From an uncultured Spirochaetota bacterium (GTDB lineage: Bacteria > Spirochaetota > Spirochaetia > SZUA-6 > Fen-1364): 64,000 nt of DNA. Under the pieces are notes generated by a model that made no database searches, was not told where the DNA came from, and worked only from the letters and a program-made list of their open reading frames with translations. How positions within the stretch are numbered: the stretch's first letter is position 1; every line of letters starts with the position of its first letter. Of this stretch, positions 1 through 64,000 are shown one piece after another. A program made the translations under genes and the position numbers. Where the stretch lies: positions 704,001 to 768,000 of the forward strand of contig CAWAHW010000002.1 of the NCBI GenBank assembly GCA_963781885.1, read 5' to 3'.

Positions 1-920
1 GTCGCCTCGCCCTGGCTTCCCGAAGAGCGAAGAAGCGGCTGCCGGATGCGGCTTTCCCCGTTGACGAACTCGTAGCCGTAGCGGCCGCGGTCGCAGAGGA
101 AGTAGCCGTTCACCTCGCCGTTGTACCGGGTGCGCACGCGGCGCAGCATGCCGTAGCGCTCGCCGGGCACCGTGTTGCAGCCCACCGCGCAGTGCACGCA
201 CACCGACGGCGCCGTCTGCAGGTCCCACTTGCGCGTGTAGTGCGACTTCAGCGTCTTGTCGGTGAAGACCCCCGTGGGGCAGACCTCCACCAGGTTGCCG
301 CTGAACTCGTTCTCCAGCGCGCCGTCCTCCTTGCGGCCGAAGTAGACGGTGTCGTGCGCGCCGAGCACTTCCAGGTCCGTGCCGCCCGCGTAGTCGCGGT
401 AGAACCGCACGCAGCGGTAGCACTCGATGCAGCGGTTCATCTCGTGGGTGAGGAACGGGCCGAGGTCCTGGTTGCGGTGCGTGCGCTTCGTGAACCGGTA
501 GCGGCGGTAGTTGTGCCCGGTCATCACAACCATGTCTTGAAGATGGCACTCCCCGCCTTCATCGCAGATCGGGCAGTCGTGCGGATGATTCACCATGAGC
601 CATTCGGTGACCTGCCCGCGGAATGCCCGGGCCTCGGGATCCTCTATGGAGAGGCGCATGCCGTCGGTCACCGGCGTCATGCAGGACATGACGATCCTGC
701 CGCGGGTGTCCGCGTCGTCCTTGAACAGCTTCACGGCGCACTGCCGGCAGGCGCCCACGGAGTGCAGGGCCGGGTGCCAGCAGAAGTAGGGGAGATTCAG
801 GCCCAGGGAGAGGCAGACGTGGAGGAGGTTCTTGCCCTCCGCTTCCACCGTGTACTGCCGGCCGTCTATGGAAAGACGAATCGCGCCCGCTCTCGCGGTC
901 GCAGGGGTGAATGTATTCAT
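1..920 (-). CDS. nuoG: NADH-quinone oxidoreductase subunit G (3' end runs off the window)
   Basis: Translated by hand from ATG 920 (ATGA overlap with the nuoF stop): [65 protein letters not shown]...FLCDRGRYG. These are the NuoG Fe-S motifs, closely resembling E. coli NuoG. Confidence 0.97.
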
Positions 921-2197
921 TTCCAGGGACACCTCTTCTCACGCACGTGCTGCTCGAAATCTTCGCGGAAGAGCTTCAGCGCGCTGCCCAGCGGCTCAAC
1001 GGCGCCGGGGGCAAGGGCGCAGAATGTGCGGCCGGGGGCAAGCAGGCCGACGTGCTGCTCCAGTATCTCGAGGTCCTTCGCCTCGCCCTTGCCCTGCTCC
1101 AGCGCCTCCAGTGTCCGTGCCACCCACGGGAGGCCTTCCCGGCAGGGGGTGCAGAAACCGCAGGATTCGCGCGCGAAGAACCGCTCCAGTGTCAGCACCA
1201 TGCCCACGGGGCAGGTGTGATCGTCAAGGACGATCATGGTGCCGGTGCCCAGGCGGCTGCCCGCCTTTGCCACGGAATCGAAATCGAGCTTCACGTCGAG
1301 CTGCGCCGGGGAGAGGAAATCCGTGGAGGCGCCGCCGGGGATGAGGCCGCGAAGCGTGCAGCCGTCCTGCATGCCGCCGGCAAGATCCAGGAGCTCGCGG
1401 ATGGTCGTGCCCATGGGAAGCTCCCAGAGCCCGGGCTTCTTCACCTTGCCGCTCACGCCGTAGATCTTCGTTCCTGCGTCCGTGGAAACGCTGAGCGCCT
1501 TGTACCATTCCGCGCTCTCACGCAGGATGTGCGGCACATTGGAGAGCGTCTCCACGTTGTTGACCACCGTGGGCCGGCCCCACAGGCCGCTCACCTGGGG
1601 AAAGGGCGGCTTGTTGCGCGGGGTGGGACGACGCCCCTCCAGCGCGTTGAGAAGCCCGCTTTCTTCCCCGCACATGTAGCGGCCGGCGCTGAGGTGCATC
1701 CGCACCGAGATGCTCCAGGGCGTGCCCAGGATGCGTTGCCCGATGTAGCCTTTTTCCGTTGCTTCCGCGATCGCTTTCACGATCGCCCTTTCGCACTGGG
1801 TGTATTCGCGGCGGAGGAAGACGTAGGCGATGTCCGCCTGGACCGCCCATGCCGCGATCAGGAGACCCTCCACGAGCTGGTGGGGGTTGCCCTCCATGAG
1901 CCACCGGTCCTTCATGGTGCCCGGCTCTTTTTCGTCCGCGTTCACCACGAGGTAGCGATGCCCCGTCGGGTCGACCCCGACGCTCGTCACCATCGGCACG
2001 AAGCTCCACTTCATGCCGGTGGGAAATCCCGCGCCGCCGCGGCCGCGCAGACCGGCGGCAGTGACCGCCTGCTGCACCTGCACGGGCGTCATGGAGAGCG
2101 CCTTGCGCAGACCCTGGTATCCGCCCACCGCCTCGTAGGCGGCAAGGGGCAGGGCCGCGCGGTCAGGGCGTATGTCAGCCGTGAGCGGTGTGAGCAT
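917..2197 (-). CDS. nuoF: NADH-quinone oxidoreductase subunit F
   Basis: [36 protein letters not shown] and [12 protein letters not shown] motifs. ATG 2197 follows a purine-rich RBS. Confidence 0.97.
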
Positions 2198-2687
2198 CTG
2201 TCCTTGTCCCCTCCGCATCCCGCGGCGCCAGGCCGTCGAGTATCTCGTCCGCCCGGTCGGGCGTGAGATGGTCGTAGAGTTTTCCGTCGATCATCATGGC
2301 AGGTCCGACATCGCAGGCTCCGAGGCAGCCGATCGGGAGGAGCGTGAAACGGCCGTCGCTCGTCGTCTCCCCGTAGCCGATCCCCAAGCGCCGGGAGAGA
2401 TGGGAGAGGATGTTCTGCTCGCCGGTGATCCAGCAGCTCACGCTGTCGCAGAGCAGGATGACGTGCTTTCCCACGGGGCGGCGGAAGATCAGCTCGTAGA
2501 AGGTGGCGATCCCCTCAACCTCCGCCACGCTCATGCCGAGTGCCTGCGCGACGTCGGCGATGGATTCGTCGGAAACCCAGCCGCGGCTTTCCTGCACGAT
2601 GAGGAGCGCTTCAGAGACGGCGGCCCTGCGCTGCTCGTGCAGCCCCGCCTCCGCATCGATCCTCTCCCTCTCACGCTCGCTCAGCAT
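2175..2687 (-). CDS. nuoE: NADH-quinone oxidoreductase subunit E
   Basis: 2Fe-2S ligands CDSVSC and CLGAC; position in the nuo operon. Confidence 0.96.
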   Translation of the reverse strand: MLSERERERIDAEAGLHEQRRAAVSEALLIVQESRGWVSDESIADVAQALGMSVAEVEGIATFYELIFRRPVGKHVILLCDSVSCWITGEQNILSHLSRRLGIGYGETTSDGRFTLLPIGCLGACDVGPAMMIDGKLYDHLTPDRADEILDGLAPRDAEGTRTDAHTAHG

Positions 2688-2699
2688 GCCGCCTCTCTT

Positions 2700-4448
2700 T
2701 CACCTGTCGATGTCCGCAAGGACGTAGTCGATGCTCCCGAGGATGGCGACCAGGTCGGGCACGGTCAGGCCGCGGCTCAGGAGCGGAACCATCTGCGTGT
2801 GCGCGAAGGACGGCGTGCGGATGCGCGTGCGGTAGCTCATGGTGCCGCCGTCGGACACGAGGTAGTACATGTGATTTCCCTTGGAGCCTTCCGCCACGGC
2901 ACACGCCTCGCCGGGGGGGATCACCGGTCCCCAGCTCACGCCGAGGAAATGCGTGATGAGCGTCTCGATGTCGTGCATCGTCCGTTCCTTGCGGGGCGGC
3001 GTCGCCAGGGGATGGTCCGACTTGTATGGACCGGCCGGCATGTTGGCAAGGCACTGCTCGATGATGCGGAGGCTCTGGCGCATCTCCTCCACGTGCACGA
3101 CGAGTCTGTCATAGCTGTCACCGTGCGTCGCGGTGACCGAGTCGAAAGAGAACCTTTCGTAGCCGCCGTAGGGCCGCTTCTTGCGCAGGTCCCAATCCAC
3201 GCCGGACGCGCGGAGCATCGGGCCCGATGCGCCCCACGCCACCGCCTCCTCCGCGGAGAGAAGCCCGATGCCGACGGTCCGTGCCTTCACGAGCCTGCTC
3301 TTCATGACGGCGCCGTCGTAGTCCTTGAGCCGCTTCCGCATGTAGCGCACGAAGTCCCCCACCATGGTGTCCCAGCCCTCCGGCAGGTCATGCGCCACGC
3401 CGCCGATGCGGAACCACGCCGGGTGCATGCGGCCGCCCGTGACCGCTTCCACGATGTCGAATGCCCGCTCGCGGTCCGTGAACATCCAGAACACCGGCGA
3501 CATCTGGCCGATGTCCGCCGTGTAGGTGCCGTAGTAGACGAGGTGGCTGATGATGCGGAAAAGCTCCGCCATCATGACGCGTATCACGAGCGCGCGGTCC
3601 GGAATCTTTATGCCGGCAAGCTTTTCCACCGCCAGCACGTAGGGGAAGTTGTTCAGCAGTCCGCCGAGATAGTCGATGCGGTCCGTGTACGGGATGTACG
3701 TGTGCCAGGTCTGGCGCTCCCCCATTTTCTCCGCGCCGCGATGATGGAAGCCGATCTCGGGCACCAGGTCGATGATCTCCTCCCCGTCGAGCTGGACCAC
3801 TAGGCGGATGACGCCGTGCGTCGACGGATGCTGGGGCCCGATGTTGAGGAACATGTACTGCCGGTCCCCGCTCTCCCGCTTCATGCCCCATTCCTCGGGG
3901 TTGAACTCCAGGGTGGCGAGCATCTTCTGGGCCTCTTCCGACGTCATGTGGAAAGGCTCCATTTCCGTTGCCCGCGCGGGATGCTCTTTCCGCAGTGGAT
4001 GCCCTTCCCACCACGGGGGAAGGAGGATGCGCTTCAAGTGGGGGTGGCCTTCCACCGTGATGCCGAACATGTCCCAGACCTCGCGCTCGTACCAGTTCGC
4101 GTTGGGCCACAGGTCGGTGACGGTGCGGATGGAAGGATGCTCTCCGTGGAGGGCGACCTTCACCCGCACGTCCTGGTTGTGCTCCAGCGAGACGAGGTGA
4201 TAGATGACGCTGAAGTCGGCCGCCGGCTGGCCTTCGCGGTGCGCGCGCAACCTTTCGTCGATTGCGGTGATGTCCAGGAGCATCGCATGGGCGCCGCCGG
4301 CAGGGCTTTTCAGCCACGCGAGCACGTCGCGGAACCGGTCCGCCCCGGCCCAGAGAGTGGGGATGAGGTCCTGCGTCGGCTGGACGACGATGGCGTCCGC
4401 GCCGAAACGGTTGGAGAGCTCAAGCAGCATGTCTGTCGTTGCGATCAT
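2700..4448 (-). CDS. nuoCD: Fused NADH-quinone oxidoreductase subunit C/D
   Basis: NuoC motif [12 protein letters not shown]...GHPLRKE is fused to NuoD motifs [20 protein letters not shown] and DYVLADIDR. Confidence 0.97.
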
Positions 4449-4477
4449 CTCCCCATCTCCCGCGACCCGAAAATCGG

Positions 4478-5101
4478 TCAGATGCCGTCTGGCGAGCGCA
4501 GGTCCGTCTGCTTCTGGCGTTCGGGACGCATCTGGTCCCGGAGGGACGGCTTCACCGTCCGCACGACGCCCTGCGGTCCCACGACCCAGGAAAGCGGCCT
4601 TTTTTCCGTTGCCACTGCCTCACCGAGGAGCACGAGGCCGCGCATGAATGCGTCCGGGCTCGGCGGGCAGCCCTGGACATAGACGTCAACGGGAAGGAAG
4701 GAATCCACGCCCTGCACGACGCTGTAGATGTCGTACATGCCGCCGGATCCCGCGCACGAGCCCATGCAGAGCACCCAGCGGGGCTGCATCATCTGCTCGT
4801 ACATGTGGAGCACCAGGGGCGCCATCTTCTTGAACACGGTGCCTGCCACGACCATGACGTCGGCCTCGCGCGGGGAGCCGCGGAGGATCTCCGAGCCGAA
4901 ACGAGCGATGTCATACTTGCTCGTGATGGCCGTTGCCATCTCCACGTAGCAGCAGGACAGGCCGAAGTTGAACGGCCACATCGAGTACTTTCTCCCCCAG
5001 GCGATGAGGTCATGACGCTTCGCAAGGTATACGTCGTTGCCGGACGAAACCGGATACTGCAACCGCGCGCCGCGGGGGAGTGTCGTTTTCTTAGCCTGCA
5101 C
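4478..5101 (-). CDS. nuoB: NADH-quinone oxidoreductase subunit B
   Basis: [17 protein letters not shown] and [10 protein letters not shown] motifs. Confidence 0.96.
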
Positions 5102-5495
5102 TGTTCATCCCATGCCTTTCCCGGTGCTCCCGCAGCCGTTGCGCTCCCCTGTTGAATGCGCCGCGGCGCCAGAGGTAGGCGAGGCCCGCCGTGGTCTCCG
5201 CCATGAAGACCAGGGCCGCGACGTAGCCGGGCCAGCCCAGCTCCCGTGCCGCAACGGCCCAGGCGAACAGGAACGCCGCCGAGATGTCGAAGATGACGAA
5301 GAACATCGCGATGAGATAAAAGTCGGCTGACAGCCGCAGACGGGCCGAGCCGGTGATGGGGACGCCCGATTCGTATGGTTTCCCCGTGCCGCGATCGAAA
5401 TGGCGCTCACCCGAGAGGTGGGTCACCACCATGAGAACGCCGACGAGGACAATGACCAATCCAAGGTAGACGGCCAAGGAAACAATTCCGCTCAT
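5091..5495 (-). CDS. nuoA: NADH-quinone oxidoreductase subunit A
   Basis: Three hydrophobic segments, PYESG and [12 protein letters not shown]; first gene of the nuo operon. Confidence 0.95.
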
Positions 5496-5525
5496 CTAAG
5501 CTCCCGGCGCCTGTGGCCGGTGTCA

Positions 5526-5554
5526 AATCTATCGAAGGCCGGGCGGGGAGTCAA
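5526..5554 (-). promoter_or_regulatory. Sigma70-type promoter of the nuo operon
   Basis: TTGACT-17 nt-TAGATT on the minus strand upstream of nuoA. Confidence 0.6.
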
Positions 5555-6424
5555 GGAATCGTGGGAGATATCACGTATTCCACCAGATCGTGGAGGGAAT
5601 CGCGGTGGGGACCGTCGGACAGCGTGCCGATGAGCTCCCGGGCCCGGGCGGCATGCGCGGCGGTCGTCGCCGGCAGGTCGATCCTTTCGTCAAGGCCGTG
5701 GTCCTTGTCGACCAGGTCGTCCGCCATTTGGAACGCGAGGCCGAAATCCAGCCCGAGCTGCCCCATGCAGTCCTGCTGGGCGGCCGGCACGCCGCAGAGC
5801 AGCGCGGCCGTCCGGCAACAGGCGGCGAAGAGCACGGCCGTCTTGTCGGTGGCGATCTCGATGTATTCCGCAAGCGTGAGGGGGCGGTGCGCCGCCGCGA
5901 CCTCCTGCGCGATGATCTCCCCCATGCACATCGCCTTCGTCGTGTCGAGGAAGATGTCCAGGAGCGCGAAACGCTCGGCGGGCGGGATGCGGCTCATGCC
6001 CGGTGATCACGGAGAAGAAATGGGTGTAGAGGATGTCGCCGGCGAGCACCGCGACGCGGTTGCCGAATTTGCGGTTCAGGCTCACCTGGTTGCGGCGCGA
6101 ATCCGCGTTGTCGATGATGTCGTCGTGCACGAGGGAGGCCGCGTGGAGGACTTCCACGGCGCCGGCCAATGCGATGAGCGACTCCTGGTCGGGCGCATGC
6201 GCCCCGGGCGTGGATTGCACGGCGCGCGCCGTGAGGAGCACGAGCGCCGGTCGTATCCTCTTGCCGGGGACGGCGAACGGGTGCTGGACGATCCCCTCCA
6301 GGATGTGGGCCTTGCCTCTGGCCGCGGCCGTCTGACTGGCCACCCGCTTCATCAGGGCGCGAAGCCCCGCGTCCACCGATTTCATTTCCTCCGAGACAGG
6401 TGAGAAGATGCGCGCAAGATCCAT
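5551..6424 (-). CDS. Polyprenyl diphosphate synthase (menaquinone side chain); one apparent +1 frameshift at about 6000
   Basis: GKRIRP and LVHDDIID (FARM) lie in ORF 5690-6424; KTAVLF and FQMADDLVD (SARM) lie in ORF 5551-5997. Removing one G from ACC-GGG-CATG joins them. Confidence 0.88.
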
Positions 6425-7195
6425 TCAGACGCCCCCTCGATGATGAGCCGTCCCCCCCGGCACGCGCCCGACGTGCAGGTACGCGGTGCCGAATGTGAGC
6501 CGGTGAAACCGGACCGCCTCCAGACCCGCGTCCGCCATGAGCGCGGCAAGTCTCCGGGGGGCGGGGAAATGCATGATCGAGTCGCCGAGATAGTGGTAGG
6601 TGCCGGTGCGGGGCTGCAGGAGTGCCGCCATGCGCGGGAGAACCTTCCGCAAGTAGAAGCCGTAAACCGGTCGGAAAAAGGCGGACGGATCGTAGGTCAT
6701 CTCGAGCACCATGACCCGGCCGCCCGGCCTTGTCACCCGGGCCATCTCCCGCAGGGCGCCGAGCTTGTCGGGTATGTTGCGCAGCCCGAAGGCGATGGCG
6801 GAAACGTCGAATGAATGGTCGGCCAGGGGGAGGGACAGGGCGTCCGCTGCAAGCAGGCGTATCCTGCCCGACAGCCCCGCCTCCTGCACCTTGCGCGTCC
6901 CGATGCGGAGCATGCGCGCGGCGGTGTCGACACCCGTCACGGCGATGCCGCCGTGACGGCGCGCGGCGGCAAGGGCGAGGTCCGCCGTGCCCGTCGCGAC
7001 GTCGAGGAAACTGCCTGACGGCCCGAATCTCATCGCCCTGGTCGCCGCGTTTCTCCAGCCGACGTCGCGTCGGAAGCTCAGGAGGTGGTTCATCAGGTCG
7101 TAGCGCCGATGAACGGTGCTGAAGATGTCCCGGACCACCGCCTTGTGGGCATCGGGGCTCAGGGTCGAGACAGGCGGATAGCGTTTCTCCCTCAT
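6425..7195 (-). CDS. menG: Demethylmenaquinone methyltransferase (UbiE/MenG family)
   Basis: YDLMNHLLS, LDVATGTADLA, FGLRN and EMARVTRPGG motifs. ATG 7195 overlaps the menA stop. Confidence 0.92.
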   Translation of the reverse strand: MREKRYPPVSTLSPDAHKAVVRDIFSTVHRRYDLMNHLLSFRRDVGWRNAATRAMRFGPSGSFLDVATGTADLALAAARRHGGIAVTGVDTAARMLRIGTRKVQEAGLSGRIRLLAADALSLPLADHSFDVSAIAFGLRNIPDKLGALREMARVTRPGGRVMVLEMTYDPSAFFRPVYGFYLRKVLPRMAALLQPRTGTYHYLGDSIMHFPAPRRLAALMADAGLEAVRFHRLTFGTAYLHVGRVPGGTAHHRGGV

Positions 7196-8094
7196 CCGAG
7201 GAAGAGCCCCAGCGCCAGGAGGAGGTTGAAGGACAGGTGGAGGAAGAAGGTGTTCATGTTGGCATCCACCAGCTTTTTGTCGTCCGTGTAATGCGCACGG
7301 GAGACCCGGAATGCGCCGACGGCGAAGGGCGCGCTCAGGAACGCGAGGAGCGCCCACACGGGCAGGACGCCGGCAACGACAAAAGCTGCCACCCAAAGGT
7401 AGGAAAAGGCAAGCGCGCCCTGGAATGCCACGAGCGCGCGCGGCTTTCCCAGGATGACGACCAGCGTCCGCTTGCCCACCGCCTTGTCGGCGTCATGATC
7501 GGGAAACTCGTTGATCAGGAGGAGCGCGGCCAGGAGGATTCCCGGCGGCACCGATGCAATGAAGGCGGTTGTCGACCACAGCGGCGCCTGCACCGCGAAG
7601 GCTCCCATCGCCACGAGCGGTCCGAAGGAGAGCCCGTTGAGGACCTCGGCGAGCCCCCGGTAACCCAGACGCAGGGGGGCGCCGGTATAGAAATAGGCGC
7701 AGAAGACCCCCAGGACGCCGATGGCAAGAAGGGGAAGGTTGCGCTGCGTCACGACGAGCCACAGCCCGATCAGAGAGCCTACGACGAGGCACGAAACCGC
7801 CGCCGCGAGGATCTGACGCGCGGGAAGGAGGCCATCCTGGATGACCCTGCTTCCGCCGCTGTACGCGCTGCCGCTCTGGTTCAGTGCGTCCGTCTCCGAC
7901 CGATAGTCGAAGTAGTCATTGGACATGTTGGCCCCGAGGTGGATCAGGACGCAGCCGAGAAGGGCCAGGAGAAACGGCAGCCAGGAGAAGCTTCCCGCCG
8001 CGAACCATGCCGCCGCGGTCCCGACGAGGACCGGCGCCACGGTCGCAGTAAGGAAGTGCGCGCGAAGCGCCGTGAACCACGCTCTTGCTTTCAA
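7192..8094 (-). CDS. menA: 1,4-dihydroxy-2-naphthoate prenyltransferase
   Basis: UbiA-family motifs NDYFDYRSETD, GGSRVI and INEFPDHDADKAVGKRTL with many TM segments. TTG start after GGGAGG; the longer ORF-track call extends into the antisense of the kinase gene. Confidence 0.92.
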   Translation of the reverse strand: MKARAWFTALRAHFLTATVAPVLVGTAAAWFAAGSFSWLPFLLALLGCVLIHLGANMSNDYFDYRSETDALNQSGSAYSGGSRVIQDGLLPARQILAAAVSCLVVGSLIGLWLVVTQRNLPLLAIGVLGVFCAYFYTGAPLRLGYRGLAEVLNGLSFGPLVAMGAFAVQAPLWSTTAFIASVPPGILLAALLLINEFPDHDADKAVGKRTLVVILGKPRALVAFQGALAFSYLWVAAFVVAGVLPVWALLAFLSAPFAVGAFRVSRAHYTDDKKLVDANMNTFFLHLSFNLLLALGLFLG

Positions 8095-8182
8095 CGGGAA
8101 CCTCCCGGTCACTATAGCACGGCCGCGCGACGAGCGAGAAGCGGTCGACCGCGGCGCCCGGCGGGGCGTTGAAGGGAACGGC

Positions 8183-8211
8183 TTGACGGCTTCAAGCCGC
8201 GCCCGTAGGAT
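8183..8211 (+). promoter_or_regulatory. Sigma70-type promoter of the hybrid kinase
   Basis: TTGACG-17 nt-TAGGAT. Confidence 0.55.
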
Positions 8212-8220
8212 GTTACGATT

Positions 8221-10455
8221 GTGACACCGCGACACGAAAAAATGCCGGCGGCGGACGAGCAGGAGCGCACGCGCGAGCTTCAGCGCCTGGTGGAGGACCG
8301 CGAGCGCGCCCATCGGGTCGACCACGAGCGCGCGGCGCGCCTCCAGCTGATCGCCGACATCGGGCAGCGGACCACCGCGATCCTTTCGCCGGCGGAGCTC
8401 CTCCAAAGCGCCATTTACGTCATTCGCGAATCGTTCCAGTACTTCATGGTGAGCATATTCCTCGTGGAGGGCAGCGACCTGCTCTGCGCTGCAACCACCC
8501 TGCCCGAGCTGCAGAAAGGCGTCGGGAAGCTGCGCCTCGGCATCGGTCGTGAGGGCATCATCGGCTGGGTGGCGGGGAGCGGGGTGCCGCTGAACGTGCC
8601 CGACGTGCGCAAGGACAGGCGCTACCGCTATGAGATGGACGCGGAGCTGCGCACCCGGTCTGAGCTCGCCGTGCCCATCATGCTCAAGGGGCTGGTGAGC
8701 GGCGTCCTGGACGCGCAGAGCGAAAAGGAAGACTCGTTCACGGAGCTCGACGTCTTTACCCTCCAGACCGTCGCGGGCCAGCTCGCCGTTGCCCTGGAGA
8801 ACGCCCGGCTCTACGACGCCCTGCAGGAGGAGCTTGCCGTGCGCCGGCGGACGGAAAAGCTGCTGCGCGTGCTGAACGACGTGGGTCTTGCCATGCAAAA
8901 GGCGCCGTTCCCGGACGCGGTCCTGGTCACCGTCGGCGTGGAGCTTGAAAAGGCGGGCCTCCTGTGCGCGCTCCATCTCCGGGAAGAGGCGGGGGGTCGG
9001 CTGATTCGGGCCTACGCAAGCCCCCGGCTCGCCGTGGAAGGCATCCACGGCGTGGCGGTCGACACGAAGGACGAGGCCGTCTTCCTCGCGGCGCAGGACG
9101 CGCGCGCGAGCTTCTCCGACGGAACGATCACCGCGCCGCTGCTCTTCGAGGACGGCCTGCTCGGATTCCTCACCGTCCAGTCGGCCGAGCTCAGCGGCGA
9201 GGACGTGCCGGCGATACAGGTCTTCGCGAACGAGATCGCCGCGGCGTGGAAAAAGACGCATCTCGTGCGCGAGCTCCAGCAGAGCGTGAAGGACCTGGGC
9301 AGCACGCAGGAGCAGCTCCTCCAGGCCCAGAAGATGGAGGCGGTGGGACGCCTGGCGGGCGGGGTGGCGCATGATTTCAACAACCAGCTCACCGCCATCA
9401 TGGGGTACGCCGACATGCTCGCGGCAAGCTTCGACCCCAGCGACCCGCGCGGCGCCGAGGTGGCGGAAATCCTGCGGGCGAGCGGCCGGGCGTCGGACCT
9501 CACGCGGCAGCTCCTCGCTTTCAGCAGACGGCAGGTCCTGCGGCTCCGCATCGTCGACCTCAACGGCCTCATCGCAGAGATGCGCGATATGCTGCGGCGA
9601 TTGATCGGCGAGGACGTGAAGCTCGAGACGCGCCTGTCCCCGGTCCCGCAGCGCGTGCGTGCCGACCCGTCGCAGATGGAGCAGGTGATCATGAACCTCG
9701 CGGTCAACGCCCGGGACGCGATGCCCGAGGGGGGAACGCTGGAGATCCTCACGGAACGCGTCACGCTGGAGGTGGTGGACACGGAAGGCGCACCGGGCGT
9801 CTCACCGGGCGATTACTGCGTCATGCGGGTCACGGATACCGGCACGGGCATGGGACCCGAGGTGCTGTCACGGCTTTTCGAGCCCTTTTTCACGACGAAG
9901 GAAAAGGGCAAGGGCACCGGGCTGGGCCTCTCCACCGCGTATGGCATCGTGCAGCAGAGCGGAGGCCACATCACCTGCCGCAGCGCACCCGGCCAGGGCA
10001 GCGTGTTCGTCATCCACCTGCCCGCCACGGATGAGCTTCCCGCGGAGACGGCGCAGGTCCCGTCCGCGGCTCCCACCGCCGCGGCCGGCGAAACCATCAT
10101 CGTCGTGGAGGACGATCCGTCCATCCGCGACATCGTGCGGCGCACCCTCTCCCGCGCGGGCTACAATGTCGTCACGGCGGATACGGGCACGGAAGGCATG
10201 GAGCTGCTCGCCCGGCACCCCGGGGTCCCCCTCGTCATCACCGACCTTGTCCTTCCGGGCAGCGTCCGCGGCATCGACATCGCCCGGCACGTGCTATCTG
10301 ACGCGCGGCCGACGCGGCTGCTCTGCATGTCGGGCTACTCGGAGCAGCTCGTTTCGGGCGCGGAAGGCCTTCTGCCGGATGGTGCATTCCTGGCGAAGCC
10401 TTTCACGCCCGCGGAGCTCGTCGCCCGGGTGAAGGAAATCCTGAGCTCGCGCTAG
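8221..10455 (+). CDS. Cytoplasmic GAF-domain hybrid sensor histidine kinase/response regulator
   Basis: GAF motif (SELAVPI...GVLD), H-box AHDFNN, N-box NLAVNARDAM, G-boxes DTGTGM and GKGTGLGL, and a C-terminal receiver (VVEDD, ITD, KPF). The start may be ATG 8242. Confidence 0.93.
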   Translation: MTPRHEKMPAADEQERTRELQRLVEDRERAHRVDHERAARLQLIADIGQRTTAILSPAELLQSAIYVIRESFQYFMVSIFLVEGSDLLCAATTLPELQKGVGKLRLGIGREGIIGWVAGSGVPLNVPDVRKDRRYRYEMDAELRTRSELAVPIMLKGLVSGVLDAQSEKEDSFTELDVFTLQTVAGQLAVALENARLYDALQEELAVRRRTEKLLRVLNDVGLAMQKAPFPDAVLVTVGVELEKAGLLCALHLREEAGGRLIRAYASPRLAVEGIHGVAVDTKDEAVFLAAQDARASFSDGTITAPLLFEDGLLGFLTVQSAELSGEDVPAIQVFANEIAAAWKKTHLVRELQQSVKDLGSTQEQLLQAQKMEAVGRLAGGVAHDFNNQLTAIMGYADMLAASFDPSDPRGAEVAEILRASGRASDLTRQLLAFSRRQVLRLRIVDLNGLIAEMRDMLRRLIGEDVKLETRLSPVPQRVRADPSQMEQVIMNLAVNARDAMPEGGTLEILTERVTLEVVDTEGAPGVSPGDYCVMRVTDTGTGMGPEVLSRLFEPFFTTKEKGKGTGLGLSTAYGIVQQSGGHITCRSAPGQGSVFVIHLPATDELPAETAQVPSAAPTAAAGETIIVVEDDPSIRDIVRRTLSRAGYNVVTADTGTEGMELLARHPGVPLVITDLVLPGSVRGIDIARHVLSDARPTRLLCMSGYSEQLVSGAEGLLPDGAFLAKPFTPAELVARVKEILSSR

Positions 10456-10588
10456 GCCGACGCGGTAGGCCGCGTCATTTGCCGACGCGGTGGGCCGCGT
10501 CATTTGCCGACGCGGTGGGCCGCGTCATTTGCCGACGCGGTAGGCCGCGTCATTTGCCGACGCGGTAGGCCGCGTCATTTGCCGACGC
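10456..10588. repeat. Tandem array of a 25-bp palindromic unit, 5 full copies plus a partial
   Basis: GCCGACGCGGTRGGCCGCGTCATTT starting at 10456, 10481, 10506, 10531 and 10556. Each unit contains the hairpin GACGCGG-TRGG-CCGCGTC. Confidence 0.97.
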
Positions 10589-10619
10589 AAAAAAAAGCCC
10601 GCCGCGTGAAGCGGCGGGC
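10589..10619 (-). terminator. Rho-independent terminator of ppdK
   Basis: On the minus strand GCCCGCCGC-TTCAC-GCGGCGGGC is followed by T8. Confidence 0.88.
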
Positions 10620-10640
10620 CACATCTTCTGCGATCGGGCG

Positions 10641-13625
10641 CTACTTCCTGCCGCTCTTTTTCGCGACGCCGCTCTTCTTCGCGGTCTTCTTGACCGCCTT
10701 TTTCACGGCAGCCTTCTTCGCCACCGGTTTCTTTGCGGCCGCCTTCTTCGCGGCCCCGCCGCCCTTTTTCGCCACAGCCTTTTTGGCAACGGCCTTCTTT
10801 GCCGCAGGCTTCTTCGCGACAGGCTTTTTTGCGACGGGCTTCTTCGCCGCAGCCTTCTTCACGACGACCTTCTTTGCCGCCGGGGGCTTCGCAAGGTCTG
10901 CAACGGCTTCCTGGGCCGCGGCGAGCTTCGCCAGCGGAACACGGTACGGCGAGCAGGACACGTAGCTCATGCCCACGCGGTGGCAGAACTTCACGGATTC
11001 CGGGTCACCGCCATGCTCGCCGCAGATGCCGATCTTCAGCGTGGGCTTCACTGCCCGGCCCTTGGTGATGCCCATCTTGATCAGCTCCCCGATGCCGTCC
11101 TGGTCGATTGTCTGGAACGGGTCGGCCGGGAGGATCTTCTTTTCCAGGTAGTGCGGCAGGAAGCTGCCGATGTCGTCGCGGGAGAAGCCGAAGCCCATCT
11201 GGGTGAGGTCATTCGTCCCGAAGGAGAAGAACTCGCAGACGCTCGCGAACTTGTCCGCGGTGACGCACGCGCGCGGTATCTCGATCATCGTGCCGACGAC
11301 AAGGACGAGCTTCGCCTTCGACATCGCGAACTTGGCAAGCACCTTTTCGTAGACCCTGTCGATGATCTTCTTCTGGTCGACGATCTCCGTCATCACCGAG
11401 GTGACGGGGATCATGATCTCGGGGCGCGCATTCTTTCCTGCCTGGATCAGCTCCGCCGCTGCCTCCAGGATGGCCTGTGTCTGCACCTCGGTCATCTCGG
11501 GGTAGGAGATGCCCAGGCGGACGCCGCGATGGCCCATCATCGGGTTGTTTTCATGCAGGTCATCGGCGCGCTTGTTGAACTCGTCCAGCGAGATGCCAAG
11601 GTCCGTGGCGAGTCGCTGCCTTTCGTCGGGCCGGGTGGGGACGAACTCGTGCAGCGGGGGATCGAGGAAGCGGAATGTCACGGGCAACCCGTCCATGACC
11701 TCCATGGTCCGCTTCACGTCGTCCTTCATGTACGGGAAGAGCTCTTCCAGCGCCTTGCGGCGCTCCGCTTCCGTGTTGGAGGCGATCATGCGGCGGAGGA
11801 GGAACAGCGGCTTGTCGGCGCCCTCGCCGTAGAACATGTGCTCGAACCGGAAGAGCCCGATGCCCTCGGCGCCGAACTCGCGCGCCTTCTTGGCGTCCTG
11901 GGGCGTATCGGCGTTCGTGCGCACGCCGAGCTTCTTCACCTTGTCGCAAATGGCCATGAAGCCGACGAAGTCCGGGTTCTCTCCCGCCGCCTTGATGAGC
12001 GGCAGCGCCCCGACGTACACGGTGCCCTTGCTGCCGTTCAGCGTGATGAACTCGCCCTCGCGGACGACCTTGCCCTTCACGCTCATCTGTTTCGCGGGAA
12101 TGTCCACGCGGATGTCGCCCGCGCCGACGATGCAGCACTTGCCCCAGCCGCGCGCCACGAGCGCCGCGTGCGAGGTCATGCCGCCGCGCGCCGTGAGGAT
12201 GGCCTCCGCCGCGCGCATCCCCTCCACGTCCTCGGGGTTGGTCTCTTCGCGCACGAGCACGACCTTCTTGCCCTGCTTCGTCCACGCCACCGCGTCATTC
12301 GCGGTGAACACGACCTGCCCGACGCCGCCGCCGGGACCGGCGGGAAGACCCTTCACGAGGATCGGGGTATCCTTCTCCTTCGCCGGGTCGATGATGGGAT
12401 GGAGCAGCTCGTCCAGCTGCGCCGCGGTCACGCGCGTGACGGCATCTTCCGGCGTCGTGAGTTTTTCCTTCACCATGTCGACGGCCATGCGGACGGCCGC
12501 GGGCCCGTTGCGCTTGCCGACGCGGCACTGGAGCATCCAGAGCTTGCCCTTTTCAATGGTGAACTCCAGGTCCAGCATGTCGTGGTAATGCTTCTCCAGG
12601 CGCAGCTCGATGGCGTGCAGCTCGCCGTAGATCCTCGAGAACTGCTTCTCCAGCGAAGGAAGACCGGCCGTGTGCTCCGTCTTTCCCGCCTCGTTGATGG
12701 GGTAGGGGGTGCGGATGCCCGCCACGACGTCTTCGCCCTGGGCATTGGGAAGCCATTCGCCGTAGAACACGTTCTGGCCGGTCGCGGGGTTGCGGGTGAA
12801 GGCGACGCCGGTGCCGGAGTCATCGCCCATGTTTCCGAACACCATGGACTGCACGGTGACGGCGGTTCCCCATTCGTCGGGGATCCCTTCGATGCGGCGG
12901 TAGGAGATGGCGCGCTTTCCGTTCCAGCTCTGGAACACGGCGCGGATGCCGCCCCAGACCTGCTCCATGGGGTCCTCGGGGAAATCCTTGCCCAGCACTT
13001 CGCGCACCTTGGCCTTGTACGTCCTGATGAGCGCCTTCAGGTCGTCCGCGGTGAGCTCGGTGTCCTGCTTCACGCCGCGGGCGCGCTTCATCTTGTCCAG
13101 CTCGCGTTCCAGCTGCTGGCGGATGCCCATGCCTTCGGCGGGCTCGATGCCCTCCGCCTTCTCCATGACCACGTCGGAGTACATCTGGATGAGCCTGCGG
13201 TAGGCGTCGTAGACGAATCGGGGGTTTCCCGTGAGGGCGATGATGCCCTGCGCCGTCTTTTCGTTGAGGCCGACGTTGAGCACCGTCTCCATCATGCCGG
13301 GCATCGATTTGCGCGCGCCCGACCGCACGGAGACCAGGAGCGGGTTGGCGGCATCGCCGAATTTGTGGCTCATGATCTTTTCGATGTGCCGCAGTCCCTC
13401 GTTCACCTTGGCATCCAGGCCCGCGGGGTATTTTCCCTTGTTCTGGAAGAAATAATTGCAGACCTCGGTGGTGATGGTGAAACCCGCTGGAACGGGAAGC
13501 CGCAAGTCGGGATGACCGGCCATTTCGGCGAGGTTCGCGCCCTTTCCGCCGAGAAGGTTCTTCATCTTCTCATTGCCGTCGGCCTTTCCCCCTCCGAACA
13601 AATAGACGAATTGTGCCCCCGCCAT
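10641..13625 (-). CDS. ppdK: Pyruvate, phosphate dikinase with a Lys/Ala-rich C-terminal tail
   Basis: LGGKGANLAEM, LVSVRSGA..SMPGMM, phospho-His motif GGMTSHAA, FSFGTNDLTQ and GICGEHGG. Confidence 0.98.
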   Translation of the reverse strand: MAGAQFVYLFGGGKADGNEKMKNLLGGKGANLAEMAGHPDLRLPVPAGFTITTEVCNYFFQNKGKYPAGLDAKVNEGLRHIEKIMSHKFGDAANPLLVSVRSGARKSMPGMMETVLNVGLNEKTAQGIIALTGNPRFVYDAYRRLIQMYSDVVMEKAEGIEPAEGMGIRQQLERELDKMKRARGVKQDTELTADDLKALIRTYKAKVREVLGKDFPEDPMEQVWGGIRAVFQSWNGKRAISYRRIEGIPDEWGTAVTVQSMVFGNMGDDSGTGVAFTRNPATGQNVFYGEWLPNAQGEDVVAGIRTPYPINEAGKTEHTAGLPSLEKQFSRIYGELHAIELRLEKHYHDMLDLEFTIEKGKLWMLQCRVGKRNGPAAVRMAVDMVKEKLTTPEDAVTRVTAAQLDELLHPIIDPAKEKDTPILVKGLPAGPGGGVGQVVFTANDAVAWTKQGKKVVLVREETNPEDVEGMRAAEAILTARGGMTSHAALVARGWGKCCIVGAGDIRVDIPAKQMSVKGKVVREGEFITLNGSKGTVYVGALPLIKAAGENPDFVGFMAICDKVKKLGVRTNADTPQDAKKAREFGAEGIGLFRFEHMFYGEGADKPLFLLRRMIASNTEAERRKALEELFPYMKDDVKRTMEVMDGLPVTFRFLDPPLHEFVPTRPDERQRLATDLGISLDEFNKRADDLHENNPMMGHRGVRLGISYPEMTEVQTQAILEAAAELIQAGKNARPEIMIPVTSVMTEIVDQKKIIDRVYEKVLAKFAMSKAKLVLVVGTMIEIPRACVTADKFASVCEFFSFGTNDLTQMGFGFSRDDIGSFLPHYLEKKILPADPFQTIDQDGIGELIKMGITKGRAVKPTLKIGICGEHGGDPESVKFCHRVGMSYVSCSPYRVPLAKLAAAQEAVADLAKPPAAKKVVVKKAAAKKPVAKKPVAKKPAAKKAVAKKAVAKKGGGAAKKAAAKKPVAKKAAVKKAVKKTAKKSGVAKKSGRK

Positions 13626-13868
13626 GTGCTTATCTCCTCTTTTGTGGCTTAAAATAGGTGGAAAATCTTGGTTCTGATTCTTACCTGCTTCGGAAGGAAT
13701 ATCCCCAAAGCACCGCGACCGTCAAGTGAGAGGGGGGAAGGGATAGACGCGCCTGGCTTTGTAAATCTCGAACTGTTCCACGCCCATGGAACAATCTGAC
13801 GGCCGCAATTCCGCGGCGCATTCTGGTTACCGGCTAGGCGTGGAGGATCTCATGCACCTTGCGCCTGT

Positions 13869-14381
13869 CTATTGTGAAAGATCGATGGTGCCGCCGTCGT
13901 GATTGTCGTCGTGGTAGGTGGTGAGGTCAGCCGCTCCCGCATAGGCGACGATGAAATCGAGCTTCCCGCCGACGACGGGCAGCTTGCCGGCAGGGACGTG
14001 GAGCTCGACGGTTGTCGTGCCACCCGCCTGGCCCACGGCGAAGCTGTCGGCGAGACGGGTGGCAGCCTCCTGGTGACTGTGCCCCGAGCCGACCTGCTCG
14101 CTGAAAACGGGCTTCCCGTCGGCGACGTAGCCCATAAAGATGTGGGCGCCGTCCATGACCACGGAACCCAGGCCGATGCCCACCCAGCCGGTCGTCTGCG
14201 CGGTCACCGCGATGGTGAGCCCGCCATTGGAATCCGCCTGATAGTAGACGGTGATGGCGTCGTAATCGAGCGACATCGACTTGCTGTATTCGCCTGGCAT
14301 GACCGTGCCGTCCACTTTCGGGACCGGCCATGCCGCCACGGAAGCCATCAGGATGAGAAATATCGCCGTTAATCTCTTCAT
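13869..14381 (-). CDS. Secreted DOMON-domain protein
   Basis: Signal peptide, GWVGIGLG..MDGAHIFMG pattern and a C-terminal YH, typical of DOMON domains. Confidence 0.7.
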   Translation of the reverse strand: MKRLTAIFLILMASVAAWPVPKVDGTVMPGEYSKSMSLDYDAITVYYQADSNGGLTIAVTAQTTGWVGIGLGSVVMDGAHIFMGYVADGKPVFSEQVGSGHSHQEAATRLADSFAVGQAGGTTTVELHVPAGKLPVVGGKLDFIVAYAGAADLTTYHDDNHDGGTIDLSQ

Positions 14382-14402
14382 GCATCACCTTCCCTGAAAG
14401 AT

Positions 14403-14433
14403 ACGGGGGAAACCAGGGATTGGTTTCCCCCGT
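14403..14433. terminator. Perfect 13-bp intercistronic stem-loop (terminator or mRNA-stabilising hairpin)
   Basis: ACGGGGGAAACCA-GGGAT-TGGTTTCCCCCGT lies between the phosphoesterase and DOMON genes. Confidence 0.55.
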
Positions 14434-14445
14434 TTTCACCCAGCC

Positions 14446-15363
14446 TCAGCTCGCGGGCAGAAGACCGTCCGGGCTGATCGCGTATTCCTTGATCGTGACC
14501 TGATTTGTCTTCAGATCGATGCTCACGGTGCGAAATCCCAGCCCCCGGTAGGGGTGCGCCGCGTCCCACGGAAGGGGGTTCGGGCTTGCCACCGAACCAG
14601 GCGCCGGCAGGGGGAACATCATGCCGGGCGCCGCGTACTGCGTGAAGCCGTCACCGTCGTCCTCCCGCACCTGGTGGATGTGGCCGTAGAAGAGCTTCAC
14701 GTTCTTGAACGGCTTGAAGAGGGCCAGTGCGCTCGCGCCGTCCTTTGTCCGCCAGTCCCACGCGGCGTAGACGTCGATCAAGGGCCGATGGGCGAAGACG
14801 ATGATCTGGGAGCTCTTGTCGAAGGTCTGCAGCACGCCGGCGAGCCACTGAAGCTGGGCATCGCCAAGGCTGCCATCCGGCGTCGACACATTGTCCAGCA
14901 CGATGAAGTGGACGCCCTTCACATCGAAGGCATAGTGCGGCTCGCCGAAGTACTCGCGGTAAGCCTGCGCGTTGTCCAGGGCCGCATCGTGCTCGCCGGG
15001 AATGAACTTGACGTTCTTCACGCTCAGGCCGGCGATGATGTCCTTGAACTGCGCCATGCGCTGCCGCCTGACCGCGGGATCGTTCGTGGTATGGGTCTCA
15101 TCGCCGGTGAAGATCAGGAAGTCCGGGTCCCCCTGCAAGGCGTTGATTTCCGCGATGCCTTTTTTCAGCGTCCCCGCATAGTCCGGGTTCACCTTGGCAT
15201 TGTTGAAGCCCCAGTGGGTATCGGAAACCTGGATGAAGAAGAGCCTGCCGTCGTCCGCAGCCTGGGCCGAGGCGGCCGCGGCGACGGCGAGAAAGAGCCC
15301 GAGACCGAGCAGGACGCGTCTCAGCGTCCGGCCGGCAGAATCCTTGAAAACAGCCTGTTGCAT
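14446..15363 (-). CDS. Exported calcineurin-like metallophosphoesterase
   Basis: SDTH, TGD, GEHD, AHRP and GHIH motifs. Signal peptide ends ASAQA; ATG 15363 follows AAGGAG. Confidence 0.88.
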   Translation of the reverse strand: MQQAVFKDSAGRTLRRVLLGLGLFLAVAAAASAQAADDGRLFFIQVSDTHWGFNNAKVNPDYAGTLKKGIAEINALQGDPDFLIFTGDETHTTNDPAVRRQRMAQFKDIIAGLSVKNVKFIPGEHDAALDNAQAYREYFGEPHYAFDVKGVHFIVLDNVSTPDGSLGDAQLQWLAGVLQTFDKSSQIIVFAHRPLIDVYAAWDWRTKDGASALALFKPFKNVKLFYGHIHQVREDDGDGFTQYAAPGMMFPLPAPGSVASPNPLPWDAAHPYRGLGFRTVSIDLKTNQVTIKEYAISPDGLLPAS

Positions 15364-15430
15364 TCGATCATCTCCTTGACATCTCCTACACCGGCGTCGC
15401 GTCTGCGGATCGCATTGCGCCCCTTTTTTG

Positions 15431-15460
15431 TTGACACCAGGACAGGCCCGCGCGTACCAT
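15431..15460 (+). promoter_or_regulatory. Sigma70-type promoter of rubrerythrin
   Basis: TTGACA-18 nt-TACCAT. Confidence 0.6.
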
Positions 15461-15481
15461 GTCTGCATCCAGGAGGAGCAT

Positions 15482-16060
15482 ATGGCCAAGTCGATCAAGG
15501 GCTCGAAGACCGAGCAAAATCTGCTCAAGGCGTTTGCCGGGGAATCGCAGGCGCGAAACCGCTACACGTATTTTGCAAGCGCGGCGCGCAAGGAGGGCTT
15601 CCAGCAGATCGCCAACATCTTCCAGGAGACGGCGGACAACGAAAAAGAGCATGCAAAAGTGTTCTTTTCCCACCTCGAAGGTGGAGACCTGGAGATCACC
15701 GCCTCCTATCCCGCGGGTGCAGTGAAGGAGACAAAGGCGAATCTCGAGGCCGCTGCCGCGGGGGAAAAGATGGAGTGGACGACGCTCTACCCGGATTTCG
15801 GAAAAATAGCGCGCGAAGAAGGGTATCCCGAGGTCGCCCGGTCTTTCGAACAGGTCGCCAAGGTGGAGAAGTTCCATGAAGGCCGGTATCGCAAGCTGAT
15901 CGACAATGTCGCGCAGGGAGAGGTCTTCAAGAGGAAGACGGCCGTGAAGTGGCACTGCATCAACTGCGGCTACGTCTTCGAAGGCACCGAGCCTCCAAAA
16001 GAATGCCCGGCGTGCCGGCATCCCCAGTCCTTCTACGAGGTTCTTGCCGAGAACTATTGA
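15482..16060 (+). CDS. rbr: Rubrerythrin
   Basis: AFAGESQARNRY, EKEH and EKFH diiron motifs plus a C-terminal rubredoxin CINC...CPAC. RBS AGGAGG. Confidence 0.96.
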   Translation: MAKSIKGSKTEQNLLKAFAGESQARNRYTYFASAARKEGFQQIANIFQETADNEKEHAKVFFSHLEGGDLEITASYPAGAVKETKANLEAAAAGEKMEWTTLYPDFGKIAREEGYPEVARSFEQVAKVEKFHEGRYRKLIDNVAQGEVFKRKTAVKWHCINCGYVFEGTEPPKECPACRHPQSFYEVLAENY

Positions 16061-16154
16061 GCATTCCCAAGCCCTCGGCGGACGGGGCGGGCATCTGCCC
16101 GAGAGCCGCCGGGGGCGTCCTTGACTTCTGCCACACGGGGCACTACGACAGCCT

Positions 16155-19100
16155 ATGCTCTCTAGCCCGGTCCTCGGAGTCGACATAGGCTCCGTCGCCA
16201 TTTCTGCTGCTCTCCTCCGTCCGGAGGCGGGCATGGAGAAGGCATTCCACCGGACCCACAAGGGCAGGATCGACGAGACGCTGCGCTGTCTTGCCGCGGA
16301 GATCGGGCCCGTTCCTCTTGCAGGGATCGCCTGCACCTCGTCCGGCTCATTCTCGATCGAAGGCGCGAGGTTCTACGATCCGCAGTGTTCCCTGATCGCA
16401 AGCTGCCGCGCCTTTTTCCCGGCGCGCGGTCCATCGTATTCGTCGGGGGAGAGAAGTTCGGCCTGATCCGTCTGAGCGAAACCGGCGCGTACCGCGGGGC
16501 GCGGACGAGCTCGTCGTGCGCGGCAGGCACGGGAAGCTTCCTCGACCAGCAGGCGCGGCGGCTGGGTTTCGCCGGTGTCGACGAGCTCGTCCGCAGGGCG
16601 CTGGCCAGCACGACGCCCGCGCCGAAGATATCGACCCGCTGCGCCGTCTTCGCGCGCACGGACCTCGTGCATGCGCAGCAGGCGGGCCATAGCCTTGAGG
16701 AGATCTGCGACGGGCTCTGCCGGGGGCTGGCCCAGAACATCGCCGACACGCTGCGCGGCGGCGAGCCGCTCACGGGGCCCGTCGTCTTTGCCGGCGGCGT
16801 TGCCCGAAACGAATCCGTGCGGCGCCACCTGGAGCACATACTCGGCATGCCGCTGCTCCGGCACGATCAGGCGCAGGCATTCGGCGCAGCCGGCGCGGCG
16901 CTGTGCCTTGCGGAAGAAGGCGGAGGCGCGGCGATCACGCTCGGCCCCGACACGCTGTGCGCAGGCAAAGGCGACGCCAAAAGCTACTACTACCAGCCTC
17001 TGCCCATCCCCGGCCCGACGGGAGAAGCGAAAAACGGCACGCGCATCTTCAGCGCCGGTGCCTTCTCCGCCGCGCATCCCGTGGAGGTGGAAATCTACTC
17101 GAAGCCCGCGGGGCCCGTTCCCGTCCGCATGGGCATCGACGTCGGCTCCACGTCGACAAAGGCCATCCTGATAGACGAAACGCGCCAGCCCGTTGCCGGG
17201 TTCTACGCCCGCACGCTGGGCTCCCCGCTCACCGCCGTCCAGGCGATCTGCGAGGCCGTGGAGGATATGCAGACCCGCCTGTCCGTTTCACTTCGCTTCC
17301 TCGGCGTGGGCACGACGGGGGCGGGCAGGAAGTTCATCGGGTCGCTGGTGAAGGCCGACCTCGTGGTGGACGAGATCACGGCCCACGCGCGCGCCGCCTA
17401 CGAGCTCGATCCCGCCGTGGACACGATCATCGAGATCGGCGGCCAGGACGCGAAGTTCACCACGGTGCGCGACGGCATGGTCACCTTTTCCCACATGAAC
17501 ACCGTCTGCGCGGCCGGCACGGGCAGCTTCCTGGAAGAGCAGGCGGAGAGGCTGGGCTGCGGCCTTGCGGATTACGAGCAGAGGGTCCGCGGCGCGCGCG
17601 CCCCGCTGTCCAGCGACCGGTGCGCCGTTTTCATGGAGCGCGACATCAACAACTTCATGGCCCAGGGTTTCTCCACCGAGGAGATACTCCTCGCGGCGCT
17701 CCACAGCGTGCGGGAAAACTACATGGGCAAGGTGGCGCGCGGAGCGGCCATCGGAAACCACGTCGCCTTCCAGGGCGCCACGGCGCGCAACAAGGCGCTC
17801 GTCGCCGCGTTCAGCGAGGGCCTGGGAAAGCCGCTCAGCGTGTCGCGCTACTGCCACCTCACCGGCGCACTCGGAGCGGCCCTGCTGCTCGGCGAGGCGG
17901 GCAAGACAGCCTCCACGTTCCTCGGTCTTGCGGCACTGCGGGAGCCGATTCCCGTGCGCGCGGAGACCTGCACGCTCTGCGGCAACCACTGTCGGCTGCG
18001 CATCGCAACCGTCGGCGGGGAGACGGTCGCCTACGGCTTCCTCTGCGGCAGGGACTACGATCAGCGCAGATTCGTCGACAGGAACAGCTCGGGCTTCGAT
18101 CTCCTGAGGGAAAGGACGGGCGGCATTCGCGTCTGCGGCGGAGACCTGCGGCACCGATTCCGTCCGATGGACCGGTGATCGGCATACCCGCGGCGCTGGG
18201 TCTGTACGGCCATCTTTCTCTCTGGAAGCGCTTCTTCGCGCTCCTGGGCATCCCCACCGTGACGACGGAGGGCCTGGAAGGGAGCATCGATGCGGGCCGC
18301 GAAGTCCAGGGCGCCGAGTTCTGCGCGCCGCTTGCCGCCCTCCACGGTCACGTGAAGTTTTTGCGGGACAAGGCCGACTGGATCTTCCTTCCCGTGCTCC
18401 TGGAGGAGGCGCGGCCGAATGGCAAGGGTGCGCTCCTGCACTGCTATTACACGCAGTACAGCTCCGCGCTCGTTTCCGGCGTGAGCGACGAGAGGCTGCG
18501 CGACCGCTGTCTCATGCCGCAGGCAAGCTGGACGCGCTGGCGCGGAAGGACGAAAAGGGAGCTGTATCACGCCCTGCGGCAAAAAGGGATGCGGTACCTT
18601 CCGCGCTGGGCAGTCTCGCTCGCCTTCGAGCAGGCGAGTGCCGAGCACGACAAGGCGCTGCGCCGGCTCCAGGACAGGTTCCGCGAGGAAATGGCTTCTG
18701 CCACGTCTCCATCCGTCGTGCTGCTTGGCCGGCCGTACACCGTTCTCAGCCCCGAGATGGGAAAAGGCATTCCCGCGATATTCGCGAGCCTTGGCGTCAA
18801 GGTGTTCTACCAGGACATGGTGCCCTACGAGCCTGCCGACGTCGAATCCATCGCGCCCCTGCTGGACATGGTGCACTGGCTGAATGCGGCCAAGATACTC
18901 GAGGTGGCCTGCGTCGCGGCGCGCACGCCGAATCTCTACCCGGTTTTCGTCACGTCATTCAAATGCACGCCCGACAGCTTTGCGCTGGAGTATTTCAAGC
19001 GCATCCTCGATGCGCGGAACAAGCCGTACCTCATCCTCCAGCTCGACGACCACGACTCGACGCTCGGCTACGAGACGCGCATCGAGGCGGGCGTGGCATC

Positions 19101-20502
19101 GTTCAGGAACCATGCCATGCGCTCCTGGCGCGTTGCCGGTCGCGAGCTTGCGGCTGGGCGCTCCTGGCGCGTTGCCAGTCGCGAGCAACTCCGCGGGGTA
19201 CCGCGGAAGGCGACATTCGCCATGCGCTCCTGGCGCGTTGCCGGTCGCGCCGGGACAGGCCACGCCCGCGACGCGGCGCGGGAACGCATGGAAGGCGCCC
19301 TTTCGATCGTGCCGCACGGATTGAGCCGACTCGGCAGCCGGACGCTGCTCTTCCCCAACTGGGACGCGCTGTGCAATCCGCTCCTGGTGGCGAATCTTCG
19401 CCGCGAGGGCGTCGACGCGAGGCTGCTGGACGAGGACGATCTTTCCATCCGCGCCGCCATGCGGCACAACACGGGCCAATGCCTCCCGCTGAACATCATC
19501 GCGCAGGAGACGATCGACTACGTGGATCGACACGGCCTCGATCCGGCGCGCACCGCCGTGTGGCTGCCCCTCAGCATCCTGCCCTGCAACCTCGGAATGT
19601 TCGTGCCCTTCATGAAGAGCCTGCTGCAGGCCGAAGGCCGCGGCATGGAGAACGTCGAGGTCTACAACGGCAATTTCTACTATTCCGACATCTCGCTCCG
19701 CGCGACCATCAATGCGTACAAGGCATTCCTGGCGGGTGGGCTTCTCCGCCGGGTGGGCTGCCGCATCAGGCCCTACGAGACGGAGCCCGGTGCCACCGAC
19801 GCTGCCATCGCGCGCGCCCTTGGCATCCTGGCTTCGGCATTCGAGACGGGAAGCTCGCGCGGGGCTGCCATGCATGCCGCCGCGGCCCTCTTCGACTCCA
19901 TCCCCGTGAGCGGCGAGCGTCGGCCGCAAGTGGCGATATTCGGCGACCTGTACGTGCGCGACAATGACGTCATGAGCCAGGACCTGATCCATGCGATAGA
20001 GCGCGCCGGCGGGGAGGCGATCACGACGCCCTACACGGACTACGTGGCGATCATCGTCCACGCGGTGCTCCGCCAGGTTGCTCTTGCCGGCGACCATCTC
20101 GGCGCTGCCCGCTACCGGTTGGTCTGGAAGCTGGTCGACACCATGGGCCGCGGATATCGCCGGCATTTCGCGCGCTTCCTGGAGCCCGAGGCGCTTCCCG
20201 ACGGCAGCGACGACGAAAGCTTCCTGCGGCGTTTCGGGCTGCGGACGGAGCACAACGGGGAATCGTTCGAGAATCTCCTGAAGATCCTCCACATGACCCG
20301 CGTCCATCCGCGCCTGGCCCTCTACGTCCAGGCCAGTCCCGCCTTCTGCTGCCCTTCCATGGTGACCGAGGCGATGAAGCAGGACATCGAGCGGTTCACG
20401 GGCGTGCCGGTGGTGAGCATCACCTACGACGGCACGGGGCAGTATCGCAACGACGTGATCGTGCCCTACCTGAAATACGCGGCCGCCCGTACGCTCTCTT
20501 GA
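16155..20502 (+). CDS. Large CoA-substrate-specific enzyme activase / 2-hydroxyacyl-CoA dehydratase-activator fusion; apparent frameshifts at about 16420 and about 18120-18150
   Basis: Two ASKHA activase modules (GVDIGS..CAAGTGSFLDQQA..CAVF; GIDVGSTSTK..IGGQDAK..CAAGTGSFLEEQA) followed by dehydratase-type domains (FCAP, SFKCTPD, CLPLN, PAFCCP). Split over ORFs 16155-16466, 16385-18178 and the distal part of 16903-20502. Confidence 0.88.
19114..19249 (+). repeat. In-frame mosaic of palindromic modules inside the activase gene
   Basis: 31-bp direct repeat at 19114-19144 and 19219-19249 (105 bp apart) with a third variant copy at 19158-19183. Encodes RSWRVA(G/S)R three times. Confidence 0.9.
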
Positions 20503-20547
20503 TGGACCGCGCCCAACTCGCCTATTCTCGCAGGCGGCAGCCCTGCA

Positions 20548-21147
20548 ATGCGTGACGAGCCCCTCACCCTGCCCGAAGAGCTTTCGCCCGGTGACGACAT
20601 GGAGGTCGTGCTCACCACGGGACGCAAGGCGTCCGTCCGCCGCTACGAGGTGCTCTTCACGCCCTGCATGGAGAGGCCGACCATCAGCCTGGACCGTCTG
20701 TACTCCGCAAAGCGGCTCGTGCTCGTCGACAAGCAGGCGACGTTTCCCGAGATCGCGCTCCTGGGTCTTTTCCAGAGGAATGGCTGGCAGGGGGCGTGGT
20801 CCGACAACGCCCACCGCAAGTACTTCGACCGGATGCCCAACCAGAGCAAGGGCATCTCGCTGGACACCTATGCAAACCAGGCAATCGCGCGCATTGCGGA
20901 CAACAACGACAAGAGCAAGGCGGGTTGCTGGGACCTCATCCTGTGGGCGGACCGGAGGATCGTCTTCGTCTCCGTCGCGTCCCACGCGGAAGGCAAGGCG
21001 ATCGGTGACGCGCAGCTGCGGTGGATGACGGCTGCCCTGAAGACGGGCTTTTCCGCCGGCCAGTTCGTGGTCGTGGAATGGGACAACCGCCGGGTCGCGG
21101 CGCGCAGGAAGAAGCACGGTCCTCCCGGCGAGGAGGCGACGCGATGA
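20548..21147 (+). CDS. Hypothetical protein with a degenerate VRR-NUC-like C-terminus
   Basis: Good codon usage. GCWDLILW...FVSVA...IGDAQLRW resembles the VRR-NUC pattern G.PDL...F.E.K...Q..W. Confidence 0.6.
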   Translation: MRDEPLTLPEELSPGDDMEVVLTTGRKASVRRYEVLFTPCMERPTISLDRLYSAKRLVLVDKQATFPEIALLGLFQRNGWQGAWSDNAHRKYFDRMPNQSKGISLDTYANQAIARIADNNDKSKAGCWDLILWADRRIVFVSVASHAEGKAIGDAQLRWMTAALKTGFSAGQFVVVEWDNRRVAARRKKHGPPGEEATR

Positions 21148-21605
21148 TCAGCTATGCCGATGCCGGCGCGGAGGACATCGCCATCGTCCGCGAGCTTTTC
21201 GCGGAGTACGGCCAATCGCTGGGCATCGATCTCTCATTCCAGGGCTTCGACCGCGAGCTTGCGACGCTTCCCGGCGCGTATGCGCCGCCGGACGGTGCGG
21301 TGATCATTGCGCGGCAGGACGGCGCGGCCTGTGGATGCGTGGCGCTGCGTCGCATCGACGCGCGCACCTGCGAGATGAAGAGGCTGTACGTGCGCCCCGC
21401 GAGCAGGGGCGATGGCGTGGGCGCGGAGCTCGTGACGCGCATCATCGCGGCCGCGCGCAGCCGCGGCTACGCGGCGATGCGTCTGGACACGCTGCCGTCC
21501 ATGAAAAGCGCGGTCTCGCTGTATCGTTCATTCGGTTTCACCGAGATACCCGCCTACATCTTCAATCCGATTCCCGGCGCCCTCTTCATGGAGAAGACCC
21601 TCTAG
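21144..21605 (+). CDS. GNAT-family N-acetyltransferase
   Basis: CEMKRLYVRPASRGDGVG and AVSLYRSFGF motifs. ATGA overlap with the upstream gene; RBS GAGGAGG. Confidence 0.93.
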   Translation: MISYADAGAEDIAIVRELFAEYGQSLGIDLSFQGFDRELATLPGAYAPPDGAVIIARQDGAACGCVALRRIDARTCEMKRLYVRPASRGDGVGAELVTRIIAAARSRGYAAMRLDTLPSMKSAVSLYRSFGFTEIPAYIFNPIPGALFMEKTL

Positions 21606-21761
21606 ACCGGCCGCGAGCCTGCGGCATTCTCTACCGGCCGCGAGCCTGCGGCATTCTCTACCGGCCGCGAGCCTGCGGCATTCTCTACCGGCCGCGAGCC
21701 TGCGGCATTCTCTACCGGCCGCGAGCCTGCGGCATTCTCTACCGGCCGCGAGCTTGCGGCA
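21606..21761. repeat. Tandem array of a 27-bp palindromic unit, 5 identical copies plus a partial variant
   Basis: ACCGGCCGCGAGCCTGCGGCATTCTCT at 21606, 21633, 21660, 21687 and 21714, with a partial copy at 21741. Confidence 0.97.
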
Positions 21762-23234
21762 CTTGCGATTGCCCCGTCAGCGCGCGCACCGTCTCCTTGA
21801 AGCGCCGTCCCCTGTCGAACTCGTCGCGAAACATCCCGAATGACGTGCAGCCCGGGGAGAAGAGCACCGCGGCGCGGCTACGCGCCGGTCGAGCCAGCCG
21901 CCGAGAGGCCGCCCGTCCGCGTTGCAGCGCGGAGTTGAGCGGCCGCCTCCATGGCGCGCGCGATTGCCATACGCACCGCCTCTTCCAGGTCCGTGAAGGG
22001 GCCTTCATAGGTGATGCCCTGCGCCGCCAGCAGCGCGCGAATCTTTTCCGTGCCGCTGCCCGGCGAGCAGGAGGATGGACCGCGGCACGCGCGCCACCTC
22101 CGCAAGCGGTGAGAAGTCGATGTTCTTGTCCGTGCCGCCGGCAATCAAGATGAGGGGACTCGTCAGAGACCGCACCGCTTCCGCGGTGGCGTGCGGGATC
22201 GTCGCGGCAGAGTCATTGTAGAAGCTGATGCCCTCCCAGGCATGGAACATCTCCAGCCTGTGCTCGACGCCGGGGAATGTCGAAAGGCCCGCGCGGATCA
22301 CTTCCGGCTTCAGGCCGAAAAGACGCAGACCGAGGCCGGCTGCCAGCAAATTCATCCGGTTGTGCGCGCCCGGCAGGAGCGTCTCCGCCATGATGCGGCA
22401 GGTCGGGCCGTCTTGCGAAAGACGCGCGATCCCGTCTCCCTGCTCCAGCCAGGCGCCGCAGCGCTCGGGGGGAAGAGGCGAAGCAGAGACGAAGTATGGC
22501 GACGCGCGCGTCTCCGCCGGGAAATCGCGCTGCCAGGGATCGTCAAGATTGAACACCGCTTTCTGCCCCGGCTCCTGCTCCTGGAATATGGCCTTCTTGT
22601 CCTCGACGTACTCCGTCATGCCGGGATACTTGTCGAGGTGATCGGGGAGGATCACCGTCATCACGGAAACCGCGGCATGCAGGAGCCCGCGGCCGTGCAG
22701 GTCCCCGAGCTGCCACGAGGAAAGCTCCAGCACGACGGGAGCGCCCGGCGCGAGCTCGTCGATGAAGCTGAGCGGGGAGACCGTGATGTTTCCCCCGAGG
22801 CGCGTACCGGCAAAGACGCGGGAGAGCCCGTTCGCCATCGCCAACGCGGTCGTGGACTTGCCCTTGGACCCGGTCACGGCGAGGATCGGGTTGCGCGAAA
22901 GGGAGAGGAAGACCGAAAGGTCGGTCTCGATCGCCACGCCGCTGCCGCGCGCGGCTGCCAGGTATGGCGAGCCGGGCGCCACCGCGGGGTTCTTGATGAC
23001 GAGATCCGCGCCGGCAAAATCCGCCTCTTCGTGGCGCTCCAGCACGTAGCGGACGGGATGATCGCGCAGGCTGTCGATCGATTCTTTGAGCACGGCCGCC
23101 GACCGCAGGTCCGTCACGGTGACTCGTGCGCCCCGGCGGGCGAAAAACAAGGCGGAGGCAAGACCCCCGCCGTTGACGCCCAGACCCATGACGGTGACTT
23201 TCATGCCGGGGAAAGAGGCGGGATCAATCGTCAA
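21739..23234 (-). CDS. murD: UDP-N-acetylmuramoyl-L-alanine--D-glutamate ligase; apparent +1 frameshifts at about 22060 and about 21913
   Basis: VTGSKGKSTT, LELSSWQL, DHLD, VEHRLE, NDSAAT and IAGGTDKN motifs. The C-terminal VLFSPGCTSFGMFRDEFDRG lies in a shifted frame ending at 21739. Confidence 0.93.
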
Positions 23235-24168
23235 TGCGGAACTCCTTCATGTCCGCCTCGTTCAGGTAGGACTGGACCCGGATCGTGGACCATGCGTCGT
23301 ACCATTCGGCCGGCACCGTCTTCTTGAGCTCCAGGAACACGGGCATCTCTTCCGAGAAGCTGCTGCGCTCCATCTCCGCCTGGATTCTTTCCATGGAGGG
23401 CAGGAGGAAACCGAGGCTTCGATGCAGCTGCGGCACCGACGCCGCCCGCTGGGCGGGGCTGAGACCGATAAGGGACTGGCAGACGGTCTTGTATTTGCAG
23501 TGGTAGGGATAGTACGGGTAGGTCTTACGTCCGGCCGGCAGGAAGAGCCTGCTGAAGAATTTCGTGAGGTCGGCGTCCATCCATATGCCCTGCTGGAAAT
23601 ATCCACGGCCGAACTCCCCGATCCACGTCTGGGAAATGGTCTGGTGGACCCGGAATCCCTTCACTCTCCCGTTGGCAAGAACGACTTCCTCCAGGGGGAT
23701 GACGATCGGCTCCAGAAAGAGCCGTTGGGTGGCATAGGCCGGGGTCAGGTCATTCGTCCCCTTTTCCTGCACAGTGGACTCCGTCGCGCGCATCATCAGA
23801 TCGATGCGTAACAGGTACAGGTACAGGCTCTCGTCGACGCGATAGACGTGGTAGAAGCAGGGGCGCAGGATTTCGGCCGGGTCGAAGAAATAGGTGAGGT
23901 CCTTCAGGAGCTGCGGGGCAAGCCGCGCCACCTGCGCGGTGACCGTCGTGAGGGCCGCCGCGTAATCGGACGACGGCTCGCTTTGGCGCACGTCGTGGTG
24001 GATGCGGAAATGCGGGACGGAAAGGGGACCTTCGAGATGGAGGAAGAAGTCCTCGCTCTGGCTGAAGTGGCGCCGGTAAGGGCGTTGTTCGGTGCCGATG
24101 GACTCGAGAAGACCGTTGATCCGCTGATCGGCGAAGCCGACGCGTATCTCGTTCGATATCTGCTCCAC
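23224..24168 (-). CDS. Hypothetical protein
   Basis: 314-aa ORF with normal composition, overlapping the murD start. No motif recognised. Confidence 0.8.
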   Translation of the reverse strand: MEQISNEIRVGFADQRINGLLESIGTEQRPYRRHFSQSEDFFLHLEGPLSVPHFRIHHDVRQSEPSSDYAAALTTVTAQVARLAPQLLKDLTYFFDPAEILRPCFYHVYRVDESLYLYLLRIDLMMRATESTVQEKGTNDLTPAYATQRLFLEPIVIPLEEVVLANGRVKGFRVHQTISQTWIGEFGRGYFQQGIWMDADLTKFFSRLFLPAGRKTYPYYPYHCKYKTVCQSLIGLSPAQRAASVPQLHRSLGFLLPSMERIQAEMERSSFSEEMPVFLELKKTVPAEWYDAWSTIRVQSYLNEADMKEFRIDD

Positions 24169-24209
24169 TGGCCGTTATTAAACAGGAAATGCGGGTCCGC
24201 GGCAACACA

Positions 24210-24288
24210 GCCACCGTAACCGGTGGCGGAGTTGGCCACGGTATTCCGTGGCATTCGTTCGGCCGGAGGCCGCAGCTTCGCGGCCGGC
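24210..24288. repeat. Cluster of three short palindromic modules
   Basis: GCCACCG-TAAC-CGGTGGC (24210-27), GCCACGG-TATT-CCGTGGC (24235-52) and GGCCGC-AGCTTC-GCGGCC (24268-85). Confidence 0.8.
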
Positions 24289-24307
24289 GCCGCGCCCGGA
24301 TCCCCCT

Positions 24308-26264
24308 CTACAACTTATCCGGCGGCACGACGGCGCCGTGCTTCTCCTTCAGCGCAAGCAGACCCTGGCGCTGTTCCGCGTAGACCTCGAATATGCGCGG
24401 CGGCATCTTCTTCTCCTTGCGATACGCATCCTCCTGGAGCTGGATGCGCTGGAGGATGTTGTCGACGTAGAAGGAGAACTGCTTGTCATAGAGGCTCTTC
24501 TGATAGGGCTTGTCGATGGTGTCCTCGAATATCTTTCGCAAGTCCTCGTAGCGCGGGATGAAGCCGATCGGCGTCTCGATGCCGCCCGCCTCGCCGTGCG
24601 CGTAGCGCTCCAGCCACGACAGCCACGCCCGCACGTCCTTTTTTTCTCCCAGCAGCTTCTTCATGTCGCCGCCGCGCTCGCAGTCGAGCAGGAAATAATT
24701 CAGCCCCGCAATGAGCGGTCGTCCCGCGCGGGAGAACTTCTTGGAGTTGAAGAAGATGAATTGCGCCTCCATGTAGTCCCCCAGGGGGCAGGGGATGAAG
24801 GGCGAGTTCGCCCAGGGCTGCCGGTTCACTCCCTTGGCGCCGACTTCCGTCGCGGTTGCCGCGGAAAGGATGGAGGCGCCGATTGCCACGCCGTGGTCGG
24901 GGCTCTTCGCCACCCACACCGGCGGCATCGTGTCGCTGTCCCTCCCGCTGTAGGTGATCACGCTGATGGGGACCCCCGCAGGATCGTTTGCCACCGTGGC
25001 GTTGAAATTGGCGATGGCCGTGTTGGAGAGGGTGATGCGCGCGTTGGGGTTGGAGACGGGCACGGGTTTGCCGTTCTTGTCGGTCTTGCCCGGCCACCAG
25101 TCGCCTTGGAAGTTCTTTCCCTTTGTCGGAAGCGCTTCGCCGCTTCCCGTCCAGTAGGGAATGCTGTGCTCGTCCACCAGCACGTTCGACCAGATCACCT
25201 CCGTGCCTTCCTCCCGCAGGCAGCGGTAGAGGTACGGGTCGCCTTCCTTGTTCAGGTCCTCGACGATGCCGAAGATGCCGATCTCGGGGTTCACCGCGCG
25301 GAGGGTTCCGTCCGGGGCGATCCACATCTGGGAAAGGTCGTCACCCACATAATCGGTGCCGACCATGGCGGTTGTCGTCTTTCCGCACCCCGAAGGGGCG
25401 GCACCGGCGAAGAATGTCTTCCTGCCGCCCGGCCCGGTCATGCCCGTGATGAACATGTGCTCGGAGAGCTCCTTCTCCCGGCGGTAATAGGTGCAGAGAT
25501 CGACCGCGAACCGGTGGTTTCCCTTTTTCAGCATGAGGGTGTTGCCCGGCGTACGTACAGTACATGCTGAAGGTCGTGAACCAGCTCCTGTCCATGAAGA
25601 TGCGGGCCTTCGGGATGTCCTCCGACCTGTTGGTGCCCTGGCTGTGCACGTTCGTGAAAAAGACGCCGGCCCGTTTCGTCTCGGCGTCGAACCGGTCGAA
25701 GACCGACCGGTACAGGATGTTGGCGCTGTGCATGACGTAGGCGGAGCTCGTGATCATGAGACCGGGGATCGATGCCTGCGCCCCGATGGGGCCGCGGTTG
25801 TAGAAGCCGACGAAAAGGGTCTTGCCCTTCATGATGCCGCGCATCGTCTCGCGGATGTAGGCGAGGGCCTCGTCGCGCACCATCTTCTTGGCGAGCACGC
25901 TCACCTCTTCGTTCTCGTTTGCGATGTAGTAGGTCTGGTCGACCATGCGGCCCTGGTCCTCCGGCAGGTCGAAATGCAGCGTGTGGTCTTTCATCGCGAG
26001 GGGGCATTCCTCCCCCCCGTCGAGGCTCATGGTGCGGCATGCCGCCACGTCCTCCGCGGAGGCGGTGACGACGAACACGCGGGAAGGGCCGCACATCGCG
26101 ATGGCATTCGCGATGCGGATGAGGGCGCCCTTCGTGCGGATGGCATGGAGCTTCGATCCCTCCGCCGCGTCCAGTGAGACGGCGAAAACCTTCTTCGCAT
26201 CGGCGAGAGTGTGGACCCCGCCGACCTCGGTCAGGATGTCGATGCCTTTTGAAAGCTCCAGCAT
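24308..26264 (-). CDS. pckG: GTP-dependent phosphoenolpyruvate carboxykinase; apparent +1 frameshift at about 25546
   Basis: YAGN (after removing one G), LSEHM, GAAPSGCGKTT, VGDD, AVNPE.G.FG, SNPNAR, YSGRDSD and LNYFL motifs. ATG 26264 follows AAGGAG. Confidence 0.92.
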
Positions 26265-26428
26265 GTCCTTCTCCTTCGAACGACCCCGCGCCCGATTCGT
26301 CCACCGGCGCGGTCGTTGCGGCGGTGCAGAGAGATGCATATTTATGCAGGTTCGTAAGATAAAAGAGGATTTTATACCCGCTGTCAATGGGGCAGCAGGC
26401 GTCGGAAGAGGGCGTCCCCGCGCTTCTC

Positions 26429-27983
<1,555 letters not shown>

Positions 27984-28037
27984 CGGTGCCTCCGTTGCGG
28001 CCACAATAATGTATGAATCTTGTCTGAAAGATACAGA

Positions 28038-28066
28038 AATGTAGCGCCTATCCGTCGCCGTGTCAA
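28038..28066 (-). promoter_or_regulatory. Sigma70-type promoter of the NifA-like activator
   Basis: TTGACA-17 nt-TACATT. Confidence 0.65.
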
Positions 28067-28139
28067 GGGAAGACGGCGCCCCCGTGATTCTCCCTTCGCT
28101 TCATGATGCGCCCGCCGCAGGAGATCCGGCAGACAATTG

Positions 28140-28168
28140 TTGACAGCGCCTGCCGGCTCCCGTATAAA
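28140..28168 (+). promoter_or_regulatory. Sigma70-type promoter, probably leaderless
   Basis: TTGACA-17 nt-TATAAA with ATG 6 nt downstream. Confidence 0.65.
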
Positions 28169-28174
28169 CCATGC

Positions 28175-29461
28175 ATGAACCCACTGGCACAGGAATTGAA
28201 TGCCGTTCTCTCCGGCAGCGTCGCGGGCTCACTGCTGTCCCCGCTCGGTCGGAGGCTCTATTTCCCCAAGGGCATCGTCGCGCAGTCCGCGGAGGCCAAG
28301 AAGGGCGCCACGCGCGCCAACGCGACCATCGGCATCGCCACCCGTGAGGGCAAGCCCGTCTTCCTTGACGCTATTCGCTCGCTCGTGCCCGGGCTCGAGC
28401 CCGACGAGATCTTCCCCTATGCGCCCACCCAGGGGGTGGAAAAGCTGAGGGAGCTGTGGAAGAAGGAGATCGTCCAGAAGAATCCCGACATCGGCAGTGC
28501 CGCCTTTTCCCTTCCCCTCGTGGTGGCGGGTCTCACCTGCGGCATCTCGACTCTCGCGGACCTGTTCGCCGACGCGGGCGACACGCTCGTGCTGCCCGAC
28601 CTGCACTGGGACAATTACCCCCTGATCTTCGAGACCCGGCGGGAGGCGACCATCGCCACCTTCCCGTTTTTCAGCGCCGCCGGCGGCTTCAACGTCGACG
28701 CGCTTCGGGCGACCCTCGCCCGCGCGGCGAAATCAGGGAAGGTGCTCCTCCTTCTCAACTTCCCCAACAACCCGACCGGCTATTCCCCGACGCGCGCCGA
28801 GGCGGACGCCATCACCGCCGCGATCCACGACGTGGCGGCGGGCGGCGCGAAGTGTCTCGTCATCACGGACGACGCCTACTTCGGCCTCTTCTATGAGAAG
28901 GACACCTATTGCCAGTCCCTCTTCGCGCGCCTCTGCAGCCTGCATGAAAACGTGCTCGCCGCGAAGGTGGACGGCTCCACGAAGGAAGACCTCACGTGGG
29001 GGTTCCGCACCGGCTTCATCACATTCGGCGGAAAGGGAATCACACCCGCGCAGTACGACGCCCTCACGCGCAAGCTCATGGGTGCCGTGCGCTCCACCGT
29101 TTCCAACTCCAGCATCCTCGCGCAGAGCCTCATCCTCCACGCGATGCAGAGTCCGGATCGTGACGCGCAGAAGCAGGAAGCGGCAAAGATGCTCCGCGAA
29201 CGTTACCTGAAGGTGAAGGGGATCCTGGCTCGGAAAAAAAGCTCCGCCATCGAGCCGCTGCCGTTTAATTCCGGCTATTTCATGGCCTTCAAGCTATTGA
29301 AGGGCAGCGCGGAAGAGCTTCGCAAGACTCTGCTCGCCAAGAGCGGCATCGGCACCATCGCCATCGACGAACACTGCCTGCGGGTCGCCTTTTCCAGCGT
29401 GGACGTGGAGAAACTCGAGGAGCTCTACGATACGATTTACGCCGCCGCGGAGGCAGTGTAG
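28175..29461 (+). CDS. PLP-dependent aminotransferase class I/II
   Basis: NATIG, NFPNNPTG, DDAY and STKE...WGFRTG motifs. Confidence 0.92.
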   Translation: MNPLAQELNAVLSGSVAGSLLSPLGRRLYFPKGIVAQSAEAKKGATRANATIGIATREGKPVFLDAIRSLVPGLEPDEIFPYAPTQGVEKLRELWKKEIVQKNPDIGSAAFSLPLVVAGLTCGISTLADLFADAGDTLVLPDLHWDNYPLIFETRREATIATFPFFSAAGGFNVDALRATLARAAKSGKVLLLLNFPNNPTGYSPTRAEADAITAAIHDVAAGGAKCLVITDDAYFGLFYEKDTYCQSLFARLCSLHENVLAAKVDGSTKEDLTWGFRTGFITFGGKGITPAQYDALTRKLMGAVRSTVSNSSILAQSLILHAMQSPDRDAQKQEAAKMLRERYLKVKGILARKKSSAIEPLPFNSGYFMAFKLLKGSAEELRKTLLAKSGIGTIAIDEHCLRVAFSSVDVEKLEELYDTIYAAAEAV

Positions 29462-29605
29462 GCAGGGACGCGTAGCGCCCCGCGCGGCGAGGAGGGCGGT
29501 AGACTGGCCGCCGGTTGTTATAAAACGCTTTTTTCTCTCCCCCTTCATTCCGCATTTATGGATTTGCCGTCGCGCGCAGTCGACCATGATAAGCGGAGGC
29601 AAAAG

Positions 29606-30082
29606 ATGAAGCGAATGATTCCTTTTCTCTTACTGCTGATTCTTCCCGCTGCCCTGTTCGCGCAGAGCCAGCAGACCGCCGAGAACAAGATGCTCAAGCA
29701 ATTCGGTCTCGACGATACGAAAATCGCGCAGGTCATGGACATCCAGAGCAAGACCATGGCCGCGGTCCGGCAGGACGCGGTGCATCTCCAGCTGCTTCGC
29801 GCGCAGTTGGCCCAGGCACTCCTCCCGGCGAAGCCGGACATGACCGCGGTCAATGACCTCATCGGCCAGGAGGCGCAGACCCGGACCGACATCCAGAAGA
29901 CCGTGGTGGGCGCGCGGGTGCAACTGCGGCAGATCATGGGAGACGACAACTTCCGCGTCTATGCATGGCACCTGCGGACGATGTTCGGCAACCGTCTCCG
30001 CGGCAGGGGACAGGGCTTCATGATGAAAGGGGGAATGCGGTCCGGGGGCTCCGCGATGAGTGGCGCCCAGCCGGGCGCATAG
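29606..30082 (+). CDS. Secreted helical protein, Spy/CpxP-like
   Basis: Signal peptide (ALFA-Q), predicted helical hairpin and a Gly/Met-rich tail. RBS GGAGG. Confidence 0.65.
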   Translation: MKRMIPFLLLLILPAALFAQSQQTAENKMLKQFGLDDTKIAQVMDIQSKTMAAVRQDAVHLQLLRAQLAQALLPAKPDMTAVNDLIGQEAQTRTDIQKTVVGARVQLRQIMGDDNFRVYAWHLRTMFGNRLRGRGQGFMMKGGMRSGGSAMSGAQPGA

Positions 30083-30155
30083 GCACGAAAGGCTCGCCGC
30101 GTCAGCCGCTCCATGAGATCCGGCGCGGCGGGAGCCCGGGAAAAGCGGCGGGCTC

Positions 30156-30635
30156 CTACTGGTTGACCAGGAGCCTGCCGAGGTCCTTCAGCTCGGTGAT
30201 GCGCTCGTAGACGGGGCGTTTCTTGTCGTGGGCGGCGCGGTCCAGCGCCGTGACCTTCAGGTACAGCTCGTTGATCAGGTCCGAAAGGATCGCGAGATTC
30301 ACGGGAAAGTTCTGCGCGGCCATGTCGCGGAGCACCCTCTCTTGGTCCGTGCTCCCCTGCGCAAGCATCGCGCGGAGATTGGGCACCAGCTTTGCCCGCG
30401 CTTCGTGGATGAAGTGCGCGGCGGCGAGGACCATCTCGTAGAGCTCGTCGAACTGGAAACCCTGCTGGAGGTAGTACTCGGACTTGTTCGTCAGGTTCTC
30501 CAGCCTGTCCCATTCGGCCTGCTGGAGCTCCAGGACGACGAGAGCCTTGCGTATGAAGCGGTTGGAAACATTGTTCAGAAAGTGTTCTCCGATTTTCTCC
30601 ACGATCCTGAAAACATCCGGGTCCTTGATTGTCAC
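30156..30635 (-). CDS. Hypothetical protein
   Basis: 159-aa helical ORF with strong codon bias and GTG after AAAGG. Confidence 0.8.
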   Translation of the reverse strand: MTIKDPDVFRIVEKIGEHFLNNVSNRFIRKALVVLELQQAEWDRLENLTNKSEYYLQQGFQFDELYEMVLAAAHFIHEARAKLVPNLRAMLAQGSTDQERVLRDMAAQNFPVNLAILSDLINELYLKVTALDRAAHDKKRPVYERITELKDLGRLLVNQ

Positions 30636-30703
30636 CTTTCGCGCCTCTCAGGATGGAGGGTACGCGTCGCACCGCATCCGGTCAAGGCGCGGCGAAAAGC
30701 GCC

Positions 30704-31684
30704 TCACGGGTCGGGCCGACAGAGCCGGCCCTGGCGCGCCCCGCGGGCGCGCATCTCCCGTGTGAGAAGCGCGATGAACGCCTGCTTGCCGGGGAATGCC
30801 CGCGGCGCCGCCAGTCTTTGCCGCGGCGTGTCGCACGTGAGGCGCATGATCACCGTCTGCGGGGGAAGGAGCTCCAGCGCGGCGATCACGTACTCGATGT
30901 GCCGCCTGGTGCCGGGCACCGTGATCTCGCCCTGGAGGAGCTCGCGGGCGAGCGGGGTCTTGAGCGGCACGTGAAGGTTGTGGATCTTCACCCCATCGGG
31001 CCGCAGGGCAGCGACCCAGCGCGCCGTTGCGGCAACCTCGGGCGCTCCTTCACCCGGCAGCCCGAAGATGAGATGGACCGCCACCTTCAGACCCCGGTCG
31101 GCGAGGAGCCGGTAGGCGGTGAGGAAGTCGGCGGCCGTATGCCCGCGCCCGATCCGCCTCAGCGTCTCGTCATTCGCGGTCTGGAGGCCGAGCTCGACCC
31201 ATACCTCCAGTCCGCGTTCGCGGTAGGACGCCAACAGGTCTGCTTTTTCCGCATCGATGCAGTCCGGCCGGGTGGCGACGTTGAGGCCCTTGAAGGGCGC
31301 GAGGGCGAGCCCCGCGTCATAGACGCGCCGCAGTGTCTCCACCGGCGCGTTGGTGTTGGAGTATGCCTGGAAGAAGAGGATGAACGCTTCGGCCCCGTAG
31401 CGGCGCGTCAGAAAGGACACGGCATTCTGCACCTGCGCGGCAAGCGGTTCGCCGTCTGGCAGCTCACCGTGCGGTGGCAACGGAAGGAATGGCCGGCCGC
31501 AGGCTTCCTGGTAGGGTGCCCGCGACCCGTCCTCGGCACAGAAGGTGCATCCGGATCCCGACCTGCCGCCGCGCCGATGCGGGCAGCCGAACCCTGCGTC
31601 CACCGCCACGCGATAGACCGTGCACCCGTGCCTTTCACGAAGGTAGCGGGCATACGTGAGGTAAGGGGGCTGCGAAACCGGCAT
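30704..31684 (-). CDS. Radical SAM protein, TIGR01212/YhcC family
   Basis: GFGCPHR...GCTFC, FQAYSNT, TRPDC, ELGLQT and GVKIHNLH motifs. Confidence 0.92.
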   Translation of the reverse strand: MPVSQPPYLTYARYLRERHGCTVYRVAVDAGFGCPHRRGGRSGSGCTFCAEDGSRAPYQEACGRPFLPLPPHGELPDGEPLAAQVQNAVSFLTRRYGAEAFILFFQAYSNTNAPVETLRRVYDAGLALAPFKGLNVATRPDCIDAEKADLLASYRERGLEVWVELGLQTANDETLRRIGRGHTAADFLTAYRLLADRGLKVAVHLIFGLPGEGAPEVAATARWVAALRPDGVKIHNLHVPLKTPLARELLQGEITVPGTRRHIEYVIAALELLPPQTVIMRLTCDTPRQRLAAPRAFPGKQAFIALLTREMRARGARQGRLCRPDP

Positions 31685-31712
31685 GACTCCTGACGATAGC
31701 AGATGGCCGCCA

Positions 31713-31741
31713 TTGACAACAAGAATCGCTCTTCCTACAGT
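31713..31741 (+). promoter_or_regulatory. Sigma70-type promoter, probably leaderless
   Basis: TTGACA-17 nt-TACAGT with ATG 7 nt downstream. Confidence 0.65.
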
Positions 31742-31748
31742 GCACGCG

Positions 31749-33017
31749 ATGGCGTGCCTCACGAAAAGCAGAAAGAGACGGGCGCTGGTCGTCGTTTTCC
31801 CCGCCGCGGCGGCGCTCTGCGCACTGCTCGCCGGGTGCGGCCTCGGTCTGGAGCCGACCGTCCAGCTGGTCACGAACAGGCCCGAAATGGCCGCCTATGT
31901 GGACCGGTTCAATGCCGTGCAGTCCGACGTGAAGGTGGAGATCAGTTACCAGGAAACGCCAGCGCAGGCGGTGCTCGACGGGATCGCTGGGGACGTCGTG
32001 ATCGGCGAGTGGCTTTCAAGCCCCGCGGTGATGGATAGAATGGACGGCCTGGGTGACATCGTGAAGCCCGGAAAGATCGACCCGTCCTGGTTCTATTCCC
32101 GGCTGCTTGCCATGGGCTCGCGCGACAACCGGCCCGTGCTCGTCCCGCTCTCCTTCTCCCTTCCAGCGATCGTCTACGTGCGAGGCCCCGCGGACCTGCC
32201 GACCATGTTCATGCCCCTGGACACGCTGCGCGAGATGAGCAAGGCCTTCAACAAGACCGACAAGGCCGGAGCGCCGGCGAGCGTGGGCTTTTCTCCCACG
32301 TGGAGCCCCGATTTCCTCACGTCCACGGCGCTCCTCTTCGGCACCCACCTGCGCCCGGGTCGCAACGGCATGCCATCGTGGGACGAAAGCGGGCTTCGCA
32401 AGACCGTGGATTTCGTCACCTCATGGGTCGCCGACAACAACGGGGGCGCTGCTGACGGCAGCTTTGCCGCCCGTTACGTCCTCAACCAGCCGTGGGCGTG
32501 GCATAAGCTGCTCGCGGACCCGCCGCGCGCCCTTTTCGGGTTCGCATCATTCACGGACTTCTTTGCCTTGCCGGAGGAGGAGCGCCGCGACCTGGATTTT
32601 CGCTGGCTTTCCCAGGACGGGGTGATTCCGGTCCTGGACAACGTCCTCTTTGCGGGCATCCAGAGATCAGCCCGCGACAAGGGCGGCGCGCGCGCCTTCC
32701 TCCAGTGGTTCTGCTCCCTCGGGGTTCAGCAGAACCTGATCACGGTGAATCAGTCCCGGAGGATCGGGGTGTTCGGGATCACGAACGGCTTCTCAGCCCT
32801 GAAAAGCATCAATGAGAAGGACCTCCCGATGAAATACCCCCTCCTGTTGGGACATGTGCCGCAGGAAAACCTCCTCGTCTTCCCCGACATGCTGCCGGAT
32901 TCGTGGCTGCGGGTGCGGGATGTCATGGACCCCTGGATCGTCGCCACTGCTCGGGGTCAGGAGACGGAAACACTGCAGAAAAAACTCGATGAATGGCAAA
33001 ATGCCCAGAAAAAGTGA
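31749..33017 (+). CDS. Lipoprotein, probable ABC extracellular solute-binding protein
   Basis: Lipobox LAGC; size and pattern resemble sugar-binding proteins; adjacent to a sugar ABC ATPase. Confidence 0.72.
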   Translation: MACLTKSRKRRALVVVFPAAAALCALLAGCGLGLEPTVQLVTNRPEMAAYVDRFNAVQSDVKVEISYQETPAQAVLDGIAGDVVIGEWLSSPAVMDRMDGLGDIVKPGKIDPSWFYSRLLAMGSRDNRPVLVPLSFSLPAIVYVRGPADLPTMFMPLDTLREMSKAFNKTDKAGAPASVGFSPTWSPDFLTSTALLFGTHLRPGRNGMPSWDESGLRKTVDFVTSWVADNNGGAADGSFAARYVLNQPWAWHKLLADPPRALFGFASFTDFFALPEEERRDLDFRWLSQDGVIPVLDNVLFAGIQRSARDKGGARAFLQWFCSLGVQQNLITVNQSRRIGVFGITNGFSALKSINEKDLPMKYPLLLGHVPQENLLVFPDMLPDSWLRVRDVMDPWIVATARGQETETLQKKLDEWQNAQKK

Positions 33018-33056
33018 GGCCGGAAGGGGGCCGGAGGCTCCCTGGGGACTTTTTCA

Positions 33057-33085
33057 TTGACAGCAGCCCCCATCTGCTCTATGAT
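33057..33085 (+). promoter_or_regulatory. Sigma70-type promoter of the ABC ATPase
   Basis: TTGACA-17 nt-TATGAT. Confidence 0.7.
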
Positions 33086-33120
33086 CGCCGCATAAGATAA
33101 TCCACCCAGGGAGGTTGCCT

Positions 33121-34215
33121 ATGGCGACAGTAGAGTTGAGGAACATTTCCAAGGTCTACGAGGGGGGCGTCAAGGCGGTCGACAACGCCAACCTCACAAT
33201 TAATGACAAGGAGTTCGTCGTCCTCGTCGGCCCGTCGGGCTGCGGCAAGACGACAACGCTCCGCATGGTCGCAGGTCTTGAGGAAATTTCGGGGGGCGAG
33301 CTGTACATCGACGGCAAGCTCATGAACGACGTGGCCCCGAAGGACCGCGACATCGCGATGGTGTTCCAGAACTACGCGTTGTACCCCCACATGACGGTGT
33401 ACGACAACATGGCTTTCGGGCTGAAGATCCGCAAGTACCCGAAGGCGGAGATCAACGCCCGCGTCCACGAGGCGGCGCAGATCCTCGACATTGAAGAGCT
33501 GCTCGATCGCAAGCCGAAGGCCCTCTCGGGCGGCCAGAGGCAGCGCGTGGCGGTCGGCCGCGCAATCGTGCGCAAGCCGAAGGTCTTTCTTTTCGACGAG
33601 CCGCTGTCCAACCTCGACGCGAAGCTCCGCGTCCAGATGAGGGCAGAGCTCTCGGCGCTCCATCACCGGCTCCAGGCCACGATGATCTACGTCACGCACG
33701 ACCAGATCGAGGCCATGACCATGGGGGACCGGATCGTCGTCCTGAAGGACGGGCTCATCCAGCAGATCGGCACCCCGCTTGGTCTCTACAATACGCCGGT
33801 GAACAGATTCGTCGCCGGTTTCATCGGGTCGCCTCCCATGAACTTCATGAAGGTGAGCCTGAAGATGGAAGGCGGCAAGTTGCTCGCGGACGAAGGAACC
33901 TTCCGTATGGAGCTCACGCCCCAGCAGACGGAATCCCTGCGCAACTACGCCGGCAAGGATGCGATATTCGGGATCAGGCCGGAAGACCTCCTGTACTCGG
34001 AGAACGGCTCAAAACCAAACTCGATACCGTCCAAGGTGGAAGTCATCGAGCCCCTGGGATCTGAAATCCATCTCTGGGTGAGCACGAAAAACAACCAGCT
34101 CGTCGCGAAGGTCGCGCCGAAGTACACGTTCCACATCGGCGACACCGCGCATCTGGTGCCGGACCTTTCCAAGATCCACTTCTTCGACCTGGAAACGGAG
34201 AAAGCCACCTTCTAG
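33121..34215 (+). CDS. Sugar ABC transporter ATPase (MalK/MsmX/UgpC family)
   Basis: GPSGCGKT, LSGGQRQR, FDEPLSNLD, VTHDQ and TOBE motif GIRPE. Confidence 0.97.
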   Translation: MATVELRNISKVYEGGVKAVDNANLTINDKEFVVLVGPSGCGKTTTLRMVAGLEEISGGELYIDGKLMNDVAPKDRDIAMVFQNYALYPHMTVYDNMAFGLKIRKYPKAEINARVHEAAQILDIEELLDRKPKALSGGQRQRVAVGRAIVRKPKVFLFDEPLSNLDAKLRVQMRAELSALHHRLQATMIYVTHDQIEAMTMGDRIVVLKDGLIQQIGTPLGLYNTPVNRFVAGFIGSPPMNFMKVSLKMEGGKLLADEGTFRMELTPQQTESLRNYAGKDAIFGIRPEDLLYSENGSKPNSIPSKVEVIEPLGSEIHLWVSTKNNQLVAKVAPKYTFHIGDTAHLVPDLSKIHFFDLETEKATF

Positions 34216-34230
34216 TCCGTCGTTGGAATC

Positions 34231-34267
34231 AAAAAGGGGCTGTCCAAAAAGGGCAGCCCCTTTTTTT
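34231..34267. terminator. Bidirectional rho-independent terminator
   Basis: AAAAA-GGGGCTGTCC-AAAAA-GGGCAGCCCC-TTTTTTT between convergent genes. Confidence 0.9.
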
Positions 34268-34312
34268 GTCCTGCGCGCCGCCTCCGGTGTCGGCGGTCCA
34301 GCTGCCGCCCCC

Positions 34313-34373
34313 GCGCCGGGTACGGCGCTAGGGGCTCGCTCCCGTGCATCCAACTCCGCCAGGAGCGGAAGGC
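34313..34373. repeat. Two solo palindromic modules
   Basis: GCGCCG-GGTA-CGGCGC (34313-28) and CAAC-TCCGC-CAGGA-GCGGA-AGGC (34351-73). Confidence 0.6.
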
Positions 34374-34397
34374 ACTCGCTCGCCCTCGACATCGTGT

Positions 34398-35480
34398 CTA
34401 GGGCAACTCGCCATTGTTCCTCTTGGCGTACTGCTTGGCGACGTAGCGTGTCAGCGCGAGCTTCTGCGCGACGTCCCGGCGCTGGCTCTGCACCTGCGCG
34501 AAGAATTGCGCCGTGGTGAGGCCAGGGTCGATCGTGCCGACGCCTGTTCCCGCGTCGTGGAGCGCCTGCAGGCGCGGGAGCCGGAAGCTCACCCGTTCGA
34601 GCTGGAACTGCGTCCGGCGCATGCGGGCAAGCTGCCCGCCTATCGCCAGGCGCTCGCGGATGACCTCCCCGCGCGTGCCGATCCGGCCGCGCCTGTCCTC
34701 GTCCGCCCACTTGCTGAGGATGGACTGGCTGCGCAGGAGCTCAGCATTCTCTGTGTCGAGCTCCCGGACGAGCCGGTTGTAGAGCCGGGCATTGGCCTGA
34801 ATGAGCCGGAAGGCGTTCTGCTGGAGAAACTGCGCGCGCTGGGTCGACCACGTTCCGCGGTATGTATCCAGGTCGGCCGCCGCAACAGCCGAGGCCCTGA
34901 AGAGAACCAGAGGCTGTTTCTCCACCACCGTGCCCGGCTGTGCGTGAAGCTCCTTGCCCTGGTCGTCGGTGACCGCAACGTCGCCATCGTCGCACGTGAC
35001 GAGGATGTCGCCCGTCTCGGGCGCCGTCACCGTGAAGCTCGTGCCACGAACGCCCATCACCGCCGAGTCGCTCTTCACGCTCACCGCCTGGTCTCCCGTG
35101 AGCTTCGCCACTTTCAGCGCAATCTGTCCGCCGATGATGCCGATTGTCGTCTGCTGTTTTCCCTGGAGCGTGGAGGTTTCGAGGGAGAACTGCGTGTTGC
35201 TGCTCAGCTTGACCGTGATGTGCGGCACGGAGGGGGCGTCGAGGGAAAGCTCGGCCAGGCCGTCGGCGCCGGTTTTCACCATGTCGAAGTTCTGCACGTC
35301 GGAGCCGATGGCAACGCCCGAGACGTCGTCGCCGTTGCGCACGATGGAGACGTCCCCCTCCATGTACGTGACGCTCCCCATGCTGTCATCGGCGTATGCG
35401 CGCGCCGACAGAAGGAGACACGCGACGAGCAGGAAGCCCGTCGCGTGTCGGCGGCTCAGAGCAGGGCGAACACCAGCCAC
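34398..35480 (-). CDS. Exported FecR-domain protein
   Basis: Signal peptide, VKTGADGLAEL and SAVMGVRGTSF FecR motifs. Confidence 0.85.
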   Translation of the reverse strand: MAGVRPALSRRHATGFLLVACLLLSARAYADDSMGSVTYMEGDVSIVRNGDDVSGVAIGSDVQNFDMVKTGADGLAELSLDAPSVPHITVKLSSNTQFSLETSTLQGKQQTTIGIIGGQIALKVAKLTGDQAVSVKSDSAVMGVRGTSFTVTAPETGDILVTCDDGDVAVTDDQGKELHAQPGTVVEKQPLVLFRASAVAAADLDTYRGTWSTQRAQFLQQNAFRLIQANARLYNRLVRELDTENAELLRSQSILSKWADEDRRGRIGTRGEVIRERLAIGGQLARMRRTQFQLERVSFRLPRLQALHDAGTGVGTIDPGLTTAQFFAQVQSQRRDVAQKLALTRYVAKQYAKRNNGELP

Positions 35481-36613
35481 GCGGACCCTTCCTGCACGAA
35501 ATAGTATTTCTGGTACATCGACCAGAACGGGATGCCGGCGGAGAGATCCGTTTTTGCCTTGACGTTCAGCACATAGATCGTTCCCGTGACGCCGTCCACC
35601 GGGCTTGCCGCGGGCTGGACGAACGCGCTGTCCAGATCCACCACGTCGGCGAGTGTCGGGCTGCCGAAATCGGGATTGTCGAAATAGCCCTGGAGGGTCG
35701 TCTTCAGCTCATCCTGCGTCACCGTCTGACGCAGCCGCAGGAAGCGGATGCTCGGGCTGGTGAATCCGACGGCGCCATCGGCGTCCTTCTTCAAGATCGC
35801 AGTCATGAAGCCGGTGTATGCGTCGGTGATCTGCTTGCCCGCGTCCGCCTGTGAAAGCATCATGGCGGGAACGGCGGCCACGGCCGTTGCCTTCTGCGGG
35901 GCCCACGTGAGCGGAGGAGGCGTCTGGCCGATGGCGAAGATGGACCAGGCGCCGGATACCCGATGGATGAAGAACTGCTGTTTCTGCTCCCAGACGCTCA
36001 GGGACGAGGAGAAGTCCGGCTTTGCGTTCACCGTGAGGGTGTAGGTGTCGCCCCAGGCCGCCTGTTCCACCTGTGGCGCGGCGGCGACGACGATGCTGTC
36101 CAGGTCATAGACGGCGGCCGGATCCATGCCTTTCAGGGGCGCGGCGGCGAAGAAGCTCTGGAGGGCCGGCAGCGCGTCGGCGCTCGTCACGTCGGCCCCC
36201 AGCTTTGTAAAATAGACGGAGCCGTCGAGGAAACTCACCACGCCTGCCGCATCCTCGGCAACGAGGCTGCCGACGAAGCGCAGGAAAAAGGAGTTGATGG
36301 CCGCGGTGGGAACCGTCCCGGCACCCGACCCGATGGTGGTGGCGCGCCCCTGCGCGAGAAGCTCCGCGGCGGAAGGCAGCGCCGTATCCTTGATCGCGGC
36401 GGGGTCGAGCTGCGGGTAGATGAGCCGGGCCACCGTCATGTAATCGGCACCCTTGTCCTTCTCACCGACCGCCTGGTATTGCTTCCCGGCGAGCCAGTAC
36501 GCCTCGCCGACCGCCTGTCGCTGAGCATCGGTATAGGTCTTCCAGAATTGTCCCCACACGAGGCCCGAAGCGGCGAGCAGGATCAGCACGGAGAGAAAGA
36601 GTTTTTTCCTCAT
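35456..36613 (-). CDS. Secreted hypothetical protein with two tandem similar (NTF2-like) domains
   Basis: ATG 36613 after GAGGAGG; signal peptide; internal duplication visible in the translation. Confidence 0.8.
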   Translation of the reverse strand: MRKKLFLSVLILLAASGLVWGQFWKTYTDAQRQAVGEAYWLAGKQYQAVGEKDKGADYMTVARLIYPQLDPAAIKDTALPSAAELLAQGRATTIGSGAGTVPTAAINSFFLRFVGSLVAEDAAGVVSFLDGSVYFTKLGADVTSADALPALQSFFAAAPLKGMDPAAVYDLDSIVVAAAPQVEQAAWGDTYTLTVNAKPDFSSSLSVWEQKQQFFIHRVSGAWSIFAIGQTPPPLTWAPQKATAVAAVPAMMLSQADAGKQITDAYTGFMTAILKKDADGAVGFTSPSIRFLRLRQTVTQDELKTTLQGYFDNPDFGSPTLADVVDLDSAFVQPAASPVDGVTGTIYVLNVKAKTDLSAGIPFWSMYQKYYFVQEGSAWLVFALL

Positions 36614-36669
36614 GCGCAGCCTCCTCATTCGAAGTGCGACGTAATTCATTTTACCAATTCGAGTTTGAG

Positions 36670-36698
36670 TTGACAACCCATATTCCTGCTGGTAAGCT
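36670..36698 (+). promoter_or_regulatory. Sigma70-type promoter of the LysM lipoprotein
   Basis: TTGACA-17 nt-TAAGCT. Confidence 0.6.
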
Positions 36699-36758
36699 TT
36701 TACCGTTCGTTGTGCACCTCTCCGGCGGGGAGGAAGAATGTCCATGAGGGAGGCTGCC

Positions 36759-38615
36759 ATGGCCCGATTGATCCGTTGTGCGGCGATTGTTGGTCTCTCC
36801 ATTGTCCTCATGAACTGTCCATCGACGCCCAAAAAGCCCCTCGACACCGTCGCGGCGCCCGCATTCACCCCGGCGGAAGGCACGTTCGCGTCCAGCCAAT
36901 CGGTGACGCTGGCGACGTCCACGGACGGCGCGAGCATCCGCTACACCACGGACGGCACCGTGCCCACGGCCACGACAGGCACCGCGTACTCAGGCGCCAT
37001 CGCCGTGTCGGCCACGACCACCATTCGCGCCATCGCCGCGAAGACGGGCTGGAACGATTCTCCCGTCGTGAGTGCGACATTCACCATCACGGGCAAGGTC
37101 GCCGACATACAGTTCAGCCCAGCGGCCGGAAGCTTCGATGCCGCCACCTCGGTCACGCTCAGCACGGACACAGATGGCGCGCAGATCTATTTCACCACGG
37201 ACGGCTCCGATCCCACCGCCGCGAACGGCACGCTCTACGCGGGGCCGGTCTCCGTTTCTGCCACGCAGACGATCAAGGCCATCGGCGTGAAACAGTCCTG
37301 GGAAAGCTCCGCGATCGCAAGCGCGACCTTCACGATCAATGTCGCCCAGACCGTCACGACCCCGGCCGTCGAGCCCATCACCGACGTGGAGGTCACCGAC
37401 GCACGCAACGCGCTGGCGCGCGCAAAGGAAGTGGACGCGGACTTCTTCGATCCCGACAACTACGATGCGGCGCGTAGCGCCCTTGACGACGGCATCAGCA
37501 TGCGTGTCTCTGACCCGGCCACTGCGCGGCAGCGCCTGGATACGGCAAAGGAGAAGGCAGACCTGGCGTTCACGAATTCCGTCCAGCGCGCCGCCCAGGA
37601 CATGGCTGGCGCAATGGATGCGGTAAAGCAGCGCCTTCTCACGCTGGAGGCGGACAAGTTCCTCCCCGACGACTACCAGAAGTCCACGGCCGGCATCGAT
37701 GAGGCTGCGTCCCTCTTCGCCGACAACAAGTACGCTGATGCCCGCGCACGCGGCTACCAGGCGCTCAAGGAGATGACGGACCTCGCCAATACGCTGGAAA
37801 GCAGGCTTGCAGGGGTGCGGACGCTGAAAAGCGACACCGAGCAGCTCATGAAGCAGATCGAGGACTCGGACCTGTACACCTATGCGCCCGGCCAGAAGGA
37901 CAAGGTCACCACGTTGTACGTGAACGGCGTCACCGCTCTTTCGACCTACAAGCTGGATTCCGCGGAGGAGAACTTCGGCGCGGCGCGGGAGGCGGCGCGG
38001 GACACCATCCGCATCGCCAAGGACGCGCAGGACACCACGCAGGCCGCCCAGAAGGCGAAGGCCGAGGCGATGCAGGCGCAGGTGATGAAGGCACTCCAGG
38101 ATGCCTCGGCGCTCACGGTGGTGACGGAGGACGGGACCGTCATCAAGCCGCAGAACTGGAAGGAAGACGACTTCCTGAAGCAGATCGACCAGATGATGCA
38201 GCAGCAGCAACAGCAGCAGCAGAAGAACTCGTCCGACGACCAGTCGATGCTGATACCGCAGGACCAGAGCACGGCCGTCATGGCCGACGAATCGTCGCCC
38301 AATCTCCTCCAGCAGGCACGGGACTTGTGGGTCCAGGGCCTCAAGGAAAACCAGGCGGGCAACTATGGCAAGGCCCAGGACTATTTCGCGGAGGCGCAGC
38401 GCTACATCGACATCTACAAGTCCTACGCGGTGAAGGGCGTCTACACCGTCCGCCTCATCCCGGACCGGCGCGATTGCCTCTGGAGGATCGCCGAATACGG
38501 GGACATCTATGGCGATCCGTACAAGTGGCCCACGATCTGGAGAAGGAACCGCAAGCTGATCCAGAACCCGGACCTGATATTCCCGGGCTGGCAGCTCGTC
38601 ATTCCGCCGAACTAG
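36759..38615 (+). CDS. Lipoprotein with two Fn3-associated/chitobiase C-terminal domains, a helical region and a C-terminal LysM-like domain
   Basis: Lipobox LMNC; two (IRY/IYF)TTDG.P...GT.Y.G repeats; DCLWRIAEY..IYGDPYKWP..I.NPDLIFPGW.LVIP. Confidence 0.88.
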   Translation: MARLIRCAAIVGLSIVLMNCPSTPKKPLDTVAAPAFTPAEGTFASSQSVTLATSTDGASIRYTTDGTVPTATTGTAYSGAIAVSATTTIRAIAAKTGWNDSPVVSATFTITGKVADIQFSPAAGSFDAATSVTLSTDTDGAQIYFTTDGSDPTAANGTLYAGPVSVSATQTIKAIGVKQSWESSAIASATFTINVAQTVTTPAVEPITDVEVTDARNALARAKEVDADFFDPDNYDAARSALDDGISMRVSDPATARQRLDTAKEKADLAFTNSVQRAAQDMAGAMDAVKQRLLTLEADKFLPDDYQKSTAGIDEAASLFADNKYADARARGYQALKEMTDLANTLESRLAGVRTLKSDTEQLMKQIEDSDLYTYAPGQKDKVTTLYVNGVTALSTYKLDSAEENFGAAREAARDTIRIAKDAQDTTQAAQKAKAEAMQAQVMKALQDASALTVVTEDGTVIKPQNWKEDDFLKQIDQMMQQQQQQQQKNSSDDQSMLIPQDQSTAVMADESSPNLLQQARDLWVQGLKENQAGNYGKAQDYFAEAQRYIDIYKSYAVKGVYTVRLIPDRRDCLWRIAEYGDIYGDPYKWPTIWRRNRKLIQNPDLIFPGWQLVIPPN

Positions 38616-38628
38616 AGACGGACCTCGT

Positions 38629-40023
38629 TCAGGTTCCGACAGGTCCTGCGTACCGCCGGATCTTCTGGACCAGCTCTTCTTTCCGTTGCAAGAGCCCCTT
38701 TTCCGTCGCGGATTCGACCACCAGACGGAGGAGGGGCTCGGTGTTTGAGACCCTCAGATTGAACCACCAATCTGCGTAGTCTATTCGGATGCCGTCCAGG
38801 TCCGTGAGCTTTCCATCGGAATATTCCTGTTGCACCCGCCTGACGATCTCTGCCCCGTTGGAAACGGTGAAATTGAGCTCCCCGGAAAAATGGTACCTGT
38901 CGATCTCCGCCATCAGTCGGGAGAAGGGGAGCCCCGACCGCGCCAGCACTTCCAGCACCACGAGAGCCGCGATCATGCCCGAGTCGCAAAAGAAGTTTTC
39001 CCGGAAGTAATAGTGCCCCGCGAGCTCCCCGCCCGCGATCCCCCCCGTTTCCCGCAGCAGCTTCTTGGCGTATGAGTGCCCCACCTTGCAGATGGTCGGC
39101 ACCGCGCCCAGCGCCTGCAGTGCCTCCACGACGCTGCGGGAGGAGCGGATGTCGTATGTCATCACGCGGCTCGGCGCTGCCGCCTCGCCCATTGGGACAC
39201 CGGGGGCAAGGAGCCTCTCGGGGTGCAGCGTGAAGTAGGAGCGGCCCAGGAGGGCGATGATCAGGTCCGGGGAGATGAACCGGCCGGTCTCGTCGACGAA
39301 CATCACGCGGTCTGCATCGCCGTCGAAACAGATGCCGCAGTCTGCCTTGTCCCCGCGGACGCGCGCCTTCAGGGCGGCGAGGTTCTCCTCCACCAGCGGG
39401 TTGGGCGCATGATTCGGGAAGGTGCCGTCCGGCTCGTCGAAGAGAAGCGAGTAGCGCAGCCCGGTGCCGGCAAGCACGTCCCGGAGAAAGACGCCCACCA
39501 TGCCGTTCGAGCAGTCAATGACGGCAGAGAGGCGGGAGAGGTCCGAACGGAAACGCGCGAGATGCGCGACGTAATCCGCGCGGATGTCGATGCTGCGGAC
39601 GACCCCCTTTGCTGCTGCCGCGGCGGGCAATGGGCGCGTGGCGACCGCGCGCTCCAGCTCCGCGAGTCCCGTATCGAAGCCGACAGGCACCGCCCAACGG
39701 CGCGACACCTTCAGGCCGTTGTATTCCGGGGGGTTGTGCGAGGCGGTGATCATCACGCTGCCGTCGAACGCGTAGTGGGCCGTGCTGAAATACACCGCCG
39801 GCGTGTCGCAAAGCCCAATGTCCACGACGTCGCATCCCGCCTCGATTATGCCGGCCGTGAGCATCTGGAATATTTCCGGCGAAGAGGTGCGCACGTCGCG
39901 ACCCACGCCGATGCTCCGCGCGGCCAGGAGGCCGGGAAGGCATCTGCCGACGGCGTAGGCGGTGTCGCCCGTCCACTCGCTGCCGAAAACCCCGCGAATA
40001 TCGTAGGACTTGAAGATTCCCAT
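38629..40023 (-). CDS. Phosphomannomutase/phosphoglucomutase
   Basis: FKSYDIRG, TASHNP, FDGDADR, GELAGHY and RVSNTEP motifs. Confidence 0.96.
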   Translation of the reverse strand: MGIFKSYDIRGVFGSEWTGDTAYAVGRCLPGLLAARSIGVGRDVRTSSPEIFQMLTAGIIEAGCDVVDIGLCDTPAVYFSTAHYAFDGSVMITASHNPPEYNGLKVSRRWAVPVGFDTGLAELERAVATRPLPAAAAAKGVVRSIDIRADYVAHLARFRSDLSRLSAVIDCSNGMVGVFLRDVLAGTGLRYSLLFDEPDGTFPNHAPNPLVEENLAALKARVRGDKADCGICFDGDADRVMFVDETGRFISPDLIIALLGRSYFTLHPERLLAPGVPMGEAAAPSRVMTYDIRSSRSVVEALQALGAVPTICKVGHSYAKKLLRETGGIAGGELAGHYYFRENFFCDSGMIAALVVLEVLARSGLPFSRLMAEIDRYHFSGELNFTVSNGAEIVRRVQQEYSDGKLTDLDGIRIDYADWWFNLRVSNTEPLLRLVVESATEKGLLQRKEELVQKIRRYAGPVGT

Positions 40024-40029
40024 GTGGCG

Positions 40030-40059
40030 ATAGTAGCAGGGGAGGAGCCGTCGCGGCAA
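40030..40059 (-). promoter_or_regulatory. Sigma70-type promoter, probably leaderless
   Basis: TTGCCG-18 nt (ending TGC)-TACTAT with ATG 6 nt downstream. Confidence 0.6.
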
Positions 40060-40081
40060 ATGCGTCCGGCCGCCGAACGCG

Positions 40082-40170
40082 ACCGGCTACGGTGGCCGCA
40101 TAAATGCCACGGAATACCGTGGCCGCAATGCCACGGAATCACACGGAGTACCGTGTGTGCTACCGTGGCC
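40082..40170. repeat. Cluster of palindromic modules including a nested copy
   Basis: GCCACGG-AATA-CCGTGGC (40106-23), then GCCACGG-AA[TCACACGG-AGTA-CCGTGTGTGC]TA-CCGTGGC (40130-69). Confidence 0.85.
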
Positions 40171-40208
40171 GCCTGTACAGCGCGCCCGTTTTTGACTACG
40201 CTGAGACT

Positions 40209-42746
40209 ATGGGACATCTGGCATTCATCATCAAGCCGAATATTCCTGAGAGGCTGAAACCGCTCGAGGAGCTCGCGCACAACCTTTGGATCAGCTGGAA
40301 CTTCGAAGCCATCATGCTCTTCATGCGCCTGGACTACGACACGTGGCTGGAGGCGCGGCAGAGTCCCGTGCGCATGCTCGGCCTCGTCGCCCAGGACAAG
40401 CTGGAGGCCGCGGCGCGCGACGACTCGTTCCTTGCGGCGCTCAACGCGGTCTGGTCGAAGTTCACGCGCTACCTCGGCGCGGAGCGCTGGTACAAGGGTG
40501 CCCAGAACACCGCCATCGCTTATTTCTCGATGGAGTACGGGCTCGACGTTGCGCTGCCGGTGTATTCCGGCGGTCTGGGGATGCTTTCGGGAGATCATCT
40601 GAAGACCTCCTCGGACCTCGGGCTTCCATTGGTGGGGGTGGGTCTCCTGTATCGGCAGGGCTACTTCCAGCAGTACCTCAACCTGGACGGGTTCCAGCAG
40701 GAATCGTATCCCGAGAACGACTGGTACAACATGCCGGTCACGCTCTGCCGCGACGAAAAGGGCACACCGCTGGCGGTCAAGGTGGAAATGGGACCGTCGG
40801 TTGCCACGGCCTGGATCTGGAGGGTGGCGGTGGGCAAAAACGCCCTCTACCTCCTGGACACGAACATCGACGCCAACACCCCCGAGCTGCGGCTCATCAC
40901 CGCGTCGCTGTACGGCGGCGACAAGGAGACGAGGATACAGCAGGAGATGCTCCTGGGCGTCGGCGGCGTGCGCGCGCTGCGCGCGCTGGGAATCTCGGCT
41001 TCCTGCATGCACATGAACGAGGGGCATTCGGCGTTCCTCTGCCTGGAGCGCATGCGCTCCCTCATGCAGGAGAGCAAGCTGTCCTATGCCGATGCGGCGC
41101 AATTCGTCTGGTCGACAAACGTGTTCACCACGCATACGCCGGTTCCCGCGGGCAACGAGCGCTTTTCACCGGCGCTCATGGAAAAGTACCTGGGTGGCAC
41201 GGCGCACGACCTGGGGCTTTCGTGGAAGGACTTCCTTGCGCTGGGCCGTGAGGACCCGAACAACGACGGGGAGGACTTCTGCATGACGGTGCTCGCCCTG
41301 CGCCTGTCCGCGTTCAACAACGGCGTGAGCAGGCTGCACGGCGAGGTCTCCCGGACGATGTGGCGGAGCATCTGGCCGTCGCTCCCGGTGGAGGAGGTGC
41401 CCATCGGGCACATCACGAATGGCGTCCATCCGCGCACCTGGATCAGCCACGACATGATCGACCTGCTGGACAGGTTCTTCGGCCCGGAGTTCCACGACAC
41501 GCCAACGAACCTGGAGATCTGGAACCGCATCGACCGCATCTCCGACGAGGAGCTGTGGCGCACCCATGAGCGCCGGCGGGAGCGGCTTGTCGCCTTCGCG
41601 CGCCAGCGTCTCCTTCAGCAGCTGGAGCGCCGCGGGGTCACCAACTCCGAGCTTTCGCGCGGAGCGGACGCGCTGTCGCCGTATACGCTGACGATCTGCT
41701 TCGCGCGGCGCTTCGCGACGTACAAGCGGGCGGACCTCCTGCTCTCCGACCCCGAGCGGCTCATCCGCCTTCTCACGAACAAGGAAAGGCCCGTGCAGAT
41801 GATATTCGCCGGCAAGGCTCACCCCCACGACCTGCCGGGCAAGGAGATCATCAAGCGCATCGTCCATTTCTCCAGCGACCCGCGGGTCGCCAGCCGCATC
41901 GTGTTCCTCGAGGACTACGACATGAACATGTCGCGCTACCTCGTCTCGGGGAGCGACCTCTGGATGAACACGCCGCGGCGGCCCCTGGAGGCGAGCGGCA
42001 CAAGCGGCATGAAGGCCGCCATGAACGGAACGCTCAATCTTTCGATCCTCGATGGCTGGTGGGATGAGGCCTACACCGCCGGCATCGGCTGGGCGATCGG
42101 CCGGGGCGAGGAATACGAGGATCACGTTCTACAAGACGAGGTGGAAGGCAAGGCGCTGTACGACCTGCTGGAGCGCGAGATCATCCCCCTCTTCTATACG
42201 CGCGGCATGGACGGGCTCCCGCGCGAGTGGATCCGCCGGATGAAGGAATCCATGCGCGACGTGGGGAAGAAGTTCAGTACGCACCGGATGCTGCTGCAGT
42301 ACGCCGACACCTTCTACGCGCCGGCCGTGCGCAACGCGAAGACATTTGCCGCCAAGGGATACGCGCAGAGCAAGGAGGTGGCGGCATATCTTTCACGCCT
42401 GCGGGAGCACTGGGCGGAGCTTCGCATCGAGGAGCTCACGTCCGACGCGGCGCCGATCCTCACCATCGGCAATACCATCTCCGTGAAGGCGCGCATCTTC
42501 CTCGCCGGGCTGTCCGCGGGGGACCTGGGCGTCGAGCTGTACTACGGGGCGCTGTCGTCCAAGGGGGCAATCGAGGAGCCGCGGAGGATGGAGATGGTGC
42601 CGTGCGGCGTCGAGGGCAGCACGGCCCTGTACTGCGCGCAGGTGGCGTGCGACAGGACGGGCCGGCAGGGTTACACGATCCGCATCCTGCCGAAGCACGA
42701 TACGCTCGTGCATCCCTTCCTGCCCGGTCTGGTGAAGTGGGGTTGA
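40209..42746 (+). CDS. glgP: Alpha-glucan (glycogen) phosphorylase
   Basis: YSGGLGMLSGDHLK, MNEGH, ARRFATYKR, GKAHP and EASGTSGMK (PLP lysine). Confidence 0.97.
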   Translation: MGHLAFIIKPNIPERLKPLEELAHNLWISWNFEAIMLFMRLDYDTWLEARQSPVRMLGLVAQDKLEAAARDDSFLAALNAVWSKFTRYLGAERWYKGAQNTAIAYFSMEYGLDVALPVYSGGLGMLSGDHLKTSSDLGLPLVGVGLLYRQGYFQQYLNLDGFQQESYPENDWYNMPVTLCRDEKGTPLAVKVEMGPSVATAWIWRVAVGKNALYLLDTNIDANTPELRLITASLYGGDKETRIQQEMLLGVGGVRALRALGISASCMHMNEGHSAFLCLERMRSLMQESKLSYADAAQFVWSTNVFTTHTPVPAGNERFSPALMEKYLGGTAHDLGLSWKDFLALGREDPNNDGEDFCMTVLALRLSAFNNGVSRLHGEVSRTMWRSIWPSLPVEEVPIGHITNGVHPRTWISHDMIDLLDRFFGPEFHDTPTNLEIWNRIDRISDEELWRTHERRRERLVAFARQRLLQQLERRGVTNSELSRGADALSPYTLTICFARRFATYKRADLLLSDPERLIRLLTNKERPVQMIFAGKAHPHDLPGKEIIKRIVHFSSDPRVASRIVFLEDYDMNMSRYLVSGSDLWMNTPRRPLEASGTSGMKAAMNGTLNLSILDGWWDEAYTAGIGWAIGRGEEYEDHVLQDEVEGKALYDLLEREIIPLFYTRGMDGLPREWIRRMKESMRDVGKKFSTHRMLLQYADTFYAPAVRNAKTFAAKGYAQSKEVAAYLSRLREHWAELRIEELTSDAAPILTIGNTISVKARIFLAGLSAGDLGVELYYGALSSKGAIEEPRRMEMVPCGVEGSTALYCAQVACDRTGRQGYTIRILPKHDTLVHPFLPGLVKWG

Positions 42747-42760
42747 GAGAAGGCCTCGTG

Positions 42761-43474
42761 CTACAGCCCCATCAGGTGATGGGAGAGGGCGAAGCCTTCA
42801 CCGGCCACGAACAGCACGATCAGGATGAGCGCGGGCAGGAAGTTCGCGAGCTTGAGCTTCGCGAGTCCCAGGAGATTGATACCGATCATGATGACCAGCG
42901 CGCCGCCCACGCCCGTCAATTCCTTTAGCAAGAGGTCGGTCACAAGCGGCGCCAGCCACACCGAAAGCAGCGTGAGCAGGCCCTGGTAGACCAGGACGGA
43001 GAGCGCGGCAAAGGCCACGCCGATGCCCATGGCGGCCGTGAAGACGATGGCCATGAAGCCGTCCATCACCGACTTCGTGAAGATGAGGCTGTAGTCCCCC
43101 TGGGTCCCGGCCTTGAACGATCCGACGATCGACATGGCCCCAACGCAGAATAGCATCGATGCGGTGAGGAACCCGTAGGCGAACTGGCTTCCGGTATCCT
43201 TGCGCGCAAAGGTCCGCTTCAGCACTTCCCCGAGGGCAAGGACGCCTTCCTCGATCCTCCACCACGTCCCGAGCATTCCCCCGATGATCAGCGACAGAGC
43301 GAGATAGACGATCTTCGAGCTGGAAATCGCCATCTGGACGCCAATGACGACCGACGTGATCCCTGCGCCCACGGAGACAACGGTCTTGAACGACTCCTTG
43401 ATCCGGGTGCGGAAGAGCAAACCGATCAGGGATCCGACGATGACTGCGACTGCGTTCACGACGACCGCTACCAT
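42761..43474 (-). CDS. DUF554-family membrane protein
   Basis: FLTASMLFCVGAM..GS and KSVMDG motifs with multiple TM segments. Confidence 0.88.
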   Translation of the reverse strand: MVAVVVNAVAVIVGSLIGLLFRTRIKESFKTVVSVGAGITSVVIGVQMAISSSKIVYLALSLIIGGMLGTWWRIEEGVLALGEVLKRTFARKDTGSQFAYGFLTASMLFCVGAMSIVGSFKAGTQGDYSLIFTKSVMDGFMAIVFTAAMGIGVAFAALSVLVYQGLLTLLSVWLAPLVTDLLLKELTGVGGALVIMIGINLLGLAKLKLANFLPALILIVLFVAGEGFALSHHLMGL

Positions 43475-43524
43475 GAGTGCTCAATCTATCCGTTTTTCGC
43501 ATGTCATGGGAAGCGGTGCAGGTC

Positions 43525-43570
43525 GCCACGGGCTACCGTGGCCGGACCGAATGCCACGGGATACCGTGGC
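43525..43570. repeat. Tandem pair of palindromic modules
   Basis: GCCACGG-GCTA-CCGTGGC (43525-42) and GCCACGG-GATA-CCGTGGC (43553-70). Confidence 0.88.
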
Positions 43571-43614
43571 CGGGCTTGTCTCCCACAGGCAAAATACCTA
43601 AGCTCTCCGCAGTC

Positions 43615-44067
43615 ATGAGAGCGCAGTTCCCTATCGTTGCATTAGTCCTGCTCCTGGCGAGCGCCCCTGCGGTCTGGGCCCAGGAGACGGATCCGATGAA
43701 GATCGTCGGAATGGACCTGAAGACTGCCACGGATTCCTTCGGGCTTCCGCAGAGCATGTTTTCCTTTCGGGGCAGCGCGGCGGATCGCGACGACGTCGTG
43801 TTCTACTACAGCAACCATGTCTATCTCTTCTGGTTCCACGACCGCGTCTGGCAGGTGAGATACGACATGCGCTTCAGCGGCTCTGTCTTCGGCGTCACTC
43901 TCGGCACGCCGCGGGAGCAGATCCAGGCGGACTTTTCACGGCCCCTGCTGCCGCTCGACGATTCCCTGTACTTCGACGTCGACACCGCCGGCTACCCCGT
44001 GCGCGTCCGGCTGGTCTTTGCCTACGGCTGTCTCTCCGACGTCTACGTCTACAGGAGCGATTTCTGA
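43615..44067 (+). CDS. Secreted hypothetical protein
   Basis: Signal peptide ending VWA-Q; upstream TTGTCT-17-TAAGCT. Confidence 0.78.
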   Translation: MRAQFPIVALVLLLASAPAVWAQETDPMKIVGMDLKTATDSFGLPQSMFSFRGSAADRDDVVFYYSNHVYLFWFHDRVWQVRYDMRFSGSVFGVTLGTPREQIQADFSRPLLPLDDSLYFDVDTAGYPVRVRLVFAYGCLSDVYVYRSDF

Positions 44068-45575
44068 ACAGCCGGGCATCCATCTGTCTCTGCCTTGCCG
44101 CCGAAACCCTTGAGGCCGACCTGGCGCACGCGCGCCGCTATGGGAAGCGCTTCGATCTCCTGGAGCTGCGCGTTGACAGGCTCACGCCGTCCGAGCGCGC
44201 GCATGCCGGTCGACTGCCGCATCTTGCGGACGCGCCGGTCATCCTCACGGTGCGTCGCCGCAACGACGGCGGGATGTTCGATGGTGACGAAAGGGAAAGA
44301 CTGGCGCTTCTGCAGCGTTGCGCCGGGGAAGGCTTCGCCTATGTCGATCTGGAAGACGGGCTGCAGGCTCCGGCGCTGGAGGCCCGTCTGAGAGAGACAG
44401 GCACGAAAATCATCCGGTCTTTCCACGATCTCACCGGCGTGCCCGCGGATTTCCCGCAGCGGCTGGATAGGATTTCGGAGCGACCGCATGAGATCCCCAA
44501 GGCCGCGGTGACGCCGCGCTCCTGTGCCGACCTCGCGCGTCTGCTGCGCGTCGTCATGGACCGGAGCCGGGTCCCGGGCAACGCGCCGATGTTGGTCCTT
44601 GGGATGGGCGCGGTGGGCTTCCCGACACGGGTGCTTGCGTCGAAGCTCGGCGCTCCCTGGTGCTATACGTCGCCGGAAAGCGACAAGGCGGCACCCGGAC
44701 ACATCGACCCGGCCATGCTCGAGGATGTCTACCGATTCCGCTCGATCGGACCCGACACCGCCGTCTTCGGCGTCATCGGGGACCCGGTCATGCACTCCCG
44801 GTCCCCGCTCATCCATAACAAGGGTTTCGATGCATGCGGCTTGGACGCCGTCTACCTGCCATTCGCCGTCCCGGACCTCGAGGGCTTCTGGGAGGTTGCC
44901 GATCTCCTGGCCGTGCGCGGCCTGTCGGTGACCGTTCCCCATAAGAATGCGGTGATCCCGCGCCTGTCCAGCGCCGACGAGCTTGTCCGTGCCTCGGGTG
45001 CCTGCAACACGATAACCCGCTCCGAAGCGGCGGGCGACTGGCAGGGAACAAATACCGACGTTGCCGGCTTCCTCGGGCCGCTGCGGGAAGCATTCGCGGG
45101 CACGGTGCCCCGAGGTCTTGCGGCCACGGTCGTCGGGGCCGGCGGGGCCGCGCGCGCGGTGGTCCATGCCCTTTCAGGTCTGGGGGCGCGCATTCTCGTG
45201 CTCAATCGCGGCTCCGAGAGCGCGCGCGCCGTGGCGGAGACCGTGGGAGCCTCATTCGGCGGGCTGGATGCGGCCGGATTCACGGCTGCGCGGCAGTTCA
45301 GCGACCTGGTCGTGCAGACCACCAGGGTCGGCATGGACCCGCTGGCGGACCGCGATCCTGCGCCCGAGTTGTCGTTCAGCGGAAAAGAAATCGTCTATGA
45401 GCTGATCTATGCCCCGCGTGTCACCCCCTTCCTTGGTCGCGCGATAAAGGCGGGGTGTCGGGTCATTTATGGGAGGCAGATGCTCGTCAACCAGGCCATG
45501 GAGCAATTCAGGCTTTTCACCGGGCAATACTATCCGTCGGAATGCCGGTCAGGCCTTGAGGAAGGAATAGATTGA
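44064..45575 (+). CDS. aroDE: Bifunctional type I 3-dehydroquinate dehydratase / shikimate dehydrogenase
   Basis: ICLCL...DLLELRVD...ILTVRR..DGG, IRSFH and APG (AroD), then HSRSP, VTVPHK, GACNT, NTD and GAGGAARA (AroE). The frame is open back to CTG 44064. Confidence 0.92.
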   Translation: MNSRASICLCLAAETLEADLAHARRYGKRFDLLELRVDRLTPSERAHAGRLPHLADAPVILTVRRRNDGGMFDGDERERLALLQRCAGEGFAYVDLEDGLQAPALEARLRETGTKIIRSFHDLTGVPADFPQRLDRISERPHEIPKAAVTPRSCADLARLLRVVMDRSRVPGNAPMLVLGMGAVGFPTRVLASKLGAPWCYTSPESDKAAPGHIDPAMLEDVYRFRSIGPDTAVFGVIGDPVMHSRSPLIHNKGFDACGLDAVYLPFAVPDLEGFWEVADLLAVRGLSVTVPHKNAVIPRLSSADELVRASGACNTITRSEAAGDWQGTNTDVAGFLGPLREAFAGTVPRGLAATVVGAGGAARAVVHALSGLGARILVLNRGSESARAVAETVGASFGGLDAAGFTAARQFSDLVVQTTRVGMDPLADRDPAPELSFSGKEIVYELIYAPRVTPFLGRAIKAGCRVIYGRQMLVNQAMEQFRLFTGQYYPSECRSGLEEGID

Positions 45576-45656
45576 GAATGCATTCACGATATACTCCTTG
45601 ACTCTTCTTTCATTCCACGTATAGTTATGCATCCGCTTGACAGGAGGGAGCGCTCA

Positions 45657-46734
45657 ATGCCGCACAAGAAGTTGTTCATTCCCGGCCCCACCGAGGTCCA
45701 CCCCGAAGTTCTCCAAGCCATGGCGACGCCCATGATCGGCCATAGGAGCGGCGAGTACTCGGAGCTGCAGAAACGCCTGACCGGGAAGGTGCAGAAGCTC
45801 GCCGGCACGGCGAACCCCATCTTGTTCTCCGCCTCCTCGGGGAGCGGGCTCATGGAAGGGGCCATCCGCTGCTGCACCGCGCGGCGGGCCATCGTCTTTT
45901 CCGTCGGCACATTCGGCAACCGGTGGTTCGAGATCGCCCAGGGCAATGGCGTACCGGCGGACAAGCACGAAGTGGAGTGGGGCCAGGGCCTCACGCCCGA
46001 CATGGTCGAGCAATATCTCTCCACCGGGAAGTACGACTGCGCCACCCTCACGCACAGCGAGACATCAACCGGTGTCATGAATCATCTCGAAGAAATGGCG
46101 CCGGTGTTCCGTCGTTACCCCGACGTTGTTCTGGTGCATCGACGCCGTCTCGTCGTTCGGCGGCGTGAAGATCGACGTCGACGGCCTGGGCATCGACGTG
46201 ATGGTGACCTCCAGCCAGAAGTGCCTGGGTCTCCCGCCGGGCCTGAGCCTTGCCACGTTCTCCGCCAAGGCGGAAAAGCGCGCGCAGACGGTGAAAAACC
46301 GCGGCTTCTATTTCGACCTCCTCCAGCTCCTCCAGTTCATCCGGGAAAAGAACTTCCAGTACCCGTCCACGATGAGCATCTCCCACCTCTTCGCGCTGGA
46401 TACGCAGATGGAGCGCATCGAGAAAGAGGGCGCCGAGGCGCGCTTCGCCCGTCACGATGCCATGGCGCAGCGCGTCCAGGAATGGGCCAGGAAGCACTTC
46501 GCGCTCTATCCCGTGGAGAAGTACGCGTCGAAGACCGTCACGTGCATCAAGAACACGCGCGGCATCTCCGTCGGCGACCTGAACAAGGAGCTTGCGAAGC
46601 GGAACCTCAACCTGTCGAACGGCTACGGCAAGCTCAAAGAGCAGACATTCCGCATCGCCCACATGGGCGATCTGCAGATGAGCGACATCGACGAGCTCCT
46701 GCACGCCATCGAGGAAATCCTCTCGCTGAAATAG
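45657..46734 (+). CDS. Aminotransferase class V (serine-pyruvate/alanine-glyoxylate type); apparent +1 frameshift at about 46127
   Basis: LFIPGPTE and HSETSTGV in the first frame; DAVSS, SSQKCLGLPPG and FRIAHMG in the second. Promoter TTGACT-16-TATAGT at 45598-45625. Confidence 0.92.
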
Positions 46735-46776
46735 CGCGTGAATGGGGCGCGCCGATCGGTGCGCCCTGAAATATTT

Positions 46777-46805
46777 TTGCATCGCCCCGGGCAGCCGACT
46801 ATACT
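46777..46805 (+). promoter_or_regulatory. Sigma70-type promoter, probably leaderless
   Basis: TTGCAT-17 nt-TATACT with ATG 7 nt downstream. Confidence 0.6.
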
Positions 46806-46812
46806 TGAGCCC

Positions 46813-47061
46813 ATGGGGGAGCAGAAATCCTGTCTTTTTTGCGGGAAAAACGTCGACAACGCATTCCAGTACTGTCCCCATTGCGGCTACGAGTTCGGGC
46901 AGGGCGAAGACCTTCCCGTCCTCCTGGAAGAGGTTGCCGGCGAGCCTCCCGTGGACGGGGAGGAGGATTACCTCCTGCGGCTGCGGACCCTTCAGGAGCT
47001 CCTGGCCGACATGGAGAAGGAGCTCGACCTCATCATCAGGACCTCTTCAAAAGGTCCTTGA
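46813..47061 (+). CDS. Small zinc-ribbon protein with an acidic coiled-coil tail
   Basis: CLFC...YCPHCG motif. Confidence 0.75.
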   Translation: MGEQKSCLFCGKNVDNAFQYCPHCGYEFGQGEDLPVLLEEVAGEPPVDGEEDYLLRLRTLQELLADMEKELDLIIRTSSKGP

Positions 47062-48274
47062 TCACGCTCCTGTCATCCAGCAGCGAGCTCAAGCTTCGAT
47101 TGTAATGCACGCGGTAGATCGTCCGCGCGAAAAGGTTCGTGATGTCCGCGCTGCGGTACCAGTCGCGTTCGAGCAGCGAGCCGTCGTGGTAGACGGCGTT
47201 CGTTCCGATGACCTCTGAGAAAAGCCCCTCGTCGTGCGCCTTCTGGAACGACCCCACCGTCTCGGGCGTCGTGAAGAAAGGCAGGCTCACGGCGCAGATG
47301 GTCCGACGCGCGCCCGCCTCCTTGAGCACGCGCATCGCCTTGATGAGCGTGCCGCCCGTCCCCAGCATGTCGTCGCAGAGGAATACGGTCCTGTCTTTCA
47401 CGGACCCCAGCAGCCGCATATCGGTGATGTTGCCCCGCTCCGCGCTCTGCGCGACGCGGGAGTAGTCCCTCTCCTTGTACAGCATGCCCAGGGGCTTTCC
47501 GAGGATGGAAGCGTAGAACTTGCTCCTCTCCACGGCGCCGGTGTCCGGCGCGACCACCATAAGGCTCTCATCCTTCAGGTCCGTGACGCTGCCGAGGGTC
47601 TTCAGGATCTGGTAGGCGCCGTGGAGATTCTCCAGGCGGAGGTGGTTGAAGCAGTTCTCGATCTCCTTGGAATGGATGTCGAGCGTGATGATGCGCGCGA
47701 CGCCGAAGTATTCCAGGATCTGACCCAGCCGGGCGGCCGACAGGCTCTCCCGTCCCTTTTTCTTGTGCTGCCGCGAGTAGGGGAACGTGGGGAGGATCAC
47801 GGTGACCTGCAGAGCGCCCGCCTGGAGCGCCGCGTCCACCGTCATCAGGAGACAGAAGATGTGGTCGTTCACCGAGTGGATCACGGGTGCATCCGCTTTC
47901 TGCAGCTGGAGGGGATAGCGGTTTGCCACGTCCTGCACGATGTAGATGTCGGTGTTGCGCACGGAGGAGAGTATTTCGGTCTTGAACTCCCCGTTGGGGA
48001 ACCTTGTGTACTTTGCCGGCACGAGCATATTGCGCGTGCGGTGCTGGTCCACCGGCTCGTCCCGCTCTCCGATGGGGGAGCTCATGTCGCTTGCCAGATT
48101 GATCTGTCGGATGACCTCTGCGCGCGGGAGGCCATAGAGGCGCGAAAGCGCACGGGCGCGCTCTTCCATCTTGTCCATGGTGATGGTCTGCAGGTGCGCG
48201 TAGACCGACTGGGCGAACACCATTCCTCCCGGGCAGGGGAGGATGCCGATCTCCGACTGGCTGGCGTCAGGCAT
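47036..48274 (-). CDS. prs: Ribose-phosphate pyrophosphokinase (long form)
   Basis: FPNGE, PYSRQHK, LDIHS, APDTGA and DDMLGTGGT motifs. Confidence 0.95.
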   Translation of the reverse strand: MPDASQSEIGILPCPGGMVFAQSVYAHLQTITMDKMEERARALSRLYGLPRAEVIRQINLASDMSSPIGERDEPVDQHRTRNMLVPAKYTRFPNGEFKTEILSSVRNTDIYIVQDVANRYPLQLQKADAPVIHSVNDHIFCLLMTVDAALQAGALQVTVILPTFPYSRQHKKKGRESLSAARLGQILEYFGVARIITLDIHSKEIENCFNHLRLENLHGAYQILKTLGSVTDLKDESLMVVAPDTGAVERSKFYASILGKPLGMLYKERDYSRVAQSAERGNITDMRLLGSVKDRTVFLCDDMLGTGGTLIKAMRVLKEAGARRTICAVSLPFFTTPETVGSFQKAHDEGLFSEVIGTNAVYHDGSLLERDWYRSADITNLFARTIYRVHYNRSLSSLLDDRSVIKDLLKRS

Positions 48275-49341
48275 GAGCGGCTATTTGTCGCGCCGGAAGC
48301 GTTAGGGGAGGCCGCGGGAGTGCCGCCAGGAGCGGAAGCAGCGGCTGCCGGAATGCCGCCAGGAGCGACTGCCGGAATGCCGCCAGGAGCGGCTGCCGGA
48401 ATGCCGCCAGCAGCGGCTGCGTTGAAATACGCAATAGTGCGGGCGAGCCCCTCGTCGAGGCTGAAGCTCGGCTTCCAGCCGAGAACCCGGGCAGCCTTTC
48501 CGTTGTCCAGGCAGCTCCTGTGGAGGTCTCCGGGCCGCGGGCCGGCCCGGGTGTAGCGCAGCTCCTTGCCCATGATCCGGCAAATGGCGGCCAGGATCTC
48601 CCGGGTGCGGACCTCTTTGCCTGCCCCGATGTTCACCGCCTCGCCTGCCGCCTTGTCCAGGGCGAGCAGATTCGCCCGCGCGACGTCCTCCACGTAGACA
48701 TAGTCGCGCGCCATGCCCTCCGGCTCTTCGGGGTAGGCGTTTATGGACGGGATTTCCCCGGCCAGGACCTTCGAAATAAAAATGGCGACGACCCCCGCTT
48801 CTCCGTGGGGATTCTGCCGCGGCCCGTAGACGTTTGCGTAGCGGAGAGTTGTCCACGACAGGTGATGTTGTATGCCGTAGAAGCGCAGGTAGTGCTCCCC
48901 AAGGAGCTTGTGGATGGCGTACGGAGAAACAGGGACAGGATTGTGGTCTTCGCTAAATCGGGCTCCCTCGGATTCCCCGTAGATGGCGCCGCCCGATGAG
49001 ACGAAAATGAACTTCTTCACGCCGGCGGTGCGGCTGCATTCCAGGACATTCAGGAGACCCAGGGCATTGACCTTTGCGTCGAAGACCGGGTCGCGCGCGG
49101 AGACGACGACGCTGATCTGGGCGGCATGATGGTTGATCACGTCCGGCTTCTCGATCTGGAAGACACGGGCGAGCTGAGGGGCGTCGATGCTCATGAGATA
49201 GAAAGGGACACCCTTGCGGAGATTGGCCTCGGAGCCGGTGCTCAGATCGTCCACGACCGCAACCTCATGTCCGGCCGCGAGATACGCGTCGACGACGTGC
49301 GATCCGATGAATCCCGCCCCGCCCGTTACCAGGATTTTCAT
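48082..49341 (-). CDS. NAD-dependent epimerase/dehydratase (UDP-glucose 4-epimerase-like); true 3' end uncertain
   Basis: VTGGAGFIGSH, SSGGAIYG, YAIHK (YxxxK), RYANVYGPRQ and RDYVYV motifs. The domain ends near 48425, then the frame runs through a repeat and into prs. Confidence 0.9.
   Translation of the reverse strand: MKILVTGGAGFIGSHVVDAYLAAGHEVAVVDDLSTGSEANLRKGVPFYLMSIDAPQLARVFQIEKPDVINHHAAQISVVVSARDPVFDAKVNALGLLNVLECSRTAGVKKFIFVSSGGAIYGESEGARFSEDHNPVPVSPYAIHKLLGEHYLRFYGIQHHLSWTTLRYANVYGPRQNPHGEAGVVAIFISKVLAGEIPSINAYPEEPEGMARDYVYVEDVARANLLALDKAAGEAVNIGAGKEVRTREILAAICRIMGKELRYTRAGPRPGDLHRSCLDNGKAARVLGWKPSFSLDEGLARTIAYFNAAAAGGIPAAAPGGIPAVAPGGIPAAAASAPGGTPAASPNASGATNSRSCLTPASRRSASSPAREEWCSPSRSTRTCRPSPWTRWKSAPVRFRASMASRAQRSSDRSIWQAT
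48317..48420. repeat. Tandem array of a 24-bp palindromic unit, about 4 copies, in the epimerase tail
   Basis: GAATGCCGCCAGGAGCGRCTGCCG at 48351, 48375 and 48399, with a degenerate copy at 48318. Confidence 0.92.
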
Positions 49342-49347
49342 GCCCCG

Positions 49348-49377
49348 ACTGTAGCATCGCCGCGTCGCAGGGGTCAA
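49348..49377 (-). promoter_or_regulatory. Sigma70-type promoter, probably leaderless
   Basis: TTGACC-18 nt (ending TGC)-TACAGT with ATG 6 nt downstream. Confidence 0.65.
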
Positions 49378-49520
49378 GGCGAGCCGTTTTTTGTCGGCCG
49401 CTCATGCCGGGCGGAAGGTATAATATGGAACGCAAGGGGAGGCAGCCGCTTTTTCTTGCAATTTTGCTCTTGTAAATGCCGATTATTGTACGTAACAGGA
49501 AAAGAAGAGGTACGGATACG

Positions 49521-51803
49521 TTGAGGAAAATACTACTCCTCCTTGGCATCTCGCTGGTCGCTGTTGCCGCATTCGGCCAGGTGAGCTTCTCCGGCCTGGA
49601 CCTGTCTTCCACGGACAGGCTTCTCTTCTCGGCGCGCACGCCGTCAACCGCATTTGGGACCTTTGACACGCTTTTTCTCGCCGACGCGAAGAGCCGTGCC
49701 ATGCGGCAGCTCACGTTCTTTCCCGAGGACGTGCAGCTTCTGCAAGATAAGGACGTCCTGCAGATCCAGAACCGCTTCGGCGTCTTCCGCTCCGGTCCGG
49801 ACTATCGCAACATTGCCCCGCTTGCCATGTTCCCCTCTTTCGTCGCCGGCGGGCAGGTCCAGGCGGGCACTGTCTCGCCGATGCAGACCTCACCCGACGG
49901 CAGGTTCCTGCTCTTCCTCCGCATGACGTCCCCCGCCTACGGGGACCTCACGCTCCTGAACGTCGCCACCGGCGAGCTCACCGTGGTCGCCCCAAAAGTC
50001 GAGCTGTCGCTGCAGGGGCTGCCGGCCGTCTGGTCGCCGGACTCCCGCTTCATCGTCTACACGAAAGCGTCCGGGCTCTATTACTATTCGGTGGAGCAGC
50101 TGCAGGACAACCGCGTGCTGTCGGAAGGCCTGCGCAAGATGGGCGACGGGACCATCGCGAACGTGCAGTGGGGAAATGGCGGCACCCTGTACTACGTCTC
50201 AGGCGTCATCGTCTATGCCATCGATCCCAATGAGCTTTTCACCCGCGCGCTCTACGCGGGATTCCTGAAGATCGGCACGGTCGTCGGCAAGATCCCCTTC
50301 GAGTTCGACCCGAACTTCGATTCCCTGTGGGTCTCGCCGGACGGGAAGAACCTGCTCCTCAACAAGGGCGGGCGGAACATCTTCCTCTACTACCTCACGC
50401 TCGACGATTTCCATGCATCGGCGACGCCGCTGACGCTGCCGTACCTTGCGCTGCCGCGCGACACCACCGTGCAGAAAGTGATCTGGTCCACCGGCAACGT
50501 GGTGACCATGCTGTGCGCGAGCCGCGCCGGCGGCGTGCAGGGCACGGCGGTGTATCGCCTCACCCAGGACGCGAAGGGGACCTACGGGGTCTTCACGCGC
50601 ATGGACGACGTCGGTGTGCTCGACATCACCCTGTCGCCGGACGGCAGCCGCGCCGCCCTCATGACCGCCGACGGCGTGTCGTGGAAGGACTACGTCACCT
50701 GGAAGGACCAGGGCAGGATGAGCCATCCCTCGCCGCTGCACGTGCTGTGGCTGAGCGACGACGAGATGCTCGTCGCCGGTGCCTACTTCATCGAGCGCTA
50801 TACGGTGACGGCGGGGACGAGCTCCCTGGTGGCGCTGTCCCAGCCGGGGGATTTCGGGCATGCGAAGACCGGGCAGGCGGTGCTGGACCGGACGCGCGAC
50901 AGGATGTTCTCCTTCGACGAGACGGCCGGCGCCTGGGTGCCCGCGATCGATTTTTCCGTCCGCGACAAGAGCGTCGCATCGGATGCCTTCCGCGTGTACC
51001 TGGAGCAGTCGGCGCGCGGCAGCTACGCGAACCTCGTGATGGTCCGCGACGCGAAGGGTTTCGGCACGACGCCGCTCTTCCCGCCCGAGACGGTCCTCTA
51101 CGAGCCGTTCCCGGTCGCGGACGATCCCATGGACTTCACGAACGTGTCGCACGGATCGCGCATCCGCCGGCGCGAGGTGAGCCTCGTCTTCAACGCGGTG
51201 GACTCCGCCGAGGGCCTCACGAGCATCCTCAACACGCTGTCGGCGTACAAGGTGCGCGCCACGTTCTTCGTGAACGGCGAGTTCATCCGCCGCTACCCGG
51301 ACGCGGTGAAGGAGATCGCCGAATCGGGTCACGAGGTGGGATCGCTCTTCTATGCCTATTTCAACATGACCGATTCGCGCTTCACCGTGGACCACGACTT
51401 CGTGAAGGCCGGTCTCGCGCGCAACGAGGACGACTACTACGCCGCCACCGGCCGCGAGCTCTCCCTGCTCTGGCACGCCCCCTACTACATCGTGAACTCG
51501 GAGATACTCTCCGCCGCGGCGGAGATGAACTACACCTACGCCGGCCGTGACCTGGATTCCTACGACTGGGTGACGTCCACGGAGAGCAACCAGGCGCGCG
51601 GCATCTACATGCGCGCGGCCGACCTCGTGGAACGCATCATCGCGCAGAAGAAGCCCGGCTCCATCATCCCCCTCCAGGTGGGGGCGGGTGAGGGGCGGCG
51701 GGAGGACTACCTGTTCCAGAAGCTCGACATCCTCATCAACGAGCTTTTCCGCCGCGGCTACACGATCGTGCCGGTCTCGACGCTGATCGAGCACGCGCGG
51801 TAA
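49521..51803 (+). CDS. Exported beta-propeller protein with a C-terminal polysaccharide-deacetylase-like (NodB) domain
   Basis: Signal peptide, repeated (W/T/V/L)SPD(G/S) blades, and ATFFVNGEFI..YP..V.EI...GHEVG. Confidence 0.82.
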   Translation: MRKILLLLGISLVAVAAFGQVSFSGLDLSSTDRLLFSARTPSTAFGTFDTLFLADAKSRAMRQLTFFPEDVQLLQDKDVLQIQNRFGVFRSGPDYRNIAPLAMFPSFVAGGQVQAGTVSPMQTSPDGRFLLFLRMTSPAYGDLTLLNVATGELTVVAPKVELSLQGLPAVWSPDSRFIVYTKASGLYYYSVEQLQDNRVLSEGLRKMGDGTIANVQWGNGGTLYYVSGVIVYAIDPNELFTRALYAGFLKIGTVVGKIPFEFDPNFDSLWVSPDGKNLLLNKGGRNIFLYYLTLDDFHASATPLTLPYLALPRDTTVQKVIWSTGNVVTMLCASRAGGVQGTAVYRLTQDAKGTYGVFTRMDDVGVLDITLSPDGSRAALMTADGVSWKDYVTWKDQGRMSHPSPLHVLWLSDDEMLVAGAYFIERYTVTAGTSSLVALSQPGDFGHAKTGQAVLDRTRDRMFSFDETAGAWVPAIDFSVRDKSVASDAFRVYLEQSARGSYANLVMVRDAKGFGTTPLFPPETVLYEPFPVADDPMDFTNVSHGSRIRRREVSLVFNAVDSAEGLTSILNTLSAYKVRATFFVNGEFIRRYPDAVKEIAESGHEVGSLFYAYFNMTDSRFTVDHDFVKAGLARNEDDYYAATGRELSLLWHAPYYIVNSEILSAAAEMNYTYAGRDLDSYDWVTSTESNQARGIYMRAADLVERIIAQKKPGSIIPLQVGAGEGRREDYLFQKLDILINELFRRGYTIVPVSTLIEHAR

Positions 51804-51831
51804 CGGCAACGGGAAGAAAGGGGAAGCTGCG

Positions 51832-52260
51832 GTGAACGCGAACGATCCAGGGAATGCCTACCGCGAGATCCAGATCAAGACGGCGAACCAGATCCGGCTC
51901 ATCGTCATGCTCTACGACGGGGCGATCAAGCACATCAACCTCGCGCTCGACATGTTCGCCGAGGGTCACAAGCGTTACGACGCGATCAATGGCCACCTCA
52001 TCGCCGCGCAGGACATCCTCTCGGAGCTGATGGCGTCACTGGACTTCGAGAAGGGGGGCGTGCTCGCCCGCAACCTCTTCAGCCTCTACTCCTTCATGAA
52101 TCGACGGCTTCTGGATGGAAACCTGAAAAAGGACCCTGCTCCGCTCGCCGAGGTGCGCAAGTTGATGGGTGAGCTGCGCGAGGCGTGGGATGAGATCTCC
52201 ACGCGCAAGGGCCTGGAGGGGAATGCGACACCCGCCAGCGGGGTGAATATCGCCGGATAG
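51832..52260 (+). CDS. fliS: Flagellar chaperone FliS
   Basis: AYRE.QI.TA...LIVMLYDGAI, ELMASLD..GG..A.NL..LY and ELREAW motifs. Confidence 0.95.
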   Translation: MNANDPGNAYREIQIKTANQIRLIVMLYDGAIKHINLALDMFAEGHKRYDAINGHLIAAQDILSELMASLDFEKGGVLARNLFSLYSFMNRRLLDGNLKKDPAPLAEVRKLMGELREAWDEISTRKGLEGNATPASGVNIAG

Positions 52261-52289
52261 CCGGGACGCGGACAAAAGGGAGGGGCCCC

Positions 52290-52733
52290 ATGAGCGAAAA
52301 TGAACAGAATGTCGCCATCCTCAGGCGCCTGCGCGAGATGCTCGCGCGCCAGAGGGACAGGTTCGATGCCTACCTGCGCCTGCTCGAGCGCCAGAAGAAC
52401 GCCATCGACGAAAGGGACACCGGCAGGCTTCTGGAGCAGGTGGAGATGGAGAGGTCGATCATCGCGGAGGTGAAGAGCCTGCGGAAGGTCATCGCCCCGC
52501 TGGAAGCGCTCTACCAGGCTGCCTACCCGGGGACGGAAGACACCGTGCCGCAGCTCCAGGCGACCCTGGACACGATGGGCAAGACCATCGCGGCGCACAA
52601 CGCGCGCAACCGGCAGATGCTCCGCGACCGCATGCAGGAGCTGCGCCAGGAGATCAACGCGCTGCACGCATGGCCGAAGACCGCCCCGCAGTTCTCCACG
52701 GTCTCGCCGAATCTCGTCGACATCACCACATGA
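52290..52733 (+). CDS. flgN: FlgN-like flagellar export chaperone
   Basis: Helical 147-aa protein directly after fliS with a C-terminal VDI motif. The family call is inferred from context. Confidence 0.65.
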   Translation: MSENEQNVAILRRLREMLARQRDRFDAYLRLLERQKNAIDERDTGRLLEQVEMERSIIAEVKSLRKVIAPLEALYQAAYPGTEDTVPQLQATLDTMGKTIAAHNARNRQMLRDRMQELRQEINALHAWPKTAPQFSTVSPNLVDITT

Positions 52734-55486
52734 GTCGGGAGCTGTACCTCCTCGACGGCTACAGCATCATCTATCGGGGGTATTTCGCCTTCCTGAACCG
52801 GCCGCTCCTCAATCCGCAGGGCCGCAACTCCTCGTCCGTCTTCGTCTTCTTCCGCACGCTCTTCCAGCTCATTCGCGACAGGGCCCCGGGCGCCATCGTC
52901 GTGGCGATGGATTCGCGCGTGCCCACCTTCCGCCACGTGCGCTACGACCAGTACAAGGCGAATCGTGAAAAGGCCCCCGGCGACCTGCACGCGCAGGTGC
53001 CGGTGATCGAGGAAATCCTCGCGGCCCTCCACGTGCCCAGCATCCGGGCGGACGGCTTCGAGGCCGATGACGTCATCGCGACGCTCGCCGAAGGCTGCCG
53101 CAAGATGGGCGTCCCGTGCTGGATCCTCTCAAGTGACAAGGACATCCTCCAGCTCATCGGCGGCAACGTGCGCCTGATGGCCCAGGAGAAAGGAAGAAGC
53201 GATCTGGTCGAGTACTCCCGACAGAAGGTGTTCGAGGCACGAGGGGTGTACCCCGAGCAGATCGTCGATTACCTCGCCCTCACCGGCGACTCATCCGACA
53301 ATGTCCCCGGCGTCGCGGGTATCGGGGAAAAGACGGCGCAGAAGCTGCTGGCCCAGTTCGGGAGCCTGGAAAAGATGTATGCCGAGCTTTCCTCGGTCAC
53401 GCCAGAATCGCTTCGAAAAAAGCTGGAGACGGGGCGCGAGCTTGCCTTCCTGTCCCACGAGCTCGTGACGCTCCGGCGGGACGTCCCCGGCATGCCGGAG
53501 ATCGATTCGCTCGCCTTTCCCGGTCTCGATGTCGACGCCGGCGCTCCGCTCTTCGAGCGCGAAGGCATGAAGACGCTGGTGACGGAGATGCGGGGCATCG
53601 CGCATGCGGCGGCCGCGCCGCGCGCCGCGGCACCGGTGGCGCCCGCCCCCGCACCGGAGCCAGTCGCCGACACCAAGGCGGCGCCGGCGGTCGAGATGAA
53701 GAGGGGCACCTACACCACGATCACCTCCCTGAGCGAGCTGGACCTCTGGGTGGAGAAGGCGCGCCGCGCGGGCACGTACTCTTTCGACGTGGAAACGGAC
53801 GGCATCGATGAGATGAGCGCCCGGCCTCTCGGATTCTCCTTCAGCTTCGAGGAGGGCAAGGCCTGCTATATTCCCCTCCGGGCCCCTGGTGTCGCCTGCC
53901 TGCCGGACGACGCGGTGAAAAGCAGGCTCGCGAGGCTCCTGGAAAATCCCGGCCTGCACCTGGTGGGGCAGAACGTGAAATACGATTACAAGGTCATGCG
54001 CCGCTGGGGCGTGCGCCCGGCCAATGTCACCTTCGATACCATGATCGCCGCCTGGGTCCTCGAAAGCGACGAGGCGTTCTTCGGCCTCGATCACCTTGCG
54101 GAAAAGCGCCTGGGTTTCCGCGCCAAGCCGTATGCGGAGGTGGTGGGCAAGGGCCAGACCCTCGACGAGGTGCCCATTCAACAGGCGACGGATTATTCGG
54201 GGGAGGACGCGGATCTCACCTTGCGCCTGCACGCCCTCCTGTCGAAGGACCTGAAATCCGAAAGCCTGGAGTTCGTCTTTTACGATATCGAGATGCCGCT
54301 GGTGTCGGTGCTGGCCGAGATGGAGCTTGCGGGCATCAGGATCCTTTCGGCCGAGCTCGCCGCCTACAGCCGCGAAATGGAAAGCTCCCTTTCGCGCCTG
54401 GAGGCGGAGATCTACGAGCTCTGCGGCCGCTCCTTCAACATCAATTCGACGAAACAGCTCGCGGAGATCCTTTTCACCTGGCGGAAGCTCACGCCCGTGA
54501 AGAAGACGAAGACCGGCTACTCCACCGACGTCGACGTTCTGGAAATACTCGCTGCGGAAGACCCGGTGCCGGAGAAAATCCTCGCTCACCGCAAGCTGTC
54601 GAAGCTGAAGTCGACCTATGTCGATGCGCTGCCCCTGCTCGTCAACGAGCAAACGGGACGCCTGCACACGCACTACGTCCAGACGGGAGCGGCGACGGGG
54701 CGTCTTGCGAGCAAGGACCCGAACCTCCAGAATATCCCCATCCGCGAGGAGGAGGGACGGCGCGTGCGGGCCGCATTCGTGCCCGCGCCGGGCATGAAAT
54801 TCGTGAGCGCGGATTACGCGCAGATCGAGCTCGCCATCCTTGCATACCTGTCCAAGGACCCCATCCTGCTCCAGGCATTCAAGGACGGCAAGGATATCCA
54901 TCGGCAGACGGCCGCGCTTATCTTCGGCGTCGGGGAGGCGGCGGTGTCGCCCGAACAGAGACGCGTCGGAAAGACGATCAATTTCGGCGTGGTCTACGGC
55001 ATGTCAGCCTTCGGCCTTGCCCAGGGGCTGAAGATCTCCCGGGCCGACGCGGACAGGTTCATCAAGACCTATTTCCAGCGCTTCGAAGGGGTCGATCGAT
55101 TCCTGAAGGAAACGATACGCTCCGCGGAAGAGACGGGATTCGTGCGCACGCTCATGGGGCGCCGGCGCAGGATCAACGCGATCACGAGCCGCAACCGTAC
55201 CGAGAAGACGGCAGCGGAGAGAGTGGCGGTGAACTCTCCCATCCAGGGCTCCGCGGCAGACATCGTCAAGATGGCGATGGTGAAGCTGCATCGCCGCCTT
55301 GCGCAGGAAGGGCTTTCGACAAGAATTCTTCTGCAAGTGCACGACGAGATCATCCTGGAGGCTCCGGAGGGCGAGGTGCCGGCCGTCGAGCGCGCCGTGC
55401 ACGACGTGATGGAGCATGTCACCGACCACGCGATCCCGCTGAAGGTCTCCTGCGAATCCGGCGACAGCTGGGGCGCGTTCCACTAA
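52730..55486 (+). CDS. polA: DNA polymerase I
   Basis: 5'-3' exonuclease (LLDG, EADD, GDSSDNVPG), 3'-5' exonuclease (FDVET), polymerase motifs ADYAQIEL, KTINFGVVYG and QVHDE. ATGA overlap with the upstream gene. Confidence 0.98.
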   Translation: MSRELYLLDGYSIIYRGYFAFLNRPLLNPQGRNSSSVFVFFRTLFQLIRDRAPGAIVVAMDSRVPTFRHVRYDQYKANREKAPGDLHAQVPVIEEILAALHVPSIRADGFEADDVIATLAEGCRKMGVPCWILSSDKDILQLIGGNVRLMAQEKGRSDLVEYSRQKVFEARGVYPEQIVDYLALTGDSSDNVPGVAGIGEKTAQKLLAQFGSLEKMYAELSSVTPESLRKKLETGRELAFLSHELVTLRRDVPGMPEIDSLAFPGLDVDAGAPLFEREGMKTLVTEMRGIAHAAAAPRAAAPVAPAPAPEPVADTKAAPAVEMKRGTYTTITSLSELDLWVEKARRAGTYSFDVETDGIDEMSARPLGFSFSFEEGKACYIPLRAPGVACLPDDAVKSRLARLLENPGLHLVGQNVKYDYKVMRRWGVRPANVTFDTMIAAWVLESDEAFFGLDHLAEKRLGFRAKPYAEVVGKGQTLDEVPIQQATDYSGEDADLTLRLHALLSKDLKSESLEFVFYDIEMPLVSVLAEMELAGIRILSAELAAYSREMESSLSRLEAEIYELCGRSFNINSTKQLAEILFTWRKLTPVKKTKTGYSTDVDVLEILAAEDPVPEKILAHRKLSKLKSTYVDALPLLVNEQTGRLHTHYVQTGAATGRLASKDPNLQNIPIREEEGRRVRAAFVPAPGMKFVSADYAQIELAILAYLSKDPILLQAFKDGKDIHRQTAALIFGVGEAAVSPEQRRVGKTINFGVVYGMSAFGLAQGLKISRADADRFIKTYFQRFEGVDRFLKETIRSAEETGFVRTLMGRRRRINAITSRNRTEKTAAERVAVNSPIQGSAADIVKMAMVKLHRRLAQEGLSTRILLQVHDEIILEAPEGEVPAVERAVHDVMEHVTDHAIPLKVSCESGDSWGAFH

Positions 55487-55523
55487 AGGAGGCCGCGTGG
55501 CGTTGCGCTTCGTGCGGCGCACT

Positions 55524-55751
55524 TCATGCGCCCCCGCCCATTCTCTGGAACTCTTCGATTTCCCAGGCAGTCGCGGGGTGGTACCAGCCTCTGAACTTAC
55601 GGAGGTAGCCGTCGGGCACCGGCTCGGGGGAAAGCCTTGCGCCGTCCATCCGGTAGCCCCTCACGACAGCGGGGTTCTCCGAGATCACGCGCAGGAAATC
55701 GCAGCGCGGCTCGCCGCTCCAGGGCCTGTTTTTCATGTAGAGGCTGATCAT
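55524..55751 (-). CDS. Small orphan protein (75 aa)
   Basis: ATG 55751 with AAAGGAG RBS and upstream TTGACA/TATAGT-like boxes; fills the polA-coaE gap. Confidence 0.55.
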   Translation of the reverse strand: MISLYMKNRPWSGEPRCDFLRVISENPAVVRGYRMDGARLSPEPVPDGYLRKFRGWYHPATAWEIEEFQRMGGGA

Positions 55752-55778
55752 GACGGATGCTCCTTTGAAAGACAAATA

Positions 55779-55796
55779 ACTATACAAGTGTATAGT
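55779..55796. promoter_or_regulatory. Perfect AT-rich palindrome, candidate transcription-factor operator
   Basis: ACTATACA-AG-TGTATAGT between divergent starts. Confidence 0.6.
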
Positions 55797-55798
55797 AT

Positions 55799-56623
55799 GT
55801 GTCAAGCGGAAAAAAACGGAGATTGGGCGTGGTCGTCGGACTGACGGGAGGATACTGCGCGGGTAAGGACGTTGTCGCCCGCGCGCTTGCGGGCCGTGGC
55901 TTCGCCGTGATCGACGTGGATGCACTCGGGCACGACGCGCTTCGGGAGAAGGCGGCAGAGGTCATCGCGGCTTTCGGGCGGCTGGTGCGCCGCGACGACG
56001 GCAGCATCGACCGCAAAGCCCTGGGGAGAATCGTCTTCGCGGATGCCGCGGCCCTTGCGCGGCTTGAATCCATCGTGCATCCCGTCATGGTGGAGGAAGT
56101 GAAGAAAAGGGCGTCGGCCGCGCGCGGAGATGTCCTGATCAACGCGGCGATCCTCCGCCACATGGGCCTGCACACCCTTTGCCGCGCGGTCATCTGCGTG
56201 CGTGCGCCGCTTGCGGCCCGGGTGCTCCGCGCGATGCGACGGGACAGGCTTTCATTCGGCGCTGCCCTTGCGAGGATCCGTTCGCAAGGAGACGTCTGTG
56301 CATCGGGGCGCGGAACGCGCCACGGATTTTTGGCATCGGGGCGCGGAACGCGCCACGGATTTTTGGCATCGGGGCGCGGAACGCGCCACGGATTTTTGGC
56401 ATCGGGGCGCGCAACGCGCCACGGATTTTTGGCATCGGGGCGCGCAACGCGCCACGGATTGTCGGCATCGGGGCGCGGAACGCGCCACGGATTGTCGGCA
56501 TCGGGGCGCGGAACGCCTCAATTCAATGATTCCCCTGTCGATACTTATACTGTACGAAACAGGGGGAGCATGCGTTCGCTGGAGCGTCGCGTCGCAGAGC
56601 TCGACCGGCTCTTGAGAGGATAG
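55799..56623 (+). CDS. coaE: Dephospho-CoA kinase with an in-frame repeat insertion
   Basis: VGLTGGYCAGKD, IDVD, IDRKALGRIVF and LESIVHP motifs; follows polA. Confidence 0.93.
   Translation: MSSGKKRRLGVVVGLTGGYCAGKDVVARALAGRGFAVIDVDALGHDALREKAAEVIAAFGRLVRRDDGSIDRKALGRIVFADAAALARLESIVHPVMVEEVKKRASAARGDVLINAAILRHMGLHTLCRAVICVRAPLAARVLRAMRRDRLSFGAALARIRSQGDVCASGRGTRHGFLASGRGTRHGFLASGRGTRHGFLASGRATRHGFLASGRATRHGLSASGRGTRHGLSASGRGTPQFNDSPVDTYTVRNRGSMRSLERRVAELDRLLRG
56300..56516 (+). repeat. In-frame 33-bp tandem repeat, about 6.5 copies, inside coaE
   Basis: GCATCGGGGCGCGSAACGCGCCACGGATTKTYG at 56300, 56333, 56366, 56399, 56432 and 56465, partial at 56498. Confidence 0.97.
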
Positions 56624-56629
56624 GAAGGG

Positions 56630-57316
56630 ATGGAACGGCAGAAAATTTTCTGGGTCGTGCTCTCGGTGAGCGTCTTCGTCGTGATCGTGCTGGTCGTGGG
56701 GGTGCTGCTCCTTCGCCAGAAGTCCTCCACCACCGCGCCGGTCACCGTGAGCCCCCTGTCCGGCACGGGAACGCAGGTCTACGAGTACCAGAGCCCCCCG
56801 ACGTCCCCCGCCGCGCAGGGTGCGCAGCCGTCTGGTTCCGGCACCGCGCAAACGGGCCAGAAGCCCGGCGACCAGCAGACCATGCATTTCTACATCGGAG
56901 AGGGCGACGGACAGAACGCACAACCGGCCCAGACGTCCCCCACGACGACGACACCCGCAGTGAAGCCGGTCGCGCCGGCACCGCAGGCGAGCCCGGCACG
57001 AACCGCCATCCGGCCGGCCACATCGGCACCGGCTGCCGTGAAAAAGCCGCAGAAGGGCATCGATTTCTGGATCCAGACCGGCTCCTACAAGAGCCAGGGC
57101 AAGGCGGAGGAGCTGGTGACGCTGCTGGAGGGCAAGGGCCTCACCGGGAGGGTTTTCTCCTACACGTCAAAGACGGACACCTACTACAGGGTCCGCATCG
57201 GTCCCTATCCGAACAAGGGCGATGCGGAGAAATTCCTCGCCGAGGTGAAGCAGGTCCAGGGTCTGGAAACGAGCTTTATCGCGCAGGTCACCGTGACGCG
57301 ACCTGCGACAAACTGA
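56630..57316 (+). CDS. SPOR-domain protein (FtsN/DedD-like architecture)
   Basis: N-terminal TM helix, P/T/Q-rich linker, and WIQTGSY...YYRVRIGPY. Confidence 0.9.
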   Translation: MERQKIFWVVLSVSVFVVIVLVVGVLLLRQKSSTTAPVTVSPLSGTGTQVYEYQSPPTSPAAQGAQPSGSGTAQTGQKPGDQQTMHFYIGEGDGQNAQPAQTSPTTTTPAVKPVAPAPQASPARTAIRPATSAPAAVKKPQKGIDFWIQTGSYKSQGKAEELVTLLEGKGLTGRVFSYTSKTDTYYRVRIGPYPNKGDAEKFLAEVKQVQGLETSFIAQVTVTRPATN

Positions 57317-57325
57317 GGCTCCCCC

Positions 57326-58528
57326 TCAGGAGCCGTTCAGGACCTGTTCGTAGATCTTTTCGTATTGCGGAATGATCGCCGCATAGTCGAATCGTCTGGC
57401 CTGTGCGCGCGCCGCCGCCGCGTAGCGTCGGGCCTTTCCGCAGTCTTCCAGGAGCTGCAGACAGTAACCCGCCATCGCATCGATATCGCCGACCGGCGCG
57501 AGGAATCCGGTCACCCCGTGCTCCACGACTTCCGGCAGCCCCCCCACGTCGCTTGCCACAACGGGCACGCCGCTCGCCATGGCCTCCAGCGCCACGAGGC
57601 CGAAGCTTTCCGTCTCGCTGGGCAGGAGGAGGACGTCGGCCGCCTTCAGGAGCGGCGCCACCTCGTCCACCACGCCCACGTAGCGCACCACCGACGTCAA
57701 CCCCATGGAATCCACGAGCTCGCGAGTCCTCCCGTATTCGGGGCCGTCGCCTACGAGCACCAGACGCGCGTCCATGGATTCCCGCACCCGCGCGAAGATC
57801 CGCACGACGTCGTCGGTGCGCTTGATGGGGCGGAAGTTCGAGATGTGCATGAGCGTGACCTGCCGCTCCGAGGTCTTTTCCGGTATGCAGCGGGGCTCGC
57901 GCACCTCGTGCCGATCCGGGTCGATGAAATTGTAGACGACCTGGATCTCCTTTTTCATCGGGATCTGCCGGTAGGTTTCATCCCGCAAGTAGCGGGAGAC
58001 CGCCGTGACGGCGTCCGATTGCTCGATGGACCATTGCGTCACCGGCTTGAAGGACGGGCTCGATCCCACCAGGGTGATGTCCGTGCCATGCAGCGTCGTG
58101 ACGACCTTCAGGTTCAGCTCCGAGGCGATCTGCCGCGTCATGATGGCGGCGGCGGCAAAGGGGATGGCATAGTGCACGTGCATCACCTGCAGCTTGTGCG
58201 TCCGCGCCACCTCCACCATCTTCGCCGTCAGGGTGAGGCTGTGCGGAAACTGCTTCAGGAGCGCGTGATTCTCCTGGTCCACTTCGTGGTAGCAGACCCG
58301 GGGCGGGAGCTCGCCGAGACGAAGCGGGTTGGCGTAGCTGATGAAGGCCACCGAATGCCCGCGCTCCGCCAAGTGCTTGCCAAGCTCCGTTGCCACCACG
58401 CCGCTTCCGCCGGCGGTGGGATAGCAGCAGATGCCGATCCGCATGTGCCGCTCGGAGGCCGGCTCCGCGTGGCCCGGGCCGGGCCCGGCGGCGTCGCCGG
58501 TGAGGGGACCTGGTGGGGTCGGCGTCAC
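57326..58528 (-). CDS. bshA: N-acetyl-alpha-D-glucosaminyl L-malate synthase (GT4); start either GTG 58528 or ATG 58444
   Basis: [45 protein letters not shown] and [11 protein letters not shown], characteristic of BshA. Confidence 0.9.
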
Positions 58529-59466
58529 AGCCCGCCGTCCCAGGCATCGGGATCGTCCGCACGCGCGTGACGGATCTGGCTGGGGTTGTGATAGATCCTG
58601 CTGTTGGCGGGCACGCTCTCCGTGAGCCATACGTTGCCGCCGATGATCGATCCGCGGCCGACCACCGTCTTTCCGCCAAGGATCGTCGCCCCGGCGTAGA
58701 TGGTGACCTCGTCCTCGATCGTGGGATGGCGCTTGCTGTTGGCGAGCTCCTTGCGGACGCTGAGGGCGCCGAGCGTCACGCCCTGGTAGAGCTTCACGTT
58801 GTCGCCGATGACGGTCGTCTCTCCGATGACGACACCGGTGCCGTGGTCGATGAAGAAGGAATCCCCGATCGTCGCCCCGGGGTGGATGTCGATGCCCGTC
58901 TGGCCGTGCACGTATTCGCTCATCATGCGGGGAATCATAGCGACGTGGCGCTCGTACAGCTCGTGCGCAATGCGGTGGACGAGGATGGCCTCCACCGCGG
59001 GGTAGGAGAGGATCACTTCCTCATAGGTGCGCGCCGCCGGGTCTCCGCGGAAGGCTGCCTGGACGTCGCGGCTCACGCGGCGGCGGATCTCCGGTATCCC
59101 TTCCAGCAGCGCGCGCACGATGTCTTCCGCCTCACCGGTGCAGTTCTGGTGCCGGTCGCAGTCGTCCATCATCCTGCACGTGTAGCGCAGGCTCTTTTCC
59201 ACTTCGATCGTGAGCCCCCGGGCGACGTTCACGACTTTCTCTCCAATGGCGTAACGCATGCCCGACAGCTCCAGGCGCTCCTCCGCGCGGAAACCGGGGA
59301 AGATGAGGGACGCAAGCTCCTCCACGATCCGTTCCACGCTCTGCCGCGAGGGGAGATTCGCGCCTTCGATGTGATTGATGCCCCCGAGCTCCCGGTAGGA
59401 GCCGAGTATGCCTTCCACGATATTGTCGAGGAAATCGGGCGGTTCCCTTGCCGCGGCCTGACTCAT
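58525..59466 (-). CDS. cysE: Serine O-acetyltransferase (long N-terminus type)
   Basis: GDPAA, TGIDIHPGA.IG..FFIDHGTGVVIGET, YQGVTLG and KRHPT motifs. Confidence 0.94.
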   Translation of the reverse strand: MSQAAAREPPDFLDNIVEGILGSYRELGGINHIEGANLPSRQSVERIVEELASLIFPGFRAEERLELSGMRYAIGEKVVNVARGLTIEVEKSLRYTCRMMDDCDRHQNCTGEAEDIVRALLEGIPEIRRRVSRDVQAAFRGDPAARTYEEVILSYPAVEAILVHRIAHELYERHVAMIPRMMSEYVHGQTGIDIHPGATIGDSFFIDHGTGVVIGETTVIGDNVKLYQGVTLGALSVRKELANSKRHPTIEDEVTIYAGATILGGKTVVGRGSIIGGNVWLTESVPANSRIYHNPSQIRHARADDPDAWDGGL

Positions 59467-59472
59467 GCATTG

Positions 59473-59524
59473 AAAATGGGGCGGACACGGTGAGTTTGTC
59501 AAGGCGCGCCAAATCTCCTACAAT
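59473..59524. promoter_or_regulatory. Overlapping divergent sigma70-type promoters
   Basis: Plus: TTGTCA-17-TACAAT-6-ATG. Minus: TTGACA-18-CATTTT-6-ATG. The two -35 boxes overlap at TTGTCAA. Confidence 0.6.
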
Positions 59525-59530
59525 GACCGC

Positions 59531-59971
59531 ATGCGGGTCCATCTGCCCCTCAGCGCCTGTCTCCTCGTGGCCGTGGCCGTCCAGCTGCTCTGCCAGCTCT
59601 TCAAGGTGGTCTACTATTCGCTGCGCACGCGCCGCCTGTCCCTTTCCTGGTTCATTTCCGCCGGCGGCATGCCTAGCGCGCACTCGGCCTTCGTGAGCTC
59701 ACTTGCCGTCTCGGTGGGTCTCTGGGCCGGTTTCGATACCGACCTCTTCGGCGTGACGTGCGTCTTTTCCATCATCATCATGTACGATGCCCTGCGCCTT
59801 CGCGGGGCGGTGCAGCACCACGCGCAGATCCTCTCTGCGCTCGCGGCCGTCCACCCCGAGGTCGATGCGGGAAAGATCAATCTCCGCCTCGGCCATAGCG
59901 CCGCGGAAATCGCCGCGGGAATCATCGTGGGAGGGGGATGCGCGCTGCTCGCCTGGGCGCTCATGCGGTAG
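59531..59971 (+). CDS. Divergent PAP2-family membrane protein (DUF212/YuiD-like)
   Basis: GGMPSAHSA, IMYDA..LR and LGH..AEI..G motifs. Confidence 0.9.
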   Translation: MRVHLPLSACLLVAVAVQLLCQLFKVVYYSLRTRRLSLSWFISAGGMPSAHSAFVSSLAVSVGLWAGFDTDLFGVTCVFSIIIMYDALRLRGAVQHHAQILSALAAVHPEVDAGKINLRLGHSAAEIAAGIIVGGGCALLAWALMR

Positions 59972-60027
59972 GCCGCGGCTGCGTGTCCGCGCCGGCCGTG
60001 CGCTGCCCATGGGGCGCCGTCAGCGGC

Positions 60028-60627
60028 TTAGTGGCTGCGGGCGATGCGGGTCTGCTCGGTGATGGTTTGCGATGACTCGCTGAGCTGGTCGCGTACCGTG
60101 GTGAGCTTTGCCTTCGCTTCGGCGAATGCCCCGGCGGCGATGTCTTTCTGGGCGTCCGCCACCGTGGCGCGCGCCTGGTCGGGAAGCTGCTGCAGCGGCG
60201 TGATGACGTCCATCTTGATCCGCGGCACCCGCTTCGCCGCCCACAGCCGGGACTCGAATGGCTGGATGGCAGCGGTCACGTCGTCGACGAGCGCGGAGGC
60301 TTCCAGGGCCACCTGCTGCTTCGACGTTGCGGCCGTCTCTCCCGCCGTGCGGGCGTCAGCGGCCGTCTGGTCGGCGAGGGTCCGCGCGAGATCGTAGTTG
60401 CGCGAGAGGGCGGATCGCTTCGCCTGCGCGGCAAGCTCCGCGTCCAGGGCGTCCATCCGGTCCTGCGCGGCGCGCAAGGCATCCGGGGCGTACGTGATGA
60501 CATCGGGATTCTGCAGGGCGGCGGCAAGCGCGGCTTTTGCCGCATCGATCTGGGCCTGCGGAGGCGCCGCGCAGGCGGCGAGCAGGAACGCAAGCAGGAC
60601 GGGGGCGAGCCACCGGGCTTTTTTCAT
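60028..60627 (-). CDS. Helical lipoprotein (DUF4398-like N-terminus)
   Basis: Lipobox LAAC; PP.A.ID.A..AL..A...YAP pattern. Confidence 0.75.
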   Translation of the reverse strand: MKKARWLAPVLLAFLLAACAAPPQAQIDAAKAALAAALQNPDVITYAPDALRAAQDRMDALDAELAAQAKRSALSRNYDLARTLADQTAADARTAGETAATSKQQVALEASALVDDVTAAIQPFESRLWAAKRVPRIKMDVITPLQQLPDQARATVADAQKDIAAGAFAEAKAKLTTVRDQLSESSQTITEQTRIARSH

Positions 60628-60811
60628 CGGTCGCGGAGTTCCTTTCGCGCACAGTGTGGGCATATCATCATTATCGGCATGCGCATCCGCAAAGCCATGG
60701 GGACTCTCGGCGGCGTGGATCGAGCCGAAGGAAAGCCGATTTTTTCCCCGGTGTCAAGGGACGACGTCCGCTTCGTTCTCCCGGGACCCGATCGCGCCGG
60801 GGGACGCGGGC

Positions 60812-60840
60812 TTTAAAAAGGGCGCCCGGCCGGTTATAAT
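60812..60840 (+). promoter_or_regulatory. Sigma70-type promoter
   Basis: TTTAAA-17 nt-TATAAT. Confidence 0.6.
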
Positions 60841-60863
60841 CTGAGCATAGTGAGGAGGAAGGG

Positions 60864-61844
60864 ATGAATGATATTCGGAGGAAAACAGCGCTGCTCGCGG
60901 TCGTGATCGCGCTCGCGGCAGGGGCCGTCTTCGCCCAGGGGCTTCTGCCGAGCAAGATCTGGATACTGACGATCAACGTGAACGTCCCCAACGCGTCGAT
61001 CTACGTCGACAACGCCCTGATCCAGGGCAATGCCGCGCGCGTGACGGGCGGTGTCCACAACATCAGAGTCCACGCGGACGGCTACACCGACGTCGCCCAG
61101 ACCGTCACGGTCAGGGACAATATGCAATTTGGCGTAAGGCTGAACCCGCTGCTCTACCCCGTCACCATCCGGGTGGCGGCGCCGAATGCAAGCGTGTTTC
61201 TGGACGGCAACAACGTCACCGGCTCGACCCCTTCCGTCATGACGGGATCGCACACGGTGCAGGTCACGGCGCCGGGATTCCAGGACTACAATACGGTCAT
61301 CAACGTTTCCGCCCCCGTCACCCTCGACATTCCGCTTCAGGCCGCGGGCTTCCTGCTCACCGTCAACTCGAACGTTCCTGACGCGACCGTCATCATCAAC
61401 AATCTCGCCAAGGGCGCGGTTCCCTATTCCGAGTACCTGCCCCCCGGCAGCTACACCGTGCGTGTTTCCGCCGCCGGGTATTACGACTACATCGCGAGCG
61501 TCGCGCTGGATCGGGCCATCACGATGACGGCGCCGCTGAAGCAGATGCCGCAGCCGGTCACCCAGCCCTCGACCCTGACGTTCGTCATCCCGCCCGTCTT
61601 CCGCGATCCCCAGATGCAGCCGGGCGACCCGACGGACGTCGTGCGGATCTACGTCGACAACCGGCTGGTCAATCCGAACAGAGAGCTCGCAAGGATCGCG
61701 ATCGCCCCCGGGCGCCATCGCATCCGCATCTCCTCGGGCTCCTTCTCCATGCAGCTGGGCGACATCACGGTTCAATCCGGCATGAGTTACATCATCGAGC
61801 TTGCGCTCGACATGAAGGTCAGGGCGGTCGCCTCCGACCAGTAA
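60864..61844 (+). CDS. Secreted PEGA-domain protein
   Basis: Signal peptide and three to four repeats of P.A.V.(I/L)(D/N)...G.(H/Y).V.V.A.G(Y/F). Confidence 0.88.
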   Translation: MNDIRRKTALLAVVIALAAGAVFAQGLLPSKIWILTINVNVPNASIYVDNALIQGNAARVTGGVHNIRVHADGYTDVAQTVTVRDNMQFGVRLNPLLYPVTIRVAAPNASVFLDGNNVTGSTPSVMTGSHTVQVTAPGFQDYNTVINVSAPVTLDIPLQAAGFLLTVNSNVPDATVIINNLAKGAVPYSEYLPPGSYTVRVSAAGYYDYIASVALDRAITMTAPLKQMPQPVTQPSTLTFVIPPVFRDPQMQPGDPTDVVRIYVDNRLVNPNRELARIAIAPGRHRIRISSGSFSMQLGDITVQSGMSYIIELALDMKVRAVASDQ

Positions 61845-61856
61845 GCCTGCATTCCG

Positions 61857-61886
61857 CCACGGGGACATTCGTCCCCGTGGTTTTTT
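61857..61886 (+). terminator. Rho-independent terminator
   Basis: CCACGGGGAC-ATTC-GTCCCCGTGG-TTTTTT. Confidence 0.88.
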
Positions 61887-61916
61887 CGGCAAATATTCCT
61901 TTTCCGGTCAGAAATC

Positions 61917-61945
61917 TTGACAGCAGCTCCGGGCGACCTTACTAT
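61917..61945 (+). promoter_or_regulatory. Sigma70-type promoter
   Basis: TTGACA-17 nt-TACTAT. Confidence 0.7.
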
Positions 61946-61971
61946 GGGCTTCTGAAAAAAGGAGGCCTTTC

Positions 61972-62862
61972 ATGCGTCGCATCCTCGTGCTTGCACTCTT
62001 CATCGTGCCCGCATCCATCGCCCTTGCCGACACCGCACAGGTCATCGCGCAGGCTGACGCGCTCGACCTGAAAGGCTCCTACGCGGAGGCACGCACGCTC
62101 GCACTCGACGCGGTCCCGGCTGCCGCGAACGCGAAAGAGCAGGCGGAGCTGTACTGGCGCGCGTCACGCGAGACACTCAACCTGGGCGACAACGCCGACG
62201 ATGCGAAAAAGCCGCAGGGCGACATCCTCGCACTGTTCACCGAGGGGGAAGGCTATGCCGACAAGGCAATCGCCGCCGATCCCCAGAACGACCTGGCTTA
62301 TTACTGGAAATCGTCCAATATCGGGCGCTGGGGGCAGACAAAAGGCATTCTCAATTCGCTCTTCAAGGCCGGGCCGATGAAGGATCTCCTCGTGAAGGAG
62401 CTCTCCCTCAACGTCAACCGCACCGATGCCTACTACGTGCTGGGGCAGCTCTACCGCGAGCTTCCGGGCTGGCCGGTATCCTTCGGCAACATCGACGCCG
62501 CCGTTTCCCTCGGACGCAAGTCGGTGGACCTGCGCGCCGCGCAGTTCCAGGCGGGCACGGCAAAGGAGCTCGTCTACAATTTCTCCAACGAGCTTGCGAA
62601 GACCCTCTGGAAGAGGAACTGGAGCGCCGACAAGAGGCTCGCCGAGCAGAAGAACAAGACGGAGAAGCTCGCTGCCGCGACGACCCCGCTGGACATGGGT
62701 TCATACTACGAGGCGAGCGTGACCTTGAAGAACATGTCCGATCGCGAAGAGGCGAAGGCGCTCGTGCAGGCGGTCGTGGCGGACTTGCAGAAGGTGGCGA
62801 ACCGCAACGCAGACCAGAACAAGGATCTGCAGAAAGCAGTCGACCTGCTCAAGGGGTGGTAG
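61972..62862 (+). CDS. Secreted TPR-like protein
   Basis: Signal peptide (ALA-D); TPR-like A..A.P....AYYW and AYYVLGQLY..LPG segments. Confidence 0.8.
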   Translation: MRRILVLALFIVPASIALADTAQVIAQADALDLKGSYAEARTLALDAVPAAANAKEQAELYWRASRETLNLGDNADDAKKPQGDILALFTEGEGYADKAIAADPQNDLAYYWKSSNIGRWGQTKGILNSLFKAGPMKDLLVKELSLNVNRTDAYYVLGQLYRELPGWPVSFGNIDAAVSLGRKSVDLRAAQFQAGTAKELVYNFSNELAKTLWKRNWSADKRLAEQKNKTEKLAAATTPLDMGSYYEASVTLKNMSDREEAKALVQAVVADLQKVANRNADQNKDLQKAVDLLKGW

Positions 62863-64000
62863 GGGGTTTGCGCCGGCCTTCCCCTTTCATGAGGCTTGCC
62901 TTTGTGAGTGTTCCGTCTCCCATCTTCCGCTGGAGACGGAACACGGCCTCTTCCACCTTCTTCTTGCGCGCGAATCCGTCGGCAAAAAGCTCCAGCTGAT
63001 CCTGCGATTCCACCGGCGTCAGGTTGGAAAAGCCGATGCCGATGAGCCTGATCGGGGTGCCCCCCGTCCACCGGGAGTCCAGCAGCTCCCGTGCAACCGC
63101 GTAGAGCTCCTCCGTGGACGTCACCCAGTGCTTGATCGTCTTCTGCGCCGACAGCGTCGTGAAGTCGTGGTAGCGCAGCTTCAGCGCGACCGTCTTCGAT
63201 TTCCAGCTCCCCTCAAGCATCCGGAACATCACCTGGTGGCAGAGCTCCAGCAGCGTCCGCTCGATGCCCGCGCGGTCCTTGCGGTCGTGCTCGAATGTCG
63301 TCTCCGTGGAAAGCGACCTGCTGTGCGGCTCCTCTGCAAATATTCCCGGGTCGGCGCCGCGCGTGACGGAAGAGAGGAAGCCCGATGCGCCCTGTCCGAG
63401 CAGGCGCGCGAGCTGGGGCTGCGGCATGGCGCGAAGCTGCCGCACCGACGTGATGTTGAGCTCCGTGAGGCGCTGGAGCGTCTTTTCCCCGATGCCCCAG
63501 AGATCCGAAAGCTTGATGCCGTCCAGGAACTCCACGGCGTTCTCTTCCCGCACCTCGACGAGCCCGTCCGGCTTGCCGGAGTTCGTGGCGAGCTTCGCGA
63601 GGTACTTGTTCGGCCCGATGCCCACTGAAATCGCCAGGCCCGTCTTTTCCTTCACCTCCGCCTTGAGCCGCGCCCCGGTGTCCCGCGCGGGCCCGAAGAG
63701 CCTCTCCGTGCCGGAAAGATCGAGGAATGCCTCGTCCACGGAGATCTGCTGCATGTGGGGGGTGTACCCGGCGAGGATCTCCATGACCTGGCGGGAGACC
63801 TCGAGATAGCGCTCCATGCGCACGGGGAGGTAGGCACCCTGCGGGCAGCGCCGATAGGCCTGGCTGATGGGCATCGCCGAGTGGATGCCGAAACGGCGCG
63901 CCTCGTAGGAGCAGGCCGACACCACGCCGCGATGGCCCGGCGCCGCACCGACGATCACCGGCCTTCCCTTCAGGGAGGGGTCGTCGCGCTGCTCCACGGA
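62849..64000 (-). CDS. dinB: DNA polymerase IV (5' end outside the window)
   Basis: VEQRDDP.L.G.PVIVG, SYEARRFGIHSAMP, SVDEAFLD, LAKLA...KPDG and LWGIG motifs. Confidence 0.96.
   Translation of the reverse strand, partial: SVEQRDDPSLKGRPVIVGAAPGHRGVVSACSYEARRFGIHSAMPISQAYRRCPQGAYLPVRMERYLEVSRQVMEILAGYTPHMQQISVDEAFLDLSGTERLFGPARDTGARLKAEVKEKTGLAISVGIGPNKYLAKLATNSGKPDGLVEVREENAVEFLDGIKLSDLWGIGEKTLQRLTELNITSVRQLRAMPQPQLARLLGQGASGFLSSVTRGADPGIFAEEPHSRSLSTETTFEHDRKDRAGIERTLLELCHQVMFRMLEGSWKSKTVALKLRYHDFTTLSAQKTIKHWVTSTEELYAVARELLDSRWTGGTPIRLIGIGFSNLTPVESQDQLELFADGFARKKKVEEAVFRLQRKMGDGTLTKASLMKGEGRRKPPTTP

Follow-up and report, generated by a model that had tools for sequence, protein, structure and literature searches.

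Transposases of the IS200/IS605 group, exemplified by TnpA of IS608, recognise single-stranded hairpins through unpaired bases beside or inside the hairpin. Mycobacterial MIRU/VNTR loci consist of head-to-tail repeats that adjoin or run into the stop codons of flanking genes and vary in copy number between strains; their units, of 40-100 bp, are not defined by hairpins. Rickettsia palindromic elements (RPEs) are single insertions of about 100-150 bp. The account of RPEs within the REP survey of Di Nocera et al. (2013; PMC3733652) describes palindromic repeats lying in frame within genes, a peptide being added at a permissive site of a protein that probably still works. In its treatment of REPs, that survey distinguishes GTAG- and CGTC-tagged superfamilies and considers head-to-tail arrays negligible for the CGTC repeats; the only spirochaete in its species list is Turneriella parva, which has CGTC repeats (PMC3733652).

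The window, that is, the whole 64,000-nucleotide stretch analysed here, contains hairpins that resemble REP/BIME elements in being short (20-40 bp) and GC-rich, bounded by an unpaired tag and, on the opposite side, a short tail, and in being mostly extragenic, clustered, specific to a species or clade, occasionally located in genes, and variable in stem sequence yet paired. They differ from REP/BIME elements in their tag (AAT, not GTAG or CGTC), their 7-bp stem with only G/C at its base, their RRTA loop, their mainly head-to-tail arrangement in place of head-to-head dimers, and the lack of a RAYT gene in the window and 28 related loci. An earlier note sorted these hairpins into classes A, B and C, and the hairpins and arrays were present as it described at every locus it named. 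The core unit, class C, spans some 25 nt, in which an unpaired 5′ AAT tag is followed by a perfect GC-rich 7-bp stem (mostly GCCACGG) with a 4-nt loop ending in TA, and then by a 3′ CGC or CGG tail. Between genes, units were found at six places:

10456-10588, minus strand: head-to-tail tandem array, period 25, 5.3 copies, 98% matches; unit on the minus strand AAAT-GACGCGG-CCYA-CCGCGTC-GGC
21606-21761, minus strand: head-to-tail tandem array, period 27, 5.8 copies, 99% matches; class B unit on the minus strand GAAT-GCCGC-AGGCTC-GCGGC-CGG
24208..24287, minus strand: cluster bounded by the PEPCK stop and the following gene, with a class B hairpin (24269-24287) and class C units at 24230-24258 and 24208-24227 (stem GCCACCG)
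34313..34372, plus strand: two hairpins between convergent genes, 3′ of a canonical terminator (34246-34265), namely GCGCCG-GGTA-CGGCGC (34313-34328) and CAAC-TCCGC-CAGGA-GCGGA-AGG (34351-34372)
40079..40170, plus strand: four class C units between the divergent pgm and glucan-phosphorylase genes, one degenerate (40079-40099), one canonical (40100-40128) and a nested pair (outer GCCACGG...CCGTGGC, 40130-40169; inner AAT-CACACGG-AGTA-CCGTGTG, 40134-40162)
43525..43575, plus strand: pair of class C units, spaced 28 bp, between divergent genes

Class C hairpins were far more frequent than in shuffled sequence. Perfect 7-bp stems with an NNTA loop numbered 12 in the window compared to 0.18 +/- 0.46 in shuffles; counting the 10456 array as one leaves 10, and the largest number in 100 shuffles was 2. 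The palindrome GCCACGG-N4-CCGTGGC occurred five times with up to two mismatches (1.02 expected), a number reached in none of 100 shuffles. A class C model matched the 10456 unit at 33-37.5 bits (three full-length matches), the 24230 and 24208 units at 38.1 and 16.9 bits, and the 40079-40170 cluster at 43, 34 and 8.9 bits. Periods between genes were 25, 27 and 28, and spacings inside ORFs were 24, 33, 39 and 66.

The two long intergenic arrays lie at the ends of genes. The 10456 array is flanked on one side by the stop of a hybrid histidine kinase gene (10455) and on the other by the terminator and stop of PPDK (10597-10641). The 21606 array begins right behind a GNAT gene stop (21603-21605), and its last unit contributes the TAG (21739-21741) that ends the C-terminal frame of murD. 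Both resemble MIRU/VNTR loci in being head-to-tail at the stop codons of flanking genes, whereas the peat-spirochaete unit is also found as single copies at many unlinked sites and nests in itself.

The class C alignment revealed consistent pairing. Within its 392 stem cells 99.7% were paired, 24 cells were altered in both arms (2.4 in shuffles, none of 500 reaching 24), one was altered in one arm only, and one held a G-U pair; these values come from an alignment fitted to the class C model, whose seeds had been picked for perfect pairing. G-T pairs are almost absent, which suggests that the constraint acts at the level of DNA, or on both strands, rather than on a one-strand RNA. Arm-to-arm correction of a palindrome could yield the same both-sides pattern without selection.

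Comparison to public sequences placed the AAT-tagged form of class C largely among spirochaetes. Titles with a word beginning in Spirochaet accounted for 29 of 114 loci with the class C 18-mer among the matches listed, and, again among the matches listed, the 5′ AAT tag accompanied 35 of 40 matches in such loci versus 1 of 91 elsewhere. The class C model found 52 matches in 207,826 bases of these Spirochaet-titled loci, and in 40 non-spirochaete loci (676,803 bases) it found the matches that had recruited them plus one more. Named homologues of window proteins came from Spirochaetia and Spirochaetes MAGs, which supports the spirochaete origin given in the earlier note. Nesting took place at the same junction, between 5′ arm and loop, in the window (40130-40169) and in a related locus (L099), in line with the self-nesting that the earlier note had described. 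At 59503-59530 an intergenic site is empty in the window and holds four units, one imperfectly paired, in the syntenic locus L079.

Hairpin repeats also enter coding sequence, at four places:

19114..19249, plus strand: composite insert, in frame with a CoA-enzyme activase and located in its linker, with a 31-nt unit in three copies (19114, 19153 and 19219; spacings 39 and 66), a class B core (19136-19154) and the hairpin CAAC-TCCGCGG-GGTA-CCGCGGA-AGG (19186-19210)
21870..21940, minus strand: two hairpins within the C-terminal region of murD, one at 21870-21887 (CGGCGCG-GCTA-CGCGCCG in plus-strand spelling) and one at 21916-21940 (CAAC-TCCGCG-CTGCAA-CGCGGA-CGG on the minus strand)
48310..48420, plus strand: class A array at an epimerase C-terminus, 24-bp unit GAAT-GCCGC-CAGGA-GCGGC-TGCCG; tandem call at 48340-48420, period 24, 3.4 copies, 94% matches
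56300-56516, plus strand: coaE repeat, period 33, 6.6 copies, 97% matches

Alignments of the activase, epimerase and CoaE bore out the in-frame entry into proteins proposed in the earlier note, and empty sites in relatives, which it had suggested seeking, were found for all three. The activase insert was missing in 10 of 13 relatives and shorter in P0125, and P0126 and P0135 had other repeat units in its place. On the minus strand the class A array encodes in-frame A(A/P)GGIPAA repeats that end the NAD-dependent epimerase; the empty site reads ...TAAHA*, and related tails contain one unit (P0248 and P0249), about three to four (P0245) or five (P0246). The coaE unit contains the hairpin GGCGCG-GAA-CGCGCC and is translated in frame as ASGRGTRHGFL repeats, with a lower copy number in P0004 and P0005, one related but shorter stretch in P0006 and empty sites in 7 of 10 relatives, one seen at the DNA level in L079. 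In murD, two reading-frame changes fall within the hairpin stretch, and the murD model is split over two ORFs (positions 1-376, then 399-440), one match being the ORF at 21739-22008. The peat-spirochaete repeats share with RPEs the in-frame position of palindromes at permissive protein sites. They differ from RPEs in unit size (24-33 bp), in being tandem within an ORF with copy numbers that vary between close relatives, and in lacking sequence similarity; phylum and lifestyle also differ.

Membership of classes A and B was less clear than that of class C, which is robust. With zero to two mismatches the class B 19-mer occurred at 19136, six times in the array from 21607 and at 24269 (minus strand), and with up to three mismatches 10 times in the window (0.70 expected). 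For class A the result was split: hairpins with a CAGGA loop were enriched (3 versus 0.22 expected for stems of at least 5 bp; 8 versus 0.81 for stems of at least 4 bp, five of the eight stemming from two local repeats), but the 13-mer with up to two mismatches was not enriched in the window (19 versus 11.3, with 3 of 100 shuffles reaching 19). The flank set CAACTCCGC...GCGGA occurred three times (19186, 21916-21937 on the minus strand, and 34351) compared to 0.00 in 100 shuffles. Thus classes C and B and the CAAC-flanked set exceed chance in the window, and the shared CAAC and AAT flanks agree with the dispersed modular family that the earlier note had put forward. An AAT-first reading puts classes A and B in the class C frame, and one and the same outer stem with its flanks surrounds GG-GGTA-CC in some cases and CAGGA in others, as seen at 19186 and 34351 in the window and again in L063. 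The class C model scored class A and B units weakly (E 0.0085-0.034), the 21606 units on the minus strand reaching 15.9-16.8 bits (E 0.0085-0.017), and no class A, class B, coaE or 19114 unit was present in the 187,808 bases of MAG DNA from relatives. Weak model scores, shared flanks and the one L063 variant tie A and B to class C weakly, and the view of three classes as one family stands firmly for class C only. The coaE unit is a hairpin, as noted earlier, but even the loose match to the classes ascribed to it did not extend to detection by the class C model, and the likeliest reading of it is a minisatellite of independent origin within the gene, with a hairpin in its unit, separate from the family.

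We propose that these units probably represent a lineage-specific REP-like hairpin repeat family in a clade of uncultured Spirochaetota from peat and soil. In the sequences compared, class C units are dispersed over many unlinked, mostly intergenic sites in many genomes, flanks and loop are kept while stems change in both arms together, and related units occupy permissive parts of housekeeping proteins, in frame and in copy numbers that vary between relatives.

A different and unlikely reading is that each array is an unrelated local minisatellite, grown by slippage of a hairpin-containing sequence, and that the 'family' consists of look-alikes in GC-rich DNA. This would suit the coaE unit, which has no other copy and whose right arm resembles the native sequence of the L079 empty site, as well as the unenriched class A 13-mer and the missing class A and B units in relatives. 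It does not suit the identical 18-nt hairpin with AAT tag and CGC tail at four window loci and at least 28 loci of about 15 MAGs, the class B core at three unlinked window loci, the CAAC-flanked set, or the common occurrence of single, non-tandem class C units.

Somewhat less probable still is that the palindrome serves as operator for a conserved dimeric protein that binds DNA, such as a regulator or nucleoid protein, and whose immobile sites are kept by selection. The 18-mer is identical between genomes with a DNA identity of only about 75% in the genes they share, and many units lie in promoter regions: those at 40079-40170 and 43525-43575 are intergenic, with likely downstream starts at ATG 40209 and ATG 43615, and the latter pair is directly followed by a promoter-like TTGTCT-N17-TAAGCT site, 3′ of which a gene begins with a signal-peptide-like sequence. 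The TTG of a -35-like hexamer lay up to 8 nt 3′ of the 3′ arm in 8 of 35 clusters versus a 9.3% background (p = 0.013, computed after the pattern had been seen). However, half-site changes are almost always mirrored (24 cells on both sides versus one on one side), tag and loop are strand-asymmetric, units form tandem arrays of up to five, nest and occur in coding regions, and presence or absence differs at orthologous sites.

We give equally little credence to RNA elements, that is, terminators without a U-tract or 3′-end stabilisers whose spread reflects selection for that role. The survey describes REPs as probably working in this way (PMC3733652), the GC-rich hairpins fold stably (-9.4 kcal/mol, z -4.2), and the 10456, 21606, 24208 and 34313 units lie downstream of genes or between convergent genes; but no T-run follows the units, the two plus-strand clusters at 40079-40170 and 43525-43575 occupy divergent promoter regions, units face neighbouring genes in both orientations, the stems hold a single G-U, and no Rfam family matches. 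Finally, long-read metagenome assembly or sequencing artefacts, for which apparent frameshifts in conserved window genes (PEPCK, CoA activase, murD and class V aminotransferase) and a contig of 1,562,740 bases that would fit such an assembly could speak, are very improbable given the same kinds of insert, in other copy numbers, at the same three protein sites in independent assemblies from other sources and the same intergenic units in about 15 other MAGs.

For the REP-like family, mobilisation is something we infer, as no transposase occurred in the window or beside 15 related loci. Transposases, integrases and reverse transcriptases were absent from the 81 window ORFs scanned, in line with the earlier note, and from 52 ORFs adjoining units in those 15 loci; tblastn of E. 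coli RayT against the window and 28 related loci gave a best E of 0.16. Like IS200/IS605 ends, the peat-spirochaete hairpins conserve unpaired bases next to and within a hairpin of freely varying stem, as expected of single-strand hairpin recognition, and insertion is at a defined junction without visible target duplication; unlike them, each unit is a single hairpin, with no transposase gene and no pairing of a left with a right end. In the sequences at hand, related genomes differ in copy number and in the presence or absence of units, which supports the word 'active' indirectly; 'structure-selected' is likewise supported indirectly, by pairing kept through two-sided changes, although the seeds were preselected and arm correction could mimic the pattern. 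'Undescribed' applies to the peat-spirochaete family itself, but the kind of element is known from REPs, in-gene REPs and RPEs, as the survey's coverage of them indicates (PMC3733652).

New copies of the family would come from the action in trans of a structure-specific enzyme on the hairpin in single-stranded form, for which the REP-associated HUH tyrosine transposase is the precedent, and local arrays would grow and shrink via replication slippage. We rate the family as REP-like with a Rickettsia-style entry into proteins, in which the survivors inside genes would be inserts with a length that is a multiple of three, in linkers or termini.

Inspection of every locus named in the earlier note showed the hairpins and arrays to be present as described there, and Tandem Repeats Finder recovered the four arrays at 10456-10588, 21606-21761, 48340-48420 and 56300-56516 with periods of 25, 27, 24 and 33, respectively. 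Perfect 7-bp stems with a 4-nt loop ending in TA, the form of the class C hairpins, occurred 12 times in the window versus 0.18 ± 0.46 in dinucleotide-preserving shuffles; with the 10456 array counted once, 8 window loci contribute 10 independent perfect NNTA hairpins. When any 4-nt loop was allowed, perfect 7-bp stems numbered 21 versus 8.3 ± 2.9 expected, and the GCCACGG/CCGTGGC stem pair was found in four exact copies plus one with two compensating changes, where about one was expected. The class B 19-mer, CCGGYCGCGA-NN-YTGCGGC, was present at three unlinked window loci, and the flank set CAACTCCGC...GCGGA was present three times versus 0 in 100 shuffles. As a module, the CAGGA loop on short perfect stems was also enriched; the class A 13-mer was not, and class A was therefore dropped as a sequence class. 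In a single orientation, the units follow a common frame of AAT, a stem starting with G, a loop and a CGC/CGG tail, and each is a single hairpin of 25-29 nt.

Forms of the hairpin unit
Class C unit: (R)AAT-GCCACGG-RRTA-CCGTGGC-CGC
10456 array unit, minus strand: AAAT-GACGCGG-CCYA-CCGCGTC-GGC
21606 array unit, minus strand: GAAT-GCCGC-AGGCTC-GCGGC-CGG
48340 array unit: GAAT-GCCGC-CAGGA-GCGGC-TGCCG

Scanning 185,579 species genomes with the query GCCACGG-NNTA-CCGTGGC returned at least 114 loci (not a census), and among the 114 loci listed, 29, from about 16 MAGs, carry Spirochaet* in the MAG title. Among the matches listed from these spirochaete-titled loci, AAT preceded the stem in 35 of 40, a purine came first in the loop in 37 of 40 and CGC, CGG or GGC followed the stem in 26 of 40; among those listed from the other 85 loci, AAT was found in 1 of 91 and the loops were unbiased. 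Since AAT was absent from the query, this constitutes an independent test of a shared flank. One locus with a Spirochaeta title (L074) was set aside as chance, as its match lacked the flanks and lay inside a phosphofructokinase gene, leaving 28 family loci. A covariance model built from 46 class C units only recovered all class C sites of the window and gave 52 matches in 207,826 bases of the spirochaete-titled loci, some with other stems (GTCACGG, GCCACTG, GCCACCG and GGCGCTG). In a control of 40 of the 85 non-spirochaete loci, for which long and G+C-rich ones were chosen (676,803 bases), the model found just the scan matches themselves and one more. Head-to-tail arrays with periods of 25-28 were found in several relatives, with four copies in scan locus L043 and three in L101, for example. 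In sum, a dispersed, structured and variable repeat family is well supported. In two related MAGs (L099 335-410; L101 200-300 and 400-420, minus strand), class C units directly adjoin tRNA-gene-like sequences (GCTCAGTTGGTAGAGC...), two of which flank the units in L101.

Analysis of 63 aligned class C model matches, 57 of them distinct, revealed standard pairs in 99.7% of stem cells and one single G-U, in an alignment that is fitted to the model and whose model seeds were picked for perfect pairing; slid registers of the stem alignment gave 25-53% pairing. Changes on both sides occurred in four of the seven stem pairs, amounting to 24 cells where shuffles gave 2.4; none of 500 shuffles reached 24. 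The scarcity of wobble pairs argues for a constraint acting on DNA or on both strands or, alternatively, for a mechanism that repeatedly recopies one arm from the other. Units also nest within units. At window 40130-40169, an outer GCCACGG...GCTA-CCGTGGC is interrupted between its 5' arm and its loop by an inner AAT-CACACGG-AGTA-CCGTGTG, and in L099 an inner CAAAAT-GCCACGG-GGTA-CCGTGGC occupies the same 5' arm/loop junction of an outer GCACGG...AGTA-CCGTGC. That two independent nestings share this junction suggests that the inner units entered at a defined point of the hairpin.

The class C model gave weaker matches to the hairpin at 19191 (E 0.013), to one class A unit (E 0.017) and, on the predicted strand, to class B array units (E 0.0085-0.017). 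The E-values are approximate, and copies belonging to one array do not count as independent, so the link between class C and classes A and B is suggestive. Modules are also shared: in the window, an outer CAAC-TCCGC...GCGGA-AGG holds GG-GGTA-CC at 19186 and CAGGA at 34351, and in L063, AAT-GCCAC-CAGGA-GTGGC-CGC adjoins AAT-GCCACGG-GGTA-CCGTGGC-CGC, so that, across two genomes, each of two distinct outer stems is found with either of these two inner modules. The 33-bp coaE unit was rejected as a class C member, the class C model giving no match at E up to 10. Searches of 28 spirochaete loci (187,808 bases) for the class A, class B and coaE units and for the 31-nt repeat at 19114, allowing up to 3-4 mismatches, gave 0 matches in these relatives, as did a search of the 114 listed scan loci for the CAAC-flanked pattern.

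Filled and empty orthologous sites, which the earlier note had proposed to look for in relatives, were found, for example at 59503-59530 and in coaE when the window was compared with the syntenic related locus L079. The window spacer 59503-59530 carries no unit, yet conserved TTGTCA...TACAAT promoter-like boxes are kept there, within 15 kb of synteny with L079, which at this place has three units in forward and one in reverse orientation; one of the four is imperfectly paired. Comparison of filled with empty sites showed no target-site duplication.

The idea that the units near glycogen and gluconeogenesis genes of the window, and next to an isoamylase gene in L008, mark a regulon was dropped because the neighboring genes in 15 loci were otherwise unrelated. 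Nor are the units simply intrinsic terminators, since they are found in either orientation and among convergent, divergent and co-directional gene pairs alike, are followed by CGC/CGG with no T-run, and have true terminators adjoining them at 10597-10619 and 34246-34265. We also observed that unit clusters often stop 4-6 nt before a -35-like hexamer (TTGTCT, TTGACT, TTGCGA, TTGAAC or TTGACA), with a -10-like box 17 nt further on, at the following sites.

Unit clusters followed by a promoter-like site
Window 43570-43604
Window 24170-24207, minus strand
L063 9960-9995, minus strand
L079 10100-10140
L004 1660-1695
L043, minus strand, downstream of the array

A TTG starting no more than 8 nt past the 3' arm was present in 8 of 35 clusters versus a background of 9.3% (p = 0.013), a comparison made after the pattern had been seen.

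The earlier note had also proposed that the hairpin repeats enter proteins, and in-frame inserts with empty sites in relatives bear this out for CoaE, the CoA-enzyme activase and an epimerase. Eleven CoaE sequences align end to end, and that of the window has 6.6 ASGRGTRHGFL units between the conserved ...SQGDVC and PQFND...; the homologues P0004 and P0005 have fewer units, P0006 has a single shorter related stretch and seven have none. At the base level, the empty coaE site is found in L079, the DNA of which is about 75% identical to that of the window. For the activase, alignment of 14 of 120 listed homologues showed a short linker after ...FRNH in 10 relatives, a 45-residue composite there in the window and one unit in P0125. 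The homologue P0126 carries ARRELTAF units together with the same REQLxGVPxKATF segment that the hairpin at 19186 encodes, and P0135 carries about five GRERAAFG units; class B-like units would translate into these repeat peptides. Among epimerase tails, compared for 23 of 120 listed homologues, most end in ...F(T/S)AAHA, and A(A/P)PG(G/A)I-type units number one in P0248 and P0249, about three to four in P0245 and five in P0246. The window epimerase has four repeat units and has lost its stop codon. Past the repeats, its ORF runs stop-free for ~85 more codons (48082-48340, minus strand), across the annotated prs start region, and the relative P0247 runs into a similar tail, ...CLTPASPKSASSPA....

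In murD, one ORF matches positions 1-376 of the family model and a second ORF matches positions 399-440, and the 140 nt between the two ORF parts contain two hairpins and two frame changes; the break is either a true disruption or a sequencing error. The murD stop codon lies within the last class B unit of the 21606 array. In a relative, from the same MAG as L079, a class C unit (L060 5017-5045) is in frame in an AllH-like ORF and reads ...GRTNATGYRGGG.... Repeat periods were 24, 33, 39 and 66 inside ORFs and 25, 27 and 28 between genes, the pattern that purifying selection on the reading frame would leave.

The window itself has a G+C of 61-68% and ordinary chromosomal gene content, including nuo subunits, PPDK, PEPCK, murD, polA, coaE and flagellar chaperones, and the named close homologues of three of its proteins come from MAGs labelled Spirochaetia, Spirochaetes or Spirochaetaceae. 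Two proteins of the window itself are recorded in the protein database on a contig of 1,562,740 bases. Several conserved genes are split between frames, namely PEPCK (24308-26432), murD (21739-23234), a class V aminotransferase (45627-46769) and the CoA activase (16385-20502, with a frame change near 18178). The split is also present in the database gene calls for the contig, in which P0124 has 775 aa versus about 1400 in relatives, and these genes reflect either assembly indel errors or true pseudogenes. The PPDK gene (end at 10641-10965, minus strand) closes with a tail whose coding sequence repeats with a 15-bp period (TRF 10693-10882); the tail weakly matches the histone H1-like HC2 family, an unusual appendage for PPDK. 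The class A loop also sits on a perfect 7-bp stem at 675-693 inside a nuoG-like gene; this hairpin, CGTCATG-CAGGA-CATGACG, may be either chance or a further unit inside a gene. The long perfect intergenic hairpins at 14403-14433 and 61857-61880 (13-bp and 10-bp stems) are unrelated to the repeat family and are probably ordinary terminators. An Rfam 15 scan of the window gave 0 matches at the gathering score, and a tRNA scan of the window found nothing.

In a REPtron, REPs lie on both sides of a RAYT (HUH Y1 transposase) gene of their own genome. Pfam searches found no transposase, integrase or reverse transcriptase families in 69 window ORFs or in 52 ORFs adjoining units in 15 related loci, and NCBIfam found none in 12 further window ORFs that had no Pfam match; the earlier statement that the window has no mobilizing gene thus holds for the 81 window ORFs scanned. 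A tblastn search with E. coli RayT gave a best E of 0.16 in the window and 28 loci. These searches covered about 250 kb of about 16 genomes, and a mobilizing gene may lie elsewhere in them.

Comparison with described systems shows the family to be REP-like. The 25-29 nt units in the window and related MAG loci fit the generic description of a REP as a 20-40 bp palindrome at many extragenic sites. Di Nocera et al. (2013; PMC3733652) recognize two superfamilies of REPs, GTAG- and CGTC-tagged, describe REPs inside genes in several species, report no dedicated transposase for CGTC REPs and, in their species list, include Turneriella parva as the sole spirochaete. Unlike GTAG REPs, which have an unpaired GTAG at the hairpin end, the units here are AAT-tagged, with GTAG found only inside the loop of the 10456 array. 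CGTC REPs, as described in that paper, have an unpaired CGTC tag, an 8-9 bp stem starting with A/T and a CCA tail and form mostly head-to-head dimers, in contrast to the 7-bp stem starting with G-C, the CGC/CGG tail and the head-to-tail arrays found here. Thus, set against these descriptions, the spirochaete family has neither REP tag and also differs in stem, loop, tail and arrangement. Single 25-29 nt hairpins are likewise not MITEs (70-300 bp, with 15-30 bp terminal inverted repeats and a target-site duplication), and the arrays are not CRISPR arrays of identical repeats and unique spacers of similar length, as their linkers are 7-10 nt long and identical from unit to unit. Rickettsia palindromic elements, as outlined in PMC3733652, are matched in behavior only, by in-frame inserts in otherwise conserved proteins. 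Literature searches, judged by listings and abstracts, returned no description of such a family in Spirochaetota. We read the family as an element of the REP/RPE kind specific to a clade of uncultured Spirochaetota, and we infer the way in which it spreads.

Few mobile or semi-mobile parts of bacterial genomes are as poorly understood as small hairpin repeats. For the question of how such repeats spread without a RAYT, of which CGTC REPs are a described case, the spirochaete family offers unusually clean material: its unit is very short and keeps a fixed tag and loop, filled and empty sites are clear between related genomes, self-nesting occurs at one defined junction, and in-frame expansions in conserved enzymes differ between close relatives. 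MAG annotation is also affected, as units lengthen ORFs, provide stop codons and mimic start regions. A bolder reading, which we consider rather unlikely, is that the AAT-tagged hairpins form a novel category of mobile DNA, each element a single hairpin, which a non-RAYT enzyme moves into stem-loop junctions and sites just upstream of -35 boxes. If this were true, mobile hairpins would both change promoter wiring and add short repeat peptides to core enzymes (CoaE, MurD, the CoA activase and the epimerase) throughout an entire clade of uncultured peatland Spirochaetota.
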